IMG/VR virus record: IMGVR_UViG_3300020463_000001
Location: 96,001 to 160,000 of that record
Direction: 5' to 3' (one strand)
Source: a virus
Taxonomy: Duplodnaviria; Caudoviricetes
Length of the DNA stretch: 64,000 nucleotides
Under the pieces are notes generated by a model. The model searched no databases. It was not told the origin of the DNA and saw only the letters and a list, made by a program, of their open reading frames with translations. Position 1 is the stretch's first letter; the number at the start of each line of letters is the position of its first letter. Below, piece after piece: positions 1 through 64,000 of this stretch. The position numbers and the translations under genes were made by a program.

Positions 1-19
1 TTTATTCTTATCGACAAAC

Positions 20-1291
20 TTGTCTTCGCATGATTCTATAAAACCACATGAAACATTATATTATAGACCAGAATCAAATCATCCAATAAACGGAGGATCT
101 CATTTGGGTCATACTGTTCCTCATGTTATGGTCATGAGTAATAGCACCAGACTTATGGAAACAGAATACATAAAAGAAACTACTGCAGAAAATGTTGATC
201 AAGAATACAGATTCTTTCAAAGTGTTGTGGGAAGAGATGCGGCGTTTGGAAAACTTTTTGAGTTTGACCCAGTATATCACGATTTAGATCAAAACGCAAT
301 AGGAGATACTTTTAATTTTGTTTATGAGGTGGTCAGTGGCAGATTGCCTAATTGTTTGACTCTCAATAATTCTATCATTAGTGGAAATATAGGAGAAACA
401 GAACAGTTTCTGAAACAGTATTCATACGAATCGTGGATTAAAAATCAAAATCTAGAAATAGATACCAACTACGAAGATTTCAATCCAGAAGAGGTCAAGG
501 AAATAGAAGTTACAATTGTTGGTAGGGCCACAACGCGAGGAACTATAGATATTATAGATGACGTTGGATTTTCTATTGGAGATATTATAACACAAAGAGA
601 CAGTTCTGGCAACTTACAGGGTTCTGCTACAATAACTAGAATTCTATTTAATTACATCAGAGAGTTTTCTGTTCTTGGCGCAGACCCACAAGATCTCAAT
701 ATTATACGATATGAAATAGATAATATTGAAGGCTCATTCATCGCATCAGAGATAAATCAGATAATTGTGAACGATGAACTGAGAATTGTACTAGAAAGTA
801 TCCAAAGGGCAAATGGGTTGATGGTTCTGGAATCAGAATTATCTACTGCTAGTGGATTAATAAAACAAATTGACTTAATTTTCCCCATAAATAATAATTA
901 CACCTATGATAAAGATAGGTTCTTATTAAATACTGAAGGTATATCTGACAGAGAAGATCAATATGAATGGTTGACCTACATGAGAAGTCAAGGTCATTAT
1001 AGATTTGATGTAGATGCGAATATCGCTGCAATACAAGAATCCATAAATGAATTGACAAAGGATTACAGAGCAGGCAGAACCAATCTTACTCAGAAACAGT
1101 TTAATGAAGAAATAGAGTTTCTGGAGTTATCGAAAGGTAATCCTTTCGAAGAAGAAACTTACGAAAGATTAGAAAGAATAGAAGAATTTAAATTGGATTG
1201 TAAAGAAGAAGTGGACGAACAAACTTACTACGAAGACAATCCAGAAAGAGTTACGACAAGAGGATACCCAATATATGTCAGCTGTAACTAG
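20..1291 (+). CDS. Virion/baseplate-associated structural protein, probably 5'-truncated by the window edge
   Basis: Frame is open back to base 2. Contains an Ig-like VVSGRLPNCLTLNNSIISG motif and an FSIGDIITQ..GSATIT beta module; overlaps the PAAR gene. Confidence 0.55.
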   Translation: MSSHDSIKPHETLYYRPESNHPINGGSHLGHTVPHVMVMSNSTRLMETEYIKETTAENVDQEYRFFQSVVGRDAAFGKLFEFDPVYHDLDQNAIGDTFNFVYEVVSGRLPNCLTLNNSIISGNIGETEQFLKQYSYESWIKNQNLEIDTNYEDFNPEEVKEIEVTIVGRATTRGTIDIIDDVGFSIGDIITQRDSSGNLQGSATITRILFNYIREFSVLGADPQDLNIIRYEIDNIEGSFIASEINQIIVNDELRIVLESIQRANGLMVLESELSTASGLIKQIDLIFPINNNYTYDKDRFLLNTEGISDREDQYEWLTYMRSQGHYRFDVDANIAAIQESINELTKDYRAGRTNLTQKQFNEEIEFLELSKGNPFEEETYERLERIEEFKLDCKEEVDEQTYYEDNPERVTTRGYPIYVSCN

Positions 1292-1562
1292 ATTAGGAGA
1301 CTCTTGTACGGGTCATGGTTGTTATGCGCCTAGAGCTTGCATCAAGGGTAGTAGTAACGTCTTTGTGAATGGAAAGGCGGCACATCGAAAAGGAGATGCT
1401 TGGAATCTACATCCTTGCGGAAACTCTAAACATGGGGGAGTTACTTCTGTGGGATCTTCTAGTGTTTATGTAAATGGAAAACCTCTTGCGAGAAAGGGAG
1501 ATCCAATATCTTGTGGATCTGCTATCTTGCAGGGAAGTGACAATGTTAGTGCTGGTGGGTAA
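1275..1562 (+). CDS. gp5.4: PAAR-repeat baseplate spike tip protein (T4 gp5.4-like)
   Basis: 95 aa; three PAAR-type repeats (TRLGD, AAHRKGD, PLARKGD), GSSNVFVNG motifs, His/Cys metal ligands. Confidence 0.95.
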   Translation: MSAVTRLGDSCTGHGCYAPRACIKGSSNVFVNGKAAHRKGDAWNLHPCGNSKHGGVTSVGSSSVYVNGKPLARKGDPISCGSAILQGSDNVSAGG

Positions 1563-1573
1563 GGAGATAAACT

Positions 1574-4393
1574 TTGGCATTTAATACACCAAGACCATTA
1601 AAGGCTATATTCCAGAGTGATGGAGAAGTTATCCTTGGAGAATTCAACGAGGATGATGTTCTTGAAGTCGCGAGTGGCGGAACTGGTACTAGTACACTAG
1701 ATCAATTTAGAACTAATATCAGCGCAATTAAATACGAAGATTTCGCAACCTTCGCAGACTTCCCTGCGATCCCAGAAAGTGGTAGACTCGCAAAAGATTT
1801 ATCTACCGGATCTCTATACTATTCTCATAATGATACTTGGATAGAAGTCGGCAGCGCACAAATAGTTTCTGGTACAGACGTTGCGGGAGTTGCAATAAAC
1901 GATGTCGAAGTAGAGAAACTAGTATTCGATGGCAATTTAATATTTGATTATGATTCAGTAACTAAAGTAGGAACTCTTTCTGTTAGTGCATCTCTAACAG
2001 CAACTGAACTGACTATAGGTCTTCCTACAGACGGAACTTACGATGATGGTGCGATAGGGATATCTGATACTGCGAAGACTGCAGATGTCATCGATGATCT
2101 CAACGAAGCACTAGATAATATCAGAAATAATACATTTGTCAAAAGTGTTTTATTTTCCGGTTCTCCCCTTACTGGAGGAGAAGGAATGAATGTTACTCTT
2201 AGCATAACTTCCGATGGAAATCCAAATCGTTATGACATAGATTGGGGAGATGGTTCTCAAACTAATGGATCCTCCAGTTCTACACCAAGTCACATTTATA
2301 CTTCAAATGTTAACAGTCCATATACTATTACTGTCCGGGCATTCCACAATCAGGCCACAGGAACTGGAAGCGAAGCATTTCACACAAGAGAAGATTATAT
2401 TATCGTATTTACTGCTAACCCTGCTGTTGCCTTTAGATTATACAGAAATTCTTCTGGAGGAACACCGTTAACAGGTAATGATTTGTATGTTGTAGAGGGT
2501 GGTTCTTTATATCTAGAAAATATTACAACAAACACTCTTATGGCAGATGTGACTTACGACATGGACTGGGGAGATGGTTCCACTAACGATACAATCGCAA
2601 ATGACTCTGCTGCTGGTGGAGTGAGCGGAGACAGACTACAACATACATGGGCGGATGGAACAGATAGTGGGACAGGAAGAGATACTATGAGACTCACACT
2701 AGATTCTCACACTACTGCAGACCCGAATGCAGTTCCAACAAATAGTACGTTAAGCCTAAAGGTTTACGATGACAGTATTGCCGCGCCCGATGGTTTGAGT
2801 ACTAAATCAATTTCTTTCACAGAGGATGTGGGTTCTTCGCCAAGACTTGCACATGGGTTTACAGATAACACCGGAGTCACAACTCAATCTGCGGGAAATG
2901 AAGTCAATAGAATTACATCAACTTCTGGGACTACTGAATCTAGTGAGATAACTTCATTTGCACATAACGCAGACTCCGGTGCGTTGAGTGCTATAGTAAA
3001 TGAAACTTCAGACGGTTCGGTTACTTTAACTACCGGAAGTAATGCAGGAACACACGGAAGTTTAGTTCTCACACAGGAAAGTGACTATAATCTTTTGAGC
3101 GCGCAAGGAACTCCCACTAGTTTTAATTCTAGTATATATCGCCCAGATTTATATAAAGGATTTAAGGCGAGGGTATCAAAAGACTCCAACACAATTCCGA
3201 ATGGTGTTAACAGTTTTCAGTTATCTCACACAGAAACCGGAGACACCAACAAAGTAGAATTTATCAAAGATGATTTGACATCTACTCCAACAGTTACAAA
3301 TGGTACTATAACAGAAAAGACCGGAACTTACAAGTATATTAGTGGTATTCCTTACTACGATACTGGATCGTCTTTAACATGGAGCGGAATACAAATAACG
3401 AACTTTATTGGCCAAACATATAGAGTAACTAATAGTGTGATAGAAGTTTCTTCGAGCACAAACTTAGAAGGGACAAGTGGAAGTTCTATTGCAAGTGAAA
3501 ATTATTCTTATTCTGAAGTTGACAATCCATTAGATTCTTTCTTGACTGGAGGAATACCAAATGCAAATACAGCAAAAGATACTCAGTATACCATAAAAGA
3601 TCTGACTGTCAATATCACACCGTCAAGTGTTCGGTCTGTAGAAAAAATAAAAGTTAGAGGTCTGAATGTCAACGGCTCTGGCAGTTATGAAACTAATGAT
3701 ATGATTTTACAGGTTCACACCGCAAATCAAACAGGAATCAACGAATTATCCATACCCGTAAGTTCATCTCTTGGAGATGGTTTCAATGACAACGGAGTGA
3801 GGATATTCGATTTTGCTTCAGAGACTACGGATAATCCTTCCATAAGTAACTCCACAAATTACTATACAAATAGTCTTTATGCAGAGTCATCAGATCCCGG
3901 CGTAGTAGGAACACAAGAAGCAACAATAAGATTGGGAAGATTGTCTCATAGTGTCGCAGATTATACTTCTGGATATCTTCCGGTTGGGCCAGATAGAAGT
4001 GGTGACACAGGAATTCAGTATTTTACTTTTGCGTTCAGAAGAACAGTGACTGCGAACTTCAATATCAATATATCCTCTGGGGGTATCAGTGGTATTTGGA
4101 TTGCATCGCCTGGCACTACAATAGATAACTCCAGTACAATCAATGGATGGTTGGATTGTTCGGTTCAGTATGCTGGTGCTGGTGTGCCTGGCGAGGATAC
4201 TGCTGCTGGAGGAAACGGAAGCAATGGTTGTGCGTCTACAGGTTCGGACAAAATACAATCAAACACCACACTAAGCGGTTTTTACAGAATGACATTGGGA
4301 ACAGAGAACTTGACAAACGCGACTGGAAATGTTGCATTGGTTAGAATTGCATTGAACTCTGGACAGTCAGTCAATTCTATTAGTATCACATAG
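1574..4393 (+). CDS. Large virion structural protein with PKD-like domains
   Basis: TTG start after AAGGAG; two Y-D-x-D-WGDG PKD signatures; S/T/G-rich beta composition; lies in the structural cluster. Confidence 0.7.
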   Translation: MAFNTPRPLKAIFQSDGEVILGEFNEDDVLEVASGGTGTSTLDQFRTNISAIKYEDFATFADFPAIPESGRLAKDLSTGSLYYSHNDTWIEVGSAQIVSGTDVAGVAINDVEVEKLVFDGNLIFDYDSVTKVGTLSVSASLTATELTIGLPTDGTYDDGAIGISDTAKTADVIDDLNEALDNIRNNTFVKSVLFSGSPLTGGEGMNVTLSITSDGNPNRYDIDWGDGSQTNGSSSSTPSHIYTSNVNSPYTITVRAFHNQATGTGSEAFHTREDYIIVFTANPAVAFRLYRNSSGGTPLTGNDLYVVEGGSLYLENITTNTLMADVTYDMDWGDGSTNDTIANDSAAGGVSGDRLQHTWADGTDSGTGRDTMRLTLDSHTTADPNAVPTNSTLSLKVYDDSIAAPDGLSTKSISFTEDVGSSPRLAHGFTDNTGVTTQSAGNEVNRITSTSGTTESSEITSFAHNADSGALSAIVNETSDGSVTLTTGSNAGTHGSLVLTQESDYNLLSAQGTPTSFNSSIYRPDLYKGFKARVSKDSNTIPNGVNSFQLSHTETGDTNKVEFIKDDLTSTPTVTNGTITEKTGTYKYISGIPYYDTGSSLTWSGIQITNFIGQTYRVTNSVIEVSSSTNLEGTSGSSIASENYSYSEVDNPLDSFLTGGIPNANTAKDTQYTIKDLTVNITPSSVRSVEKIKVRGLNVNGSGSYETNDMILQVHTANQTGINELSIPVSSSLGDGFNDNGVRIFDFASETTDNPSISNSTNYYTNSLYAESSDPGVVGTQEATIRLGRLSHSVADYTSGYLPVGPDRSGDTGIQYFTFAFRRTVTANFNINISSGGISGIWIASPGTTIDNSSTINGWLDCSVQYAGAGVPGEDTAAGGNGSNGCASTGSDKIQSNTTLSGFYRMTLGTENLTNATGNVALVRIALNSGQSVNSISIT

Positions 4394-4401
4394 AGGCAAT
4401 A

Positions 4402-5313
4402 ATGGCAATCTCCGACGATCAAAAAATTGACTATCTGTGGAAGAAGCTTGGTTATGGTGCTTCAAAGACAGATATCAATTCAATCAAAGGTGCGACAAAC
4501 GAGAGCATTCCTAGTCCTTTATTGATAAGAGGGGATAAATTGTGGTCAGATTCCGCACAGATTCCTTCTGTAATGCCTACATCATCTAATACCTATGTTG
4601 GTGTCTATTTGGATTCTCAGTCCAGTACAGTGGAATGTACGAAGGATTTGACCGCTTCTGCGAATAGGACATGGATTACAGGACTGACAGATTGGATACC
4701 GCCTGAGTTCGGATCCACATATCAGGTCAAAGTATACATCGAATCTTCTGGAATGTCAACCCCCCAATCTACAGGAGATCAAATATTTGCGGCTGGATCC
4801 GGAAATAATGACGAATGGTTTTTTGACTATCAAAGTGGTATTCTTCATTTTATTGGAACAAATCTTCCGAGCGGAATTAATGGAAATGTAGTTTATATAT
4901 CTGGTGCGAGATATGTCGGAGACTTTGGAGTTGGCGGCGGATCGATTGGAGCAAACATACAGTCTCTCGTAAATAATATACAGAATGTTCAGAACGCACT
5001 AAATAACTTCGAATATTCCGGACACACCCAGTCAGAAATAGATACTCTGGTTGCCGGCGGAGAACCTATAGGTATTGTATATGACGATACGACTGGTAAG
5101 TTTATTCCATCGACTATATCAGCATCAGGAGGAGGCGGAGGGAGTAGTAGTGTTCCATTCTTGCCTCTTTTACTAAATAACGGAACAGAAGAACAAGTTC
5201 CTCTATTGACCACATTCGATGGCCAAGAGTTGATCAGTGGTTTGTTGAGGTTTACATTAACAGACGGGAACAGAGACGATATTGATTTGTTAATATCCGG
5301 ATCCACTCCGTAA
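4402..5313 (+). CDS. Putative virion structural protein
   Basis: 303 aa, GAGG RBS, co-oriented in the structural operon; beta-rich N-terminal part, coiled segment, Gly/Ser linker. Confidence 0.6.
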   Translation: MAISDDQKIDYLWKKLGYGASKTDINSIKGATNESIPSPLLIRGDKLWSDSAQIPSVMPTSSNTYVGVYLDSQSSTVECTKDLTASANRTWITGLTDWIPPEFGSTYQVKVYIESSGMSTPQSTGDQIFAAGSGNNDEWFFDYQSGILHFIGTNLPSGINGNVVYISGARYVGDFGVGGGSIGANIQSLVNNIQNVQNALNNFEYSGHTQSEIDTLVAGGEPIGIVYDDTTGKFIPSTISASGGGGGSSSVPFLPLLLNNGTEEQVPLLTTFDGQELISGLLRFTLTDGNRDDIDLLISGSTP

Positions 5314-5329
5314 TAGAATGAAAAATAAT

Positions 5330-5337
5330 TATAAATA
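5330..5337 (+). promoter_or_regulatory. T4-type late promoter
   Basis: TATAAATA in the intergenic gap 52 bp before the 1998-aa ORF; variant ACTAAATA at 5351-5358. Confidence 0.85.
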
Positions 5338-5389
5338 CTAAGACAATCACACTAAATATAGTATTAATTTAAGCGCAAAGGAGCTCCAT

Positions 5390-8300
5390 ATGGGCGTCAA
5401 TCTTGAACGAAATAATGTCATACATCTTGACGGATATCATTGGGATAAAGAAAAAGATGACGATAAACCACTTCTTAGTCAGCTAACAGACGATCTATTG
5501 GCCAACGGATTTACAGACGTTGGGCCAGAAGTAATTAAACTCACAATCTCTGACAGCGAGTTGACTTCGTTTATCGATAAATTTATCGTATACCACTATG
5601 ATTCTGATCCCTCTACGGTTGGAGGTGGAGCGTTTGGTAATGCATTTGAAGACTCCAAAAAAATACCAAACTATACTGTGCCTGCAGTTAACGAACATGA
5701 TCATAATAAATTTGTTTACGACTTACCTTTAGGAAATGGAGAAGATCCAACAGGCCAAAGATTCAAATACATTCACCAAGCATATGCCGATGCAGAACGA
5801 TGGAATAAAAGGTGGTCAGAGTTCCCTACATTAGAACAAATTTCGGGATCAACATCCGCTGCATCTTACCTTGGCCCAAACTCCGAATTGTTTGCGTATT
5901 TAAATCCACACCCATCGAATATGATGACTAATGAAACTAGTCAAACCCTACCTTCTGGTGTTATAAATCATCAGAGTCGAGTTAAGAAAATTATTTTTAA
6001 TATCGGTGCAGATAAGTACGAGAGAGTATTTAATCAACTGGATACTGTTGGTGAAGAGGGTTCCGGTGTCTTCTTGGGATCAAATCGAGGACAAGAAGCA
6101 ATTAGTATTTCTAGTCAAACTGGATCTCTTACTGGAGATAATGACTCTAGTGGAAGTATAGATGATAATTTTCCTCTCGCAAAAGAAATATATCCCGCTG
6201 CAGCAAGATTTACTGAAGTTGCTCAATTTAGAGTTGGACAGAGAGTTGTTGGTGAACAATCAGGAGCAATCGGTGTTGTAACAGAATTTATAGATGCAAA
6301 TGGAGATCCCTGTGTAGTGGGTAAAAACATATTTGAAAAGAATATGATGTATGACCCAGAGTTACTTGCAAATGTCAGAGGCCAAACTGCAACACATATT
6401 TCTGATGGAACTAAAAGCGTTCTAGAGTTTTCTACAGATTTTTCTATCGCAGATTTTGATGAAACTGTAGATCAAGTTTATACAGTAACTACAACCGATT
6501 CTTCTGATGTCGTAACAAAATTAACCTCGACAGGTCTTACGCCAAATTATTCTACAAATGGAACTGGAATTACATTTTTAGATTTTGGTGGACAACCAGT
6601 ATCAGTAGGAAATGAGTTGACTGTAACTGTCTCTTATGGCCCGAAAATGTTAAAAAGCAGACTCCCAAGTGCTGGGATGGTTTATGGTGGAAACTATGTT
6701 CCAGAATACGACTTGCCCGATGACGAAGATTCTACTCGCGGAAAAATAATCACAAGAGTTAATGTTGAAAAGAAACCATATGGAAATCTACAAAGAAAAA
6801 CTGTCTTTATAGACGAATGGGTAGAACAGACAGAGGGAAGACAACTTGTAGTAGAAGCATTGTCTAAAGATTTCTTCCCCGGCGAAAAAATCTTTTCAGA
6901 AAACCCTTTTGGAGATGACGACAATTCTACTGCAGAACTGACTGGATGGTCAGAACCAATAGATGTGACTGTAAACTATGAGAACAAATCGGTGTCAAAT
7001 ACCTTTACTATGGCTGGCACTTTTAATGCTCAAGATCATGATATAAGTATAGTAGTTAGACCTTATAGATTGGTTGGTTCCGGAACATCATCTAAAAGAG
7101 AAGCTTCGGCCGCGGATCAATTTATTCTTGAAGGAGCAACTTTGACTTCTAATAGTGGCCAAAGACTAAAAAATGGAGGGTTTTCTGCGACTCAAATTCA
7201 GTATCCTTCGGGGAGTTATGATTATTGGACTCAATCTGGACCTGGCCAGGCAAATGCAACTGAAAGTGGGCCCAGCCAACAGTCGTCATTGCGTAATGCT
7301 CAGATTATAGTAACTGTATCGGCCAAAGAACCAGATTATACTACTCTTTCTAGAATTCCTCCACAATCTACCGGATTTTCTAATTCCGGTGTTCAAACTC
7401 TTGGAGAAAAGGGAGATAAGACAGGAGATTTTGGAGCTCTTACTTTTTCAAAGTTAAGTAGATTTAGTGCTCAAACCGAATTAACAAATGTCGCCGATAA
7501 AAACACTAATGATATAGTACACAGTTCAAGTATTGGTGCCGGTTCAGCAGAGTCTTTATCCTTTAGAATAGAATTTGAAAGAGAGAAAAGTCTTCTTAAC
7601 AAAATAGAACCTGTAACTGATCAGTTTGATATCAATAATCAAGTGGTTGTGAATCTTGTAAATGATTCTTTGGGAACTTCTCATCAAGTCGGAGATAGTT
7701 TTACTGTTAGTTCTTGGGACAATGATGATGTAAGAAACGCTGCAACTACTCAATATTTTCCGGCATTAGTTGTCGGATGGATCAAATCAAAATCCTCCGG
7801 CATGCCTGCCGGTAAGCAACGGGTAACTTTTGACGAACAAAACGAGTATGATGGTAGAGGTGCATCTCCTACAGAAAGAATGAGTTACGTAACTCTTGAT
7901 ATGGTACAACCCGAAGAGTCTAATGAATTTATTGTAAATTCTGGAGAAGGTAAGACATTTCTAAAGAAAGATCCGCAAGGTGGGGTAATTTCTGGAACTG
8001 GGTATTCTACTGGATATGTAGGAATCGGAACAGTTGCTAAACTTGTTTACGAAAATGAATATAACAAAGTTAAGAGATGTTTGATCAATTCTGCAAGAGG
8101 TGTTAAGTTTTCTCCGGAAGATGTTACTACTGGTCTGTCTACTTCCACCGAAGCAAGTTTAGTTCAGTATAAAGAAGAAGAACTAGTTCAAGGAAATAAA
8201 CATCATTTCTGGATTGCGTTAGATAAATCAGAAACATTCTTTACTTCAGATCAAATAGAACCAAAGACTCTTCTGGGATCTATGACTTTATCTATGAAAA

Positions 8301-11300
8301 CAGAAGATAATAGTTCCCCATCGGCACTGGCGGTAACAGGTATGCAGTTAGGAGATGTTTATACTTTTACTCTACAAAGGATTAAAGGAAGATATACTGG
8401 AGCTTCTAGTGATGTATTATTTGGCGATCCAGTAACTGTTCAGATTACTGTAGAGTCTACTTCTATTTCTGACTTTGCATTAGAATTAGCGAACGAGTTG
8501 AATGATAATTTACCAGAATATAGTTTTGAGATAGATTCGGAGAATACATCTAATATATTGTTTAGATCTAATAAAGTAGGATTTGATTTATCTATTGGTT
8601 ACAATTCTTCAAACTATTCAGAAAGTTTAGAACCAGTTAGAATAGAATCTGATAGAGCCAACTTTGGAATGAGTCCAGTCGATACGAGTGTTAGAAGCGC
8701 TTCTTCTACTCCAATTGGTATAACTGCAATCAACGGTTCTTTCGGTGTTGCTGTAAAGGATAGTTCCGATGCAAATGGTAATTATTATTTGGGAGGATAT
8801 CATCATAAGATTGATTTCGCTCTTCCAAACGAAGCCTACTATGGAGATAAATTTGAGTTTGTATTAAGTGGTTTGATAACTCAGAGTTCTATTTCGGAAA
8901 TCTACACTACTCCTTCAACTTTTGATTTAACTTTGGAGTATACTGCGGATAGAAGATTTAACAGTTCCGCATCGTTAGGTGCTGCCATTAAGAATTCAGT
9001 TATAACTAATTCTTATATATCTAAGTTTATGAAAGTAAGTCTAGAATCAAACCTAATTAAGTTTGAATATACACCAGACTCATGGGCGTATCTAGACAAG
9101 ACATCTATACATAACCAAACTGGTGCATATGGATTAATGAATGAAAATTCTTCTAAATACACATCAGTTTATGCTACAGGATCATCTGATTCAGATCCAT
9201 TTGGTTCTGTAATTACTGCAGCGACAGGATTAGCAGACGATTCATTCTTAGTTATTATGAATGAAATGACATCAAATGGATATACAGATATTCCTACTAC
9301 TGTATCTTTATATGATATGGAAGTATGGGACGGAACACAATACACAAACAATACAATGTATGTAGACGATCTACCATCAGAAGCAGTGTTTACTGGTCAA
9401 CTTACAGTTACACCAATGACTCAGTATGAGTTCACTGACGATGATACTGGAGGTTTGGGGCCTCTACAAACAATTGGTTTTGTAAGATCTCAATTACCTT
9501 CTTCTCTGGTAAGACAAAAAGTTAAAATTAAGTTTCCATTTGCCAGAGATTTTGGAACATTTGCGGATCCAATAACTCACTTATCAGATGCTGTCGGGGC
9601 AAGTTATAATAATTCATCCACATCTACTGCAGATGCTACGTCTCATCCGACAACTTTGGGAGGGAATACTAAGTATTTTACTTCTTACAAACAACACGTT
9701 ATTGGTGCAGCAGGGCCTAAGTTTGTCTCTGAAGCTGGGACTACATATTCTTCAACCGGATTTATATCTCAGGGAGATAGAAAGGGCCCAGAAACCTCAT
9801 TTGACCCAGATCTGAGAGGGTATCATCCAGAAGTTTCTGTGTCCGATAACTACGCACACTATTCTTCTTTCCCATACCATGAGTGTGGTTTAGAATTAGA
9901 AAGTTTTGAGTTTATCGCAGATCACTCAATCGGGCCGATTGTTCTTGAAACAAATGACCAATCAAACTTAGGTGGTGTTGGCGGAGATCAACCTTGGAGA
10001 ATTCGTTTCGAAGTCAGTAGAGGTTATGAAGTAACAGATGCGTCTCCATTTATTGCAACTCAAAACTATCAAGGTGTTGGGGGAAATAAAGGAAATACTG
10101 AGTTTGAATATCTGAAAGTACACGTTGCGACAGAATATCAAATTAAAGGTGATGGAACTGTAACTTCTATACAAAGTGCAGATGGACTTGAAAAAGGAGA
10201 ATTTAGAGAGCCAGGATTCCTTGGTGGTGTTAGACCTCAATACTCAGGATATGTTCGAGCAAGAACTCACTTAATATCGCCAGAAGTTACTGATTATTTG
10301 GAAGTTCAATCACTTCAAGCAATAAGAACTAGTGGTCTGAATCCTTCTGCCGGTATTGTTGGATTTAAGGATTATAATAAAGTAGTTTCTGGCACAGAAG
10401 GCGAAAGAATTCTTGGGGGAGGAACTTCTGACGGAACAGAAACAACTAAAGCAGAATTTAGATATGAAGATAAATATCTGAGAGGATCAAGTACAGAATT
10501 AGTATTTGATACTCCATTCAATACTGGTACTCTGAGAATGCAGAAAGGATTCTTTAGAAGAACTGGTAAACAAGAAAGAAGTGTTGCATTATCATACCCA
10601 ATGAGTTATACATTAACTGTTGCGGATCACGGTGTTGTTTTCTATCTCAGAGATCAAGCCGCAAGCGCACAAGCAGACGATTATGCATGGTTTGTTATTC
10701 AGAGACACGTTGATTCTACAACTGGTGTTCCGGATTATGATTCATTATCACAACCAGTACACTGTGTATATCAAACGTCTGAACCGCCTTTGTTGTATTC
10801 CGATTTGACTCCATTCTTCTCTGTAGATGAATCCAGTGGAGAAACTACAGACAGAACAACTTCTGCCTTTGTAGAAGGACTAACAAATCAATTCGGATCT
10901 AGAATCTTTGACTTCAGAGTCGATGAATTTGTAGAACAGGAATTGAAGGCTTTTGATATTGAGAACCAAGGACGATTCAGAAGATTCGTAGTTCGCGAGA
11001 AAGACGTACTGAAACCTTGGGATAGACACGTTTTCGCCGGTATATCTGAGACGGACTCTCATGCGGTACTAAATATATTAGAACAACTTGCATTGAATGA
11101 AGACGGACAATTAGTAATCCAGTTCCCGAATAGATTGGGATCACAGAGATACTTCTTTACAGGAAAAGAATTGGATTTGATTGCGTTTTCTGATGGAGGT
11201 GCCGTAGGTCAGGATACTTTGATAACAAGTGATCGATTCAGTACTACTGGTACAACAGACAAGAGAAGACTGTATAAGGCACTTATGTCAACGAAACCTT

Positions 11301-11386
11301 TTGGTAATGGTATGAGAGTTTTGACAATGGTCGCTGGATATGGAATCACATCATCACAGGCGGATACGCGGCTCCTATCATCGTAA
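5390..11386 (+). CDS. Very large virion structural protein (1998 aa)
   Basis: AAGGAG RBS and late promoter; S/T/G-rich multidomain sequence; conserved-looking C-terminal domain (WFVIQRHVD...FVVREKDV...FPNRL...ELDLIAF...GMRVL). Confidence 0.7.
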   Translation: MGVNLERNNVIHLDGYHWDKEKDDDKPLLSQLTDDLLANGFTDVGPEVIKLTISDSELTSFIDKFIVYHYDSDPSTVGGGAFGNAFEDSKKIPNYTVPAVNEHDHNKFVYDLPLGNGEDPTGQRFKYIHQAYADAERWNKRWSEFPTLEQISGSTSAASYLGPNSELFAYLNPHPSNMMTNETSQTLPSGVINHQSRVKKIIFNIGADKYERVFNQLDTVGEEGSGVFLGSNRGQEAISISSQTGSLTGDNDSSGSIDDNFPLAKEIYPAAARFTEVAQFRVGQRVVGEQSGAIGVVTEFIDANGDPCVVGKNIFEKNMMYDPELLANVRGQTATHISDGTKSVLEFSTDFSIADFDETVDQVYTVTTTDSSDVVTKLTSTGLTPNYSTNGTGITFLDFGGQPVSVGNELTVTVSYGPKMLKSRLPSAGMVYGGNYVPEYDLPDDEDSTRGKIITRVNVEKKPYGNLQRKTVFIDEWVEQTEGRQLVVEALSKDFFPGEKIFSENPFGDDDNSTAELTGWSEPIDVTVNYENKSVSNTFTMAGTFNAQDHDISIVVRPYRLVGSGTSSKREASAADQFILEGATLTSNSGQRLKNGGFSATQIQYPSGSYDYWTQSGPGQANATESGPSQQSSLRNAQIIVTVSAKEPDYTTLSRIPPQSTGFSNSGVQTLGEKGDKTGDFGALTFSKLSRFSAQTELTNVADKNTNDIVHSSSIGAGSAESLSFRIEFEREKSLLNKIEPVTDQFDINNQVVVNLVNDSLGTSHQVGDSFTVSSWDNDDVRNAATTQYFPALVVGWIKSKSSGMPAGKQRVTFDEQNEYDGRGASPTERMSYVTLDMVQPEESNEFIVNSGEGKTFLKKDPQGGVISGTGYSTGYVGIGTVAKLVYENEYNKVKRCLINSARGVKFSPEDVTTGLSTSTEASLVQYKEEELVQGNKHHFWIALDKSETFFTSDQIEPKTLLGSMTLSMKTEDNSSPSALAVTGMQLGDVYTFTLQRIKGRYTGASSDVLFGDPVTVQITVESTSISDFALELANELNDNLPEYSFEIDSENTSNILFRSNKVGFDLSIGYNSSNYSESLEPVRIESDRANFGMSPVDTSVRSASSTPIGITAINGSFGVAVKDSSDANGNYYLGGYHHKIDFALPNEAYYGDKFEFVLSGLITQSSISEIYTTPSTFDLTLEYTADRRFNSSASLGAAIKNSVITNSYISKFMKVSLESNLIKFEYTPDSWAYLDKTSIHNQTGAYGLMNENSSKYTSVYATGSSDSDPFGSVITAATGLADDSFLVIMNEMTSNGYTDIPTTVSLYDMEVWDGTQYTNNTMYVDDLPSEAVFTGQLTVTPMTQYEFTDDDTGGLGPLQTIGFVRSQLPSSLVRQKVKIKFPFARDFGTFADPITHLSDAVGASYNNSSTSTADATSHPTTLGGNTKYFTSYKQHVIGAAGPKFVSEAGTTYSSTGFISQGDRKGPETSFDPDLRGYHPEVSVSDNYAHYSSFPYHECGLELESFEFIADHSIGPIVLETNDQSNLGGVGGDQPWRIRFEVSRGYEVTDASPFIATQNYQGVGGNKGNTEFEYLKVHVATEYQIKGDGTVTSIQSADGLEKGEFREPGFLGGVRPQYSGYVRARTHLISPEVTDYLEVQSLQAIRTSGLNPSAGIVGFKDYNKVVSGTEGERILGGGTSDGTETTKAEFRYEDKYLRGSSTELVFDTPFNTGTLRMQKGFFRRTGKQERSVALSYPMSYTLTVADHGVVFYLRDQAASAQADDYAWFVIQRHVDSTTGVPDYDSLSQPVHCVYQTSEPPLLYSDLTPFFSVDESSGETTDRTTSAFVEGLTNQFGSRIFDFRVDEFVEQELKAFDIENQGRFRRFVVREKDVLKPWDRHVFAGISETDSHAVLNILEQLALNEDGQLVIQFPNRLGSQRYFFTGKELDLIAFSDGGAVGQDTLITSDRFSTTGTTDKRRLYKALMSTKPFGNGMRVLTMVAGYGITSSQADTRLLSS

Positions 11387-11399
11387 GTAGGAGTAACAT

Positions 11400-11831
11400 A
11401 TGTCTAACTCTACTATCCCAATTAGAGTTAATAAGGATGGCACAGGAAATACCGAGGGGCTCGCTGAATTTCAAACCGGCGAGCATATCGGACTGGAGCA
11501 TGGTGGAACTGGTGGATCTAATGCCGCCGAAGCGAGAACTAATCTAGAACTTGCCAGTATTGCTACAACTTCAGATTATATAGATCTGATTAATAAACCA
11601 GTATTAAGAACATTTAGATATGTTATTAATAGTGCTGCAAATCAGTGGGTCATCCAACATGACAAAGGAACTACTTCTTTTCATGAAAAACTTTTCGAAA
11701 CTGACGGAACCCCATTCATTGCTTATGTAGAAGTAATAGATTCTAATAGCTTTAAAGTACATCTTTCAGAAACAATTACTGGTTATGTCGATGTTATTTT
11801 CGATAATGTAGAATTATTGCCAGATAACTAA
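11400..11831 (+). CDS. Small virion/fibre-associated protein
   Basis: AGGAG RBS; N-terminus EF..GE.IG...GGTG...ARTNL resembles ORF 1574; C-terminal W.IQH module resembles the end of ORF 11931. Confidence 0.6.
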   Translation: MSNSTIPIRVNKDGTGNTEGLAEFQTGEHIGLEHGGTGGSNAAEARTNLELASIATTSDYIDLINKPVLRTFRYVINSAANQWVIQHDKGTTSFHEKLFETDGTPFIAYVEVIDSNSFKVHLSETITGYVDVIFDNVELLPDN

Positions 11832-11850
11832 CCTTAAAATTAAATTATTT

Positions 11851-11858
11851 TATAAATA
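11851..11858 (+). promoter_or_regulatory. T4-type late promoter
   Basis: Intergenic TATAAATA upstream of ORF 11931. Confidence 0.85.
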
Positions 11859-11930
11859 GAACACTGTCGATTCGAGTTACCGGATCATTTAATTTTGCAA
11901 AAATAAATCTTTTTAACAGAGAGGAAAAAA

Positions 11931-14504
11931 ATGTCTAATAAGTATATTAAATTTCATGGCATTAAGCTTGCAGACAATTCAGTAATCGAAAGTTTACGAA
12001 TTGAGCAGGTGGCTGCCGACCCTACACCAGCATCCGCTGGTCGTTTGTGGTATAATACTACTGAAAAAGTATTTAAGTTCTCCAGTTTAGACGGAAGCGA
12101 TCAAGTCGTAGTACGTCAAGCGGTTACACTCACAGAGATGACAGCGGCAATTGCAGTAGAAACATCTGCTAGAATTGCGGACGTTAATGCTGAAGAATCC
12201 GCGAGACAATCTGCTGACGCGGCGATTCAATCTGAACTAGACGCCACACAAACTGGTGCTGGTCTATCTGCTGACGGCTCGTTAGCCAGTCACAGTGGAA
12301 CAAACTATATTGACAGTGCAACAACCCTTAAAGGGACTGACGCATTGTTGGATGCTGCGATTAAAGCAGTATCAGACGAAATCAACACTAGCCAATCTGG
12401 CACAGGGTTGAACTCAGACGGTACTTATACCGCTGATGGTTCGTCAAACTATATTTCTGGTGCAACCTCATTAAAGAATGCAGATTCTTTATTGGATGCC
12501 CAGATCAAGACAAATGCTGATGCGATTACTTCAGAAGCAACTTCAAGAGCTTCTGCAGACAGCGCAAACGCAACGTCTATTGGAAATGTACAATCTGAGT
12601 TGGATGCAACTCAAACAGGTGCTGGACTTGGTGCCGATGGTGCGTATAGTGCTAATGGTGCTACTACTTACCTCACAGGTGCAACTTCATTGGTTTCTGC
12701 CGATGAAGCATTAGATAGCGCTGTTGCTGCAGTTCAGTCTGAATTAGATGCAACACAAACTGGTGCTGGTCTTGGAACAGGTGGTGCTTACACTGCAAAT
12801 GGTTCTACGAACTATCTTGCTTCTGCGACTTCATTGGTATCTGCTGACGAAGCTCTTGATGCACAGATTAAGTCTGTTGCTGATTCAGTTGCTGGTTCCG
12901 TATCTAGTGGTATCACAGGACTTCAATCAGAAGTTGATGCCATAGAAAACGCAGTAGGTCTTGCTGCTGATGGATCGTTTGTATCATACAGTGGTACTAA
13001 CTATCTTGACTCAACAACATCTATGAAGACTGCTGACGAAGCACTTGACAGTGCAACTAAGGCAGTATCTGATGTTGCTGACGCTGCAGTAGTGAGAGCT
13101 GGTGATACGATGGGTGGTACTCTGAATATGAGCACCAACAAAATCACTAACTTGCCTACTCCTTCTGACGATGCGGATGCTGCGACTAAGGGTTATGTAG
13201 ACGCAACTGCTTCTGGTCTTGATGTTAAGGCATCAGTACGAGTTACTACAACAGGAAATGTAGACCTTTCAAGCGCACTCGCTAATGGTTCAACAGTTGA
13301 CGGTGTTACACTGTCAAGTGGTGACAGAGTACTTGTTAAGGATCAAACAGACGCATCTCAGAACGGTATCTATGTTGCTCAGGCATCTGGTGCTGCTGTA
13401 AGAGCTGCGGATTTTGATTCTGACCCAGAAGTTACTTCTGGTGCGTTCACATTCGTTGAAGAAGGTACTACAAACGCAAGCAACGGTTTCGTACTTGTAA
13501 GTGCAGATAACATCTCTGTTGGTTCTACCAACATGACGTTTGAGCAGTTCTCAGGTGCTGGACAAATCGAAGCTGGTGCTGGTATTAAGAAGAATGGTAA
13601 TGAACTATTCTTGTCATTTGGTGCTGGTGTTGTAGAACTACCTTCCGACGAAATCGGTCTAGACCTTGCGTCTGATTCTGGTTTGATGTTGTCACAAGAC
13701 GGTTCTAGTGCTTCAACTCATACTGATGCTACGCTTCAGATGAAGTTAGACGGTGCCACTCTTACAAAGACGGCCTCTGGTGTTAGAGTTGCTGCTTCAA
13801 TAGTCAGTGACATTTCTACACTTCAGTCTGATGCTACTAGTCTCCAATCTGAATTGGATGCTACTCAGACAGGTGCTGGTCTTGGAACAGACGGTTCATA
13901 CAGTGCAAATGGTTCTACCAACTATCTTGCTTCTGCTACATCATTGGTTTCTGCTGACGAAGCTCTTGATGCACAAATCAAGTCTGTTGCAGATTCAGTT
14001 GCCGGTTCAGTATCTAGTGGTATCACAGGACTTCAAACAGAAGTTGATGCTGTAGAAACCGCTGCTGGTCTGAATGCAGATGGTACGTTCTCTGCTCACA
14101 GTGGAACAAACTATCTTGATTCTGCGACAACGATGAAGGAAGTAGACGCTGCACTAGATTCACAACTTGCATCTAGTACTGCTGAGTTAGACTCACTGAT
14201 CTCTGATGTTGAGGGTGACCTCTCAACAGAAACTGCTGCTAGAATTTCTGGTGACAGTGCGATCAGATCTGCCGTAAACTCTACGAAGTTTACCTTCCAG
14301 TCTACATCAACAGCTACGACTCACACAGTTTCTCACAACTTGAACTCCAACTTCTTGGTTGTACAAGTTATGGTACTGGGTGATGACGGATTGTATGCTA
14401 ACGATCTCGTACCTGTAGAAGAGACTGACGCAAATACTCTTACTTGCTACTTAACAGAAGCAAGACACGTTAGAGTATCTGTAATGTCAATGTCAGATAT
14501 CTAA
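11931..14504 (+). CDS. Repeat-rich fibre protein (head/collar or tail fibre; segmented coiled coil)
   Basis: Seven ~48-aa QSELDATQTGAGL...TNYL..ATSL..AD.ALD repeats; ITNL..P....DAATKGYVD neck motif; GLDVKASVRV...GDRVLVKDQT..SQNGIY fibre domain. Confidence 0.75.
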   Translation: MSNKYIKFHGIKLADNSVIESLRIEQVAADPTPASAGRLWYNTTEKVFKFSSLDGSDQVVVRQAVTLTEMTAAIAVETSARIADVNAEESARQSADAAIQSELDATQTGAGLSADGSLASHSGTNYIDSATTLKGTDALLDAAIKAVSDEINTSQSGTGLNSDGTYTADGSSNYISGATSLKNADSLLDAQIKTNADAITSEATSRASADSANATSIGNVQSELDATQTGAGLGADGAYSANGATTYLTGATSLVSADEALDSAVAAVQSELDATQTGAGLGTGGAYTANGSTNYLASATSLVSADEALDAQIKSVADSVAGSVSSGITGLQSEVDAIENAVGLAADGSFVSYSGTNYLDSTTSMKTADEALDSATKAVSDVADAAVVRAGDTMGGTLNMSTNKITNLPTPSDDADAATKGYVDATASGLDVKASVRVTTTGNVDLSSALANGSTVDGVTLSSGDRVLVKDQTDASQNGIYVAQASGAAVRAADFDSDPEVTSGAFTFVEEGTTNASNGFVLVSADNISVGSTNMTFEQFSGAGQIEAGAGIKKNGNELFLSFGAGVVELPSDEIGLDLASDSGLMLSQDGSSASTHTDATLQMKLDGATLTKTASGVRVAASIVSDISTLQSDATSLQSELDATQTGAGLGTDGSYSANGSTNYLASATSLVSADEALDAQIKSVADSVAGSVSSGITGLQTEVDAVETAAGLNADGTFSAHSGTNYLDSATTMKEVDAALDSQLASSTAELDSLISDVEGDLSTETAARISGDSAIRSAVNSTKFTFQSTSTATTHTVSHNLNSNFLVVQVMVLGDDGLYANDLVPVEETDANTLTCYLTEARHVRVSVMSMSDI
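12735..14050 (+). repeat. Intragenic direct repeat, 206 bp, copies 12735-12940 and 13845-14050
   Basis: Manual alignment gives 21 mismatches in 206 nt (~90%); offset 1110 bp, in frame. Confidence 0.9.
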
Positions 14505-14521
14505 TACATATCTATAGTGAT

Positions 14522-14550
14522 AAAAGGGGGAGCATTGCTCCCCTTTTTTT
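14522..14550 (+). terminator. Rho-independent terminator
   Basis: GGGGAGC-att-GCTCCCC stem followed by a T tract and preceded by an A tract. Confidence 0.9.
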
Positions 14551-14570
14551 ATATTCTTTTAAAAATATAT

Positions 14571-14578
14571 TATAAATA
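14571..14578 (+). promoter_or_regulatory. T4-type late promoter
   Basis: TATAAATA just after the terminator, before two small ORFs. Confidence 0.8.
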
Positions 14579-14606
14579 GAAGGTGAACATTCAAAAGGAA
14601 AGTTAA

Positions 14607-14813
14607 ATGGTTCCAATGAAACTATATAATATCCAGACAATGAAAAGTCCGGAAAGAGTGAAAGAGGCCATCGAAGAGGCGGTTAGTATTCTTAAACAAA
14701 ATTGTATTCTTGCAGATTTTAATGAGGACGATATTAGAGAAACATATTCTGAACATTTACGACTGGTAAAAAACTACTTAACTATATTGGAGTTGATGTT
14801 AGACGATGAGTAA
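14607..14813 (+). CDS. Hypothetical protein (68 aa)
   Basis: AAGGAA RBS, late promoter, helical composition. Confidence 0.55.
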   Translation: MVPMKLYNIQTMKSPERVKEAIEEAVSILKQNCILADFNEDDIRETYSEHLRLVKNYLTILELMLDDE

Positions 14814-15027
14814 AAGAACTGTACATGGCCCACAACTTCTTACATTTATAAGTAAGATAGAAAAGAACCTAGAAGACTTTAATTTTTATGATGCAAATTC
14901 TTCCAAGGAAGATAAAATGGCATATATCCGATATCAGAGAGAACTTTTTGATATCGCAGAAAGAGTTTTGGCTGGTAGTTTATATTTTGTTGGTACATCT
15001 CAAGAGGTAAGGGAAGTAAAAAGTTAG
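14806..15027 (+). CDS. Hypothetical protein (73 aa)
   Basis: Overlaps the previous ORF by 8 nt; GGAG upstream. Confidence 0.55.
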   Translation: MSKRTVHGPQLLTFISKIEKNLEDFNFYDANSSKEDKMAYIRYQRELFDIAERVLAGSLYFVGTSQEVREVKS

Positions 15028-15077
15028 AATTATTTCTAAATTAATTCTATTTTTGGGTTTTTTGAGACAACTAAAAT

Positions 15078-15085
15078 AATAAATA
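15078..15085 (+). promoter_or_regulatory. Variant late promoter AATAAATA
   Basis: One mismatch to TATAAATA; intergenic position before the fibre paralog cluster. Confidence 0.55.
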
Positions 15086-15146
15086 TACACATACAATTAC
15101 TTGATGAGACTAAATTAATTCTAATTTTCGCAAAGGAGATTCATAA

Positions 15147-16022
15147 ATGGCGGATTCAAATCTAAGCACTTCTATTGCTGCAGTACTTTCTAGAGGTCAA
15201 TCACTTATTTCAAGTGCAACCGCATCAGAACTTGCTGACATCACCGAAGCACTTAAAAAAATCAAAAAGACTGATGATGCAACAGCAGAAACTGCTGTCA
15301 ACGCAAGAGTAAGTTCGTTGTATTCTACTGCAACGATTGACGAAAAACTTAAATTATCCAGAGCTGTCGCAAATATGTTGGAAACAAAATTTGTAGATGG
15401 TATTCAATTTCCAGATGATACTGGATTATCCGATAGAATTCTAAAGACAACTGGTATGTCTACTCAATGGGCGAAAGTATCTTTATCTGATATGAATGCT
15501 CTATCTGGAACTCCTACCGCTGGAGATATTCTAGTTTATGATGCTAGTTCAACTGCATTTGTTTCTACTCCTGCCGATGCTGCAAAAATTCGATACTACG
15601 CAGACGCCGCAAGTCTCCCAACAGATGGTGAGAAGGGCGAACTAGTTCTTTGTGGTACAGACTTTAAATTCTATTGTGTTAAGAGTGTAACTCATAGTGT
15701 AACTGCAGTAACTGGTGCATATGTTATCAATTCAGAGAATAATCCTGCGTTGACTTTCTATAGAGGAAGCACATACACATTCGCACTTGATGGAACTTCA
15801 ACATCAACTCATCCATTCTATTTTGCGACAAGCAATGCAGGAAGTTATACTGGAGAGTATACGACTGGAGTGACTAATTCAAGAGCAACATCAGGAAGTG
15901 TAACGATCACAGTTCCTTCTGACGCTCCGGATACTTTATACTATCAGTGTGGAAATCACTCATCAATGGTGGGAACTATTACCGTTGCGGGGCCTTGGGT
16001 CGAAGTAACGGCTGCAAACTAA
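15147..16022 (+). CDS. Fibre-family paralog (A-type N-terminus) with C-terminal cupredoxin-like domain
   Basis: MADSNLSTSI helical N-terminus shared with the family; HPFY...YYQCGNHSSMVG motif. Confidence 0.7.
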   Translation: MADSNLSTSIAAVLSRGQSLISSATASELADITEALKKIKKTDDATAETAVNARVSSLYSTATIDEKLKLSRAVANMLETKFVDGIQFPDDTGLSDRILKTTGMSTQWAKVSLSDMNALSGTPTAGDILVYDASSTAFVSTPADAAKIRYYADAASLPTDGEKGELVLCGTDFKFYCVKSVTHSVTAVTGAYVINSENNPALTFYRGSTYTFALDGTSTSTHPFYFATSNAGSYTGEYTTGVTNSRATSGSVTITVPSDAPDTLYYQCGNHSSMVGTITVAGPWVEVTAAN

Positions 16023-16046
16023 TAAGAAATATAACGGAGAAAAGGA

Positions 16047-16637
16047 ATGTCATATTTAGATAGCGCATTAGACGCAGCAAGACTTACAATGGTTGCTGAC
16101 ATCGAAGCACAAGTCTCTACCGCAAACAAAGATGACCTCTTGAAATATGCAAGAATGGTCAAGAATCTAAGAGAAACTGATAATGTAACAATCGAAACAT
16201 TAATCAACGCAAGATTAGAATCACTTCTTTCTACGGAAGATGATGTCGATACTCTTTTAGATCTCTCTGACAGTTTGTCAAAGGTACTGGACTTGGTTCA
16301 ACCTAACACAGAAACAGGAAGAGAACTTCCTACACAATCCGGTAACGGTGGTAAGTATCTTACAACAGACGGAACAAACGTCTCTTGGGGAACACCAGCA
16401 TTATCAGATGTTTCTGATTTAACCAGTGTTTCTGACGGCGAAGTTCCAGTTTATACTGGTTCTGGATTTACCGGAGAAAGCTTAGTAAACAAAACTGTCG
16501 CTGCAGAATACAACTCAGTCGCTGGTTTGCCCGCAAGTGCAAGCAATGGTGACTTTGCATATGTTCTAGAGAACAGTAACATTTATTATTGGAATGGAAC
16601 TGCATGGACTGCATTTGGTTCATTTGTAGCTTCCTAA
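16047..16637 (+). CDS. Short fibre-family paralog (A-type, no head domain)
   Basis: Helical N-terminal module, LPTQSGNGGKYLTTDGTNVSWG linker, LP...GD.AYV....YYWNGT.W end motif. Confidence 0.7.
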   Translation: MSYLDSALDAARLTMVADIEAQVSTANKDDLLKYARMVKNLRETDNVTIETLINARLESLLSTEDDVDTLLDLSDSLSKVLDLVQPNTETGRELPTQSGNGGKYLTTDGTNVSWGTPALSDVSDLTSVSDGEVPVYTGSGFTGESLVNKTVAAEYNSVAGLPASASNGDFAYVLENSNIYYWNGTAWTAFGSFVAS

Positions 16638-16665
16638 TAAGACAAAATAACGAGGGATAAAAGAC

Positions 16666-17205
16666 ATGGCAGATTCAAATTTACAAAACGCAATCGGCGC
16701 GATGAAAACAAAAATTCGTGCAGAAGTCGGTGGTGCGGATGTAGATAATGTATTAAAGTTGTCTAGGGCTGCAAAGAATACAGGTTTGGATACAGACGGA
16801 GATGTTGAGGGAGATTTCAACATTAGAGCGTTGTCTCTATCCACAACTGCTACTGCAGGCGAAGTAGACAAGTTAAGTAGAGGAATTAAGAAACTTATCA
16901 CAAGAGATGTAGATACAGGTGGAGTCCAGATCAGTAGTTCTGATGACGTTCCAGCTGGTTCTTCAAACCAATACTTTTCTCAGGGTGGAGCAAGAGCATT
17001 AGTCCAGACTAGTGGAGACGTAAGTTATAATTCAGTAACTGGTGAATTTTCTTTCACTGCCCCAGCGGGTGGTTTGACAGTTTACGCAAATTCATCAGAA
17101 TTACCTTTGAGTGGAAATAACGCAGGCGATCAGGCACTAGTTACTTCTACAAACAGACTGTACATCTTCACAGGATCAGGATGGTATAGCGTACCAGTAT
17201 CTTAA
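16666..17205 (+). CDS. Short fibre-family paralog (B/C-type, no head domain)
   Basis: Helical N-terminal module, GSSNQY...GDVSY...LTVYA...LP...GDQALV...LYIFTGSGW motif shared with ORFs 22179 and 24195. Confidence 0.7.
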   Translation: MADSNLQNAIGAMKTKIRAEVGGADVDNVLKLSRAAKNTGLDTDGDVEGDFNIRALSLSTTATAGEVDKLSRGIKKLITRDVDTGGVQISSSDDVPAGSSNQYFSQGGARALVQTSGDVSYNSVTGEFSFTAPAGGLTVYANSSELPLSGNNAGDQALVTSTNRLYIFTGSGWYSVPVS

Positions 17206-17260
17206 TATTTGGTTGGTTCCTTATACTGTCAATAACAAAGTAATTTAAGGGAGTTGCCGA

Positions 17261-20200
17261 ATGGCTGACGCACAACTATCAACGTCGATAACATCAATTA
17301 GCGAAAGAGCATCAGAGGTCGCCGTATCGGCCTCTGCGGATGAGTTACAGAAAATATCTAGAGTTGCTCCAAGTCTTGAACAATCAGAAAACGCAGCATT
17401 AGAAGTTGCAATCAACACCAGAGCAGCAGCAATTGCTGGAACTGCGTCTGCGTCTGACTTGAAGAAGATTGGAAAAGCAATCGGAAATATGTTGGAACCG
17501 CAAACTGCTTCTGTATCAGGAGAGTTTATTGGTTCTCAAACCAATCATTCTGGAAAATTCTTTTCTACAAATGGAACTGCGAAGAACTGGGGTGGAGTCA
17601 CTATGGGTGGTCTTCAACAGGTTCAGTTGTCTACAATAGAGAACGATCAGACACTTGTGTATAATAGTGTCAGCGGTAAATTTGAAAACTCTTCAAGAGC
17701 ATTTGATATTCCACAATACTCACTAACACAAAATCTACCAGCGTCTGCAAATGCTGGTGAAGTTGTTTTTGATGTTCAGTCATCTCAACTCAAATACTGG
17801 AACGGAACGGAATGGAAGGTTGCGGCGGTTGTTGCGACAGGTGGAACTGCTGGTGGAGTAACTTGGACAAGAGGGTCTAGTTTCAATATAGCACACCCAG
17901 AATCAAATTTGACTCCATCCTACGGTGGATGGGAGACTGGGCCAGCGACACAGGGCCCTCCTCGTATTGATGCATATGGAAATTATCTTGCGATAGCAGA
18001 TAGTTTTAATCAGTCAGACAATAGTGGCAATGCAAATGCCAGAAGAGGTAGAGTTTATATTTACGATATGTCAAACTCTTCTACTGTGCCAATAAGAACT
18101 TATAAATCAGAATCTATCAATTCCTATGATAGTCAAGAGTTCGGTAAAAGAATAAAGTTCTGGAAAAATCCATCCAATGATAAACTTTATGTTCTTATTT
18201 CGCTGCACGGCGCAACTCAAACGTATGCATTCAATGTAACCGATGGTTCTTTATCACCGGAATTTCAATTCGGAGGATATTCTAGTGGATTTAGTTCTCA
18301 GAATAAGGGAGTTATTACTCCAGACGGAAATTATTATATATTGCCTGGTGGGGCCCCTAGAGGAGTTTATGTATACGATTTGATTAATACTCAAACGACA
18401 CACAAATGGTTTGTTGGAAAGAATACCAGTAATGGCCAGGAGTTGCGTGATTATAACGGCATTTTTGTAGATGCATCTACAGGAAAACTCATTATTACGG
18501 ATCCATATGCTAATAGTAATACGGGCCAGGTCGAGATATATGACATATCTGATTTATCAACTCAGGCCCCGAATTTACTAGCGTCATATTATTTTGATAG
18601 TCCGTATGGCAGCGCATATTATGGTTATACTGCTGCATATGATCCAAGTTCACAATATTTATATCTTGGACATGATAGTAGTGGTGGTGGACAAGTTGAT
18701 AATCCTCCTGTATATGTTTATGATGTTTCTGCCCTTACATCAACGGATGGAGGGAAACACGCTTTACCTACTCCAGTAATTTCAATACCAAATCCCAGAG
18801 TGGATGAAAGTGGCAACGCATATCCAAAAAATTCTCATGTAGGCTGGACAAGAGGCGGAATTCACATCTTAAGTGATAGATTATATATCGCAGATAGTAG
18901 TGGAACTTCCAACGGCGCAGTAGGGAATGGTGTCATTCATGTATTCAATAAGTCTGACGGATCTCATTTAGAAACAATAGCAAATCCACATCCAGAACTG
19001 AGAGCAAGATTCGCAAGACAAGGTTTTGTTATTGGAGAAGATCCAGATTCAGACACTGCATATCTTATGGGAACAGCAAATGTTAATTCCGGAGCTGGCG
19101 AAGGACAATACTGGAATAATGAAACAGATTATATGGCAATGGGATATGTATTCACTAAAGATTCTGCATCCAGTGGTTCTGGAGAAAGTTCTAGTTCGCC
19201 CACATCGTCAATACAGTTCGATGGTTCGGATGATTACTTAACCGTAGATTTCCAATCAACTGTCATTTCTTCCAATGAAGAGTTTACTGTAGAATTTTGG
19301 ATTTCCCCAAATGATCTTGCTAACAATTATGGCAACGGATTATTGAACTTTACAAATAATTTGGGAACATATGAAAAGTTATTGTATATTTCTAGCACAG
19401 GAAATGTCTCTTTGTATAATAACGGAGATATTACATCCAACTCCGGAGGTGGTCTTACTGTAGATGGGTGGCACCATATTGCATTGACTAGACAATCTGA
19501 TAATTACATTAGAATTTATATTGATGGCCAATTAATAAATACATCGTCTAGTCAGTGGGATGTGGAATTACCAAGATATCTTGAAATAGGAAGGGTTAGT
19601 TCCACTACTGGATATTTTGATGGAGAGCTTGCAGATTTGCGTATCGTTAAAGGCACATCGGTCTATAACGCAAACTTCACTCCGACAACATCGCCACTAG
19701 GAGATGTCGCAGGAACATCACTACTAATATCTAGCAGCAACACTACAGATATTGTTGATGCGTCTTCATCTAATGAAACTATAACTGCATCCGGCAGTCC
19801 TACTGTTGTTACAGACACTCCATATACAGCATCTGGTGGTGGTTCTGAACAATCCTCTGAAAGTTCTGGAGAATCCACTCCGACAATTACATATAAGATG
19901 GTTGTGGGTGCGGATAGAGACGATGATAATGGTGGATTACAAACTGGATCTGTTTATGTATACGATCTAGATGGTTCTAATGAAGTCAAAATAACCGCAA
20001 GTGATGCTCAACAGGGGGATCAATTCGGAAGAGATGTGGCAACCGGAAACGATAAAATTGTAGTCGGTGCATATAAAGAAGATACTAGAGGTGACGCAGC
20101 AGGAAAGGCATACATTTACGATCTAGATGGAACTAATGAAGTCATATTGTGTCCTACCGATCTTTCCGCTGGTGACAATTTTGGTGTCGCGGTTGCGGCT

Positions 20201-22174
20201 GGAAATAATAAAGTTGCTGTCGGTGCAAACGCACAATCAGACTATGATGGGGCCGTGTATGTCTATGATCTAGACGGAACCAACGAAGTTAAAATAACTC
20301 CTAGTGCCGGAGCAGGCAATAGTTTCGGAAGATCTGTAGTTATTGGACATAATAAATTGGCAGTTGGTGCTGAAGGTAACGGCGGTGCTGGAGCCGTATG
20401 TGTCTACGATTTAGACGGAACCAACGAGGTTATAATAACTGGCAGTGATTCAACTCCCAATGCAAGATTTGGTTCATATGAACAATCTCTTGCTATTGGA
20501 GAAAATAAAATTGTAGTTGGCGCATCACAACAAACAGGGCCAGGTGGAGTAGATAGCGGACAAAATAATTATGGAGCCGTATATGTCTATGATTTAGATG
20601 GAACCAACGAAGTTAAAATAACTGCTAGTGATGCTGGAACTGAACATGATTATTTTGGATGGTCGGTTGCGGTAGGAGAAAGCAAAATCGCAGTTGGTGC
20701 TAGATTCCAAGATAGTGCAGTGAATAATGGAGGAAAGGTCTATCTTTACGACTTAGATGGAAGTAATGAAATTCAAATTGTTGCAAGCGATCCTGATGTC
20801 GATGATAACTTTGGTTTTGATGTTGCAATTGCAAACGGAAAAGTTATTGTAGGATCTAATGATGATAAGACTGGAGCAAATAATGGCGCAGTTTACGTCT
20901 ATGATCTAGACGGATCTAATGAGGTTAAAGTTCTTGCAAGTGATGGAGCAATTAGTGATCTCTTCGGCCAATCAATTGCAGTTCCTACAGTCGCAGGAGT
21001 TACTTCTTCTGGAAGTTCTTCTAGCTCATCCACACCAGTAGATTGGAGTCCGCTCACATTGATACAGACTGCTGGTAAGAGTGTACACACTATTACTGGT
21101 GGAACTACAGGAGAGTCAGATCTTGCAGTAGATATGACAGAAACATACACAGTTCTTGGAGTAGACAAAGCATATAGTGGTTACGGATCAGCATATATTA
21201 TAGATACTGTATCTGGAAATGTTACTGCGACCATAAACAATCCCAATCCGTTAACATCAGGAAGTTTCGCAAGAAGAAACTCTGTCGGCACAGACGGTGT
21301 TCATGTTGTTCTTGGTAATAGGGATCAAGATGAAGTATATGTCTACAATATGTCAGGACAAATTCAAAGAACTATCAGTGGCCCTGACTCCGGCGCAATG
21401 TTCGGTCACTCTGTTAAGATTGATGGAGACTATATCGTAGTCGGTGGATATAATCAAGATAAGGCATATATCTGTTCTACATCAACAGGTGCGGTTCTAT
21501 ATACATTGACAAATCCAAATGTATACGGATCTACTCCGGATCAGTTCGGTCAGGTAGTTGATATTTCCGGAAACTTCATGGTAGTTTCTACTGTAGAAGA
21601 AGATGCTGCAGATGGAAGTAACTCAGGTGTCGCATATGTGTATACTGTAGATGCTGGTAGTTTACTTCATACATTTGTCAATCCAAACGCACATGGAACA
21701 AGTGCCTTGGATAACTTTGGAATTGATTGTGCTCTTGATGGAAACTACCTCGTAGTGGGTGCTTTTGGGGAATCTGACGCTGCTGTAGGGTCTGGTTCTG
21801 GTAAGGCGTACTTCTACAATGTCGCAACAGGAACACTCTTACACACCATTGACAACCCAAATCCGGACAGCGGAACTGAAGTAGATTACATGGGTTGGTC
21901 AGTTGATGTTGAAGGTCAAACCGCAATAGTCAGTGCATGGTATGAGACTGGAGCTGCAGGAGCAGACTCTGGTAAGTGTTACCTCTATGATGTAGTATCA
22001 GGAAATCTATTACATACCATTGAAGATCCAAATGTATATTCTGGTGGGGGAACTGATGATAGATTTGGTTCAGAAGTTGCAATATCAGGAACTTTCATAG
22101 CAATCTCCGCAAAGGGCGAAGATCATGCAAGTCAAAATAATGTTGGCGCAATCTATGTATTCAAAGGAGAATAA
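17261..22174 (+). CDS. Large adhesin/tail-fibre-like protein: A-type N-terminus, beta-propeller, LamG/ConA-like domain, FG-GAP propellers
   Basis: FDGSDDYL...FTVEFWI...WHHIAL...YIDG...FDGELADLRI LamG signature; repeated FG..VA....VVGA blades; Ser/Gly linkers. Confidence 0.8.
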   Translation: MADAQLSTSITSISERASEVAVSASADELQKISRVAPSLEQSENAALEVAINTRAAAIAGTASASDLKKIGKAIGNMLEPQTASVSGEFIGSQTNHSGKFFSTNGTAKNWGGVTMGGLQQVQLSTIENDQTLVYNSVSGKFENSSRAFDIPQYSLTQNLPASANAGEVVFDVQSSQLKYWNGTEWKVAAVVATGGTAGGVTWTRGSSFNIAHPESNLTPSYGGWETGPATQGPPRIDAYGNYLAIADSFNQSDNSGNANARRGRVYIYDMSNSSTVPIRTYKSESINSYDSQEFGKRIKFWKNPSNDKLYVLISLHGATQTYAFNVTDGSLSPEFQFGGYSSGFSSQNKGVITPDGNYYILPGGAPRGVYVYDLINTQTTHKWFVGKNTSNGQELRDYNGIFVDASTGKLIITDPYANSNTGQVEIYDISDLSTQAPNLLASYYFDSPYGSAYYGYTAAYDPSSQYLYLGHDSSGGGQVDNPPVYVYDVSALTSTDGGKHALPTPVISIPNPRVDESGNAYPKNSHVGWTRGGIHILSDRLYIADSSGTSNGAVGNGVIHVFNKSDGSHLETIANPHPELRARFARQGFVIGEDPDSDTAYLMGTANVNSGAGEGQYWNNETDYMAMGYVFTKDSASSGSGESSSSPTSSIQFDGSDDYLTVDFQSTVISSNEEFTVEFWISPNDLANNYGNGLLNFTNNLGTYEKLLYISSTGNVSLYNNGDITSNSGGGLTVDGWHHIALTRQSDNYIRIYIDGQLINTSSSQWDVELPRYLEIGRVSSTTGYFDGELADLRIVKGTSVYNANFTPTTSPLGDVAGTSLLISSSNTTDIVDASSSNETITASGSPTVVTDTPYTASGGGSEQSSESSGESTPTITYKMVVGADRDDDNGGLQTGSVYVYDLDGSNEVKITASDAQQGDQFGRDVATGNDKIVVGAYKEDTRGDAAGKAYIYDLDGTNEVILCPTDLSAGDNFGVAVAAGNNKVAVGANAQSDYDGAVYVYDLDGTNEVKITPSAGAGNSFGRSVVIGHNKLAVGAEGNGGAGAVCVYDLDGTNEVIITGSDSTPNARFGSYEQSLAIGENKIVVGASQQTGPGGVDSGQNNYGAVYVYDLDGTNEVKITASDAGTEHDYFGWSVAVGESKIAVGARFQDSAVNNGGKVYLYDLDGSNEIQIVASDPDVDDNFGFDVAIANGKVIVGSNDDKTGANNGAVYVYDLDGSNEVKVLASDGAISDLFGQSIAVPTVAGVTSSGSSSSSSTPVDWSPLTLIQTAGKSVHTITGGTTGESDLAVDMTETYTVLGVDKAYSGYGSAYIIDTVSGNVTATINNPNPLTSGSFARRNSVGTDGVHVVLGNRDQDEVYVYNMSGQIQRTISGPDSGAMFGHSVKIDGDYIVVGGYNQDKAYICSTSTGAVLYTLTNPNVYGSTPDQFGQVVDISGNFMVVSTVEEDAADGSNSGVAYVYTVDAGSLLHTFVNPNAHGTSALDNFGIDCALDGNYLVVGAFGESDAAVGSGSGKAYFYNVATGTLLHTIDNPNPDSGTEVDYMGWSVDVEGQTAIVSAWYETGAAGADSGKCYLYDVVSGNLLHTIEDPNVYSGGGTDDRFGSEVAISGTFIAISAKGEDHASQNNVGAIYVFKGE
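19890..20990 (+). repeat. Seven FG-GAP-like blade repeats (VYVYDLDG[ST]NEVKITASD)
   Basis: Recurrent gtctatgatctagacggaaccaacgaagtt-like DNA motif about every 140-180 bp. Confidence 0.85.
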
Positions 22175-22178
22175 TTAA

Positions 22179-24176
22179 ATGGCTAATACGTTTACCGCAA
22201 GAGATACACTCAAGACAAAACTACTCGCAGCATTAAGTAGTGCTACTAATGCAGATCAAATTGTCAAGTTATCTAGAACAATAGAAAAAGCAAACCTAGA
22301 CGATGATGCAGATCTAGAAACCGCATTGGACACAAAAGTATCTGCAATGGCAACTACTGCCTCTACAGGAGATATTGAGAAACTTGCGTTTGGTGTCAAG
22401 AAATTAAGAACTTCTGAGACTGCAACAGATCCAGTTTCTAGTATGATCCCAGAAGGTTCTAGTAATCTTTATGTAACTGATTCTAGAGTTAGAAGTTCTT
22501 TTAGTGCAACTGGAGATTTATCTTATGATTCCGGAACTGGTGTCTTATCTTACACTGCATTACCAGATGCGTTAACAGTTTATGCGACAGTTGCAGATTT
22601 ACCCTTACCCGAAAATACTCCTTCTGGTGCAAAGGGAATAGTTGAAGAGAACAAGAAACTTTATATTAACACAGGATCTGCATGGCTTAATGTAGGTCTT
22701 GTAGATCAGAAACCAAACTTCACAACAACACCAGACGGTTCATATACATTGAGCCCAGGCGCAGATACAGTTATTACCTTGTCTGCTACTGATCCTCAAG
22801 GAGATCCTATCACATTTTCTCATGTGGTATCTGTAGGGTCTTTGGGAGGAACTACAGTGTCACAATCCGGTAATGTCTTCACAATCACAGGAAGTTCTGA
22901 TACTAACGATACTGCCCCCTTCTCAATAACATTTAGAGCAAGTGACGGAACAAATATTACAGATACAACTTCAGAATTCACAGTGCAATTTACAGTAGTG
23001 CCTAACTGGGGTGCGTTAGATGGAAATTACGAAACTCTTGTATCAGGACAGGCGAACGGCGCAGAGCTCGGAGCCGCGTTAAGACTTGCAGGAGATTATC
23101 TAATTGCGGTACAGCAAAGTGGTACACTTTATTGGGGATTTGATATGAGTTCTCAAACTGGACAAGTAAGTTCTTCAAGTGCTCTTTGGCAATCGAACTT
23201 GACTGGGTATATGCAGCATTATTCTGATTCACTTGCGGGAAATGAACACTTCTTTGTTACATCATTGGCAAATACCGCCCATGGCCACAGTGCAAGCGGT
23301 ATGGCTGTTGTAAGACCATCAGATGGTCATGTATATGGATACTTATTTGATGCTGCAGTAGGTACTAGTTTGGGGTATGGTGTTGCACTTTACGGCGATG
23401 GCCCTTGGTATGTCTTTAGTGCTCATCAACATAATAACCATCATTTTTTATTTAAAATTAATTCATTAGAACCATTCAATTTCGAACTGGTATCGCATGG
23501 CAAAAATGTTGGAGAAGCATTTCTGGATAGTTCGGTAGTTAACGAAGGGGGGCTTCATGGATCTGAGGTTTCTCTTGGAGATAACTTAGTAGTAATGTCA
23601 GCATTTAACGCACCTTGGAATGGTGTTAATGGGGCGAGAAATAATGGTTCAGTTCACCTTTACGATTATGCAGGGTCATTGCAATCATCTTTGTATTCTC
23701 CTTTAGGAGAACCGGATGCAAACCGAGAAAATGGATTCGGTGGGGGAAATAATAGATCCGGAGGAACTCATGTTGATGGCAATACTCTGTATGTGGGAGA
23801 ACAAGGAAATACATACGGATCCAATAATACGGATGGAGCAATCCATATATACGATATAAGTGATGTAACCTCGCCAACTCTTACCCAGACCATCAGACCA
23901 TCAGATCTTGGTCTGAGTAATGCGGTTCATTTTGGAAGGTCAATCCAAGTTTCCCAGACATCAATGTTGATATCTTATAAAAATTCTAGCAACAATGGGG
24001 AAGCATATGCAATTGTTGATACTTCTGATATGTCACTGAAAAAGAATTTCTCATCCGTTATGGGATTCGCAGGGTGGCCAAGAAACTCAATTTCAGTCAA
24101 CTCTTCTGGTATCGGAACTTTTGCTTATTGGGTCTACGATAGTAAGGGAAAGATCGCTGTCCACAGAACAACTTAA
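22179..24176 (+). CDS. Fibre-family paralog (B-type): anchor, Ig/cadherin-like domain, beta-propeller-like head
   Basis: First ~270 aa nearly identical to ORF 45552; A.DPQGD..T Ig-like motif. Confidence 0.75.
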   Translation: MANTFTARDTLKTKLLAALSSATNADQIVKLSRTIEKANLDDDADLETALDTKVSAMATTASTGDIEKLAFGVKKLRTSETATDPVSSMIPEGSSNLYVTDSRVRSSFSATGDLSYDSGTGVLSYTALPDALTVYATVADLPLPENTPSGAKGIVEENKKLYINTGSAWLNVGLVDQKPNFTTTPDGSYTLSPGADTVITLSATDPQGDPITFSHVVSVGSLGGTTVSQSGNVFTITGSSDTNDTAPFSITFRASDGTNITDTTSEFTVQFTVVPNWGALDGNYETLVSGQANGAELGAALRLAGDYLIAVQQSGTLYWGFDMSSQTGQVSSSSALWQSNLTGYMQHYSDSLAGNEHFFVTSLANTAHGHSASGMAVVRPSDGHVYGYLFDAAVGTSLGYGVALYGDGPWYVFSAHQHNNHHFLFKINSLEPFNFELVSHGKNVGEAFLDSSVVNEGGLHGSEVSLGDNLVVMSAFNAPWNGVNGARNNGSVHLYDYAGSLQSSLYSPLGEPDANRENGFGGGNNRSGGTHVDGNTLYVGEQGNTYGSNNTDGAIHIYDISDVTSPTLTQTIRPSDLGLSNAVHFGRSIQVSQTSMLISYKNSSNNGEAYAIVDTSDMSLKKNFSSVMGFAGWPRNSISVNSSGIGTFAYWVYDSKGKIAVHRTT

Positions 24177-24194
24177 TTTAAATAGGAAACAATA

Positions 24195-26486
24195 ATGCCT
24201 AATACTAATTTAGAAAACTCAAAGACCAACATGAAGACTCGTATTAGAAATCGAGTCCAAGCTGGTCAAACACCAAGAGATCTAGGTAGACTTGCGAAGT
24301 CTGCTAGATTTGTGGGACTCACAGATGACGCAGAAGTAGAATCTGATATTGATACTCAGATGGCTGCTGCGATTCCTGCAGCATCCATAGATGATCTCGT
24401 AGAAATGTCTGAAGGTCTTGCAGAGTTAAGAACTGGTTCTGCAGATATGGGTAGAGTCAGTAATACAGATAATTTAACAGAGGGCGGAAATAAGTTTCTT
24501 AAAGCATCAAACGTACAACCAGCAATAAGTGTCTCTGGAGACTTGTCTTATGACAGTGGTGTGGTTTCATACACTGCTCCGACTTCTGCTGCACTTCAAG
24601 TTGTCGCGACAGTTGGAGATCTTCCTACTGGTGCAAGTCCCGGCGATCAAGCAGTTGTTCAATCCAATAATAAATTGTATATTAGAACTGCAGATGGTTG
24701 GTATGCAACTGCGTTGATTAATACTGCACCAACAGTATCAGGAAACGATGCGACATATACGCTTGCAACAGACGGAAGCCCTACAGTTATTACATTAACC
24801 GCTGTTGATCCAGAGAATGATCCAGTATCATTCTCACATTCAGTGACTTCTGGAGATCTCAATGGAACTACAGTAGATCAGACAGATAATGTCTTTACTA
24901 TCACTCCACACGCATCACAGGCAGCAACATTCGAATTAACATTCTCTGCAGATGACTCAGTAAATGTCACAACTGCAGTTTCAAGTTTTAGTTTAGTGTT
25001 CGGATTAGATTGGAGCAGTCCTACCCAAATAGGATCTAATAGAGACTATGAATTGAATTATGTGTATGAACAAAATGGATTTTATACATACAACGCTTAT
25101 ATTGATCAGTGGCCTGGAGGAGGATCCCAGAGCGCCTTTGGATCTTATTCCAAGAATGGAAAGAGTTGGATGGTTTTTGGAGACTCTCAGGTTAGAGATG
25201 CTAGTACTGACACCAGAGGTTTTATTGCTGGACTAGCACTTCATGATCCATACGGATTTGAAGGAAACAACGGAGGAAACTTTGCAGCGGCAAGGTGGTC
25301 TTTCAAAAATCCAAATATATACACCACTCCACATAATTATGATAATTTCGGGCATAAAGTTGCTGTTTCTCCAAGTGGAACTTATGTTGCGGTTTCCGCT
25401 CAAGAAGAAAACGCACCTCAACTATATGGAAGAAGTTCGGGCGGCCGAGCATATCTTTATAATATAGATACAAATACATATACAACCATAGATGATCCAA
25501 ATATAAGTCATGTCGGAATGTTTGGCCAGGGAATTGCCGTAAGCGACACTCATACTGCTGTCGGGAAAACCGACTACAGCGAACAGGGTGGCGGCATGGC
25601 CGGAAGAGTACACATATTTGACAACGCCACTGGTAATTTTTTAGCATATGTCACTCATGATAGTACTACTTATCAAAGATCAGATTATCCTCAACAATCT
25701 TGGCAATTGCCAGAAGATGGTGATTTATTCGGCGCAAACGTAGTAATGAATAATGAATATTTGTGCGTTGCTGCTGAAAACGAACAACCCGTAAGTGGAC
25801 ATAACGGTGTTGGTGCAGTTTATGTGTATGATATGGCAGATCCTTCCAATCCAAGTTTTTTATATAAGTTACAACCTACCGGATATAGTGGCGCAAATGC
25901 TCCGACATCGATGGTTGGAGTTAATGCACCATATCAAATGAATCATAAGGTTTATTTCGGAGGAAGTAGATCCAACTCTAGCATGGTAATATCTGGAAAT
26001 AAACTTGCTGTGGGTGCTCCTGGCCATTTCACTAATACCCCTCGGCCGGTTGCTGGAAACTATAGTGGTAGTTCTGTATTCGGATGGGATGGAACTGGAT
26101 ATAATCAGGGCCCCGAAGAATCAAGGGGAGGAAAGATATTTATATATGATTTAACTTCTGGAAATCTCATTACAGAAATTGAACATCCCCAGAACTATGG
26201 ATATTCAAATATTTCCGGAAGTCTTGGCGGTGCATACAGTTTAGGTCATGCATTTGCATTCGACGGGGATGTCGTGGTCGCTGGAAGAGGTCGTACTAGA
26301 GATGTAGATGTCTATAGTGCATCTGATGGAAGTATTATAACAACTTTGGTTGATGCAGCTCCATTTACAGGAAGTCTTGATAGGCCTCCTGTAGTATTTC
26401 TACAAGATAACTATATTGTTGCATTAGGTAAAACTGGAGGCAGCAACTCTGGCGGAATGCCAATAGGTAACGTCTGGAAAGCATAA
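24195..26486 (+). CDS. Fibre-family paralog (C-type): anchor, Ig/cadherin-like domain, FG-GAP propeller head
   Basis: Full-length homology to ORF 40357; NTAPT...DPEND Ig motif; FG.KV, GAVYVYD, KLAVGAPG blades. Confidence 0.75.
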   Translation: MPNTNLENSKTNMKTRIRNRVQAGQTPRDLGRLAKSARFVGLTDDAEVESDIDTQMAAAIPAASIDDLVEMSEGLAELRTGSADMGRVSNTDNLTEGGNKFLKASNVQPAISVSGDLSYDSGVVSYTAPTSAALQVVATVGDLPTGASPGDQAVVQSNNKLYIRTADGWYATALINTAPTVSGNDATYTLATDGSPTVITLTAVDPENDPVSFSHSVTSGDLNGTTVDQTDNVFTITPHASQAATFELTFSADDSVNVTTAVSSFSLVFGLDWSSPTQIGSNRDYELNYVYEQNGFYTYNAYIDQWPGGGSQSAFGSYSKNGKSWMVFGDSQVRDASTDTRGFIAGLALHDPYGFEGNNGGNFAAARWSFKNPNIYTTPHNYDNFGHKVAVSPSGTYVAVSAQEENAPQLYGRSSGGRAYLYNIDTNTYTTIDDPNISHVGMFGQGIAVSDTHTAVGKTDYSEQGGGMAGRVHIFDNATGNFLAYVTHDSTTYQRSDYPQQSWQLPEDGDLFGANVVMNNEYLCVAAENEQPVSGHNGVGAVYVYDMADPSNPSFLYKLQPTGYSGANAPTSMVGVNAPYQMNHKVYFGGSRSNSSMVISGNKLAVGAPGHFTNTPRPVAGNYSGSSVFGWDGTGYNQGPEESRGGKIFIYDLTSGNLITEIEHPQNYGYSNISGSLGGAYSLGHAFAFDGDVVVAGRGRTRDVDVYSASDGSIITTLVDAAPFTGSLDRPPVVFLQDNYIVALGKTGGSNSGGMPIGNVWKA

Positions 26487-26498
26487 TTTAAAATACAA

Positions 26499-26506
26499 TA
26501 TAAATA
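26499..26506 (+). promoter_or_regulatory. T4-type late promoter
   Basis: TATAAATA 6 bp before the ATG at 26513. Confidence 0.8.
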
Positions 26507-26512
26507 TTCTTT

Positions 26513-27532
26513 ATGAAAGAATTGACGCTGAGTGAAGACTCAATAAACTACTTGGATGATTATTACAATCTTGATGGCGAGAAGTTAACATCGAAATATG
26601 AATGTAACTTTCCCATCAAGGTTGATAATAATTTCGCATTCTCCCTCAATTATGATAACAAAGGGGGGTTCTGTATTGGAAACAAAAAAGAATCTCTTTT
26701 CTTCTATTCTCCAAATGACAAGATAGAGTACAAATACAGAACTCGCAATACTAACACATTTGGAACTTTTTTTCAAGAGAAACAAAAGACAAATACTTTC
26801 CCGATAGTATTCAACAATACCATATCACTTCTCAACTATAGTCACGCAAGAAAGAAAGCTTGGATTAATTCCTCTAGTCTTAAAATAGATTCTCTGGTGG
26901 AATCAAAAACTGCGATCTTTGGAAAGAGTTATTATAACTTTTTTATCACTCAAAGTGAAATCATAATTGTTTCTAATAATTTCCAATCCGCAAGAAAGAT
27001 TAAATTAAGAAACAAAATAATCAAGAATGTAGAGATAGGAACTAAAGAAGAGAATAAGATCTCTCTGGTTATCAATACTAATCTGGGCGTATGTATCTTT
27101 GATGTGTCTATCCCCAGATTTGCATTCAAGGATAAGAAGTTCTTCTTTGGAGATTACGAAGTATCTATCAACTCAAATAACGAGATATTCTTATACGACA
27201 ATCAAAGCTCTAAGTATACCAAATTAGATCACTACACATATTCTTCTAATTATAAGAACCAACGATTCTATCCGGTATGCCTTGGTAATAATGTATCGTA
27301 TTTTTCCGAAAGACAGAATATACTATTTGAAGAAGATCCGGATCTTGAGTTTAATGTTGAAGGTATGTTTTTCCAGAGAATGAAAGAATTTCCTATGGAG
27401 GAATTTCCTGTCAATGCTCGTATAGAGAAGATAGATCTCAACGAAGAAACCTTCGAAAAACATCAAATAAACCTAGACTCTGAGGTTATTAAGTTTCCTT
27501 TTTATAAACCAAGGAAAAGAAGGAAATCCTAA
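26513..27532 (+). CDS. Hypothetical protein (339 aa, K/N/F-rich, basic C-terminus)
   Basis: Long ORF filling the gap exactly, with its own late promoter; no recognisable family. Confidence 0.6.
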   Translation: MKELTLSEDSINYLDDYYNLDGEKLTSKYECNFPIKVDNNFAFSLNYDNKGGFCIGNKKESLFFYSPNDKIEYKYRTRNTNTFGTFFQEKQKTNTFPIVFNNTISLLNYSHARKKAWINSSSLKIDSLVESKTAIFGKSYYNFFITQSEIIIVSNNFQSARKIKLRNKIIKNVEIGTKEENKISLVINTNLGVCIFDVSIPRFAFKDKKFFFGDYEVSINSNNEIFLYDNQSSKYTKLDHYTYSSNYKNQRFYPVCLGNNVSYFSERQNILFEEDPDLEFNVEGMFFQRMKEFPMEEFPVNARIEKIDLNEETFEKHQINLDSEVIKFPFYKPRKRRKS

Positions 27533-27535
27533 AAA

Positions 27536-27543
27536 TATAAATA
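27536..27543 (+). promoter_or_regulatory. T4-type late promoter of gp13
   Basis: TATAAATA 24 bp before the gp13 ATG. Confidence 0.85.
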
Positions 27544-27567
27544 CTCTTATAGAATAGGAGTATTAGT

Positions 27568-28317
27568 ATGTCTGCAATAACCAGCAGAAGCGAATTCAAA
27601 GAATACTGTCTCAGAAAATTAGGCAAACCTGTCATCCAGATAAACATAGCCGACGAACAAGTCGATGATCGTGTTGATGATGCATTTGAACATTATCGCG
27701 ACTATCACTATGATGCGGTAGAAAAGGTTTATCTGAAACATCAAGTTACTCAAGATAATATCACAAACGGATACATCGAACTTAACGATGCGATTGTTGG
27801 TGTCAAAAGAGTTCTTCCTTTATTTGATAAGACAGACGGATATTCTAAAAGTTTCTTTGATGTTCGTTATCAAATGCACCTCAACGAAATTTATGATCTT
27901 AAAAGTATGGAGTTGTTGACTTATGAACTCACACAGTCACATCTTCAGTTAGTTAATGATATGATCACAGGAAGAGTGCCGATTAGATTTAATCGTCACC
28001 AAAATCGTTTATTCTTAGATATAGACTGGGAGGAGAGTCTGGATGTTGATGAATATCTAATTGTAGAAGTGTATCGTGTTTTGGATCCGGATACTTATAC
28101 GGATGTTTGGAATGACAGATGGTTGAAGAGATACGCAACTGCACTTATAAAGAAGCAATGGGGAGAGAATCTATCGAAGTACGAAGGAATTCAAATGCCT
28201 GGCGGCATGACATTTAGTGGGACAAGAATCTTGGACGAAGCAAACCAAGAGATAACTCAACTTGAGGAAGAGATGTCTACTAACTACGAATTACCTGTAG
28301 ATTTCTTGGTAGGTTAA
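27568..28317 (+). CDS. gp13: Neck protein
   Basis: EYCLRKLG.PVIQINI..EQVDDR..DA; WLKRYATALIKKQWGENLSKY.G.Q.PGG. Confidence 0.95.
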   Translation: MSAITSRSEFKEYCLRKLGKPVIQINIADEQVDDRVDDAFEHYRDYHYDAVEKVYLKHQVTQDNITNGYIELNDAIVGVKRVLPLFDKTDGYSKSFFDVRYQMHLNEIYDLKSMELLTYELTQSHLQLVNDMITGRVPIRFNRHQNRLFLDIDWEESLDVDEYLIVEVYRVLDPDTYTDVWNDRWLKRYATALIKKQWGENLSKYEGIQMPGGMTFSGTRILDEANQEITQLEEEMSTNYELPVDFLVG

Positions 28318-28318
28318 C

Positions 28319-29179
28319 ATGGCTGTCAATCAATACTTTAATCAGACAAGTCTAGCATCTGAACAAAATCTTTTGGAGGATTTGGTCGTTGAGTCTATTC
28401 AGATTCATGGTCAGAACTTCTATTATATAGAAAGAACTGAAGTTAACTCTGATACTGTATTCAACGAAGCAACTCTAAGTGAATTCAATACCGCATATCT
28501 GGTAGAGATGCATATAGAAGATACAGATGGATTTGCTGGTGAAGGAGACTTTCTTTCTAAGTTTGGTCTAGAAGTACGAGACCAATTAAATGTTATTGTA
28601 TCAAAGAAAAGATTCACAGAAGCAACCAGTAAAACAATTCCTTTATCTGGAGACTTAATATATTTCCCTTTAGTTGATAGGTGTTTCGAAATTCAATTTG
28701 TCGAAGATGAAGTGCCATTCTATCAACTTGGCAAAATGTATGTATTCAGATTGTCAACAGAGCTCTTCGAATACTCACACGAATCATTTGATACTGGTGT
28801 TGCAGAGATAGACGATATCGGAACTGAGAATACAACATTCAGTGTAGACCTAACTTTTGGAACTGGAACTGGAGAATTTTCTGTAGGTGAGACTATCTAT
28901 CAGGGAGCAGATCTTGCAAACGCAACTGCAACAGGAGAAGTAATCTCTTGGAACTCTGGAACTAATGTTCTGAGAGTTGGTTCACTTACCGGAACATTCG
29001 CACAGAATACAAATACAATCGGTGCAACCTCGTCAGCAGATTATCTCTTAGGTGCGACACAACAAATAACTTATATAGAAACAACAGAAAATGTAGTAGA
29101 TAATAGTTCAGATTTCTCTGGAACTGCTGACACAGTTATCGATTTTTCAGTCACCAATCCATTCAGTGAGAGTTACTAA
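28319..29179 (+). CDS. gp14: Neck protein
   Basis: EQNLLEDLVVESIQIHG; FLSKFGLEVRDQ; GDLIYFP; FYQLGK; carries an extra C-terminal beta module. Confidence 0.95.
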   Translation: MAVNQYFNQTSLASEQNLLEDLVVESIQIHGQNFYYIERTEVNSDTVFNEATLSEFNTAYLVEMHIEDTDGFAGEGDFLSKFGLEVRDQLNVIVSKKRFTEATSKTIPLSGDLIYFPLVDRCFEIQFVEDEVPFYQLGKMYVFRLSTELFEYSHESFDTGVAEIDDIGTENTTFSVDLTFGTGTGEFSVGETIYQGADLANATATGEVISWNSGTNVLRVGSLTGTFAQNTNTIGATSSADYLLGATQQITYIETTENVVDNSSDFSGTADTVIDFSVTNPFSESY

Positions 29180-29931
29180 TGTTAGGCATAACCCCACAAT
29201 ATAGAGGAACTCTTCGAAACTATATTATAGGATTCGGTTCTCTCTTTGATGACATAGATATCCAGAGAAAAGATTCTTCTGGGAATGTTACGAGTATTAT
29301 AAGAGTACCACTTTCGTATGGGCCTGCCCAAAAGTATATCTCTAGAATTAACTCAGAGAGTAGTGATGTCGCAGTAGTTCTTCCCAGAATGAGTTTTGAG
29401 ATATCTGGCATCAGTTATGACTCAGGAAGAAAACTTAATAAGATGTCTGGATATACTGGTGCTCATACTCCAGAGGGAAGTAAAACATTTGTTTACAATC
29501 CTGTTCCTTGGGATATATCTTTGACGCTTTCTTTATTAGTAAAGAATGCAGAGGATGGTACACAGATATTAGAACAGATACTCCCTTTCTTTACTCCTTC
29601 CTTTATAGTACCTATAAAAGAAGTAGAAGAATTAGATATAGTAAGAGATACTCCAGTCATATTGGATTCAGTAGATGTTCAAGATACATATGAAGGAGAC
29701 TACTTAACAAGAAGAGTTTTAGAGTGGACTCTAGGTTTTACACTCAAAGGATATCTATATGGTTCTCAGGATAATAAGAAGACAATCAAAAAATCAACTG
29801 CGAAGATTGTCAATATAGATACAAACAGAGATTTTTCTCAACAAGAATATGAAATAGATCCTACTACTGCCACAGAACTTGATGATTATGGATTTGGCAC
29901 AAGTATAACAGAGTTTAATAATGAAGACTAA
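29179..29931 (+). CDS. gp15: Tail terminator / sheath stabiliser
   Basis: FGSLFDDI; VPLSYGPAQKY; LPRMSFEI; QILEQILPFF.P; WTLGFTLKGYLYG. Confidence 0.95.
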   Translation: MLGITPQYRGTLRNYIIGFGSLFDDIDIQRKDSSGNVTSIIRVPLSYGPAQKYISRINSESSDVAVVLPRMSFEISGISYDSGRKLNKMSGYTGAHTPEGSKTFVYNPVPWDISLTLSLLVKNAEDGTQILEQILPFFTPSFIVPIKEVEELDIVRDTPVILDSVDVQDTYEGDYLTRRVLEWTLGFTLKGYLYGSQDNKKTIKKSTAKIVNIDTNRDFSQQEYEIDPTTATELDDYGFGTSITEFNNED

Positions 29932-30385
29932 AAGTGTGGACGAAAAACTCAACGATTTTCTTGGAATCGAAACTGAGATAAAAGAAACATCTCAGGAGTT
30001 AGTTGTGAGAGCCAATAATGATATACAAGAATATCAAGAAGAGAAAGATGAACAACGTCAAAAAGATATTGAGAATGATTATGATTTTCATCGTCACAAT
30101 CTACATGACTTAGTAGAGAAAGGTCAGGACACTCTGAATAATCTCATCGAACTTGCAAAACAGAGTGAACATCCAAGAGCATACGAAGTAGTAGGTCAAT
30201 TGATGAAAACTACTGGAGATCTCACAAAAGATCTCATAGAACTTCAAGTCACTATGAACAAGATACAAAATACAAAAGAAGGTGGGCCAAGTAAAGTAGT
30301 GAACAACAATGCAGTCTTTGTCGGTAATACAAATGACTTATTAGAAGTTATTAAAGGTAAGAACAGAGTTATAGATCATGAGTGA
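29921..30385 (+). CDS. gp16: Terminase small subunit
   Basis: DYDF.R.NL..LVEKG; SEHPRAYEVVGQLMK; NNAVFVGNT.DL. Confidence 0.95.
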   Translation: MKTKSVDEKLNDFLGIETEIKETSQELVVRANNDIQEYQEEKDEQRQKDIENDYDFHRHNLHDLVEKGQDTLNNLIELAKQSEHPRAYEVVGQLMKTTGDLTKDLIELQVTMNKIQNTKEGGPSKVVNNNAVFVGNTNDLLEVIKGKNRVIDHE

Positions 30386-32000
30386 TGTCTATTTAAATAA
30401 TCCTAATCTCAAAAATGCGGGGGTTGAAATTCAATGGACTCAGGAACAGGCACAAGAATATGTTAAGTGTTTAGAAGATCCAGTATATTTCATTAAGACA
30501 TATATGAAGATTGTAAACCTAGACACTGGTCTGGTTCCATTTGAGTTATATCCATTTCAAGAAAAAATGATTCAGACTTTCCATGAGGAGAGATTTACTA
30601 TATGTAAGATTGGAAGACAGTCCGGAAAGTCTATTACTTGTATTGCTTTCTTCCTTCATTATATACTCTTTAATAAAGATGTATCTGTTGCTCTTCTTGC
30701 AAACAAACTTGCAACTGCGAGAGAACTTCTTGGTAGATTGCAAAGAGCATACGAGAATCTTCCTCTTTGGTTGCAACAAGGAGTGTTGGTCTGGAACAAG
30801 ACTAATATAGAGTTGGAGAACGGTGCGAAGATAATGGCTGCTGCGACTTCATCCTCTGCTATAAGAGGTGGATCATTCAACATTCTATTCTTGGACGAAT
30901 TTGCGTTTGTTCCAAATGAAATTGCAGAAGAGTTTTTCAACTCAGTATATCCTACAATTTCTTCTGGAGAATCTACAAAAGTTATTATTGTATCTACTCC
31001 ACAAGGTATGAATCATTTCTATAAACTCTGGAATGATTCAGTTCAAAATACTAATTCTTATAAATCTATAGAAGTTCACTGGTCTGAGGTTCCCGGCCGG
31101 GATGAAGAATGGAAAGAACAAACAATTAAGAATACTTCTGAAGAACAATTTCGACAGGAGTTTGAGACTGAGTTTCTAGGTAGTACTAATACTCTTATTA
31201 ATACTGCGAAGTTAAAAAATCTTTCCTACAATACACCAATAAAGATGACTCGTAATGGAACCGTGAAAATATATGAGGAGCCACAAGAAGAAAGTACATA
31301 CTTTATTACTGTAGATGTAAGTAGAGGAAGAGGTCAGGATTATTCTGCATTATCGATATTTGACGCATCAGAAGTACCTTATAAGCAAGTCGCAACATTC
31401 AGATCTAATGAAATGCCTCCTATGGTATATCCGACACTTATAAAAGGACTAGCAGTTGAGTATAATGATGCGTATATACTAGTAGAGATTAATGACGTAG
31501 GACAACAGGTTAGTGATATTTTATACCATGATCTTGAGTACGAAAACATGATTTCGATTCATAACGATACTCGTAAAGGCCAGTCGATTAGTTCTGGTTT
31601 TGGTAAAGCCTTTACACTGGGAATCAGAACAACCAAGGCCACCAAAAAAATTGGTTGTTTTAACATGAAGAGTTTGGTCGAAGAAGACAAGATGATAATT
31701 AACGACTTCGATACCATAAACGAATTGACAACTTTTGTTTCAAAAGGACACAAATACGAAGCAGAAAATGGTAAGACAGATGACATGGTAGACACTGTGA
31801 TGTTATTCTCTTGGATGGTCACAGATCATTACTTCAGAGAACTGTCCGATTTAGACACCAGAAAGGAGATTTACGAAGAAAGAATTCGTATGTTAGAGGA
31901 GAATATGACGCCGTTTGGATACATTCAAGATGGTGCAGAAATTGGCAATTTTTCAGACGATGAAGGACAAGTCTGGCAAGTTGTTGAAAATAGTCTTTAA
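30378..32000 (+). CDS. gp17: Terminase large subunit
   Basis: Walker A GRQSGKS, Walker B FLDEF, STPQG coupling motif, nuclease VDVSRGRGQDYS and DDMVD. Confidence 0.98.
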   Translation: MSDVYLNNPNLKNAGVEIQWTQEQAQEYVKCLEDPVYFIKTYMKIVNLDTGLVPFELYPFQEKMIQTFHEERFTICKIGRQSGKSITCIAFFLHYILFNKDVSVALLANKLATARELLGRLQRAYENLPLWLQQGVLVWNKTNIELENGAKIMAAATSSSAIRGGSFNILFLDEFAFVPNEIAEEFFNSVYPTISSGESTKVIIVSTPQGMNHFYKLWNDSVQNTNSYKSIEVHWSEVPGRDEEWKEQTIKNTSEEQFRQEFETEFLGSTNTLINTAKLKNLSYNTPIKMTRNGTVKIYEEPQEESTYFITVDVSRGRGQDYSALSIFDASEVPYKQVATFRSNEMPPMVYPTLIKGLAVEYNDAYILVEINDVGQQVSDILYHDLEYENMISIHNDTRKGQSISSGFGKAFTLGIRTTKATKKIGCFNMKSLVEEDKMIINDFDTINELTTFVSKGHKYEAENGKTDDMVDTVMLFSWMVTDHYFRELSDLDTRKEIYEERIRMLEENMTPFGYIQDGAEIGNFSDDEGQVWQVVENSL

Positions 32001-32022
32001 GATTATTAAAAAACACTTTTTT

Positions 32023-32030
32023 TATAAATA
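32023..32030 (+). promoter_or_regulatory. T4-type late promoter
   Basis: Intergenic TATAAATA before gp18. Confidence 0.9.
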
Positions 32031-32092
32031 TTAATCAAAGAAGAATACACTTAAACTAATGAGTTTATGATAAATTTTAAGGAGATGATAAA

Positions 32093-34147
32093 ATGCCATT
32101 TCAAGTAAGTCCCGGCGTTAATGTATCAGAAGTAGACCTAACTACTACCACCCCAGCAGCTGCGGTATCCGTAGGTGCTTTGGTGGGTCAATTCGCAAAA
32201 GGCCCAGTAGGTGAAATAGTTACGGTTTCTAGTGAAACTGAATTGGCGCAAGTTTTTGGTAAACCAACAGACCAAAACTACAGATCTTTTTACACCGCCG
32301 CGAATTTCTTGGCATACGCTGGAAACTTGCAAGTTTCTAGAGTTGTTGGAAGCGGAACTTTAAACGCGGTCGCAGGAGTCCCTACTACATCGACTCCTAC
32401 TCTTGCAACAGAAACAGGAACTGCCGTCGTTGCAATAAGTGGAGAAACATTCACTGGTAACGGTGCAGATACAACATTTACTCTTTCTAGAGTTACTTAC
32501 GACGAAACTCTGACAGTGACTGTGGACGGAACTGCTACTACAGATTTCACAGTAGACGGAACTACACTGACATTTGACTCTGCTCCTACTGGAACTATTC
32601 TTGTAGATGTTCCTGCGAGAAGCATATTTGAAGTTTCTCAAACAGTTGGGGCAAATGACACAGTAGAAGTTGACGGATTTAGTATTGGTGTTGATTTTAC
32701 TGTTAGTGGTCAATCAATTGACTTCTCAACCGCTCCGGTAAGTGATATCACAATTACAGTCAAAGGCCCAACAGTTACATCATTTGCATATACCCCAGTA
32801 TTGGTTGGATCTTCTGACGATGTTTCATTTGGTTCCGGTCAAGCAGGCGGGGCCGAGTTTGTTGCAAGAACCCCTGGCCCTCACGGTAATTTTCTGAAGG
32901 TTTATATGGTCGATGCAGGAACTTTCTCAAGTTTATCCTCGACTTTTCAAAATGAATTTTCTGGAGCTCCAAGTGCAGGCGAAGTTCACGTTCTTGTATG
33001 TTCTTATGAGTCTGGAACTGATAAGGTTGTCGAGAAGTTTTCATTCCTGTCAAAGGCGTCTGATGGAAAGCTCGAAGACGGAACAAATATCTACTATGTG
33101 GATTATGTCAATGAATATTCAGATTTTATTTTTGTAGTAAATCACACAACAGAAGGAACAAACTGGGGAACTCCCGCATTAGGTACAACCTTTGCAACTT
33201 TAAGTTCTATGGTTTATGTAGAATTTTCTGGTGGCACTGAAGGTTCTGTTCCAACAGCAGGCGAAGCAATATCAGGATATGGAGTTTTTGAAGACTCAGA
33301 AACTACAGATGTTGCGTTAGTAATGTCTGGAGAGTGGGGAGATATTACAGATGGTAATACGGTACAAACACATATCATCGACACAGTTGCGGCTGGTCGA
33401 AGAGATGCAGTCGCTCTGATATCTGCACGATATGTAGATTGTGCAGGATCATCTCCAGCCTCTGATGTTATTAGTTATTTCACTTCTACAATGACTAGTA
33501 ACAGCAATTATGCATTTGTAGATTCAAACTACAAGTATCAATACGACAAGTACAATGATAAGTATCGATGGATTCCGCTAAATGGAGACATCGCTGGTCT
33601 TATGGCAAGAACTGACAGCGAAAGAGATCCTTGGTTCTCTCCTGCTGGCTTCAACCGTGGGGTTATCAAGAATGTTGTTAAAACGGCTTGGACACAAACG
33701 AAGGCAAACAGAGACGATCTTTACAGAAAAGCCTTAAATCCCGTTGTTACATTCCCAGGCCAAGGTACAGTTCTTTATGGTGACAAGACGTTCACTACAA
33801 AACCAAGTGCCTTTGACAGAATAAATGTAAGAAGATTGTTTATTGTTCTAGAGAAAACTATTGCAACAGCATCTAAGTTTACATTATTCGAAATGAATGA
33901 TGAATTTACGAGATCACAATTTGTATCTCTGGTAGAACCTTTCTTGAGAGAAGTAAAGGGCCGAAGGGGAATTTTTGATTTTAAGGTGGTTTGTGACTCA
34001 ACAAATAATACTGCTCAGATAGTAGATAGTAATGAATTTGTGGGTGACATCTTTATCAAGCCTGCAAGATCTATCAACTTCATCCAGTTAAACTTTGTTG
34101 CTACAAGAACTGGAACAGATTTTGAAGAAATTGTTGGATCTGTATAA
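32093..34147 (+). CDS. gp18: Tail sheath protein
   Basis: SPGVNVSEVDLT; YDKYNDKYRWIPLNGDIAGL; WFSPAG.NRG; AFDRINVRRLF; IKPARSINFI.LNF. Confidence 0.98.
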   Translation: MPFQVSPGVNVSEVDLTTTTPAAAVSVGALVGQFAKGPVGEIVTVSSETELAQVFGKPTDQNYRSFYTAANFLAYAGNLQVSRVVGSGTLNAVAGVPTTSTPTLATETGTAVVAISGETFTGNGADTTFTLSRVTYDETLTVTVDGTATTDFTVDGTTLTFDSAPTGTILVDVPARSIFEVSQTVGANDTVEVDGFSIGVDFTVSGQSIDFSTAPVSDITITVKGPTVTSFAYTPVLVGSSDDVSFGSGQAGGAEFVARTPGPHGNFLKVYMVDAGTFSSLSSTFQNEFSGAPSAGEVHVLVCSYESGTDKVVEKFSFLSKASDGKLEDGTNIYYVDYVNEYSDFIFVVNHTTEGTNWGTPALGTTFATLSSMVYVEFSGGTEGSVPTAGEAISGYGVFEDSETTDVALVMSGEWGDITDGNTVQTHIIDTVAAGRRDAVALISARYVDCAGSSPASDVISYFTSTMTSNSNYAFVDSNYKYQYDKYNDKYRWIPLNGDIAGLMARTDSERDPWFSPAGFNRGVIKNVVKTAWTQTKANRDDLYRKALNPVVTFPGQGTVLYGDKTFTTKPSAFDRINVRRLFIVLEKTIATASKFTLFEMNDEFTRSQFVSLVEPFLREVKGRRGIFDFKVVCDSTNNTAQIVDSNEFVGDIFIKPARSINFIQLNFVATRTGTDFEEIVGSV

Positions 34148-34154
34148 TAATCGT

Positions 34155-34162
34155 TATAAATA
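34155..34162 (+). promoter_or_regulatory. T4-type late promoter
   Basis: TATAAATA before gp19. Confidence 0.9.
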
Positions 34163-34186
34163 TAGTTAAAATTTTAGGAGAAAACA

Positions 34187-34738
34187 ATGGCGTTTGATAT
34201 CGCATCATTCAAATCAAGATTGAGAAACGGTGGAGCAAGACCTAATCTATTTGAAGTAGAAGTAGGAAATCCAATTGACGGTTCTGCAGATGACGTATTT
34301 CGTTTTCATTGCAGAGCGGCCCAGTTACCAGCATCCACAATACCCGCAATTGATGTTCCTTATTTTGGAAGACAGGTGAGGATTGCCGGAAACAGAACAT
34401 TTGAGCCTTGGACGGTTACAATTCTTAATGATGAAGATTTCTCAGTAAGAACTGCACTTGAAAACTGGATGGGTGGAATTAATGATCATGCATCAAATTT
34501 ACAGTTTAACAGTCAAACATCTTATAAGAATAGAGATTCTAAAGTCGTTCATTATGGTAAAGACGGTTCAGTTATTGCAACATACAAGTTTGTTGGTATT
34601 TTCCCAACAGAACTTGGTGCGGTAGAGCTCGCGTGGGATTCTAATGATCAGATTGAAGAATTTACTTGCACATTTGCATATGACTATTGGTTGCATGAAG
34701 AAGCAGCCGGAGGCCTGAGGGTTACCGTAAGTCTATAA
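34187..34738 (+). CDS. gp19: Tail tube protein
   Basis: GARPNLFEV; YFGRQVRIAGNRTFEPWTVT..NDEDF; IEEFTCTFAYDYW. Confidence 0.97.
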   Translation: MAFDIASFKSRLRNGGARPNLFEVEVGNPIDGSADDVFRFHCRAAQLPASTIPAIDVPYFGRQVRIAGNRTFEPWTVTILNDEDFSVRTALENWMGGINDHASNLQFNSQTSYKNRDSKVVHYGKDGSVIATYKFVGIFPTELGAVELAWDSNDQIEEFTCTFAYDYWLHEEAAGGLRVTVSL

Positions 34739-34769
34739 TACTCCCGAATTTACACAACTATTTTTTCAT

Positions 34770-34777
34770 TATAAATA
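34770..34777 (+). promoter_or_regulatory. T4-type late promoter embedded in an inverted repeat
   Basis: TATAAATA before gp20, overlapping a 13-bp perfect inverted repeat. Confidence 0.85.
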
Positions 34778-34803
34778 GTTGTGTAGATTTAAGGTGATGT
34801 TAA

Positions 34804-36372
34804 ATGGCGATTAAACTTTTTGGATTCAATATATCTAGGAGTTCGGAGGAGAATAAACAAGTTCGTTCCTTTGTTCCTAGAGAAGATCAAACCGATGACG
34901 GCGCATTAACAGTTCAGAGTGGGTTCTCCGGAACCTACTTGGAATTGGAAAACAATGCTAAGTCAGATTCAGAACTTATAAACAAATATCGTGAAATGGT
35001 GATGCATCCAGAAGTGGAGATTGCCGTTGACGATATCACATCAGAAGCGATAGTTCATGACACTATCGAATACCCTGTCAAAATTCACACAAAGAATATT
35101 AAGAGTGCTTCTCTGAGAAAAACTATTGAAGAGGAATTTAATAATATTCTAAAACTTCTCAAGTTTAAAGAAAGAGGATATGACATTTTCCGCAACTGGT
35201 ACGTTGACGGAAGACTATTCTATCATATCATCATTAACGAGTCCAAACCAAAAGATGGAATTAGAGAACTTCGAAGTATCGATCCTCGCAAAATCAAAAA
35301 AGTAAAACAAGTTAAGAAAGACAAAGTTTCTCCGCAAGATCCGGTGAATACTGCAGGGATAGTTTCTAAACAAGAAGAGTATTATGTCTACAATCAAAAG
35401 GGAATTGTAAATGCGGAAGGTGTTTCTGGACTTCCAATTACTGTCGATTCTATTTGTCATATCACATCAGGACTTAAAGATGGCCGCAGAAACTATGTTG
35501 TAAGTCATCTCCATAAAGCAATCAAACCCCTCAATCAGTTGAAATTGGTAGAAGACTCCGTTGTCATTTACAGATGGACAAGAGCACCAGAAAGAAGAGT
35601 ATTCTATATCGATGTTGGTAACTTACCAAAACAGAAAGCAGAACAATATCTTTCTGAAATAATGACCAAACACAAGAACAAGATTGTCTATGATGGAACT
35701 ACTGGTGAAGTCAGGGACGATAGAAAACATCTATCAATGTTAGAAGATTACTGGTTCCCTCGTAGAGAAGGTGGGCGAGGAACAGAGATTGAAACATTGC
35801 CCGGCGGTACAAACCTAGGCGAGATGGATGATGTCAATTACTTCCTCAAGAAATTATACAAGTCTCTTAATGTTCCTATCTCAAGATTAGAACCAGAGAA
35901 TACTATGCAGTTGGGAAGGGCTCAGGAGATATCTAGAGACGAATACAAATTCAACAGATTTATCATACGACTGCGAGATAAATTTTCAGATCTATTTACC
36001 GATCTATTGAAAAAACAATTAGTTCTCAAAGGTTATATCAGTCTTGATGAATGGAAAGAGATGAGTCAAGATATTATATTTGACTTTACTCAAGACTCAT
36101 ATTATACAGAAATTAAGAATGCAGAAATGCTGCGAGATAGGATTGCCTTGGTTGCTGAAATGCAAGACTACATTGGTAAGTACTATTCTAATGAATGGGT
36201 GAGAAAAAATATTCTTAAGATGACTACATCCGAAATTAAACAGATGGATACTCAGATTAAGAAAGAATTGGAAAGTGAAGAACCTCAAGACCAACCGCCG
36301 TCAGGAGAAGACGGTGAAGGTGGAGAAGAGGGTGGAAACGATCAACAAGATAATGAACAAAATTTCATATAG
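34804..36372 (+). CDS. gp20: Portal protein
   Basis: WYVDGRLFYH; RAPERRVFYIDVGNLPKQKAEQY; MLEDYWFPRREGGRGTEIETLPGG. Confidence 0.98.
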   Translation: MAIKLFGFNISRSSEENKQVRSFVPREDQTDDGALTVQSGFSGTYLELENNAKSDSELINKYREMVMHPEVEIAVDDITSEAIVHDTIEYPVKIHTKNIKSASLRKTIEEEFNNILKLLKFKERGYDIFRNWYVDGRLFYHIIINESKPKDGIRELRSIDPRKIKKVKQVKKDKVSPQDPVNTAGIVSKQEEYYVYNQKGIVNAEGVSGLPITVDSICHITSGLKDGRRNYVVSHLHKAIKPLNQLKLVEDSVVIYRWTRAPERRVFYIDVGNLPKQKAEQYLSEIMTKHKNKIVYDGTTGEVRDDRKHLSMLEDYWFPRREGGRGTEIETLPGGTNLGEMDDVNYFLKKLYKSLNVPISRLEPENTMQLGRAQEISRDEYKFNRFIIRLRDKFSDLFTDLLKKQLVLKGYISLDEWKEMSQDIIFDFTQDSYYTEIKNAEMLRDRIALVAEMQDYIGKYYSNEWVRKNILKMTTSEIKQMDTQIKKELESEEPQDQPPSGEDGEGGEEGGNDQQDNEQNFI

Positions 36373-36383
36373 GAGTGTAAAAA

Positions 36384-36641
36384 ATGACTGACAATGAAGA
36401 AAATATAAATAATGAAGTAGATGCGACAACAAGTATTGTCGATGACATTGTTAATGGTGAATTATCAGATGCTCAGAATACAATCAAAGGTATACTGAGT
36501 CAAAATATGGCCGGCGAAATCGAAGGTCATAAACAAGAATTTGCGGGCACTCTTTTTCAAGATGAACCAGAAGTTGAGGTAGAAGATACCGAAGAAACAT
36601 CTGCAGAAGTCGAGACAGAGGTTGCAGAAACCGAAGAATAG
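36384..36641 (+). CDS. gp67: Prohead core protein
   Basis: Small acidic protein between gp20 and gp68; an internal TATAAATA at 36404-36411 may serve downstream genes. Confidence 0.7.
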   Translation: MTDNEENINNEVDATTSIVDDIVNGELSDAQNTIKGILSQNMAGEIEGHKQEFAGTLFQDEPEVEVEDTEETSAEVETEVAETEE

Positions 36642-36649
36642 GAATTACT

Positions 36650-36919
36650 ATGAAGACTTTTTCTCAATTTTTAGAAGATGATTTAGACGAAGCGGTAAAA
36701 CGTAAAGTTGTTATCCGTGGCGGAAAACGCAAGATTAAGTTTAAGTCTGACAGGGCCGGATACAAAGTTGACGGCAATAAAAGAGAAGTCAAAATTTCTG
36801 CATCAGATAAAGTCAAAATGAGTTTGAGAAATAAAAAGTCTGCTCGAAAGAGAAAGGGCAAAGTTGCTATTTCTAATACTCGCAGAGCAAGGTCAATGGC
36901 CAAACGTACAGGAACATAG
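36650..36919 (+). CDS. gp68: Prohead core protein
   Basis: Basic, K/R-rich (VIRGGKRKIK...GYKV); syntenic position before gp21. Confidence 0.75.
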   Translation: MKTFSQFLEDDLDEAVKRKVVIRGGKRKIKFKSDRAGYKVDGNKREVKISASDKVKMSLRNKKSARKRKGKVAISNTRRARSMAKRTGT

Positions 36920-36921
36920 AC

Positions 36922-37569
36922 ATGAAACTAATCACAGAAATTTGCGAAGATCTAATTGTTGAAGAAAAAGGAAAAGACCTTTATATCGAAGGTGTTTTTC
37001 TCCAGTCAAATGTAGAAAACAGAAATGGCAGAGTGTATCCAAAAGAAGTTCTTGAGAAAGAAGTCAAAAGATATACAGAAAATTACATCAATAAAAACAG
37101 GGCATTCGGTGAATTAGGTCATCCGGATGGGCCCTCTATTAACCTAGAAAGAGTTTCCCACATGATTAAATCTCTCAAACTTGAGGGCGATAATTATGTC
37201 GGTAAAGCAAAGATTATGAAAGAAACTCCTTATGGTGCAATAGTATCAAATCTTATCAAAGAAGGTGCGTCTCTTGGTGTTTCTTCTAGAGGTATGGGAA
37301 GTGTGAAGTCTACGAAAGAAGGAAACAATGTAGTGCAAGGTGATTTTTATCTTGCGACTGCGGCCGATATCGTGGCGGATCCATCTGCTCCTGATGCATT
37401 CGTAAATGGAATCATGGAAGGAAAGGAATGGATTTGGGATAATGGTATTATCCGCGAAGCACAAATTGACAGTTATCGAAATGCAGTTAGGTCTGCAAAG
37501 TCTAAAGAGATGGAAACTACTAAGATAGGACTCTTTGAAGATTTCTTCGAAAAATTGTCTAAAAACTAA
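36922..37569 (+). CDS. gp21: Prohead protease
   Basis: NRNGRVYP; GELGHP; LGVSSRGMGS; DIVADPSAPDAFV. Confidence 0.97.
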   Translation: MKLITEICEDLIVEEKGKDLYIEGVFLQSNVENRNGRVYPKEVLEKEVKRYTENYINKNRAFGELGHPDGPSINLERVSHMIKSLKLEGDNYVGKAKIMKETPYGAIVSNLIKEGASLGVSSRGMGSVKSTKEGNNVVQGDFYLATAADIVADPSAPDAFVNGIMEGKEWIWDNGIIREAQIDSYRNAVRSAKSKEMETTKIGLFEDFFEKLSKN

Positions 37570-37574
37570 ATTAT

Positions 37575-37582
37575 TATAAATA
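37575..37582 (+). promoter_or_regulatory. T4-type late promoter
   Basis: TATAAATA before gp22. Confidence 0.9.
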
Positions 37583-37617
37583 TTTGGTAAAATCAACTCA
37601 ATTAGGAGAATAATACG

Positions 37618-38682
37618 ATGGCTAATGAACTAGAAGTCAATGAAGTTGAAGAACTAGAGAATTCAGTAGAGTCTGAAGAAATTTCTGAAGAGTCTCAAGA
37701 CGAACTAGTTCAAGAAGTTTCTGAAGAACAAGCTGACGAAGCGGTAGAAGAAATTCTTGCCGAGTTAGACGAAGAAGAAACTTCTGAAGAAAGTGAAGAA
37801 GAAGAGTCTTTGGCAGAAGGCGGTTACGGCAAGAAAAAAATGAAAGAAGCCGACGATGAAGAAGACGAAGAAGAACCTAAGAATTCTTTTATGATGAAGA
37901 AGAAGGTCAAGAAAGAAGATATTGATGTATCAGAGCACATTGATGCAATGTTGTCTGGTCATGAATTATCAGAAGATTTCCAAGAAAAGGCTCGCACAAT
38001 TTTCGAAGCTGCAGTTCTAGAACAAGTAAACAAAGAAGTTGAAAAGATAGATCAACAGTATGAAGAAGATTTTGAGAAGTCAGTTCTTGAAGTCAGATCA
38101 CAAATTGCAGAAAAGGTAGATGAGTATCTATCTTATGTTGCTAAAGAGTGGTTGGAAGAGAATAAGGTTGTTGTTGAAAGCAGCCTTAAACTTGAAATCA
38201 TGGAAAATTTCATTTCTGGTATGAAGACAGTTTTCGAAGAAAATTATATCGAAGTCCCAGAAGAGAAAGCAGATTTGTATGCAGAAGCAGTTGCTGAAGC
38301 AGAACAAGTCAAAGAACAACTCAATGAAGCAATCGAAAAGAATGTTAAACTTTCTAAAGAAGTTGAAACTGTTCAGAAAGATGGAATCATTAGGGATGTC
38401 GTGGAAGGTATGACTATACAACAGGCTGATAAGATTCGTTCTTTGTCTGAAGGTGTAGAATTTACTTCTGCTGAAGATTTTGCTGAAAAGGTTAAAGTCA
38501 TTAAGGAAAATTATTTTCCAAGTGAAGAAACTGTTTCTAGTGAAGTTGTAGATGGCGAAGAAGAAGTTACTGCGGTTGAAGATTCTGAGGTTGTTCTTGA
38601 AGAACAGGCTTCTAAGAAAACTTCTGATCCTGTAATGGAGAACTACGCAAGAGCAATCTCAAGGTTCAGTAGAAAACAGTAA
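37618..38682 (+). CDS. gp22: Prohead scaffold protein
   Basis: Highly acidic coiled coil; LSEDFQEKARTIFEAAV; VDEYLSYVAKEWLEEN; MENYARAISR. Confidence 0.93.
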   Translation: MANELEVNEVEELENSVESEEISEESQDELVQEVSEEQADEAVEEILAELDEEETSEESEEEESLAEGGYGKKKMKEADDEEDEEEPKNSFMMKKKVKKEDIDVSEHIDAMLSGHELSEDFQEKARTIFEAAVLEQVNKEVEKIDQQYEEDFEKSVLEVRSQIAEKVDEYLSYVAKEWLEENKVVVESSLKLEIMENFISGMKTVFEENYIEVPEEKADLYAEAVAEAEQVKEQLNEAIEKNVKLSKEVETVQKDGIIRDVVEGMTIQQADKIRSLSEGVEFTSAEDFAEKVKVIKENYFPSEETVSSEVVDGEEEVTAVEDSEVVLEEQASKKTSDPVMENYARAISRFSRKQ

Positions 38683-38694
38683 AAATCAAAATAT

Positions 38695-38702
38695 TATAAA
38701 TA
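38695..38702 (+). promoter_or_regulatory. T4-type late promoter
   Basis: TATAAATA before gp23. Confidence 0.9.
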
Positions 38703-38764
38703 ATAACTGAAAATTAAGAAAAACTTGACAAAAACTTAATTGAATTAATCCAAAGGAGACTACG

Positions 38765-40126
38765 ATGTATACAGAAATGCATTTGTCAGAGCAACTTCAA
38801 GAGAAGTGGAAGCCGGTAATCGAGCATCCCGATCTACCTAAGATCGAAGATTCTTACAAGAGAGCGGTAACTGCTATGCTTCTTGAAAACCAAGAAAAAG
38901 TTGCAAGAGAAGAAGCATCAATGTTGACTGAAGGGCCGATAAATGCAGTTGGTGGCGGTATGTCTCCAGTTGTCGGTGGTGAAGGCAACATTAAAGGTAT
39001 GGATCCAGTACTGATCTCATTGATCAGACGTTCTATGCCCAACCTGATGGCGTATGATGTTCTAGGTGTTCAACCTATGAGCGGCCCAACAGGTCTTATC
39101 TTCGCGATGAAATCACAATACGGCGATCAGGCCGGCGAAGCACTTTACGGCGAAGCAGATACTGCTTTCTCTGGTGCCTCAAGTCCTGTTCACAACGGAA
39201 CTGATCCATTCAGTGGTGTCGCAGTAACTGGTTCTGGCGCTTCTGCCGAACTTGATTACTCTGGTAGCGATTACACATCTGGAGGGCCCGCCGCTACTGC
39301 TAAGGCAGAAGCATTGGGAGACGGTACTGTAACTGGAATGGGTACAGGCGGTCACTTCAATCAGATGTCATTCTCAATCGATAGAGTATCTGTGACAGCG
39401 CAATCAAGAGCACTGAAAGCAGAATACACTATGGAATTGGCACAAGATCTGAAGGCAGTTCACGGTCTAGACGCTGAAAGCGAATTATCAAACATTCTTT
39501 CTTCAGAAATCACTGCTGAAATCAACAGAGAAGTTCTGAGAACAGTATACGCAGTTGCAAAGCCTGGCGCACAAGCTGGTGTAACTACGAAGGGTGTTTT
39601 TGATCTAGATGCTGACGCAGATGGTCGTTGGTCAGTAGAGAAGTACAAAGGTCTTCTTTACCAGATCGAAAGAGAAGCAAACGCAATCGCTAAAGAAACT
39701 CGTAGAGGAAAAGGTAACTTGGTTATCTGTTCTTCAGACGTTGCTTCGGCTCTCGCCATGTCAGGTGTACTAGATTACAACCCTGCGCTACAAACTAATC
39801 TTTCAGTTGATGACACAGGTCAAACTTTTGCCGGTGTTCTTAACGGAAGAATGAGAGTTTATATTGATCCTTACTTTACATCAACCTCTGGTTATGAGTT
39901 GTTGGTTGTAGGTTATAAGGGATCTTCACCTTATGATGCTGGTATTTTCTACTGCCCATACGTCCCATTACAAATGGTTCGCGCAGTGGGTGAAAATACT
40001 TTCCAACCTAAGATTGGATTCAAGACCCGATACGGAATTGTTGCAAACCCATTTGCATCAATGAGTTCTGGTTCAAACCAATACTACAGAAAGGTTGCCA
40101 TCTCAGGATTGACAGCAATCGGTTAA
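38765..40126 (+). CDS. gp23: Major capsid protein
   Basis: LENQE; DPVLISLIRRSMPNL; GVQPMSGPTGLIFAM; SRALKAEYTMELAQDLKAVHGLDAE; YCPYVPLQM; FQPKIGFKTRYG. Confidence 0.99.
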   Translation: MYTEMHLSEQLQEKWKPVIEHPDLPKIEDSYKRAVTAMLLENQEKVAREEASMLTEGPINAVGGGMSPVVGGEGNIKGMDPVLISLIRRSMPNLMAYDVLGVQPMSGPTGLIFAMKSQYGDQAGEALYGEADTAFSGASSPVHNGTDPFSGVAVTGSGASAELDYSGSDYTSGGPAATAKAEALGDGTVTGMGTGGHFNQMSFSIDRVSVTAQSRALKAEYTMELAQDLKAVHGLDAESELSNILSSEITAEINREVLRTVYAVAKPGAQAGVTTKGVFDLDADADGRWSVEKYKGLLYQIEREANAIAKETRRGKGNLVICSSDVASALAMSGVLDYNPALQTNLSVDDTGQTFAGVLNGRMRVYIDPYFTSTSGYELLVVGYKGSSPYDAGIFYCPYVPLQMVRAVGENTFQPKIGFKTRYGIVANPFASMSSGSNQYYRKVAISGLTAIG

Positions 40127-40149
40127 TCGATTACTTAAAATCTAAAAAG

Positions 40150-40178
40150 AAAAAAGGGACTTTCGAGTCCCTTTTTTT
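40150..40178 (+). terminator. gp23 terminator
   Basis: AAAAAGGGACT-TTCG-AGTCCCTTTTTTT. Confidence 0.92.
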
Positions 40179-40187
40179 GTGGTTGAT

Positions 40188-40195
40188 TATAAATA
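40188..40195 (+). promoter_or_regulatory. T4-type late promoter with no ORF behind it
   Basis: TATAAATA 10 bp after the gp23 terminator. Confidence 0.75.
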
Positions 40196-40199
40196 GTTT

Positions 40200-40292
40200 G
40201 GTCGTTTAACGACTTCCATTCTTACTTAAATTATTAAAGAGCAATTCTTTATAAAAAAGGTGGTAGAAGGGGGCAATGCCCCCTTCTTTTTT
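40200..40292 (+). ncRNA. Candidate late small RNA (~90 nt)
   Basis: Bounded by a late promoter and a terminator; no usable ORF; three hairpins. Confidence 0.5.
40265..40292 (+). terminator. Rho-independent terminator
   Basis: AGAAGGGGGC-aat-GCCCCCTTCT followed by a T run. Confidence 0.9.
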
Positions 40293-40313
40293 GGGAAAGT
40301 CAAATACTTTTTT

Positions 40314-40321
40314 TATAAATA
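40314..40321 (+). promoter_or_regulatory. T4-type late promoter of the second fibre cassette
   Basis: TATAAATA 35 bp before the ATG at 40357. Confidence 0.85.
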
Positions 40322-40356
40322 TAAGAAAATCATTTTACACTGGAGAGAGAGAATCC

Positions 40357-42633
40357 ATGCCTAATTCCAATCTAGTCAACGCAAAGAATAATATGAAAAC
40401 TAGAATCAGAAATCGTGTTTCTGGTTCTAATCCAAGAGATTTAGGAAGACTTGCAAAATCTGCAAGATTTGTCGGTCTTACCGATGATTCAGAAGTTGAA
40501 ACTGATATCGATACCGAAATGGCTGCAGTAATTCCTAGTGCATCAGTAGATGACCTAGTAGAAATGTCCGAAGGTCTTAAAGAATTAAGAACTGGTGCTG
40601 CGGATATGGGAACAGTTGCAAACGCAGATAGTCTCACAGAAGGCGGAAATAAGTTTCTAAACGCCGAAAGTGTTCAACCATCAATAAGTGTCTCTGGAGA
40701 TTTATCATACAACGGCGGTGTTGTTTCTTACACCGCTCCCACTGCTTCCGCACTACAAGTTGTTGCAACAGTCGGTGATTTGCCCGCTGGTGCTTCGGCC
40801 GGAGATCAAGCAGTTGTTCAATCAAATAATAAGTTATACATCAAAACTGCAGACGGTTGGTATGCAGTAGCATTAATTAACACTGCTCCAAGTATATCTG
40901 GGAACAGTGCTACATACGAGCTCGCCACTGACATGACTCCAACAGTTATCACATTAACTGCAACAGATCCAGAAAATGATCCAGTAACATTTTCATATGC
41001 AGTCACTTCTGGAGATCTCAATGGAACTACAGTACAACAGGCAGATAATGTATTCACTGTAAGTCCACACGGATTAAATGATGCTACTTTCGAATTAACA
41101 TTCTCCGCAAATGATACGGTGAATGTTGCAACATCAGTTTCTAGTTTTAGTTTGACTCATGGAATTGATTGGAGTAATCCAACTCAAATAGCTGTTCGAG
41201 GTTGGTGGGGAGTTAACATATACGAATCGCATGGTCTTAATGTATCCAGTAATCAAAATCAGTGGCCAGGCGGTTCAGAACAGACAGCAGTAGCGTCATA
41301 TTTTAAAAATGGAAAAAGTTGGGTTGTTGCTGGAGATTCTAAGGTAACAGATGGAAGTACTGATGGTTTAATTTATGGTCTCGCCCTACACCCCGCAGCA
41401 GGACTACAAGAAGAATATGGAGGTGATTGGGAAAATGCTCATTGGAGTTATCAGAATCCAAATCCATATTCTGCTTCATATGGCCAACCCGACTATTATG
41501 GTCAAAAGGTAGATGTATCACCAAATGCAACTTGGGTAATTACCGGAGCAGAAAATGAAAATCCTCCGCAAGATTTTGGTAGACAAGCTGCTGGAATGGC
41601 ATATCTATACAATTTAGATACAGATTCTTACGTTACAATAAATGACCCCAATATATCTCATATGGGGAATTGGGGAGAAGCAGTTGCGGTCAACGATACT
41701 CATTGTGCGGTTGGTAAAACAGATTATGATTCTAAATCTGGAAAAGTTGGTATTTTTGAAAATGCAACTGGAAATCTTGTAACTTGGGTATATCATACAG
41801 GAACTCATTATCAAGACACAAGATGGCCGACTGATTCTTGGCACACAACAGAAGCCAACGGTTACTTTGGATCACATATAGTAATGAATAATGAATATAT
41901 GTGTGTTTCTGCTTCAAACGAACAGCCCGCCAACGGCCATAACCAAATTGGTGCTGTGTATGTTTATGATATGACAAATCCTGCTAGTCCTGCATTTTTG
42001 TACAAATTAGAAAATCCGGATTATAGTGGTGCAAATGTTCCTACTTCAGTAATTGGTAATTCTCCATATCAAATGAATCACAGAGTACATTTTGGAGGTG
42101 ATTCGACAAATCCGATGAGAGCATCTAGTATCCAAATTTCTGGAACTAAACTTGCTGTCGGTGCGCCAGGAAACTATACTGCAGATTCTCTTTCTGGGAC
42201 TGGAGGAAGTCAAAACCAAGGATGGGGTGGAAGTTCATTTAATGTATCAGAAGAAGAGTATCAAAGAGGCGGAAAGATATTCGTATTTGATTTAACAACA
42301 GGAAATCTTATAACAGATATAGAACATCCAAACAATCAATCATATGGAAACAGAAACTCTACCTCATTTGGAGCTGGATTCTTAGGAAAGAATTTTGCAT
42401 TTAATGGAGATGTGGTTGTTGCTGGTAGAGGAAATACAAAAGACATCGATATTTATAGTGCGACAGATGGAAGTATAATCAGTACTTTGGTCGATGCAAT
42501 GCCCTTCACTTCGCAGATGGGTTATAGACCTCCTGCAGTTGCCATACAGGATGAATATATTGTAGTCTTTTACAAAGATGGAACAGACTACTATTCTGGG
42601 GGTCGGCCGACCATCAAGGTCTATAAAGCTTAA
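40357..42633 (+). CDS. Fibre-family paralog (C-type); start corrected from 40276
   Basis: MPNSNL aligns with MPNTNL of ORF 24195; GGAG upstream; the 40276 start lies inside a terminator. Confidence 0.8.
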   Translation: MPNSNLVNAKNNMKTRIRNRVSGSNPRDLGRLAKSARFVGLTDDSEVETDIDTEMAAVIPSASVDDLVEMSEGLKELRTGAADMGTVANADSLTEGGNKFLNAESVQPSISVSGDLSYNGGVVSYTAPTASALQVVATVGDLPAGASAGDQAVVQSNNKLYIKTADGWYAVALINTAPSISGNSATYELATDMTPTVITLTATDPENDPVTFSYAVTSGDLNGTTVQQADNVFTVSPHGLNDATFELTFSANDTVNVATSVSSFSLTHGIDWSNPTQIAVRGWWGVNIYESHGLNVSSNQNQWPGGSEQTAVASYFKNGKSWVVAGDSKVTDGSTDGLIYGLALHPAAGLQEEYGGDWENAHWSYQNPNPYSASYGQPDYYGQKVDVSPNATWVITGAENENPPQDFGRQAAGMAYLYNLDTDSYVTINDPNISHMGNWGEAVAVNDTHCAVGKTDYDSKSGKVGIFENATGNLVTWVYHTGTHYQDTRWPTDSWHTTEANGYFGSHIVMNNEYMCVSASNEQPANGHNQIGAVYVYDMTNPASPAFLYKLENPDYSGANVPTSVIGNSPYQMNHRVHFGGDSTNPMRASSIQISGTKLAVGAPGNYTADSLSGTGGSQNQGWGGSSFNVSEEEYQRGGKIFVFDLTTGNLITDIEHPNNQSYGNRNSTSFGAGFLGKNFAFNGDVVVAGRGNTKDIDIYSATDGSIISTLVDAMPFTSQMGYRPPAVAIQDEYIVVFYKDGTDYYSGGRPTIKVYKA

Positions 42634-42651
42634 TTTAAATAGGAAAAACAA

Positions 42652-45534
42652 ATGTCAGATACAAATTTAGATCCTTCAATAACCGCCCTCACTAATAGGG
42701 CATCTACAGTTGCTGTCACTGCGACTGCAAGAGAGTTAATGAATCTTTCAAGGCTTGCTCCTAGTTTGGAACAGTCAGAGAACACAGATTTAGAAGTTGC
42801 AATCAACGCAAGGGCAGAAGATCTGGCTCCATCCGCGACTGCAACAGAACTCAAGAGTATTGGTAAGGCAATCGGTAATGTTCTAGAACCAGAAACATTT
42901 GTCGCTGGTGGGACACTTCCAAATCAAGCACAAAACTCTGGTAACTTCCTTGCAACAAATGGAACTGCAGAATCTTGGGGTGGACTTTCAGTCTCTACTC
43001 TTAGTGAAGTCAATATATCTTCTATCATGAATGACGAGACTTTAGTTTACAATCATGTCAATGGTCTCTTTGAAAATAACTCACAGGTTTTCAGAATCCA
43101 AGAAATCGGTTTAACAGAAAATATCCCTGCTTCTGGAGCATTTGAAGGACAGGTTGTTTTTGATCAACAAACATCAGAACTCAAATACTGGGACGGATCC
43201 GAATGGAAAGTTGCAGCGGTTGTTGCAGCTGCCGGTGGTGGTGGAACTTCTACGGTAGATTGGACAGGATCACAAACCACTCTTGCCACATTACCTCGCG
43301 GATCTGGTACAACTAGATTCGGAAGAATGGTTGTAATGAATAGTACTTATGTCGCGGTATCGGATTATGAATTCGATCAGGGCGGATATACAGACAACGG
43401 AAAGGTCACAGTATATCTAGTCGCAGATGGTTCTGAAGTATGGACTGTTTATGGGACGGAATCACATAATTATCATGGATACACTAATAACGGCGAGAAG
43501 GGGATGTTCATGTCCGAAAATCTTCTTGTTATCAATGATGGAGCTACTCGGTCATATGGAGACACTGGAGCAAGAGTTAGACTTTATGATGTGACCAATG
43601 GAAATTTATTAGGAACATTTGATGTTAGTGGTGATACGAATATAAGCGTAAATGCTAGCAATCACTATGGGCGTTCTGTTGCCATCAATGACGATGAAAC
43701 TAAACTTGCAATTGGGTCTCCCGAAGCTTCGCCATCGACAGGAGGGAAGTGGGGGAGATTTTCTGTATATGATATATCCGATTTAAATAACTTGTCAAAC
43801 ACACCCATTCATTCTGTTGGTGGAGAAGATTTACCAGCTAGTGATACTTACTCATTATTTGGATTTGATTTAGATTTTTCTGGAGTCAATACTTTGGTTG
43901 TAAGTGCTCCAGATTGGAAAGATGGTGGAGTTAAAACAGGTAGAACTTTTATATTTGATCTGACTGCAGCAGGAAATGGATTACAACAAAGTCTTCCCGG
44001 CAAAGCAGTTAGAGTTATTGCTTCCGGAGGAGAATATTCTGGTGGAAATTTAGTTGTTGTTGCTTCAGACTGGCAAGCAGATCCTACAGAAAACGGATTA
44101 GTTAAAATTTGGGATTCAAATAGTTTCGGAACTGCAACACCAACTGCGACTATAAATTATCCCGATGGGGGAGCAAACGCGAGATTTGGTCATTCAACTG
44201 CCTTTGATGGGAACTACATATTGGTTGCTGGTCTTTATGCAAATACTGATACAACAGGCGGTGGTCAGATTTATGTTTATAACTTAGATGGAACTTCTGT
44301 TAGTCAGATATCAAGCCCAAATCCTACTACATGGGGTTCATTCGGATTCTGTGTTGCAGTAGATGCTTCTGGAAGCGGAAAGTGGGCAGTGGGTGCTACT
44401 GGGGAAGCAAAGGTTTATGTATTCCAACAGGCGATGTCTGGAGGCGGTTCTGGTTCATCTTACACTGTAGTAGACTGGACTGCAGCAGACTCAACACTAA
44501 CCACAATATGGGGGTCTAGAATCGGTCACACTCTAACTTCTACTCAATTATCAGATGGTAGAAATGTAGTAATCGCGGCCGTCAATAGCGGTCATTTCTA
44601 CGCATATGATTTGGCAGATAACTCTCTGATATGGACTGTATCAACGTCGGGTCATGTCCCAGATGATAATGGAGCAATGGCTTCTTCCGGAGATTATTTT
44701 GCTGCTGTCGAAGGAGGGAGCGTTAGAGTTCGTTCAGCGCTTGACGGAAGTGCTGTTGACGGCGGGTCAGTTGAAAATGGAGTTGAAAGTATCCCAGGCT
44801 GGGGAATCTTCCAAGTCGAGAGTATTAGTATGCATGGAAATTATATCTTCTTACCCAGAACAGCGTATAACGAGTATGCCATGGTCAAATGGGATACAAG
44901 GGAGATAGTCTGGCAATATAACTCAAATAATCATCCTTGGAACATAGTTAATTCAAATCCAAATGCTGGTATCGCGGCTTATAACCACGACATGGGAGAA
45001 AATTATCTTGCAGTTCAAGATATGTATAGTCATTCCGGAGCATATCAAGCTGGATGTGTATATGTGGTAGATGTTCTTACTGGCCAAGAAATTTCTAGAC
45101 TTGACGATCCAAATCCTAGAGTTAATGGTAGATTTGGTGGTATTGGTGGGAGAGAAAATGGAATTGCAGTTTCTGGAGACAAGGCTATTATTGGTGATCC
45201 CGAAGACGGTCATGGTAAAGTCCACATTTTCGATATGCCCACAGGAACATTAGAATTCACAATAGATGAAAACACTGCTGGTGGGTCAGGCATAACCACT
45301 TATGCGCGACAGAGCATTGCTGGATACAATTTTGGTCAGGAAATCGAAGCATACGGAGACTACGCATTAATTTCTCACAATTGGGACTCTTTCATAGTTC
45401 AGATATCTACGGGCGAAATTAAACATGAAACTGACCTTCTTAATATTGACAGAGTAACTATAGTAGAGAACTATGCGATTGGCGGAGATTTGAATACACA
45501 AAATCTAAGAATCATAAAAGGAATAATTTCTTAA
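42652..45534 (+). CDS. Fibre-family paralog (A-type) with two beta-propeller-like heads
   Basis: First ~195 aa homologous to ORF 17261 (APSLEQSEN..LEVAIN.RA; LKYW.G.EWKVAAVVA); FG..V blades afterwards. Confidence 0.78.
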   Translation: MSDTNLDPSITALTNRASTVAVTATARELMNLSRLAPSLEQSENTDLEVAINARAEDLAPSATATELKSIGKAIGNVLEPETFVAGGTLPNQAQNSGNFLATNGTAESWGGLSVSTLSEVNISSIMNDETLVYNHVNGLFENNSQVFRIQEIGLTENIPASGAFEGQVVFDQQTSELKYWDGSEWKVAAVVAAAGGGGTSTVDWTGSQTTLATLPRGSGTTRFGRMVVMNSTYVAVSDYEFDQGGYTDNGKVTVYLVADGSEVWTVYGTESHNYHGYTNNGEKGMFMSENLLVINDGATRSYGDTGARVRLYDVTNGNLLGTFDVSGDTNISVNASNHYGRSVAINDDETKLAIGSPEASPSTGGKWGRFSVYDISDLNNLSNTPIHSVGGEDLPASDTYSLFGFDLDFSGVNTLVVSAPDWKDGGVKTGRTFIFDLTAAGNGLQQSLPGKAVRVIASGGEYSGGNLVVVASDWQADPTENGLVKIWDSNSFGTATPTATINYPDGGANARFGHSTAFDGNYILVAGLYANTDTTGGGQIYVYNLDGTSVSQISSPNPTTWGSFGFCVAVDASGSGKWAVGATGEAKVYVFQQAMSGGGSGSSYTVVDWTAADSTLTTIWGSRIGHTLTSTQLSDGRNVVIAAVNSGHFYAYDLADNSLIWTVSTSGHVPDDNGAMASSGDYFAAVEGGSVRVRSALDGSAVDGGSVENGVESIPGWGIFQVESISMHGNYIFLPRTAYNEYAMVKWDTREIVWQYNSNNHPWNIVNSNPNAGIAAYNHDMGENYLAVQDMYSHSGAYQAGCVYVVDVLTGQEISRLDDPNPRVNGRFGGIGGRENGIAVSGDKAIIGDPEDGHGKVHIFDMPTGTLEFTIDENTAGGSGITTYARQSIAGYNFGQEIEAYGDYALISHNWDSFIVQISTGEIKHETDLLNIDRVTIVENYAIGGDLNTQNLRIIKGIIS

Positions 45535-45551
45535 TTTAAAGGAAAATTAAA

Positions 45552-47753
45552 ATGGCAAATACATTTACTTCGAGAGATACTCTCAAAACAAAACTCTTGG
45601 CCGCAGTAGGTTCTGCGACTACTGCAGATCAGATTGTAAAGTTGTCTCGTTCAATTGAGAGAGCAAATCTGGACGATGATGCAGATCTAGAGACTGCACT
45701 AGATACAAAAGTATCTGCAATGGCGACTAGTGCGTCCACTGCAGATATTGAGAAACTTGCATTTGGTGTCAAGAAACTCAGAACTCCGCCGGGCGCTGCA
45801 ACTCCGACATCTAGTATGATTGCGGAAGGTTCTAGTAATCTCTATGTAACTGACTCTAGAGTTAGAAGTTCATTCAGTGCATCTGGAGACTTATCATATA
45901 ATGCAGGAACTGGTGTTCTATCTTACACTGCACTACCAGACGCATTAACAGTTTACGCAACAGTCGCAGATTTGCCTGCAAGTGGAGTTGCAGCTGGTGC
46001 AAAGGGTATCGTAGAAGAGAATAAGAAACTCTACATCTTCACAGGTGCATCATGGGTTGGTGTAGGATTGGTTGATCAGAAACCAAACTTCACAACAACT
46101 CCAGATGGTTCTTATGCATTATCACCTGGCGCTGATACGGTGATCACTCTTGCTGCAACAGATCCACAAGGAGACGCAATCACATATAGTTATCAAGTAA
46201 CTGCAGGGGCCTTGGGTGGAACTACAGTATCACAGACAGATAATGTCTTCACAATTTCCGCAAGTTCTAATAGTGCGGATGCTGGTTCTTTCTCATTGTC
46301 ATTTACTGCATCAGACGGAACTAACTTAACAACCACAACTCCTTCAGAGTTTACTCTCGTGTTTGGTTTTAATTGGGACAGTATTGACATTTATACTCCA
46401 TATTCCAAAGACGAAAACAACAGTTTTGGTAGATGGATGGACACATCTGGTCAATTTTTCACAACCTCCAAGCCAGGTTATTTCGATATAGGAATGATAG
46501 ACATACAAGATAGTTCGTCCGGCACCAATCCTTTAGGACAACAAATAGATTATATTATTCCGACTTGGATATCTAGTAGTGTCGGTCAGGGGCCCGCGTC
46601 AAATAACGGTCATGGTTTGAGTTGGTTGACCGGAACATACACTCCACAAAACGCAGGAACAAGACTATGCCTAGATGGAAATCTGGTTGCATTCCAATCT
46701 CACAGTAATAATGGTGATGTACAGGTTTGGAAAGTAAATACAGACGGAACTCAAACATATGGCCAGCCAGTTGCTAAATTTATGTTCACTCCAAGAGATT
46801 CATATCTTGATCAACGAATACAAGATTATTGTTATTTTAATGGGTTCTCTGCGTTTGGTCAATCAATTGCAATGGGCGGCGGTTACTTGGCAGTCGGTGA
46901 TTACAGAGCGAAAATGAACCGGCTCGATTCTCCATATGACGGAGATGGAAATGCACTAGAAAATTCTGGAAAGGTTTTTGTATATGACCTTAGTCAATCG
47001 GACGAGGCAGCTGCATTTGCTAATGGATATGTTTTAGAAAGACCATTCACTCCATACAACGGAACCCCAGGCCAACCAGTTGGCGGATCAGGAACTCCAA
47101 GAGTTACCATAAGGTTTGGTAGTTCGATAGCGATAGCCGGAGACGCTGGACTTCTCGCTGTTGCCGCGGCAGGATATTCATATTCAAGCAATGAAAGGGT
47201 GAGTGGGGCAGTTTTCATCTACAACCTTGCGGATGGGTCTTTTGTACGAGAAATTGATGTATCTTCGCAGAGTGCAGATGGATTAGGAGACCAAGGCGAT
47301 GCAACCAGTGCGCCCGGAGCTTATCACGACCAACTGCGAATTACTCCAGACGGTTCTAGGTTGGTTATAGGAGATCAAAATACTAGACGATCAGGGTATA
47401 CTCAAAGAGGAGCAGTCTCCGTATATGATGTAAGTACTGGAGCTCACATAATTACTTGGAGATCTTCCGATCAGAGTGTCGGAGAAGTTAATACCAAATG
47501 GGGTAGTACGGTTGATATAACTCCCGATGGAAATTATGTATTATTTGGTGCTCAAGATTCATTCAGTGGAGATGTGGGAAGATGTTTTATGGTCAAGGTG
47601 GATGGAACTACATTTGACAATAATCTGCTGTGGTGGGATATTGATGGTAGGACTACTTCATTCAGTGGATTTGGAACCAGTGTCAGATTTGGAGATGATC
47701 AAATCTATATTGGTGTTGAAGTACAGGATGCTGTTGTTACATATAAAGCATAA
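45552..47753 (+). CDS. Fibre-family paralog (B-type) with FG-GAP-like propeller head
   Basis: First ~270 aa nearly identical to ORF 22179; FGQSIA, FGSSIA, SGAVFIY blades. Confidence 0.78.
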   Translation: MANTFTSRDTLKTKLLAAVGSATTADQIVKLSRSIERANLDDDADLETALDTKVSAMATSASTADIEKLAFGVKKLRTPPGAATPTSSMIAEGSSNLYVTDSRVRSSFSASGDLSYNAGTGVLSYTALPDALTVYATVADLPASGVAAGAKGIVEENKKLYIFTGASWVGVGLVDQKPNFTTTPDGSYALSPGADTVITLAATDPQGDAITYSYQVTAGALGGTTVSQTDNVFTISASSNSADAGSFSLSFTASDGTNLTTTTPSEFTLVFGFNWDSIDIYTPYSKDENNSFGRWMDTSGQFFTTSKPGYFDIGMIDIQDSSSGTNPLGQQIDYIIPTWISSSVGQGPASNNGHGLSWLTGTYTPQNAGTRLCLDGNLVAFQSHSNNGDVQVWKVNTDGTQTYGQPVAKFMFTPRDSYLDQRIQDYCYFNGFSAFGQSIAMGGGYLAVGDYRAKMNRLDSPYDGDGNALENSGKVFVYDLSQSDEAAAFANGYVLERPFTPYNGTPGQPVGGSGTPRVTIRFGSSIAIAGDAGLLAVAAAGYSYSSNERVSGAVFIYNLADGSFVREIDVSSQSADGLGDQGDATSAPGAYHDQLRITPDGSRLVIGDQNTRRSGYTQRGAVSVYDVSTGAHIITWRSSDQSVGEVNTKWGSTVDITPDGNYVLFGAQDSFSGDVGRCFMVKVDGTTFDNNLLWWDIDGRTTSFSGFGTSVRFGDDQIYIGVEVQDAVVTYKA

Positions 47754-47774
47754 TAATATACCTTATGACTTTAG

Positions 47775-47802
47775 AGGGACTCTTCGGAGTCCCTTTTTTT
47801 TT
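47775..47802 (+). terminator. Rho-independent terminator
   Basis: AGGGACTC-TTCG-GAGTCCCT with a cUUCGg tetraloop and a T run; near copy of the gp23 terminator. Confidence 0.92.
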
Positions 47803-47804
47803 GA

Positions 47805-47812
47805 TATAAATA
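47805..47812 (+). promoter_or_regulatory. T4-type late promoter
   Basis: TATAAATA before gp3. Confidence 0.85.
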
Positions 47813-47834
47813 ATAGTGTTACGGAGTATCTATT

Positions 47835-48356
47835 GTGGCGTTAAATGTCGATTTTGAAAATCCAAATTATCTGAGTAATCAGTCTTTCCAATTAAGTATT
47901 CTTAAGTGTCCTTCACTGAGTCCGTTTGTACAGGGTGTCAGTTTGCCTGGCCTCACATTCGGAGAAGCACTTCTTGGAACACCATTTGCGGATAGAAAGG
48001 AACCGGGCGATAAAATAATATTCTCAGTTCTTTCTGTAAGTTTTCTAGTCGATGAAGAAATGAAAACTTGGATGGAAATTTATGAATGGATCCGTGGTCT
48101 TGGATTCCCAGAAAGCTTTGATCAGTATCGAAGTTTTGCACAGGGAAGAAAACTTATCGGAACAGATGTTTATTCCGATGGATCTTTGATGATATATAAC
48201 AATCAGGGTGCTCCAATATATGAAGCAGTATTCAGAGATTTATTTCCAATTGCGTTAGGTGATATACCTCTATCATCCTTAGAAACTGGAGACGAACCTA
48301 CTGCGGCAACTGCAGATTTCCAATATACAACATATGAAATTAGAAAAATAGAATAA
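47835..48356 (+). CDS. gp3: Tail tube terminator / tail completion protein
   Basis: NPNYLS...F.L; LPGLTFG; PGDKIIF..L.V.FLVDEEM..W.EIYEWI; F.DLFP..L; F.YTTY. Confidence 0.9.
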   Translation: MALNVDFENPNYLSNQSFQLSILKCPSLSPFVQGVSLPGLTFGEALLGTPFADRKEPGDKIIFSVLSVSFLVDEEMKTWMEIYEWIRGLGFPESFDQYRSFAQGRKLIGTDVYSDGSLMIYNNQGAPIYEAVFRDLFPIALGDIPLSSLETGDEPTAATADFQYTTYEIRKIE

Positions 48357-48359
48357 AAT

Positions 48360-48794
48360 ATGAAACTAAGTGAACTCAAGGAAGAGGCTTCTCAAGACCT
48401 CCAAATTGACAGAACTGATATTGAAACCTCTATTCTCAATCTTTCCATGTTATGTTCTAAGTGGCATAACTATCGTATTGAACAGGCTTCTATTGTCAGT
48501 TTGAATCAATTCAAATATAAAAAACTCGAAGCAAAGAAAAAGAAATACTATCTAGGCAAACTTACAGAAGATGAGATGGATCGTCTTGGGTGGGAATCTG
48601 ATGGATATAAAGTTCTTAAAGGTGATGTACAAATGTGGTTAGATGACGATGATGATCTTATCACAGAGGCACAGAAACTCACCTACCAAAAAGAAATATT
48701 ACACTTCATAGAGAAACAGATGGATCTTCTTGATAGCAATAAATGGTTGATCAAGGATCTCATTAACGTGCGGAAATTTCTAGAGGGCGGTTAA
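48360..48794 (+). CDS. uvsY: Recombination mediator
   Basis: DL.ID...IE; KKYYLGK; LKGDV..WLD.D.DL; WLIKD..N.RKF..G; adjacent to uvsW. Confidence 0.88.
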   Translation: MKLSELKEEASQDLQIDRTDIETSILNLSMLCSKWHNYRIEQASIVSLNQFKYKKLEAKKKKYYLGKLTEDEMDRLGWESDGYKVLKGDVQMWLDDDDDLITEAQKLTYQKEILHFIEKQMDLLDSNKWLIKDLINVRKFLEGG

Positions 48795-50281
48795 TGCAAT
48801 CGGTTACTGCACAAAAACATAGCGAAGTGCATTACATTCTGGATTCGGATGAACTATTCATTCTGAAAGAATTGGTGGATTACTTTACCTACGAAGTGCC
48901 TGGCGCAAAGTTTATGCCTGCATACAGGAACAAAGTGTGGGACGGAAAGATTCGTTTGTTCAATCCTACCAATAGAAAGATATATGCTGGTCTTATCAAT
49001 CAGGTTCAAAATTTCTGTGAAAGGAATGAATATGAATTTTTCTGCGAAAAACCAGAAAAAAAATTATTCGGAGAAGATAATCTTAAGGAACTTGCAGAGT
49101 ATGTTAAACCTCAATCTAAAGGTCAACCTCTTACCTATAGAGATTATCAACTAGACGCGATACAAACTGCAATCAATAAAGATAGGTGTCTCTTACTATC
49201 ACCTACGGCTTCTGGTAAGTCTCTTATCATATACACTCTGATACGATTTTATCTTTTACATCCGGATCTGTCTGGTAAGAAGATATTAATAATTGTTCCG
49301 ACTACTTCTTTGGTGTCTCAGATGTATGCAGATTTCCAAGATTATGGATTTGATGTTAAGAATAAGTGTCATGTTATCTATCAGGGACAATCCAAGACTA
49401 CGGATAAGAGAGTGGTAATCTCTACATGGCAATCTATCTATAAAGAACGGAAAGATTACTTTGATCAATTTGGTGTAGTTATCGGTGATGAATGTCATTT
49501 ATTTAAGGCTAATTCTCTTACAAAAATTATGGAGAAAATGACTCAATGTAAGTATAGATTTGGAACTACTGGAACATTGGATGGAACTAAGACTCATAAG
49601 TTAGTTCTCACTGGTTTATTTGGAGATGTCAAAAAGGTCACAACTACAAGAAAATTAATTGACAATGAAACTCTTTCTAGTTTTAAGATTCAGTGTCTGG
49701 TTCTCAAATACTCAGAAGAACAATGTAAAGAAATAAAAAAGATGCCATATCAGGATGAGATTGATTGGATAGTGAGAAATGAAAAAAGAAACAACTTCAT
49801 AGTTAATTTGACAAATAGTCTTAAAGGTAATACACTAGTTCTTTTTAATTTTGTAGAAAAACATGGTAAGCCCTTATTTTCTCAGATACAAGAAAGGGTT
49901 GAAGAGGGGAGGCCAGTTTTTTATGTAAGTGGTGAGACTAAAGTAGACAATAGAGAGGATATCAGAACTACCACAGAAGAATCTGAAAATGCAATCATTG
50001 TTGCTTCTTATGGTACATTCTCGACTGGTATTAATATAAAGAATCTTCATAATATTGTGTTTGCTTCTCCCTCCAAAAGTAAGATAAGAAATCTTCAATC
50101 AATCGGAAGGGGATTGAGAAAGGGCGATAGAAAAGAGAATGCAGTACTCTACGATATTGTAGATAATCTCAAGTATAAGTCCTACACGAACTTTGCTTTG
50201 AGGCATTTTTTTGAACGTATAAATATTTACAACGAAGAGAAATTTGATTTTAAAATTAACGAAATAAGAATGTATAAATGA
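48794..50281 (+). CDS. uvsW: SF2 DNA helicase
   Basis: WDGKIRLF; RDYQ; SPTASGKS; GDECH; GTTGT; GTFSTGINIKNLHN; LQSIGRGLR. Confidence 0.97.
   Translation: MQSVTAQKHSEVHYILDSDELFILKELVDYFTYEVPGAKFMPAYRNKVWDGKIRLFNPTNRKIYAGLINQVQNFCERNEYEFFCEKPEKKLFGEDNLKELAEYVKPQSKGQPLTYRDYQLDAIQTAINKDRCLLLSPTASGKSLIIYTLIRFYLLHPDLSGKKILIIVPTTSLVSQMYADFQDYGFDVKNKCHVIYQGQSKTTDKRVVISTWQSIYKERKDYFDQFGVVIGDECHLFKANSLTKIMEKMTQCKYRFGTTGTLDGTKTHKLVLTGLFGDVKKVTTTRKLIDNETLSSFKIQCLVLKYSEEQCKEIKKMPYQDEIDWIVRNEKRNNFIVNLTNSLKGNTLVLFNFVEKHGKPLFSQIQERVEEGRPVFYVSGETKVDNREDIRTTTEESENAIIVASYGTFSTGINIKNLHNIVFASPSKSKIRNLQSIGRGLRKGDRKENAVLYDIVDNLKYKSYTNFALRHFFERINIYNEEKFDFKINEIRMYK
50218..50225 (+). promoter_or_regulatory. Late promoter inside the uvsW 3' end
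   Basis: TATAAATA 52 bp before ORF 50278. Confidence 0.6.
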
Positions 50282-50667
50282 ATCATAAAGTAGTCAGGTT
50301 ACAAAACGGAGAAGATTTGCTCACAGAATTGGTAAGTGAGAGTAGAGATTATTATAGGATTAGAAATCCTTGGTTACTCTCTAGAATTCCAACTGGTGTA
50401 AAACCTTCTGAGGCTTACCTTGCTTTTTCTGAGTGGAACCCCTACACAAATGAAAAAGATTTTTCTATTGCTAAAAGGGATGTTCTCATCATCTCATCTT
50501 GTAAGCAGGAAATTATAGATTTTTATGATCAACTGATTGAGTCAAAAAGCGGAGAGACTAACTTCCGAGCATTTGACGAAGTTATGGCAGAAAGAAGAGA
50601 GAAAGTAGAAAATGCCAAAGACTATATGCAAGTTCTAAAAGACTTCGATTCACCAGATAAACATTAG
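50278..50667 (+). CDS. Conserved T4-like hypothetical protein (Sm-like fold suspected)
   Basis: KVVRLQNGEDLL, W.PY.....F.I...DV pattern; usual slot between uvsW and gp55. Confidence 0.65.
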   Translation: MNHKVVRLQNGEDLLTELVSESRDYYRIRNPWLLSRIPTGVKPSEAYLAFSEWNPYTNEKDFSIAKRDVLIISSCKQEIIDFYDQLIESKSGETNFRAFDEVMAERREKVENAKDYMQVLKDFDSPDKH

Positions 50668-50693
50668 AATAATCCTTAAATCACAACAGAATT

Positions 50694-50722
50694 ATTATAC
50701 ACACAGAAGCACATTCTGTCAA
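50694..50722 (-). promoter_or_regulatory. Consensus sigma70 promoter on the minus strand
   Basis: Minus strand reads TTGACA-N17-TATAAT exactly. Confidence 0.75.
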
Positions 50723-50746
50723 GTATTAATTTAAAAAAATTAGTGT

Positions 50747-50775
50747 TTGACAAATCCAACCTCATTTGTTACAAT
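50747..50775 (+). promoter_or_regulatory. Sigma70 early promoter of gp55
   Basis: TTGACA-N17-TACAAT with TGn extension. Confidence 0.88.
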
Positions 50776-50800
50776 GTATGCAACTTTTAAAGAGGATATA

Positions 50801-51352
50801 ATGGCCGAAAAAAAGAAAAACGCACACTATGTAGATAACAAAAAACTCCTTGCTGCGATGATAGAATTTCGTAATTCTGTTATTGAGGCGAAAGAGAATG
50901 ATAAACCAAGGCCCAGAATTCCTAATTACATTGGAGAATGTATTATGAAGATTTCTGAGCATTTGTCGTATCGTCCTAATTTTATTAACTACACATACAA
51001 AGATGAAATGATTTCCGATGGGATAGAGAATTGTCTCCTATACATAGATAACTTCAATCCAGAGAAATCTAAAAATCCCTTCGCATATTTTACTCAGATA
51101 ATCTACTATGCCTTTATAAGAAGAATGCAGAAAGAGAAGAAACAAACTTATGTTAAGTATAAGTCTCTTGAACGTCATGTCTTGGAAGATGATATACTTG
51201 AGGCCGGTGGAGTGACTAAGAAAAGTTATCTAGAGTTTATGCAGAATAATATGTCTGGATTTATCGAAGATTTTGAGAAATCACAGAAAGTCAAAAAGAC
51301 CAGAGCAAAAGCAAAGAAAAAGGAACAGAATGAAAATAGCCCTCTTGACTGA
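50801..51352 (+). CDS. gp55: Late sigma factor; start corrected from 50747
   Basis: HYVDNKKLL; NYIGECIMKI..HLSYRPNFINYTYKDEMISDGIENC; NPFAYFTQI.YYAF.RR..KEKKQ; GAGGA RBS. Confidence 0.97.
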   Translation: MAEKKKNAHYVDNKKLLAAMIEFRNSVIEAKENDKPRPRIPNYIGECIMKISEHLSYRPNFINYTYKDEMISDGIENCLLYIDNFNPEKSKNPFAYFTQIIYYAFIRRMQKEKKQTYVKYKSLERHVLEDDILEAGGVTKKSYLEFMQNNMSGFIEDFEKSQKVKKTRAKAKKKEQNENSPLD

Positions 51353-52376
51353 TACTCATTTTGGAGCTAGGGGTGATTCCCTAGTCTTCTTTGATTACAT
51401 GATGGAGTTCTATGACAATGTGTTTTTTCCATACCTGTCAGAGAACAATATTACAACTATGATTCATCTTGGAGATGTTGTGGATAGACGAAAGTTTATC
51501 AACTTCAATATTCTTCATGGCATGAATAGTCGGTTTATGAAACGATTACAAGACGATAAGATAGAATCTCATATCATTATTGGGAACCATGATACTTACT
51601 TTAAGAATACGAATGATATCAATTCTATGAATGAACTGATAGACTTCAACCACGAGTACTCTCCTAAAGTCTATTCGGATCCGGTTACTTTGAATTTTGA
51701 CGGCAGAGATATTTGTTTTATGCCGTGGATCAACTCTGGTAACTACACCGATTGTAGATCTCACATTAAAGATACCAAAGCAAAAACTTTATTCGGACAT
51801 CTTGAAATTGCCGGATTTGAAATGAGTCGCGGAATCAAGTGCGAAGATGGATTTGATATTCATATGTTTAAAAAGTTTGATTTAGTTTGCTCTGGACATT
51901 TCCATCATAAATCAAACAACGGAAATATTCATTATCTTGGAAGCCCATACGAAACAACTTGGATAGATTATAATGATCCAAGAGGCTTTCACATATATGA
52001 TACGGATACAAATGAAATTGAATTTATTCAGAACCCATATCGTATGTTTCATAAGATATATTATGATGAAGAAAACCTTGACCGAATAAATTACTCGACA
52101 TACAATCAGAAATATGTTAAGGTGATTGTCAAAAACAAAACAAAGCAACATTTATTGGATAATCTAATAGATGAATTATACAACAATGATGTCGTTGATG
52201 TATCTGTAGTTGACGATACATACGAGTTTGAAGGGATGGATGAGACACAATCTATAGAAGATACTATGTCTCTTCTCTCTGGATACATAGATGATTATAA
52301 TTTAGATTTGGATAAGAATCGGCTTAAAGGTTTGATTCAAGATTTATACATTACTGCGTTAAGAGAGCCTGCCTAG
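51330..52376 (+). CDS. gp47: Recombination endonuclease subunit (Mre11-like); start corrected from 51273
   Basis: DTHFG, HLGD..D, GNHD, GHLE, SGHFH phosphoesterase motifs. Confidence 0.97.
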   Translation: MKIALLTDTHFGARGDSLVFFDYMMEFYDNVFFPYLSENNITTMIHLGDVVDRRKFINFNILHGMNSRFMKRLQDDKIESHIIIGNHDTYFKNTNDINSMNELIDFNHEYSPKVYSDPVTLNFDGRDICFMPWINSGNYTDCRSHIKDTKAKTLFGHLEIAGFEMSRGIKCEDGFDIHMFKKFDLVCSGHFHHKSNNGNIHYLGSPYETTWIDYNDPRGFHIYDTDTNEIEFIQNPYRMFHKIYYDEENLDRINYSTYNQKYVKVIVKNKTKQHLLDNLIDELYNNDVVDVSVVDDTYEFEGMDETQSIEDTMSLLSGYIDDYNLDLDKNRLKGLIQDLYITALREPA

Positions 52377-54094
52377 TGTTAGAATTTCAAAAAATACGGT
52401 GGAAGAATTTTCTTTCCACTGGTGATAACTTTACTGAAATATTATTTGACAAATCTCCAACCACATTAATCCTTGGTGCAAATGGAGCCGGAAAATCTAC
52501 GGTTCTGGATGCACTCACCTTTGGATTGTTTGGTAAACCCTTTCGAAAGATAAACAAACCTCAGTTGGCGAACTCTGTCAATGAGAAAGATTGTCTTATT
52601 GAGATTGAGTTCAAGATAGGAAAGACTCAGTATAAGATTCGTAGAGGTATCAAGCCTGGCATCTTTGAGATATATCATAATAAAAAGATGATCAATCAGG
52701 ATTCCAAGATAAAAGACTATCAAAAATATCTAGAAGATAATATTCTCAAACTTAATTTTAAGTCTTTTACTCAAACAGTGATCTTGGGATCTGCTACTTT
52801 TGTTCCGTTCATGCAACTTTCGGCAAAAGATCGAAGAGACATCATAGAAGATCTATTAGACATTAAGATATTCTCTTCTATGAATGAGATACTGAAATCC
52901 AGATTAATAGACCATAAAGAAAATTTAAGAGAAACCGGCAATGAAAGAAATAATATAGACAATCAGATCCACTTACAAGAATCTAGCATAGAAGAAATCA
53001 AGAAGGATAGAAAGAAACTTATACAAACTTCTAAGAAAAAGATAGAAGAGTATCAATTAAAGATTGATGAAAATGATTCTTGTATAGAAAAACTTACCGC
53101 AAAGATTGGTATGTTAAATGATACACTTGTTGAATTAAAACCAGTACAAAAGAAAATATCCAAGATGGATAGTATTAGTGCTGGACTGACTTCTAAGATT
53201 AAGTCTCTTAAAGAAGATCAAGAGTTCTTTCACGATATTGATAATTGTCCTACCTGTAAACAAGATGTTGATGCATCTCATAAAGAAATGATGATTGCAG
53301 AAAGGAAAGATAAACAAAAAGAAATAGAACAGGCCATAGAAGATTTTAAGAGTGAATATGAAGTTATTAATGCAAGGATGGATAAATTATTAAATACTCA
53401 GAATAAAGTATCTAATCTTACTGCAGATATATCCGAAAAAACTTCTCACAATAAAGGCCTCAAAAGTTCTATAAAGGATTACGAAAGAGAAGTAGAAGAA
53501 CTTGAATCGACAGATACATCTACCACTAAGATGCGAAAAGATCTCAAGAAGTTTACTGATCAGAAAAATAGGATAGAAAGGATAAGAGAAGAACTTTTGG
53601 AAGAAAGAGAATACTTGAATGTTGCTTCTACACTTCTTAAGGATGGTGGTATTAAGACTTCTATCATCAAATATTATCTTCCCATTATGAATGGTCTGAT
53701 AAACAAGTATCTTCATCAAATGGATTTCTATGTTAACTTTACAATGGATGAAAACTTCTCAGAGAATATTAAGTCTCGCAATAGAGAAAACTTTTCTTAC
53801 AGCTCATTCTCCGAAGGTGAAAAGATGCGAATAGACCTGGCTCTACTCTTCACTTGGAGAGAAGTCGCGAAGATGAAGAATAGTGTTAATACAAATCTTT
53901 TGATACTGGATGAAGTATTTGATAGTTCTCTAGATAGTAATGGAACAGATGAGTTCTTAAAACTTCTCAATCAACTTGGCGGAAATAATGTATTTGTTAT
54001 TTCACACAAAGGAGAGATCCTCTACGATAAATTTAGAAGTATCATCAAGTTTGATAAAATCAAAAACTTCAGTAAAATAGTGGAAGAGAAGTAA
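52376..54094 (+). CDS. gp46: Recombination ATPase subunit (Rad50-like)
   Basis: Walker A GANGAGKS, zinc hook CPTC, signature FSEGE, Walker B LILDEVFD, ISH. Confidence 0.97.
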   Translation: MLEFQKIRWKNFLSTGDNFTEILFDKSPTTLILGANGAGKSTVLDALTFGLFGKPFRKINKPQLANSVNEKDCLIEIEFKIGKTQYKIRRGIKPGIFEIYHNKKMINQDSKIKDYQKYLEDNILKLNFKSFTQTVILGSATFVPFMQLSAKDRRDIIEDLLDIKIFSSMNEILKSRLIDHKENLRETGNERNNIDNQIHLQESSIEEIKKDRKKLIQTSKKKIEEYQLKIDENDSCIEKLTAKIGMLNDTLVELKPVQKKISKMDSISAGLTSKIKSLKEDQEFFHDIDNCPTCKQDVDASHKEMMIAERKDKQKEIEQAIEDFKSEYEVINARMDKLLNTQNKVSNLTADISEKTSHNKGLKSSIKDYEREVEELESTDTSTTKMRKDLKKFTDQKNRIERIREELLEEREYLNVASTLLKDGGIKTSIIKYYLPIMNGLINKYLHQMDFYVNFTMDENFSENIKSRNRENFSYSSFSEGEKMRIDLALLFTWREVAKMKNSVNTNLLILDEVFDSSLDSNGTDEFLKLLNQLGGNNVFVISHKGEILYDKFRSIIKFDKIKNFSKIVEEK

Positions 54095-54282
54095 TGGATG
54101 GCGTGGATCTAGAAATCAAAAGGAAGGATTCTACTCTGTTGATAAAAGTCAACAAAGAAGAGAAGAAAAAGTTTATTGCTCTGTGTGAGTTGAATGATTC
54201 CAGTGCATCCAGAGAGATTCGCAGATTTATGAAAGAATATATTAATAATTTTTCGGTGGAAATAAAACTTGACAACGGCTAG
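54094..54282 (+). CDS. Ribbon-helix-helix DNA-binding protein (putative)
   Basis: 62 aa: beta strand LLIKV, helix EEKKKFIALC, helix SASREIRRFMKEYI; coupled to the gp46 stop (TAATG). Confidence 0.7.
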   Translation: MDGVDLEIKRKDSTLLIKVNKEEKKKFIALCELNDSSASREIRRFMKEYINNFSVEIKLDNG

Positions 54283-54297
54283 AAAATTTGAGACAAT
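54269..54297 (+). promoter_or_regulatory. Possible sigma70 promoter of the MTase cassette
   Basis: TTGACA-N17-GACAAT with TGn; the -10 lacks the first T, so it is weak. Confidence 0.4.
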
Positions 54298-54304
54298 GGT
54301 TCCC

Positions 54305-55492
54305 ATGTATCAACCTTATACTCTAAAGGATGTGTTTGCAGCATCCGCACAGAATAAATTTAACGTCATATCTACATTCGCTGGCGGTGGTGGATCTAGT
54401 ACTGGTTATCGTCTTGCTGGCGGTAATGTATTGTGTGTAAATGAATTTGTCGAAGAGGCACAAAATACCTACGCAGAAAACTATCCAAACACTCCTATAC
54501 TACCTAACGATATTAAGGAGTTGAGTGGATCAGACTTTTTAGATATTGTCGGATTGGGTGTGGGCGAGTTAGATATTCTTGATGGTTCGCCACCGTGTTC
54601 TGCATTTTCAGTTGCAGGAAAACTATCTCACAATGTTAAAAAGGAAGAGATGGTTGATTTGTTTGGAGAGACAACTATAGTCAATGTGTCTGGAAAACAT
54701 TCAGATGGTTGGGGTCAGACTAAGAATTATTCTGACGGAAAGATGGTAGAGAATATCGAAGATCTTTTCTTTGAGTTCCTTAGAGTTGCAAATGATATCA
54801 AACCCAAAGTGATTGTTGCGGAGAATGTTAAAGGATTGACCATAGGCGAGGCGAAACAATACTATAATAAAATTCTCAACGAGTTCGAAAAGATAGGGTA
54901 TGATGTTTCATCTCAAGTCATGGACGCAAGATATTATGGTGTTTCTCAGACAAGAACTAGGGTAATCTTTATCGGCATTAGACACGATATTACTGAGAAG
55001 GCTGGTTTTAACTTTATGACTGTTGGAAATATTTTTCCGCAACCGTCCAGAAAAATAATTCCCTTGATGGATGCCCTAGTAGATTTAGAATACGATCAAG
55101 AAGAAGTTGATTATCTCACAGAGAAGTTTACTAAAACTGCGTATTGGTTACAGACCGGAAGTAAGATGGAAGACGATCCAAAGAAAGTTTTGACTGGAAT
55201 GGATTATCATCCGAAAGGACATCACTTTAACCTCAAAAGAGTGTCCAGATACGCACCAGCACCCACGCTAACGGCGATGGGGAGTAATGACACTACAGCA
55301 GGTGCATTCCACTGGGCCGAACCTAGAAAACTCACTCTGGGGGAATTAAAGAGGATTCAGAGTTTACCTGATGACTTCAAGTTGACCGGAAAATGGAACC
55401 AGAAATCAGAAAGAATCGGTAGAATGGTTCCGCCAAAAATGATGCAGTCAATTGCTGCGTCTATCTATGAAAATGTATTGGAGAAAATATGA
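54305..55492 (+). CDS. C5-cytosine DNA methyltransferase-family enzyme, probably a carboxymethyltransferase (CmoX-like); start uncertain (54296 or 54305)
   Basis: Motif I FAGGGG, IV GSPPC, VI ENV, VIII QTRTRV, IX RKLT..ELKRIQS.PDDF; motif X is GRMVPP instead of GNAVPP. Confidence 0.9.
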   Translation: MYQPYTLKDVFAASAQNKFNVISTFAGGGGSSTGYRLAGGNVLCVNEFVEEAQNTYAENYPNTPILPNDIKELSGSDFLDIVGLGVGELDILDGSPPCSAFSVAGKLSHNVKKEEMVDLFGETTIVNVSGKHSDGWGQTKNYSDGKMVENIEDLFFEFLRVANDIKPKVIVAENVKGLTIGEAKQYYNKILNEFEKIGYDVSSQVMDARYYGVSQTRTRVIFIGIRHDITEKAGFNFMTVGNIFPQPSRKIIPLMDALVDLEYDQEEVDYLTEKFTKTAYWLQTGSKMEDDPKKVLTGMDYHPKGHHFNLKRVSRYAPAPTLTAMGSNDTTAGAFHWAEPRKLTLGELKRIQSLPDDFKLTGKWNQKSERIGRMVPPKMMQSIAASIYENVLEKI

Positions 55493-56037
55493 GCAACGTA
55501 AGCCAATTGATCGCTAAACATAATGGTGATGATCCTTTTAACGATGAAGCCCAAAGAAACGCGCTTAAAAGTTTCCTTCGCACAGACCTTGATTTTGTCA
55601 GATTTATTTTAGACTATGCAGAAATAAAAAGTGACGCTAAGCCATGTGATATTATAGATGACCCTTTAGGAGAAAAAAGAGTAGACTTGGGAATAATAGA
55701 TAAAAATTCTAATGTTCGATGTTTAGTTGAAGTTGATTACTATTTCAAATGGGATCCATTTTGGCCAAAAAACTATAAAAATGCTCACGCATTAGAGAGA
55801 AAAATAAAATATTGGAGGGGCAAAAATATCCCATATATTGGTTGTACTTTTAGTAAAAATCTCGATAAGATGATAGTAATTACAGATGAACTTATAACAG
55901 AGTATATGCACACCAAACGAAAAAAGTGGGTAGAACTTCATGGCGAGTTGGTAGAAGATGTTTTCATTAGTATACCCCCCTTCAGAGCGTTTAAGTTTGG
56001 AGATTGGCAAGACGACGAATTACGGAGAGTTTCATAA
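55489..56037 (+). CDS. Putative PD-(D/E)xK-like nuclease
   Basis: DDPLG..RVDLGII...LVEVD...W...H..ERK pattern; ATGA and TAATG overlaps with both neighbours. Confidence 0.45.
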   Translation: MSNVSQLIAKHNGDDPFNDEAQRNALKSFLRTDLDFVRFILDYAEIKSDAKPCDIIDDPLGEKRVDLGIIDKNSNVRCLVEVDYYFKWDPFWPKNYKNAHALERKIKYWRGKNIPYIGCTFSKNLDKMIVITDELITEYMHTKRKKWVELHGELVEDVFISIPPFRAFKFGDWQDDELRRVS

Positions 56038-56723
56038 TGGCAGACTTTACTTTTGCACACAGAAAAGAGGGCTTCGATGCTCACATAGATGCATCTATTC
56101 GTCACTACTCATCACTTCATGATGATATAGTTGCAATGTCTAGATACTTTGTAGAGAATGATACCAGTGTAGTTGATATTGGTTGCTCTACTGGAAAAAC
56201 TCTAGGGGCAATGATTGACCAGAATAAGGAATCGGCTCCTAATGCACAGTATCATGGAGTTGAAAACGCAGATGGATTTGCGGAAGATATGAAATCCAGA
56301 GAAGAAGAATATGTTGATTCTAATCTCAGTTTACATTTTCAAGATGTAAGAAACTTTGTATTTCCTGTTGATTCTTCATTCATAACGAGCATATTTACTT
56401 TACAGTTTATTCCAAAACGAGATCGACAATCTATTCTGGATTCGATATATGATTCTCTTCTTCCCGGCGGAGCATTCGTTTTTTCTGAGAAGACTTATGC
56501 CTCATCTCCAGAACTAGAACAGATACTCACATTCCTCTTTTATGACCATAAAAGAAAAGAGTTTTCCTGTGAAGATATTATGGACAAAGAATATACTTTG
56601 AGATCAATGCTGAAACCAATGCACTGGGACGATTTACTATCCATGATGTACGAGGCAGGATTCCAAGAAGTTCAACCTTTTTGGAGAAATCATCTATTCG
56701 TAGGAGCAATCGCTATAAAATAG
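56037..56723 (+). CDS. cmoA: Carboxy-SAM synthase CmoA homolog; start corrected from 56004
   Basis: FDAHI..SI.HY, VVDIGCSTG, FTLQF, GGAFVFSEK, K...LRSML.P, AGF...FW motifs match the CmoA family. Confidence 0.85.
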   Translation: MADFTFAHRKEGFDAHIDASIRHYSSLHDDIVAMSRYFVENDTSVVDIGCSTGKTLGAMIDQNKESAPNAQYHGVENADGFAEDMKSREEEYVDSNLSLHFQDVRNFVFPVDSSFITSIFTLQFIPKRDRQSILDSIYDSLLPGGAFVFSEKTYASSPELEQILTFLFYDHKRKEFSCEDIMDKEYTLRSMLKPMHWDDLLSMMYEAGFQEVQPFWRNHLFVGAIAIK

Positions 56724-56768
56724 TTATAACGATATTCCAAAAAGTTCTATAAATCGCCAAATAATTAG

Positions 56769-56797
56769 TTGACATTCGCCAACTAGCCCCTTAGAAT
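56769..56797 (+). promoter_or_regulatory. Sigma70 early promoter
   Basis: TTGACA-N17-TAGAAT. Confidence 0.85.
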
Positions 56798-56826
56798 AGC
56801 TGTATAGTTTGTTGATAGAGAACCAA

Positions 56827-59145
56827 ATGACCGAAGTTACCGTCTCCAAGAATTCCAAGAGTCTTCTTGCTCGTCTACTTGCGGAAGAAAACATTCGCGT
56901 CGAACACTCTTCAGAAGTTGTGACAGCGAGTTTCAATGTAGAGACTCGACTATTACTTCTTCCTATCTGGAAAGATGAATCATATACTCCTGATATATAT
57001 GACCTTTTTGTTGGCCATGAAGTTGCTCACGCATTATACACTCCAAGTGATCTAGAAGTTCTAGAAGAAGCCATGAAGCGATCCAACCATGCGTTTCTTA
57101 ACGTAGTGGAAGATGCGCGAATTGAGAAGTTAATGAAGCGAAAGTTTCAAGGTCTTCAGGCTCCTTTCAAGAATGCGTATCAAGATCTTTACGAGAGAGA
57201 CTTTTTCAGTCTTAAGGGTCAACCTATTCAATCTCGCAATTTCATTGACCGCATCAATCTCTTCTTTAAGTTGCGATATGCGCTGAACCTATACGCACCA
57301 TCCATCTTCAATTCAGAAGAAATGACTTTCATTCGCAGGATCGATGATGCAGAAACTTATGTGGAAGTTGCGGATATCTGTGAAGATCTTTACAAGTATC
57401 TGAAAGAGAAGCAAGAAGAACAACAGCAACAGGCACAAATGTCTCCCAGTTCTTCTAATTCTGAAGGAGAACCTCAAGAAGGCGAGACTTATGAAATGCC
57501 TTCTGATGATGAAGAAGAAGAATCTGAGGGGTCAACAGAGGCTTCTGGATCCGGAGAAGAAGAATCAGAAGAAGGGCCCAAGGAATCTTCTGGATCATCT
57601 TCTGAAGAACAACCAGAAGAGTCTGGAGAAGAGACCGAAGAACAATCTACCGCATCATCTTCTGAAGAAAAGAAAAATCCTCAAGATGGAAATCAGTCAA
57701 GCGTCTTTACCGATGAGTTCACTTCAGAGACTAGTGAGTCTCTAGAAGAAAATCTCAAGGAGATGGTTAATGAAAATACTCGCGAAAGTGTTTACATCAA
57801 TCTTCACAGTAACTATGAACTAGAGAAGTATGTCCATGACTATACAGAAGTTCAGGCAGACTTTGAACGCGAGGTATCTGCAGTAGAAGTACTTCATCGT
57901 CAACAATATAGTCACGGTGATGCACCAGAGTTAAATTTTCCTTCTCTGAAAGAATTGATCTCAGAAAACTCAAAGACCATTTCTTATCTTGTAAAAGAAT
58001 TCGAAATGAAGAAAGCTGCTCGCGCACAGGCATTGAGTTCAGAATCCAAGACTGGTGCGATCAACACTTCCAAGTTGTGGAGTTATCAAGTCAACGAAGA
58101 TATTTTCCTTCGTAAGACTAACACTCCAGACGGCAAGAATCATGGTATGGTTATGGTAGTAGACTGGAGTGGATCTATGGGATCTACTGTTCTTAACACT
58201 GTCAAACAGACCATCGTTCTCGCAACATTTTGTAAGAGAGTTGGAATTCCTTTTGAGGTCTACAACTTTACCAGTGTTAATAAGAAGGCTGTTCCGGAAC
58301 CAAGTATCTTGCCATTATCGGAAGGAGACATTCTTCTAAGGAGTATCGCATTGCGAAATACGTTATCCAGTAGAATGAGTGGCAAGGTCTTTAATCAGGC
58401 CTGTCAAAACTATCTGAACATTGCTGCGATAGTAGGGAATGCGATAGGGGCATACTACATTCCTTATCGATTGATGCATACTGCAGTCTCTGAGGATCAG
58501 TTTGGTGCCACTCCTACTAATCAGGCACTGGTTCTTCTAGACAGAGTGATTCCTAAGTTCCGCAAAGAAAATTCTTTAGAGAAGGTTAACTTAGTTCTAT
58601 TGACTGATGGAGAACCTACCGATCATCTTACTTATAAGAAAATAGATGATGACTATCCAACGGAACGAACAACTAGATATGCTTCGAACATTTATGTGCG
58701 AGATACATCTACTAATGAGACTTATCGCATGGTTGCTGAGAATGAGTATAGTGGAATTGACGGTTTCGACTCTTCTAAGTTTCTTATCAAGATCTTGCGA
58801 GAGAAGCATGGGATCAATTCTATTGGATTCTATCTCTTGAATTCTCATGGGAGAACTGAGATTAAACGAGTCATTCAAAGATTTGTTAACTACAATCTAC
58901 AACCATACATGGAAGAGTATCGCACTCTGCGAAAAGAATTCAACAAGAATAACTTCTTTGTTGCGACTAACTCAGGACACAATGAGTACTATATCATCAA
59001 TGCGAAGGTAGATCCTAAGACTGATGAGTTGGATGTAAATTCATCTATGTCAAAGGCTGCAATCGCAAAAAGCTTCATGAGTCACAATAGATCTAAGGTT
59101 GTAAACCGACAATTATTAAATAAATTTGTCGATTTAGTAAAATAG
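56827..59145 (+). CDS. Metallopeptidase-like/vWA protein (CobT-like partner of a MoxR ATPase); start corrected from 56809
   Basis: HEVAH (HExxH) plus NVVEDARIE; acidic S/E linker; MIDAS DWSGSM and LTDGEP. Confidence 0.85.
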   Translation: MTEVTVSKNSKSLLARLLAEENIRVEHSSEVVTASFNVETRLLLLPIWKDESYTPDIYDLFVGHEVAHALYTPSDLEVLEEAMKRSNHAFLNVVEDARIEKLMKRKFQGLQAPFKNAYQDLYERDFFSLKGQPIQSRNFIDRINLFFKLRYALNLYAPSIFNSEEMTFIRRIDDAETYVEVADICEDLYKYLKEKQEEQQQQAQMSPSSSNSEGEPQEGETYEMPSDDEEEESEGSTEASGSGEEESEEGPKESSGSSSEEQPEESGEETEEQSTASSSEEKKNPQDGNQSSVFTDEFTSETSESLEENLKEMVNENTRESVYINLHSNYELEKYVHDYTEVQADFEREVSAVEVLHRQQYSHGDAPELNFPSLKELISENSKTISYLVKEFEMKKAARAQALSSESKTGAINTSKLWSYQVNEDIFLRKTNTPDGKNHGMVMVVDWSGSMGSTVLNTVKQTIVLATFCKRVGIPFEVYNFTSVNKKAVPEPSILPLSEGDILLRSIALRNTLSSRMSGKVFNQACQNYLNIAAIVGNAIGAYYIPYRLMHTAVSEDQFGATPTNQALVLLDRVIPKFRKENSLEKVNLVLLTDGEPTDHLTYKKIDDDYPTERTTRYASNIYVRDTSTNETYRMVAENEYSGIDGFDSSKFLIKILREKHGINSIGFYLLNSHGRTEIKRVIQRFVNYNLQPYMEEYRTLRKEFNKNNFFVATNSGHNEYYIINAKVDPKTDELDVNSSMSKAAIAKSFMSHNRSKVVNRQLLNKFVDLVK

Positions 59146-59148
59146 CCC

Positions 59149-59177
59149 TTGACAAAGAGCTAAGAATAGATTAGCAT
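59149..59177 (+). promoter_or_regulatory. Sigma70 early promoter
   Basis: TTGACA-N17-TAGCAT. Confidence 0.75.
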
Positions 59178-59210
59178 ATAAACTGGAATTTTTAACTGAG
59201 AGAGAAAATT

Positions 59211-60380
59211 ATGCCTCGCACTGCAAACCTAGAAACCCGAAAGACTCTTCTTACCGCCCTTCAAGAAGAAGCGGTTGATGGAATTGTCACTACAGGTCAA
59301 ATCAAGGCTGCTGCTAAGAAGATTGGATCTTCTAGTACTAAATGGTTGCGTTCAATGGAACTGAAAGTTTCTTACGGAAAGTATCAACTTCCGGAAAGTG
59401 TTGCCGGAACTCCGCCAACTAAAACTCAAACAGTATCTAAGGTTGTCGAAGAGACTTCTATCGATATTTCATTGGAACAAAATCTGGTTCCGGCAAAAGA
59501 TCCCAACTTCGTCAAGTTTGGATTCTACAATGATCTCAAGACCATCGTAGGTTCTAAGATGTTCTATCCGGTATTCATCACTGGTCTTTCTGGAAATGGT
59601 AAGACTCATGGTGCTCAACAAGTTTGTGCGGCTCTCAAGCGAGAGTGTATCACCATCCCGATAACTGTTGAGACAGATGAGTCGGATCTTTTAGGAGATA
59701 AGACTCTAGTGGATGGAAACATCCGATTTGTTCCTGGCCCTGTAGTTCGGGCGATGGAAACTGGTGCGGTTTTGATCTTGGATGAGATTGACCTTGCATC
59801 AAATAAGATTATGTGTCTTCAGTCTATCATTGACGGCAAGGGAGTTTTTCTTAAGAAGGACAACCGATTCGTAATTCCTAAGAAGGGATTCACTGTCATT
59901 GCGACTGCGAACACTAAAGGTAAAGGATCCGACGATGGTCGATTCATTGGAACCAATGTCCTAAACGAAGCTTTCCTAGAGCGATTCAAGGTTACTTTCG
60001 AACAAGAGTATCCTACTCAGGTTACTGAGAAGAAGATTCTAAACAACTACCTTGAATCCTTCGGCGTGAAGGATGCAGAGTTCGCGGAAGATTTGACCGT
60101 ATGGGCTTCTGCAATTCGTAAGACCTTCATGGAAGGCGGTTGTGATGAGTTGATCTCTACTCGCCGCCTGGTTCACATTGTCGAGACTTTCTCAATCTTC
60201 AAGAACAAAATGAAGTCTATTGAATTGTGCGTCAGTCGTTTTGATGAAGATACTAAGGCATCATTCATCGATCTCTTTGAGAAGATCAGTGACCCGAATG
60301 AAGAGTTTCAAGACTCTTCATGCGAGGGTCAGATTCCAGAAGGATCCGACTATGCCTCTGATAATGACACTGCGTTTTAA
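59211..60380 (+). CDS. MoxR-family AAA+ ATPase (CobS-like)
   Basis: Walker A GLSGNGKT, Walker B LILDEID, ATANTKG, LNEAFLERF, ISTRRL. Confidence 0.92.
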   Translation: MPRTANLETRKTLLTALQEEAVDGIVTTGQIKAAAKKIGSSSTKWLRSMELKVSYGKYQLPESVAGTPPTKTQTVSKVVEETSIDISLEQNLVPAKDPNFVKFGFYNDLKTIVGSKMFYPVFITGLSGNGKTHGAQQVCAALKRECITIPITVETDESDLLGDKTLVDGNIRFVPGPVVRAMETGAVLILDEIDLASNKIMCLQSIIDGKGVFLKKDNRFVIPKKGFTVIATANTKGKGSDDGRFIGTNVLNEAFLERFKVTFEQEYPTQVTEKKILNNYLESFGVKDAEFAEDLTVWASAIRKTFMEGGCDELISTRRLVHIVETFSIFKNKMKSIELCVSRFDEDTKASFIDLFEKISDPNEEFQDSSCEGQIPEGSDYASDNDTAF

Positions 60381-60389
60381 GGATCGAGA

Positions 60390-60734
60390 ATGTCGGCAGA
60401 ATTAAATAAACTAATCCAACAACAGTTGGGAGAAATTAGCAACTATCCGATTGAATACAAGTTCAATGAAGATGAGTTGCTAAAAGAACTTAAAATATAC
60501 ATTGACAAAACCTACTCAATGCATTATTCTAAGAACCAGTTTCAATCGACAGAGTTTATCATTGACTCTGGCCATGGAACTGGATTTTTAATTGGGAATA
60601 TTATGAAGTATGCCCAGAGATATGGAAGGAAGGGATCACCAGAAGAGTGGCGAAGAGATCTGATGAAGATCATACACTACTCTCTTTTGGCCCTTTATAA
60701 TCATGACAATGACGGAGATTTAAATGATGATTAG
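60390..60734 (+). CDS. Conserved phage protein (DUF3310/SaV-like)
   Basis: HYS...Q..E; GF.IGNIMKY..RYG.K...DLMK..HY pattern. Confidence 0.65.
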   Translation: MSAELNKLIQQQLGEISNYPIEYKFNEDELLKELKIYIDKTYSMHYSKNQFQSTEFIIDSGHGTGFLIGNIMKYAQRYGRKGSPEEWRRDLMKIIHYSLLALYNHDNDGDLNDD

Positions 60735-61419
60735 TGAAGATACTCAAACTATACTAAGGAACTTTTCGGGTATTAACCCTTCAATTTTATTGACTGGTAA
60801 TAATCGAATTGCCACAATGTCAGTAATGCGAAACATTCTCGCAACTGCTGATATCGAAGAAGAGTTTCCAGAAGAATTTGGCATCTATGATTTGCCTCGG
60901 TTCTTGGGAAACCTTGCGGTATATCCTGAGTTGAACTTTGGTGACACTTCTGTAATTATGGCAGATGGGTCTAAGACCTACAAGTTCATGGCTGCGGAAC
61001 CAAGTGCGATTATCCATCCTACAACTATGTTTGCGATGGAAGGATCTAGGAACAACCCTGAGAACGTGAAGGCGACTCCTGAGTATGATATCAATGTCAC
61101 TCTGCCCAGTTCTACTCTTGCGACAATCCAAAAAGTCGCTGCGATAAATTCTTTACCAGACTATGGATTGATCACCGAAGGTGGAGAGATATTCTTTACT
61201 GCGTTAGATAAGAAGTCTGATACAACTGATATCGCAAAAGAGCCAGTTGGGAGTAGCAATGTCAATTTCAAGATGTACTTCAAGTCTGAGAATCTTAAGT
61301 TGATTGAAGGCGATTATAATGTGAGTGTGTCTCGCAATGCGATATCTACTTTCAGACATCAGACTAGGCCCATTCAATACTGGATCACTCTGGAATCAGA
61401 TTCTCAGTATGATATTTAA
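60724..61419 (+). CDS. gp45: Sliding clamp
   Basis: ILRNFSGINPSI; EFGIYDLPRFL; ENLKLIEGDY.V.VS; YWITLE. Confidence 0.93.
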   Translation: MMISEDTQTILRNFSGINPSILLTGNNRIATMSVMRNILATADIEEEFPEEFGIYDLPRFLGNLAVYPELNFGDTSVIMADGSKTYKFMAAEPSAIIHPTTMFAMEGSRNNPENVKATPEYDINVTLPSSTLATIQKVAAINSLPDYGLITEGGEIFFTALDKKSDTTDIAKEPVGSSNVNFKMYFKSENLKLIEGDYNVSVSRNAISTFRHQTRPIQYWITLESDSQYDI

Positions 61420-61430
61420 GGCGAAGTCTA

Positions 61431-62369
61431 TTGAAAGATTTATTATTATGGGTGGAGAAATATCGTCCACAAACAATTGATGACTGCATTCTCCCCGAAG
61501 AGTTGAAAGATACTTTTCGGGAGTTTGTGGCCAACAAAGAAATTCCAAACCTACTTCTTAGTGGTGCGCCAGGCGTCGGTAAAACGACTGTAGCGAAGAT
61601 ATTATGCAAAGAGGTAGGTTTGGATCACCTTATGATAAACGGGTCTGAGGATGGAAATATAGACACTCTTAGAACCAAAATAAGGCACTATGCGTCTACC
61701 GTGTCATTCTCTGGTGAAGGTAAGTGTGTGATTCTGGATGAGGCAGATTATCTCAATCCACAATCCACACAACCAGCCCTGCGTGGGTTCATCGAAGAGT
61801 TTGCGGGCAACTGTAGATTCATTCTTACTTGTAACTTCCGCAACCGAATTATCGATCCATTACATAGTCGATGTTCGGTAGTGGAGTTCAAGATTCCTAA
61901 ATCAGAGAAACCAAAACTCTCAGCTGGATTCTATGAAAGAATCAAAAACATTCTTGCAGAAGAAGGCATTGAATACAAACAGAAATCTCTGTTGGAACTT
62001 ATCAACAAGTACTATCCTGATTGGCGTAGAGTTCTGAATGAACTTCAACGATACTCTGTCGGCGGAGAGATAGATGAAGGGATTCTAGTTAATGTCAGTG
62101 AGTCTAGTCTTAAGAGATTAAGTAATACTCTCAAGGATAGAAAGTTCACCGATATGCGAAAGTGGGTTGTCGATAATCTTGACAACGATCCTTCAACAAT
62201 CTTCCGGACAGTCTATGACGGATTGTATTCTTATATGGAACCACAATCTATTCCACAGGCTGTGGTTACGATTGCTGATTATCAACACAAGTCCGCCTTT
62301 GTTGCGGATCAAGAAATCAACATGGTTGCGTGTTTGACTGAATTAATGGTCGAGTGCGATTGGAAATAA
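61431..62369 (+). CDS. gp44: Clamp loader large subunit
   Basis: LWVEKYRP; GAPGVGKT; ILDEAD; LRGFIEEF; SRC motif. Confidence 0.97.
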   Translation: MKDLLLWVEKYRPQTIDDCILPEELKDTFREFVANKEIPNLLLSGAPGVGKTTVAKILCKEVGLDHLMINGSEDGNIDTLRTKIRHYASTVSFSGEGKCVILDEADYLNPQSTQPALRGFIEEFAGNCRFILTCNFRNRIIDPLHSRCSVVEFKIPKSEKPKLSAGFYERIKNILAEEGIEYKQKSLLELINKYYPDWRRVLNELQRYSVGGEIDEGILVNVSESSLKRLSNTLKDRKFTDMRKWVVDNLDNDPSTIFRTVYDGLYSYMEPQSIPQAVVTIADYQHKSAFVADQEINMVACLTELMVECDWK

Positions 62370-62370
62370 T

Positions 62371-62754
62371 ATGTATGATCTATTTAAAGATTATGTCCCA
62401 GCTTTGTCTCATACAAAAGAGAACCTTTTAGACAACGAGGATGAACTATGGGAGAAATCTTACCAACCATACTTGATAAATAAAACATTCTCATACTATA
62501 TGGACACTATCATGTATGCGAATGAGATGAATCAATATTCTATGATAGATAATAAACTTCAATTCGACTATTTACTAAATAGTGTAAGACCAAGGAAAAG
62601 ATTTTCTCCTTGGGCTAAAAAAGAAATCAACTCTGATATTGATTTGATTAAAGAATATTATGGGTACAGTAATAGAAAAGCTGAAGAAGCGATGTCCATT
62701 TTATCTAGTTCGCAGTTAGAATATATCAGAACTAAACTATACAAAGGCGGATAA
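62371..62754 (+). CDS. gp62: Clamp loader small subunit
   Basis: YQPYLINK.FSY..DT; ANEMN; LQFDYLLNS.R..KRFS.W.K; EYYGYSN.KA. Confidence 0.95.
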   Translation: MYDLFKDYVPALSHTKENLLDNEDELWEKSYQPYLINKTFSYYMDTIMYANEMNQYSMIDNKLQFDYLLNSVRPRKRFSPWAKKEINSDIDLIKEYYGYSNRKAEEAMSILSSSQLEYIRTKLYKGG

Positions 62755-62755
62755 T

Positions 62756-63166
62756 GTGGATTTTCTGAACATAGAAGACTTAGTAGAGGTGACTCTAAAA
62801 GATCCGGAAGATTTTCTCAAAATACGAGAAACTCTGACACGGATTGGTGTGTCTTCAAAAAAGGAAAAGAAGCTTTATCAATCCTGCCACATTCTGCATA
62901 AACGTGGAAAATACTATATCGTCCACTTCAAAGAATTATTCAAATTAGATGGAAAACCATCAGACTTTTCTGACAATGACAGAGCAAGAAGAAACGCTAT
63001 TGTCAATTTATTAGAAGAGTGGAAGTTAGTTGATGTTCCAGTGAAAGATGTTATGGATCCTGCCCCATTGTCTCAAATAAAAATCATTTCGCATAGAGAT
63101 AAATCTGAATGGGAACTGGTGCCCAAGTATAATATCGGCAGAAAGACTAAACCAGTTGACAAGTAA
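62756..63166 (+). CDS. regA: Translational repressor
   Basis: FLKIRETLTRIGV; LYQSCHILHKRG.YYIVHFKELF.LDG; LLEEW.L; PKYNIG. Confidence 0.97.
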   Translation: MDFLNIEDLVEVTLKDPEDFLKIRETLTRIGVSSKKEKKLYQSCHILHKRGKYYIVHFKELFKLDGKPSDFSDNDRARRNAIVNLLEEWKLVDVPVKDVMDPAPLSQIKIISHRDKSEWELVPKYNIGRKTKPVDK

Positions 63167-63194
63167 GAAATAAACCTGTATAGTGTTATAAATA
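63156..63194 (+). promoter_or_regulatory. Tandem sigma70 and late promoters of hsp20
   Basis: TTGACA(63156)-N17-TATAGT(63179) immediately followed by TATAAATA (63187-63194). Confidence 0.85.
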
Positions 63195-63198
63195 TAAA

Positions 63199-63284
63199 TG
63201 AGGATTGCGTAAAGAGTCCTCACTTAGTCTTGCGACAATGGTCGGAGACAATATATAACTCGCTTATACAAGGAGATAACAATG
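63199..63284 (+). promoter_or_regulatory. ROSE-like RNA thermometer in the hsp20 5'UTR
   Basis: Three hairpins; the last pairs CUC(G)CUU with the SD AAGGAG, with a bulged G in UCGCU. Confidence 0.7.
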
Positions 63285-63728
63285 GTTACAATGAGAACCT
63301 TAGCTGAGTTCGATCCATTTTTGAAGAGAACTATCGGATTTGATAGTTTGTTTAGAACATTAGATTCTATGACCGAAGGAACTCAGGACAACTATCCGCC
63401 CTATAACATCGTCAAGAACGATAAATTATATCGAATAGAAATTTCGGTATCAGGCTTTTCGGAAGAAGATCTTTCTGTAGTACATGAAAATTATGTACTT
63501 ACTGTATCTGGTTCAAAGACAACACAAGAACCCGAGCAAGAGTATCTTCATAAAGGAATTGCATCTAGAGACTTCGTTAAGAAGTTTACTCTATCTAAAG
63601 ATCTAGTTGTTGTGGATGCCACAATTAACGACGGCCTTTTGGTAGTCACTCTAGAATTGGTTGTTCCAGAAGAGAAAAAACCAAGAGTTATTGACATAAC
63701 AAGTTCCCCTAAATTACTGGTGGACTAA
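63282..63728 (+). CDS. hsp20: Small heat-shock protein (IbpA/Hsp20)
   Basis: IGFDSLF; NYPPYNI; YLHKGIA.R.F...F.L; DGLL.V.L...VPE. Confidence 0.96.
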   Translation: MVTMRTLAEFDPFLKRTIGFDSLFRTLDSMTEGTQDNYPPYNIVKNDKLYRIEISVSGFSEEDLSVVHENYVLTVSGSKTTQEPEQEYLHKGIASRDFVKKFTLSKDLVVVDATINDGLLVVTLELVVPEEKKPRVIDITSSPKLLVD

Positions 63729-63739
63729 ATAATTGTAGT

Positions 63740-63758
63740 GGGGGTACTCTGTACCCCC
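63740..63758 (+). other. GC-rich hairpin without a U tract, just after variant late promoter ACTAAATA (63724-63731)
   Basis: GGGGGTAC-tct-GTACCCCC. Confidence 0.6.
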
Positions 63759-63781
63759 TCTATAATTTACCGGAGACTACA

Positions 63782-63964
63782 ATGGAAACGCATGAACAAC
63801 TTATCGTTTTATTAGAACAATACAAATTTGAGAATGAGAAGTTTGCGAGAGGAAATAAATCTGCTGGCGTTAGAGCTCGTAAGGCACTCATGGAAATAAT
63901 CAAGGCTTCAAAGGTTCGTAGATCAGAGATTCAAGAAGAAAAGGAATGGATAGTCAAGAAGTAA
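63782..63964 (+). CDS. Histone H1-like Hc1-family small protein
   Basis: GNKSAGVRARKALMEI.K..K..R.EIQE pattern; GGAG RBS. Confidence 0.75.
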   Translation: METHEQLIVLLEQYKFENEKFARGNKSAGVRARKALMEIIKASKVRRSEIQEEKEWIVKK

Positions 63965-64000
63965 AGTATGATGTTCATCTAAGAAAAGATGAAGAAACTG
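63946..64000 (+). CDS. Possible ORF start (MDSQEVKYDVHLRKDEET...), runs off the window
   Basis: ATG preceded by AAGAAAAGGA; frame open to the window end. Confidence 0.35.
   Translation, partial: MDSQEVKYDVHLRKDEET

Follow-up and report, generated by a model that had tools for sequence, protein, structure and literature searches.

GGWCC is almost absent from the genome of this T4-like phage (Gp23 at 38765-40126 of the window), and it is one among about 15 purged restriction-like motifs rather than a lone case. An exhaustive count over the window, by which we mean the whole stretch of 64,000 nucleotides analysed here (positions 96,001-160,000 of a complete, terminally repeated virus record of 200,733 bp), returned a single site, GGACC. 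This is in agreement with the original prediction of strong avoidance, in which about 50 sites had been expected and one noticed: 100 dinucleotide shuffles, all of which contained matches, gave an expectation of 52.0 ± 7.0, and zero-order and maximal-order Markov models gave 54.7 and 23.8, respectively. The ratio of observed to expected sites, which the prediction had asked to be checked by such a count, is far below 1, and the effect is larger than claimed and includes the whole genome. The site in the window is the only copy in the complete genome, where an order-2 Markov model expects 165; within coding sequences a synonymous-codon shuffle expects 119, so that the genome expectation lies at 119-165 across the nulls used. 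The one surviving site (Table 1) is not shielded, that is, not overlapped by a GpC dinucleotide. Its segment of the surrounding ORF fails to align with the nearest relative (G001) and was therefore possibly acquired recently.

Table 1. Features discussed in the text, with their positions in the window
Feature	Position	Strand	Details
Sole GGWCC (GGA-CCT, Gly-Pro)	7238..7242	+	Inside 1998-aa ORF 5390-11386
Purge of restriction-like motifs	1..64000	.	GGWCC 1; unshielded CCNGG 0 of 43; extends genome-wide
cmoX, homolog of C5-MTase-fold DNA cytosine carboxymethyltransferase	54269..55492	+	PF00145 4.7e-57; PDB 8YF3 3.9e-144
PD-(D/E)xK-fold nuclease-like ORF, 182 aa	55489..56037	+	Structure model pLDDT 91; between cmoX and cmoA
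cmoA, homolog of carboxy-SAM synthase	56004..56723	+	TIGR00740 6.2e-27, under its cut-off; PDB CmoA/YecO 1e-18

The avoidance is clearly visible in codon choice. As predicted, Gly-Pro is encoded almost always as GGC/GGG-CCN, with 28 of the 29 pairs in the window using these codons (16 GGG, 12 GGC and 1 GGA) even though GGA and GGT make up 80% of its Gly codons (binomial p 3e-19). All quoted example sites proved to be real, although two of their positions (5521 and 59735) were one base off. Gly-Gln, on the other hand, uses GGA/GGT freely, in 89 of 125 cases genome-wide. The view that GGWCC was lost rather than GGCC gained holds for the loss but not for the lack of a gain, as GGSCC is enriched threefold in the coding sequences of the whole genome (138 observed against 46 expected by codon shuffle). 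Pro-Gly pairs show a related bias: where no G precedes, the Gly codon is GGC in 45 of 45 cases, and the genome holds only 86 such pairs where 153 are expected, while four control phages are at expectation.

Many other motifs share the fate of GGWCC. The window is devoid of AACGTT, ACATGT, ACATGC/GCATGT, TGCGCA, ACCGGT, GTCGAC, GTGCAC, GGTACC, GACGTC, CGATCG and CACGTA/TACGTG. Genome-wide, zero counts were obtained for AACGTT, ACATGT, ACCGGT, GTCGAC, GGTACC, GACGTC, CGATCG and CACGTA, and also for the GC-containing motifs TGCGCA, GTGCAC, GGCGCC and ACGCGT; ACATGC, CACGTC, TACGTA, CTCGAG, CCTGAA and ACCTGC are near zero, and RCATGC, which contains GC, is nearly absent. For CCNGG, survival depends on the flanks. 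All 111 surviving sites (66 CCWGG and 45 CCSGG) overlap a GpC through a G before or a C after the site, and coding sequences contain no unshielded CCNGG where about 133 are expected. With the codon-shuffle null, unshielded coding CCWGG numbers 0 against 93 and its GpC-overlapped form 64 against 38, and the corresponding values for CCSGG are 0 against 40 and 43 against 15. The same flanks mark six of six surviving CCATGG and nine of ten surviving CCTGAA sites, and CTCGAA stands at 9/9 after G and at 11/57 otherwise.

Sorted by sequence context, this indirect footprint is firm for GCC, probable for GCT (as read from CTCGAA) and mixed for GCG, with no sign of it for GCA. A shield restricted to RGCY was ruled out, since there are survivors with only TGCC or CGCC flanks. 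GpC flanks bring no rescue to CACGTA, CTCGAG or CGATCG, and while GACGCC is kept (16 against 22 expected), GGCGCC is gone (0 against 7). The loss of GC-containing motifs could possibly reflect unmodified contexts, incomplete modification, enzymes blind to C5 groups, or purging older than cmoX. AGC/GCT is depleted genome-wide to 0.65 of the codon-shuffle expectation (2071 against 3175), AGCT stands at 0.36 and AGCTA at 0.18 of that expectation, and low AGC/GCT values recur in most loci that show the purge pattern. The phage genome further contains a Dam-like D12 adenine MTase gene (G000:C1:21404-22237, L179), and GATC is retained (838 against 1084 expected).

A candidate for the source of the GpC dependence is encoded in the window. 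The predicted CmoX shares 59% identity with the CmoX protein of Synechococcus phage S-B43 and has the catalytic SPPC motif (Cys codon at 54596) as well as the equivalent of Arg350 (AGA at 55421), with ERIGRMVPP aligned to ERVGRMVPP of S-B43. The predicted CmoA is 52% identical to its S-B43 counterpart, so that the fold with SPPC, Arg350 and a neighbouring CmoA, by which CmoX proteins are recognized, are all present. The true start of cmoX is probably an ATG near 54296-54305; a 62-codon ORF (54094-54282) lies directly upstream. In S-B43, CmoX takes the carboxy-SAM made by CmoA and carboxymethylates the cytosine of GC motifs, which blocks HhaI; in virion DNA about 75% of GC carries the modification (PMC12783734). 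Related phage C5-MTases prefer GpC[C/T], some skip GpCA, and pairs of C5-MTase and TET are reported to act on GpC (PMC8256090). The complete genome gave no PF00733 match at E<=1 for the Asn-synthase-like ligase CmoY, so that only two members of the three-step CmoA/CmoX/CmoY series were found. In close relatives (L015:11869-13434 and the next ORF; L016) cmoA is followed by a 521-aa ORF and a homolog of CmoY, and the nuclease gene is missing; judged by gene content, the cmoX-cmoA cassette is variable within the species.

We consider it very probable that the genome was shaped by site-specific nuclease selection in combination with a protective modification at GpC, the loss of sites making up for what this partial shield leaves exposed. 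According to this explanation, CmoA would make carboxy-SAM and CmoX, as its homology suggests, would carboxymethylate C5 of the cytosine in GpC. A restriction site that overlaps a modified GpC would then resist cutting and could stay, while sites unable to overlap GpC, whose absence is evident from the counts, would have been cut by host Type II enzymes and removed by selection, presumably by a switch to synonymous codons and, in part, by the disappearance of Pro-Gly and Gly-Pro pairs. GGWCC would most likely be the unshielded half of GGNCC. It would have been removed outright because it has no GC inside and gains none from its flanks within the site, and since the inner C of every GGSCC, read on the GGGCC strand, belongs to a GpC, Gly-Pro could escape into GGC/GGG-CCN. 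The original prediction had named a host enzyme of the AvaII/SinI type as a possible cause. Restriction as the cause is supported, but the sequence recognized is perhaps GGNCC rather than GGWCC alone, in which case the GpC modification would shield the GGSCC half. We lean slightly towards the complete form of this explanation, in which the cutter is a GGNCC enzyme of the host; cutter, host and modification are all inferred.

To compare phages, we defined a joint pattern as a GGWCC observed/expected ratio <0.25 together with no unshielded CCNGG. This pattern was found in 13 of 24 dereplicated cmoX loci and in 4 of 32 control loci, with a Fisher p of 0.0012 that overstates independence since the loci are related. 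The controls had been picked by capsid gene, and CmoX was tested in one of the four pattern-positive ones, a 22% fragment. The cultured OM43 phage Melnitz (MZ577097) has 0 GGWCC against 60 expected and 49 GGSCC against 16; its CCWGG sites number 0 against 63 when unshielded and 64 against 23 when shielded, and all surviving CCGG, CTGCAG and CCTGAA sites are GpC-flanked. Its gene annotated as 'HhaI methylase' (L309:4010-6194) encodes a C5-MTase related to CmoX in which Leu takes the place of Arg350, and is followed by an unannotated TET/JBP dioxygenase and then a P-loop kinase, which makes Melnitz a cultured candidate for GpC hypermodification. GATC is purged in Melnitz (23 against 515 expected). 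Phages of distant hosts share the purged set, down to unusual motifs like CCTGAA and CGAACG.

The mirror image was found in two phages without a C5-MTase. Mosig (MT647606) keeps GGWCC (71 against 67 expected) and has lost GGSCC (0 against 18), with other GGCC sites not depleted (105 against 77). G006 likewise has 76 GGWCC against 79 and 0 GGSCC against 14, with other GGCC also under-used (20 against 46). This loss of opposite halves of GGNCC in different phages fits one GGNCC-type threat. An m4C methylase as the reason why Mosig keeps GGWCC was considered and dropped, as a search for a PF01555 MTase in Mosig gave nothing. Mosig is a SAR11 phage that purges ACGT, CGCG, GGSCC and GATC (L358, L363, L409-L411), and in its first 50 kb the surviving GATC sites lie within GGATCC in 8 of 8 cases. 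G006 (L375-L382) is a T4-like phage whose complete genome of 177 kb contains three amino-MTase-like genes; it purges CATG (0 against 438 expected), CCGG, CGCG, TCGA and CASTG, and keeps GGWCC and CCWGG. G004 (L383-L388, L012), which belongs to a second cmoX clade with the nuclease, has lost CGCG (0 against 226 expected); GGWCC and unshielded CCWGG are only partly gone, and its purge may be either still under way or decaying.

Presence of CmoX is not sufficient for the pattern. S-B43 keeps GGWCC (142 against 155 expected) and under-uses GGSCC (21 against 36), with no shielded CCSGG where 8 are expected, and S-CRM01 carries CmoX without any purge; both keep unshielded CCWGG too. Because these two phages carry CmoX and yet keep GGWCC, CmoX does not cause the purge, nor does it always leave a shield footprint; it shapes the purge where selection exists. 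Extra methylases beside cmoX were rejected as an explanation for cmoX phages that keep GGWCC, as the neighbouring genes (L032, L075 and others) have no MTase motif. A more general proposal, which we put forward tentatively, is that marine T4-like phages of unrelated hosts face shared cutters (of GGNCC, CCNGG and other sites) and defend themselves in one of two ways. Some would rely on motif-specific methylases, keeping GGWCC/CCWGG and purging GGSCC; others would rely on a bulky GpC modification, keeping the sites that overlap GpC and purging the rest. Bulky groups may be needed since plain 5mC does not stop m4C-type enzymes such as BstNI; BstNI and KpnI both cut fully 5mC DNA (PMC7653180). In the strongest form of this proposal the cutters would be phage-encoded. 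If true, it would explain the viral methylomes with RGCY, CCNGG and GGWCC, and modification specificity could be read from sequence.

A minority of the genomes in a candidate host family contains suitable enzymes. SdhB of the phage finds its best matches (80%) in genomes of marine Gammaproteobacteria, and the candidate host family was picked from this SdhB match only. The five genomes with the best SdhB matches lack a C5-MTase; across the family, C5-MTases were found in 31 of 121 genomes, several closed genomes having 7-15 matches. TdeIII-family enzymes (which we take to recognize GGNCC) are present in 3 of the 121 genomes, two of them adjoining SPPY MTases, and MvaI/BcnI-family enzymes (presumably CCWGG/CCSGG) in 8, at least four of which adjoin TSPPY MTases. 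The HindVP and Eco29kI families, for which we assume GRCGYC and CCGCGG, are also represented. Three family members rich in restriction-modification (RM) genes under-use GGWCC (observed/expected ratio 0.42-0.52). In the closed genomes G086, G090, G096, G059 and G066 (L316-L335), several C5-MTase matches lie beside restriction genes; most fragmented genomes of the family gave no C5-MTase match, and marine RM content may be underestimated. Judged from these gene matches, suitable enzymes exist among plausible hosts, which does not imply that they act on the phage.

The same data bear on a host enzyme of the AvaII/SinI type with strict GGWCC specificity, which would leave GGSCC untargeted and make its excess a synonymous escape of Gly-Pro, with the GpC shield still explaining CCNGG. 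Such an enzyme would account equally well for the GGWCC count (1 against 119 expected) and the GGSCC excess. GGWCC is reported as modified in three marine virus genomes (PMC8919816), and the RM-rich G086 under-uses GGWCC (154 against 345 expected) more than GGSCC (518 against 734). However, a strict GGWCC enzyme accounts neither for the inverse pattern of Mosig and G006, in which GGSCC is purged, nor for the coupling to GpC modifiers. The SinI and Eco47II families had no match in the 121 genomes, a weak result as no positive control matched, whereas the TdeIII family is present. We therefore regard a strict GGWCC specificity as rather improbable, though it is the best of the alternatives.

Less likely still is a cutter of phage origin, either the nuclease-like ORF in the cmoX-cmoA interval or nucleases from co-infecting marine myoviruses. 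Such a cutter would attack the DNA of the host or of competitors at GGWCC/GGNCC and CCNGG, with the phage protecting itself by modification and site loss. The top fold matches of the ORF are PD-(D/E)xK nucleases (best D212 with Z 8.5, rmsd 4.1 and 132 aligned residues; Hjc with Z 7.5), D19, D66 and K105 are invariant in 31 sequences, and a PDDEXK_14 match in 10% of one cluster serves as a lead only. Homologs with an E-x-D motif recur at the cmoX-cmoA junction or beside these genes in several phage lineages (L003, L007, L011, L030, L092), which speaks for a phage-encoded cutter, as do the purged set shared by phages of distant hosts and the finding that the marine virus motifs RGCY, CCNGG and GGWCC are seldom shared with sampled host genomes (PMC8919816). 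Nevertheless, the ORF is optional among close relatives, and its distribution does not match the loss of GGWCC. Relatives without a nuclease at this slot also lack GGWCC (G001, 63% complete, 0 against 64 expected), the family was not found in the complete Melnitz genome, and homolog carriers keep GGWCC (L003, 31 against 29; G004, 52 against 106).

In a phage Type II RM pair, nuclease presence would track with loss of GGWCC or with its protection; here it tracks with neither, and the ORF was rejected as the cause that the original prediction had considered. Moreover, the purge covers about 15 unrelated motifs, too many for a single nuclease. The genome has no paralog of the ORF, the 20 unassigned ORFs scanned held no second restriction enzyme and only the Dam-like MTase, homologs of host-type restriction enzymes were not found in the genome or in the viral loci compared, and one query for MvaI-like genes in viral contigs gave none. 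The nuclease may have been lost recently in relatives that lack it. Its position suggests a link to modification, for example the cutting of unmodified GpC-containing DNA, and the family is a candidate modification-blocked nuclease.

The third cause proposed, erosion of an MTase target through deamination of a modified C in GGWCC, is highly improbable even though the AGC/GCT depletion allows for some erosion or avoidance at modified GpC in other motifs: the characterised CmoX ortholog targets GC, which GGWCC does not contain; the C-to-T products of the inner C are asymmetric rather than both enriched (GGATC 380 against 397 expected, GGTTC 394 against 295) and those of the outer C are near expectation (GGACT 213 against 232, GGTCT 249 against 222); the transversion neighbour GGAAC is equally enriched (468 against 353); deamination cannot yield the shift of Gly-Pro to GGS codons, a recoding by transversion; and the genome yielded neither a further C5-MTase nor a PF01555 MTase.

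Nuclease selection combined with a GpC shield, if right, would provide evolutionary evidence that GpC carboxymethylation protects in nature, and would make the modification context of an uncultured phage readable from its surviving sites. Melnitz on OM43 would then be a cultured test model, and there would be a direct test of why marine myoviruses modify RGCY, CCNGG and GGWCC. Site avoidance and CmoA/CmoX chemistry are both known; the literature searched contained no report of GpC cross-protection of GGNCC, and none in which single recognition sites are divided between purging and a dinucleotide modifier that can be named, with a cultured model and a mirror group to go with it.

In lytic dsDNA phages, too, Type II-like sites have been found at counts close to zero when judged by Markov and codon-aware nulls (Rusinov et al. 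2018, PMC6286503). In that work avoidance affected just 2.4% of sites for fully modified T-even phages, as opposed to 55.8% for their unmodified relatives. In contrast to this either/or, dinucleotide-limited modification and purging appear to coexist here, splitting single recognition sites by flank. Also close is the CmoA-CmoX(-CmoY) system for 5-carboxymethylcytosine of S-B43 (PMC12783734, PDB 8YF3), which is alike in sequence identity, SPPC, Arg350 and adjacent genes. The present genome differs in lacking a CmoY match, though close relatives have one, in the nuclease-like ORF between the genes and in a 6-aa insertion in the predicted target-recognition region, while S-B43 shows neither purge nor shield footprint. 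GpC hypermodification by C5-MT/TET (Burke et al. 2021, PMC8256090) and Melnitz are similar in their GpC[C/T]-centred modification, and Melnitz shares the purge and the flank rule; the chemistry there is methylation followed by hydroxymethylation, the Melnitz MTase has Leu for Arg, and no homolog of the Melnitz TET was found in our genome. Finally, Myoviridae-like marine genomes carry modified RGCY, CCNGG, GGWCC and GGHCC (Hiraoka et al. 2022, PMC8919816), an anti-restriction role of which was doubted by those authors. The same three motif classes are at stake in both cases, but GGWCC and CCNGG are modified there and deleted here.

Follow-up and report, generated by a model that had tools for sequence, protein, structure and literature searches.

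Carboxymethylation of cytosine at C5 has been described in Synechococcus phage S-B43, which encodes a CmoA-CmoY-CmoX system (Yang et al., Nat Commun 2025, PMC12783734; PDB 8YF3). Its carboxymethyltransferase, SpCmoX, accepts only carboxy-SAM (Cx-SAM) and carries R350 at the position where ordinary C5-methyltransferases (C5-MTases) have Asn, and about 75% of its 2-bp GC target is modified in S-B43 (Yang et al. 2025, PMC12783734). A published survey counted 2,251 ligases for 5,615 CmoX contigs, i.e., for less than half of them (Yang et al. 2025, PMC12783734). Synechococcus phage S-CRM01, also T4-like, has a ligase-less cmoA-cmoX pair in its replication-gene region, annotated merely as methyltransferases. 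Nucleases that spare modified DNA are familiar from type II restriction–modification (R-M) systems and from T4 DenA/DenB. The homing endonuclease genes known from T4-like phages include GIY-YIG (Seg), HNH (Mob) and EndoVII-like (F-CphI) types. The T4 seg and mob genes and F-CphI of cyanophage S-PM2 are small nuclease genes sitting exactly between conserved genes, sporadic in close relatives, with recombination boundaries and with families at several sites (PMC6083498; review PMC10055350). A homing endonuclease with the PD-(D/E)xK fold, I-Ssp6803I (PDB 2OST), resides in a group I intron.

Here we analyzed a 64,000-nucleotide stretch of viral DNA (the window) that contains the same enzyme pair as S-B43, likewise co-transcribed and likewise in a T4-like myovirus. 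The order is cmoX then cmoA, rather than cmoA-cmoY-cmoX, a nuclease-like gene lies between the two enzymes, an RHH-like gene lies upstream, and the expected product is 5-carboxymethylcytosine (5cxmC), as no CmoY is encoded in the genome, instead of the 5-glycyl-cxmC of S-B43. S-CRM01 shares the lack of a ligase and the replication-gene setting, but its pair has the opposite order, no intervening gene and no RHH gene, and is located between gp62 and regA, not after gp46.

Organization of the locus

The cassette belongs to a complete genome of 200,733 bp (200.7 kb) with direct terminal repeats, that of an uncultured marine T4-like myovirus. psbA is absent from this phage, and its gp46 is at most ~50% identical to that of any cultured phage. 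All four ORFs of the initial annotation are present on the plus strand, and the sequence has ERIGRMVPP and the stop-start overlaps (ATGA, TAATG) that it had described. The features of the locus are as follows:

51273-52376: gp47 (Pfam Metallophos)
52376..54094, plus strand: gp46-like SbcC/Rad50 ATPase (Pfam AAA_23/SMC_N), the conserved upstream anchor of a variable slot
54094..54282, plus strand: 62-aa RHH-like small protein (Pfam RHH_9 below cut-off; phrog_19878)
54296..55492, plus strand: cmoX, DNA cytosine-C5 carboxymethyltransferase orthologue, 398 aa (PDB 8YF3 and Pfam matches)
55480..55483, plus strand: GGAG Shine-Dalgarno inside the cmoX 3′ end, read from the sequence, 5 nt before the ORF182 ATG
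55489..56037, plus strand: ORF182, 182-aa nuclease-like protein of predicted PD-(D/E)xK fold (AF2 model), an optional insert
56024..56027, plus strand: GGAG Shine-Dalgarno for cmoA, 9 nt ahead of its ATG, in the sequence encoding the conserved ORF182 tail ELRRVS
56037..56723, plus strand: cmoA, carboxy-SAM synthase homologue, 228 aa (SpCmoA homology; PDB, NCBIfam and PHROG matches)
56769..56797, plus strand: predicted sigma-70-like promoter TTGACA-N17-TAGAAT (consensus scan, 11/12 matches, a consensus match only)

The gp46 stop overlaps the ATG of the 62-aa ORF (TAATG), the cmoX stop TGA (55490-55492) overlaps the ORF182 ATG at 55489 (ATGA), and the ORF182 stop TAA (56035-56037) overlaps the cmoA ATG at 56037 (TAATG). 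cmoX starts at ATG 54296, with an alternative TTG at 54269. The next unit, comprising the gene for a 778-aa protein and then a CobS-like AAA_5 ATPase, would start at the predicted promoter, which may mark the downstream end of the cassette.

Sister loci have the same gp46 anchor, and the slot that follows it, up to the 778-aa gene, is variable in content. In one lineage with the arrangement gp46, RHH, MTase and further genes up to the 778-aa gene, at least six haplotypes were found, which contain an ordinary-type MTase alone or CmoX-CmoA, with or without the nuclease and with or without a ligase and unknown partners. The ligase and ORF182 vary independently within one lineage.

The 62-aa ORF had been called an RHH regulator. 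The ORF is present, but its assignment to the RHH family is tentative, with a match to Pfam RHH_9 (E 0.005, 17.1 bits) below the cut-off of 23.4 and a low-confidence AF2 model (pLDDT 51) of an extended stretch followed by two helices. It also matches phrog_19878 (3.9e-10), which has no assigned function. Its homologues (74-100% identity) are without exception flanked by gp46 and a C5-MTase, and keep this position even beside a different, non-Arg MTase without cmoA. We regard the gene as a companion of the MTase slot that is specific to this lineage and may encode a small DNA-binding regulator.

The CmoX/CmoA pair

The MTase had been annotated as a complete C5-MTase, and this was borne out by its match to Pfam DNA_methylase (4.7e-57) and by the motifs SPPC (with the catalytic Cys), ENV, QTRTR and ERIGRMVPP (with Arg). 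No other C5-MTase is present in the genome. In a phmmer search the enzyme matched the crystallised SpCmoX (PDB 8YF3) over its full length (E 3.4e-144), with roughly 70% identity; relative to SpCmoX, it has two extra loops, of about 17 and 6 aa, that follow motif IV. Against 8YF3, ERIGRMVPP lines up with ERVGRMVPP in every column, which places the Arg at R350 (counted from the chain end), and DGSPPCSAFS aligns with S95-C98, the catalytic Cys being C98. The motif X GR of this CmoX aligns with the GN of M.HaeIII; alignment to CmoX and a canonical C5-MTase, a check proposed in the initial annotation, thus puts the Arg at the motif X Asn position, as expected of the Cx-SAM-binding residue. The cofactor contacts named for SpCmoX are all conserved, including F25, E47, F48 and D69, the contacts to Cx-SAM adenine and ribose, which are identical in this CmoX.

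The co-encoded Cx-SAM synthase gene, cmoA, lies 545 bp downstream of cmoX in the same coupled operon. Its identification as a CmoA homologue also held: the protein is 52% identical over its full length to the assayed SpCmoA (E 2e-79), matched only the CmoA/YecO structures 1IM8, 4GEK and 4IWN in a PDB search, and matched phrog_4752 (4e-57). Membership was judged by the 52% identity to SpCmoA and not by the cut-off of TIGR00740, a model built on bacterial tRNA-pathway enzymes, against which CmoA scored 94.4 bits (8e-27), below the curated cut-off of 193.3.

By close homology to the assayed enzymes, CmoA would convert SAM and prephenate to carboxy-SAM, and CmoX would place the carboxymethyl group on cytosine C5, probably in a GC context as for SpCmoX, with the motif-X Arg holding the cofactor carboxylate. 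The proposal that the phage writes 5cxmC through this pair is strongly supported at the level of sequence by the conserved R350 and cofactor contacts. Plain 5cxmC is the likely end product because the complete genome lacks CmoY-, GS- and RimK-type ligases: there was no PF00733 match and no match to the CmoY of a sister phage, and no GS-type or RimK-type ligase was found. The mark would probably be left unprocessed and could serve as anti-restriction camouflage. The earlier observation that no ATP-dependent ligase adjoins the pair therefore extends to the whole genome. Its portrayal as unusual did not hold, since absence of a ligase is common, S-CRM01 lacking one and sisters of the same lineage occurring with and without one.

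ORF182, a predicted nuclease-fold protein

ORF182 had no match in Pfam, NCBIfam, PHROG or PADLOC, and its family comprises about 41 clusters at 50% identity, all metagenomic and none in cultured phages. Its AF2 model (pLDDT 89) contains the alpha-beta-beta-beta-alpha-beta core of the PD-(D/E)xK superfamily. The top structural matches are almost all PD-(D/E)xK nucleases, among them D212 (Z 8.4), Hjc (7.5), NhoI (6.5), RecU (6.2) and I-Ssp6803I (6.2), a Z of 6-8 being the range of a shared fold and not of a shared function. Foldseek gave a probability of 1.0 to the SPARDA nuclease domain, and DpnI and PvuII were further fold matches. The original description as nuclease-like is thus supported at the level of the fold, and ORF182 founds an undescribed, unannotated family with a confidently predicted PD-(D/E)xK nuclease fold.

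Invariant residues of the family are D19 (helix 1), D66 and K105. Strand 3 contains E81-x-D83, of which E81 is E or D throughout the family, and D83, at the K position of (D/E)xK, varies among D, E, T and G. In the model, the invariant K105 and R104 lie on the helix after strand 3, and K105 may substitute for the canonical Lys. I-Ssp6803I has the same fold class and a similarly small size (111 residues aligned), with no detectable sequence similarity to ORF182; it differs in its intron setting, no intron being found here by an Rfam search, which was empty.

ORF182 is closely fitted into the operon. In sisters with an empty site, the GGAG at the cmoX end serves the cmoA start. The window and L031, a filled phage of a second lineage, share without a mismatch the final 23 nt of ORF182 together with the ATG, though the two proteins are just 47% identical, and the ELRRVS tail occurs only in family members sitting between cmoX and cmoA.

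Distribution and divergence of ORF182

Bases 55489-56034 are exactly missing in three sisters (L075, L021, L022), in which cmoX and cmoA abut, and which are 97% identical to the window in CmoX protein and 88-95% in flanking DNA. A second, independent lineage has a filled (L031) and an empty (L039) site with flanks 92-95% identical. The nuclease-like gene had been taken for a coupled partner of the pair; these sisters without it, together with relatives at sites without cmo genes, show that it is not a fixed one.

Presence of ORF182 is scattered over the CmoX tree (5 changes for 6 rows), and identities of the two proteins do not run in parallel, CmoX and ORF182 of the window being 48% and 53% identical to those of L007, and 78% and 47% identical to those of L031. 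Between the window and another filled phage (L010), ORF182 DNA is 97.3% identical versus 93.2-93.3% in the flanks (Fisher p 1.3e-5), with a 68%-identity patch at the cmoX 3′ border. ORF182 is more recent than the DNA on either side of it, and its divergence is incongruent with that of CmoX; the trees of the family have modest support at key nodes.

The family lies between cmoX and cmoA in at least six lineages, including the distant P0016/L112, and also after cmoA (L098), between two other MTases (L014), between gp44 and gp62, after cobS, and before gp43. The members at the last three sites have no C5-MTase on their 55-74 kb contigs, which are just 32-41% complete, so that an MTase may lie further away.

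Discussion

By its sequence, the cassette is one more CmoX/CmoA system of the published kind. The chemistry was published in 2025, and therefore the cassette itself adds only one further example, which is ligase-less and comes from an uncultured marine T4-like phage that lacks psbA. It is probable that the full explanation of the locus is such a cassette plus a homing-endonuclease-like mobile nuclease gene, and for ORF182 itself we lean towards a free-standing homing-endonuclease-like mobile gene outside the modification chemistry. It would have entered exactly, to the base, where the cmoX stop meets the cmoA start, capturing the GGAG at the cmoX end and giving cmoA a new GGAG and ATG, and the operon would be undisturbed because of this reuse and replacement. 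In a mixed infection, ORF182 would cut the empty cmoX/cmoA junction of a phage without it and then be copied in by recombinational repair. Like homing endonuclease genes, ORF182 shows base-precise presence and absence among near-identical genomes (the window versus L075/L021/L022; L031 versus L039) and a divergence decoupled from its flanks (tree, identity matrix, 97.3% versus 93.3%). Like the T4-like homing endonuclease genes, it is a small gene placed exactly between conserved genes, sporadic in close relatives, with recombination boundaries and a family at several sites. It differs from them in being PD-(D/E)xK rather than GIY-YIG, HNH or EndoVII-like and in having no recognisable separate DNA-binding domain, and its cleavage activity and homing are putative. 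Catalytic competence is presumed for a modelled protein in which the canonical Lys is replaced by Asp83, and the pattern of presence and absence could also reflect repeated loss of an accessory gene.

The alternatives concern both the chemistry and the nuclease. That the MTase is an ordinary 5-methylcytosine enzyme, the CmoA homologue acting elsewhere, for instance in depleting SAM or modifying tRNA, is highly improbable. The chemistry of this phage's pair is predicted from sequence, and the sub-threshold TIGR00740 score would suit such a view. Nevertheless, the enzyme retains roughly 70% identity to the Cx-SAM-only SpCmoX with every named contact including R350, cmoA is in the same operon, and the genome has no CmoY-, GS- or RimK-type ligase match. 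A natural control is also available: in sister phages (RHH 92% identical) this slot is occupied by another C5-MTase (34% identity), in whose motif X Leu replaces Arg, and these phages lack cmoA, so that the motif X Arg co-varies with cmoA presence. An R-M-like or exclusion module, as the initial annotation proposed, would have ORF182 cut host or co-infecting phage DNA without 5cxmC while sparing its own, with translational coupling behind cmoX allowing protection to be made before the nuclease. The ATGA coupling is real, the PD-(D/E)xK fold is common to type II and modification-directed enzymes (NhoI, DpnI, PvuII), the family recurs beside modification genes (cmoX/cmoA in at least six lineages; L098; L014), and the tail adapted to the cmoA start suggests long residence in the operon. 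As in type II R-M systems and with DenA/DenB, a gene of a fold shared with restriction enzymes lies beside a DNA-modifying enzyme. However, in two lineages, sisters with near-identical flanks dispense with ORF182, which is also more recent than the flanking DNA and does not match CmoX in its divergence. Relatives of ORF182 at gp44/gp62, after cobS and before gp43 have no nearby MTase, so that the consistent pairing of a type II nuclease with a protecting MTase is not seen on these partial contigs, and a 2-bp GC target modified at ~75%, if kept here, would be ill suited as the self mark of a lethal nuclease. The R-M-like proposal is therefore a minority reading, and we consider it unlikely.

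It is quite unlikely, too, that ORF182 is non-mobile cargo of the T4-like hyperplastic regions, frequently lost and without functional or selfish tie to cmo, such as a nuclease for repair or junction resolution, or a DNA-binding protein that has lost catalysis. In favour of this reading, ORF182 comes closest in fold to D212 and the resolvases Hjc and RecU, it has another residue in place of the (D/E)xK Lys, and the gp46-to-778-aa-gene slot holds many cargo combinations. But the presence and absence are base-precise at the same junction in two lineages with very different alleles (47% identity), ORF182 is less diverged than its flanks, and its embedding is site-specific and adapted; this reading is disfavoured because random cargo turnover does not predict a precise, site-adapted, less-diverged insert. 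The shared adapted tail and the enrichment beside DNA-modification genes point to a long-standing association, which a functional link would explain too. ORF182 might even be both selfish and modification-aware, cutting the cmoX/cmoA junction, or GC-containing DNA generally, only where 5cxmC is lacking, an idea that we hold to be improbable.

If ORF182 were both selfish and modification-aware, the phage would carry an exclusion system with carboxymethylcytosine as its self mark, in which unmarked co-infecting phages and host DNA would be destroyed or converted, and ORF182 would represent the first case of a restriction-like enzyme guided by a carboxymethyl mark; a nuclease discriminating carboxymethylated DNA would be a useful reagent. 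If the preferred homing reading holds, the ORF182 family would be a PD-(D/E)xK addition to the homing endonuclease types known from T4-like phages. In the variable slot after gp46, nature has in effect run an experiment on the assembly of DNA-hypermodification pathways by phages.

Genomic setting of the modification cassette

The window spans the replication-recombination region of a T4-like myovirus, whose genome (G000; 200,733 bp, with direct terminal repeats) is rated complete in its record. The metagenome runs containing this phage were marine or seawater. Its gp46 is at best about 50% identical to those of cultured phages, with cyanophages and Methylophilales phages equally close, and psbA was not found in the complete 200.7-kb genome; the phage therefore belongs to an uncultured marine lineage. 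An identity as cyanophage is thus unsupported, and a typical picocyanobacterium is an improbable host. The four ORFs of the cassette proposed in the initial annotation, with their stop-start overlaps, are all present in the sequence and lie in a variable slot between gp46 and the gene for a 778-aa protein:

50747-51352, gp55-like ORF, named by its position upstream of gp47/gp46 and by a weak Sigma70_r2 match of the ORF at the same position in locus L007
51273-52376, gp47-like phosphoesterase
52376-54094, gp46-like SMC ATPase
54094-54282, 62-aa RHH-like ORF
54296-55492, C5-MTase (cmoX)
55489-56037, ORF182, 182 aa
56037-56723, CmoA homologue
56809-59145, 778-aa protein, downstream of cmoA
further downstream, after the 778-aa gene, CobS-like AAA_5 ATPase

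The gp55-like ORF of the window itself had no Pfam match. Nor did the 778-aa protein, which carries a long acidic Ser/Glu-rich stretch; every sister locus keeps its gene next to that of the CobS-like AAA_5 ATPase, so the protein may be a CobT-like partner of this ATPase. Near-consensus sigma-70-type promoters precede the 778-aa gene (TTGACA-N17-TAGAAT, 56769-56797) and the CobS-like gene (TTGACA-N17-TAGCAT, 59149-59177), each in a short intergenic gap, and a weaker candidate (54269-54297) finishes at the start codon of cmoX. The 62-aa ORF is real, but the RHH label given to it is less secure, as the profile match was below threshold and the fold prediction was of low confidence. Its homologues (74-100% identity) always stand between gp46 and a C5-MTase gene, whichever MTase type follows, and the gene is absent from the other CmoX lineages among the annotated CmoX loci. 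The gene is a companion of the slot specific to this lineage, and a regulatory role would be a guess.

Probable cytosine carboxymethylation by CmoX and CmoA

The phage CmoA/CmoX pair mentioned in the initial annotation is described by Yang et al. (Nat Commun 2025, PMC12783734). SpCmoA, the CmoA of Synechococcus phage S-B43, produces carboxy-SAM, CmoX (SpCmoX, PDB 8YF3) moves the carboxymethyl group onto C5 of cytosines in GC motifs with Cx-SAM as its sole accepted cofactor, and CmoY, an ATP-dependent ligase, joins glycine to the carboxyl group; R350 of CmoX, at the position of Asn304 in M.HhaI, touches the cofactor carboxylate (PMC12783734). The window MTase matched 8YF3 over its full length (E 3.4e-144), with ERIGRMVPP paired to ERVGRMVPP, and counting along the chain placed the Arg at 350 and the Cys of SPPC at 98. 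The proposed substitution of the canonical motif-X Asn was borne out by alignment, where the Arg pairs with the Asn of GNAVP in M.HaeIII and with R350 in 8YF3, and the cofactor contacts F25, E47, F48 and D69 of SpCmoX are identical in the window enzyme. The CmoA homologue and the assayed SpCmoA share 52% identity, and the PDB matches of the homologue were CmoA structures only; it falls below the cut-off of an NCBIfam equivalog model made from bacterial tRNA-pathway enzymes.

Some sister phages provide a natural control: their RHH gene is 92% identical, but the C5-MTase behind it is a different one (34% identity), has Leu for the motif-X Arg and comes with no cmoA. In two of these loci (L113:5211-6482 and L116), the slot corresponding to window 54296-56723 holds a 423-aa C5-MTase with the motif X SRIGLMVAP, so that the residue is Leu here, Arg in CmoX and Asn in ordinary enzymes. 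Given the match to 8YF3 with its Arg and conserved contacts, the identity to SpCmoA and this control, it is very probable on sequence grounds that this phage carboxymethylates cytosine, in agreement with the initial annotation, through a CmoX/CmoA system of the kind already published.

Ligases and the expected end product

In the complete genome, no ligase of the Asn-synthase, GS or RimK type was found, nor any relative of the CmoY of sister phages, so that plain 5cxmC would be the expected end product and the idea of a ligase elsewhere in the genome was dropped. The lack of a ligase beside the pair thus extends to the whole genome, but it is not the peculiarity it had been taken for, as many CmoX contigs and sister phages also have none: 2,251 ligases were counted for 5,615 CmoX contigs (PMC12783734), and S-CRM01 carries cmoA-cmoX alone. 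Within this lineage, no gene separates cmoA from the 778-aa gene in the window and L075; an unknown protein of about 510 aa is encoded there together with CmoY in L021, L022 and L115, and L010 and L114 have other unknown ORFs at this place. ORF182 is not a ligase substitute, because L003/L004 carry it together with CmoY.

Next to the CmoY-like ligase, CmoX cassettes repeatedly carry co-inserted large proteins (461-521 aa) that lack a Pfam match (L021:5842-7407, L115:7083-8609, L004:162-1547; also L047, L092 and L074) and could act in a further step of hypermodification. A protein resembling glutamine synthetase (Gln-synt_N and Gln-synt_C; L112:5256-6272) directly follows cmoA in a cmoX-ORF182-cmoA cassette and may be an amide ligase of another class acting on 5cxmC.

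Family and fold of ORF182

ORF182 had no significant match in Pfam, NCBIfam, PHROGs or PADLOC and none in a profile search of PDB sequences, and three family members searched by tblastn against 50,697 cultured phage records gave no match. An exhaustive search resolved the family into 41 representative clusters. The AF2 model, built on 32 family members (pLDDT 89, pTM 0.85), matched almost exclusively PD-(D/E)xK nucleases, including D212 (Z 8.4), Hjc (7.5), NhoI (6.5), RecU and the homing endonuclease I-Ssp6803I (both 6.2), as well as the SPARDA nuclease domain, DpnI, PvuII, and the DUF4365, DUF3883 and restriction endonuclease clusters. D19 in helix 1, D66 at the start of strand 2 and K105 are invariant across the family, and strand 3 holds E81-x-D83. 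The acidic core thus looks canonical, but the usual Lys position is acidic instead. The description of ORF182 as nuclease-like stands for the fold; catalytic activity is inferred.

The nuclease fold ruled out a role as prephenate supplier (chorismate mutase). The GC content of ORF182 (34.6%, against 38.2% for the genome) is inside the range of neighbour genes, and an Rfam search of four loci was empty, leaving no support for a group I intron or split gene at ORF182.

ORF182 as an optional, probably mobile gene

Among 80 CmoX loci annotated from IMG/VR, together with contigs from assemblies, most had the arrangement (CmoY)-CmoX-CmoA with directly abutting genes. In L075, L021 and L022, whose CmoX proteins are 97% identical to that of the window and whose flanking DNA is 88-95% identical, exactly window bases 55489-56034 are absent; cmoX ends ...GAGAAAATTTAA and cmoA begins immediately with TTG. 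The same base-precise polymorphism separates L031 (filled) from L039 (empty), with flanks 92-95% identical, and the L031 allele of ORF182 is only 47% identical to that of the window. On the CmoX tree, the presence of ORF182 takes five changes for six carriers, each with a close non-carrier sister. Divergences are decoupled: CmoX and ORF182 of the window are 48% and 53% identical to those of L007, and 78% and 47% to those of L031. Between the window and L010, ORF182 DNA is 97.3% identical and the flanking cmoX and cmoA 93.2-93.3% (Fisher p 1.3e-5), and the last 60 nt of cmoX in L010, at the insert border, form a patch of 68% identity. A look among assembled contigs for both alleles within one sample gave no reported joint; in one run, a contig ended at 55487 with no coverage across ORF182, which is only suggestive.

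More distant relatives of ORF182 occupy further intergenic positions in T4-like phages: between gp44 and gp62, after cobS, before gp43 on contigs of 55-74 kb with no C5-MTase, after cmoA in L098, and between two unrelated MTases in L014. In L014 (1843-4595), the relative (37% identity) is flanked by a 430-aa MTase, in which motif I precedes FTSPPY, and by a beta-class N6/N4 MTase of 216 aa, two complete and different enzymes rather than one split N6/N4 MTase; its neighbour, immediately following gp43, is a coiled-coil ORF of 103 aa. A further marine phage lineage encodes a protein with a DruA (Druantia) Pfam match (L106:1726-2892) two genes upstream of a family member and gp43. L015, with its relative between gp44 and gp62, encodes a 461-aa RimK-type ATP-grasp and Zn_protease fusion after regA (3169-4554).

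The insertion is operon-friendly. The GGAG at the cmoX 3' end is taken over by the ATG of ORF182, and a new GGAG for cmoA, 9 nt ahead of its ATG, lies in the codons of the conserved ELRRVS tail. This type of tail occurs only in family members between cmoX and cmoA, and the window and L031 have the same 3'-terminal 23 nt although their ORF182 proteins are 47% identical.

The initial annotation proposed ORF182 as the restriction partner of an R-M-like system, a reading that its restriction-enzyme fold, its translational coupling behind cmoX and the recurrence of the family near genes for DNA modification (the distant P0016/L112 copy, too, has cmoA and an Arg-type CmoX on its two sides) would suit, as would the tail adapted to the cmoA start, which implies long residence in the operon. 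Nevertheless, ORF182 is dispensable in sister phages, has relatives away from any MTase and is younger than its flanks, and a 2-bp GC target, about 75% modified in S-B43 (PMC12783734), would, if kept here, mark self poorly against a lethal nuclease, so that a modification-linked nuclease seems unlikely. A plain passenger gene is a little less probable still, and similarly improbable is a hybrid, in which a homing or exclusion nuclease would spare carboxymethylated DNA. ORF182 shares its precise optional insertion, decoupled divergence, occurrence at other sites and operon-friendly embedding with the free-standing homing endonuclease genes of T4-like phages (PMC10055350, PMC6083498), and we lean, by a little over even chances, towards a homing-endonuclease-like mobile nuclease gene. 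The unusual partner of the cassette is real and undescribed, and an optional mobile nuclease gene is a better reading of it than the restriction half of an R-M-like system.
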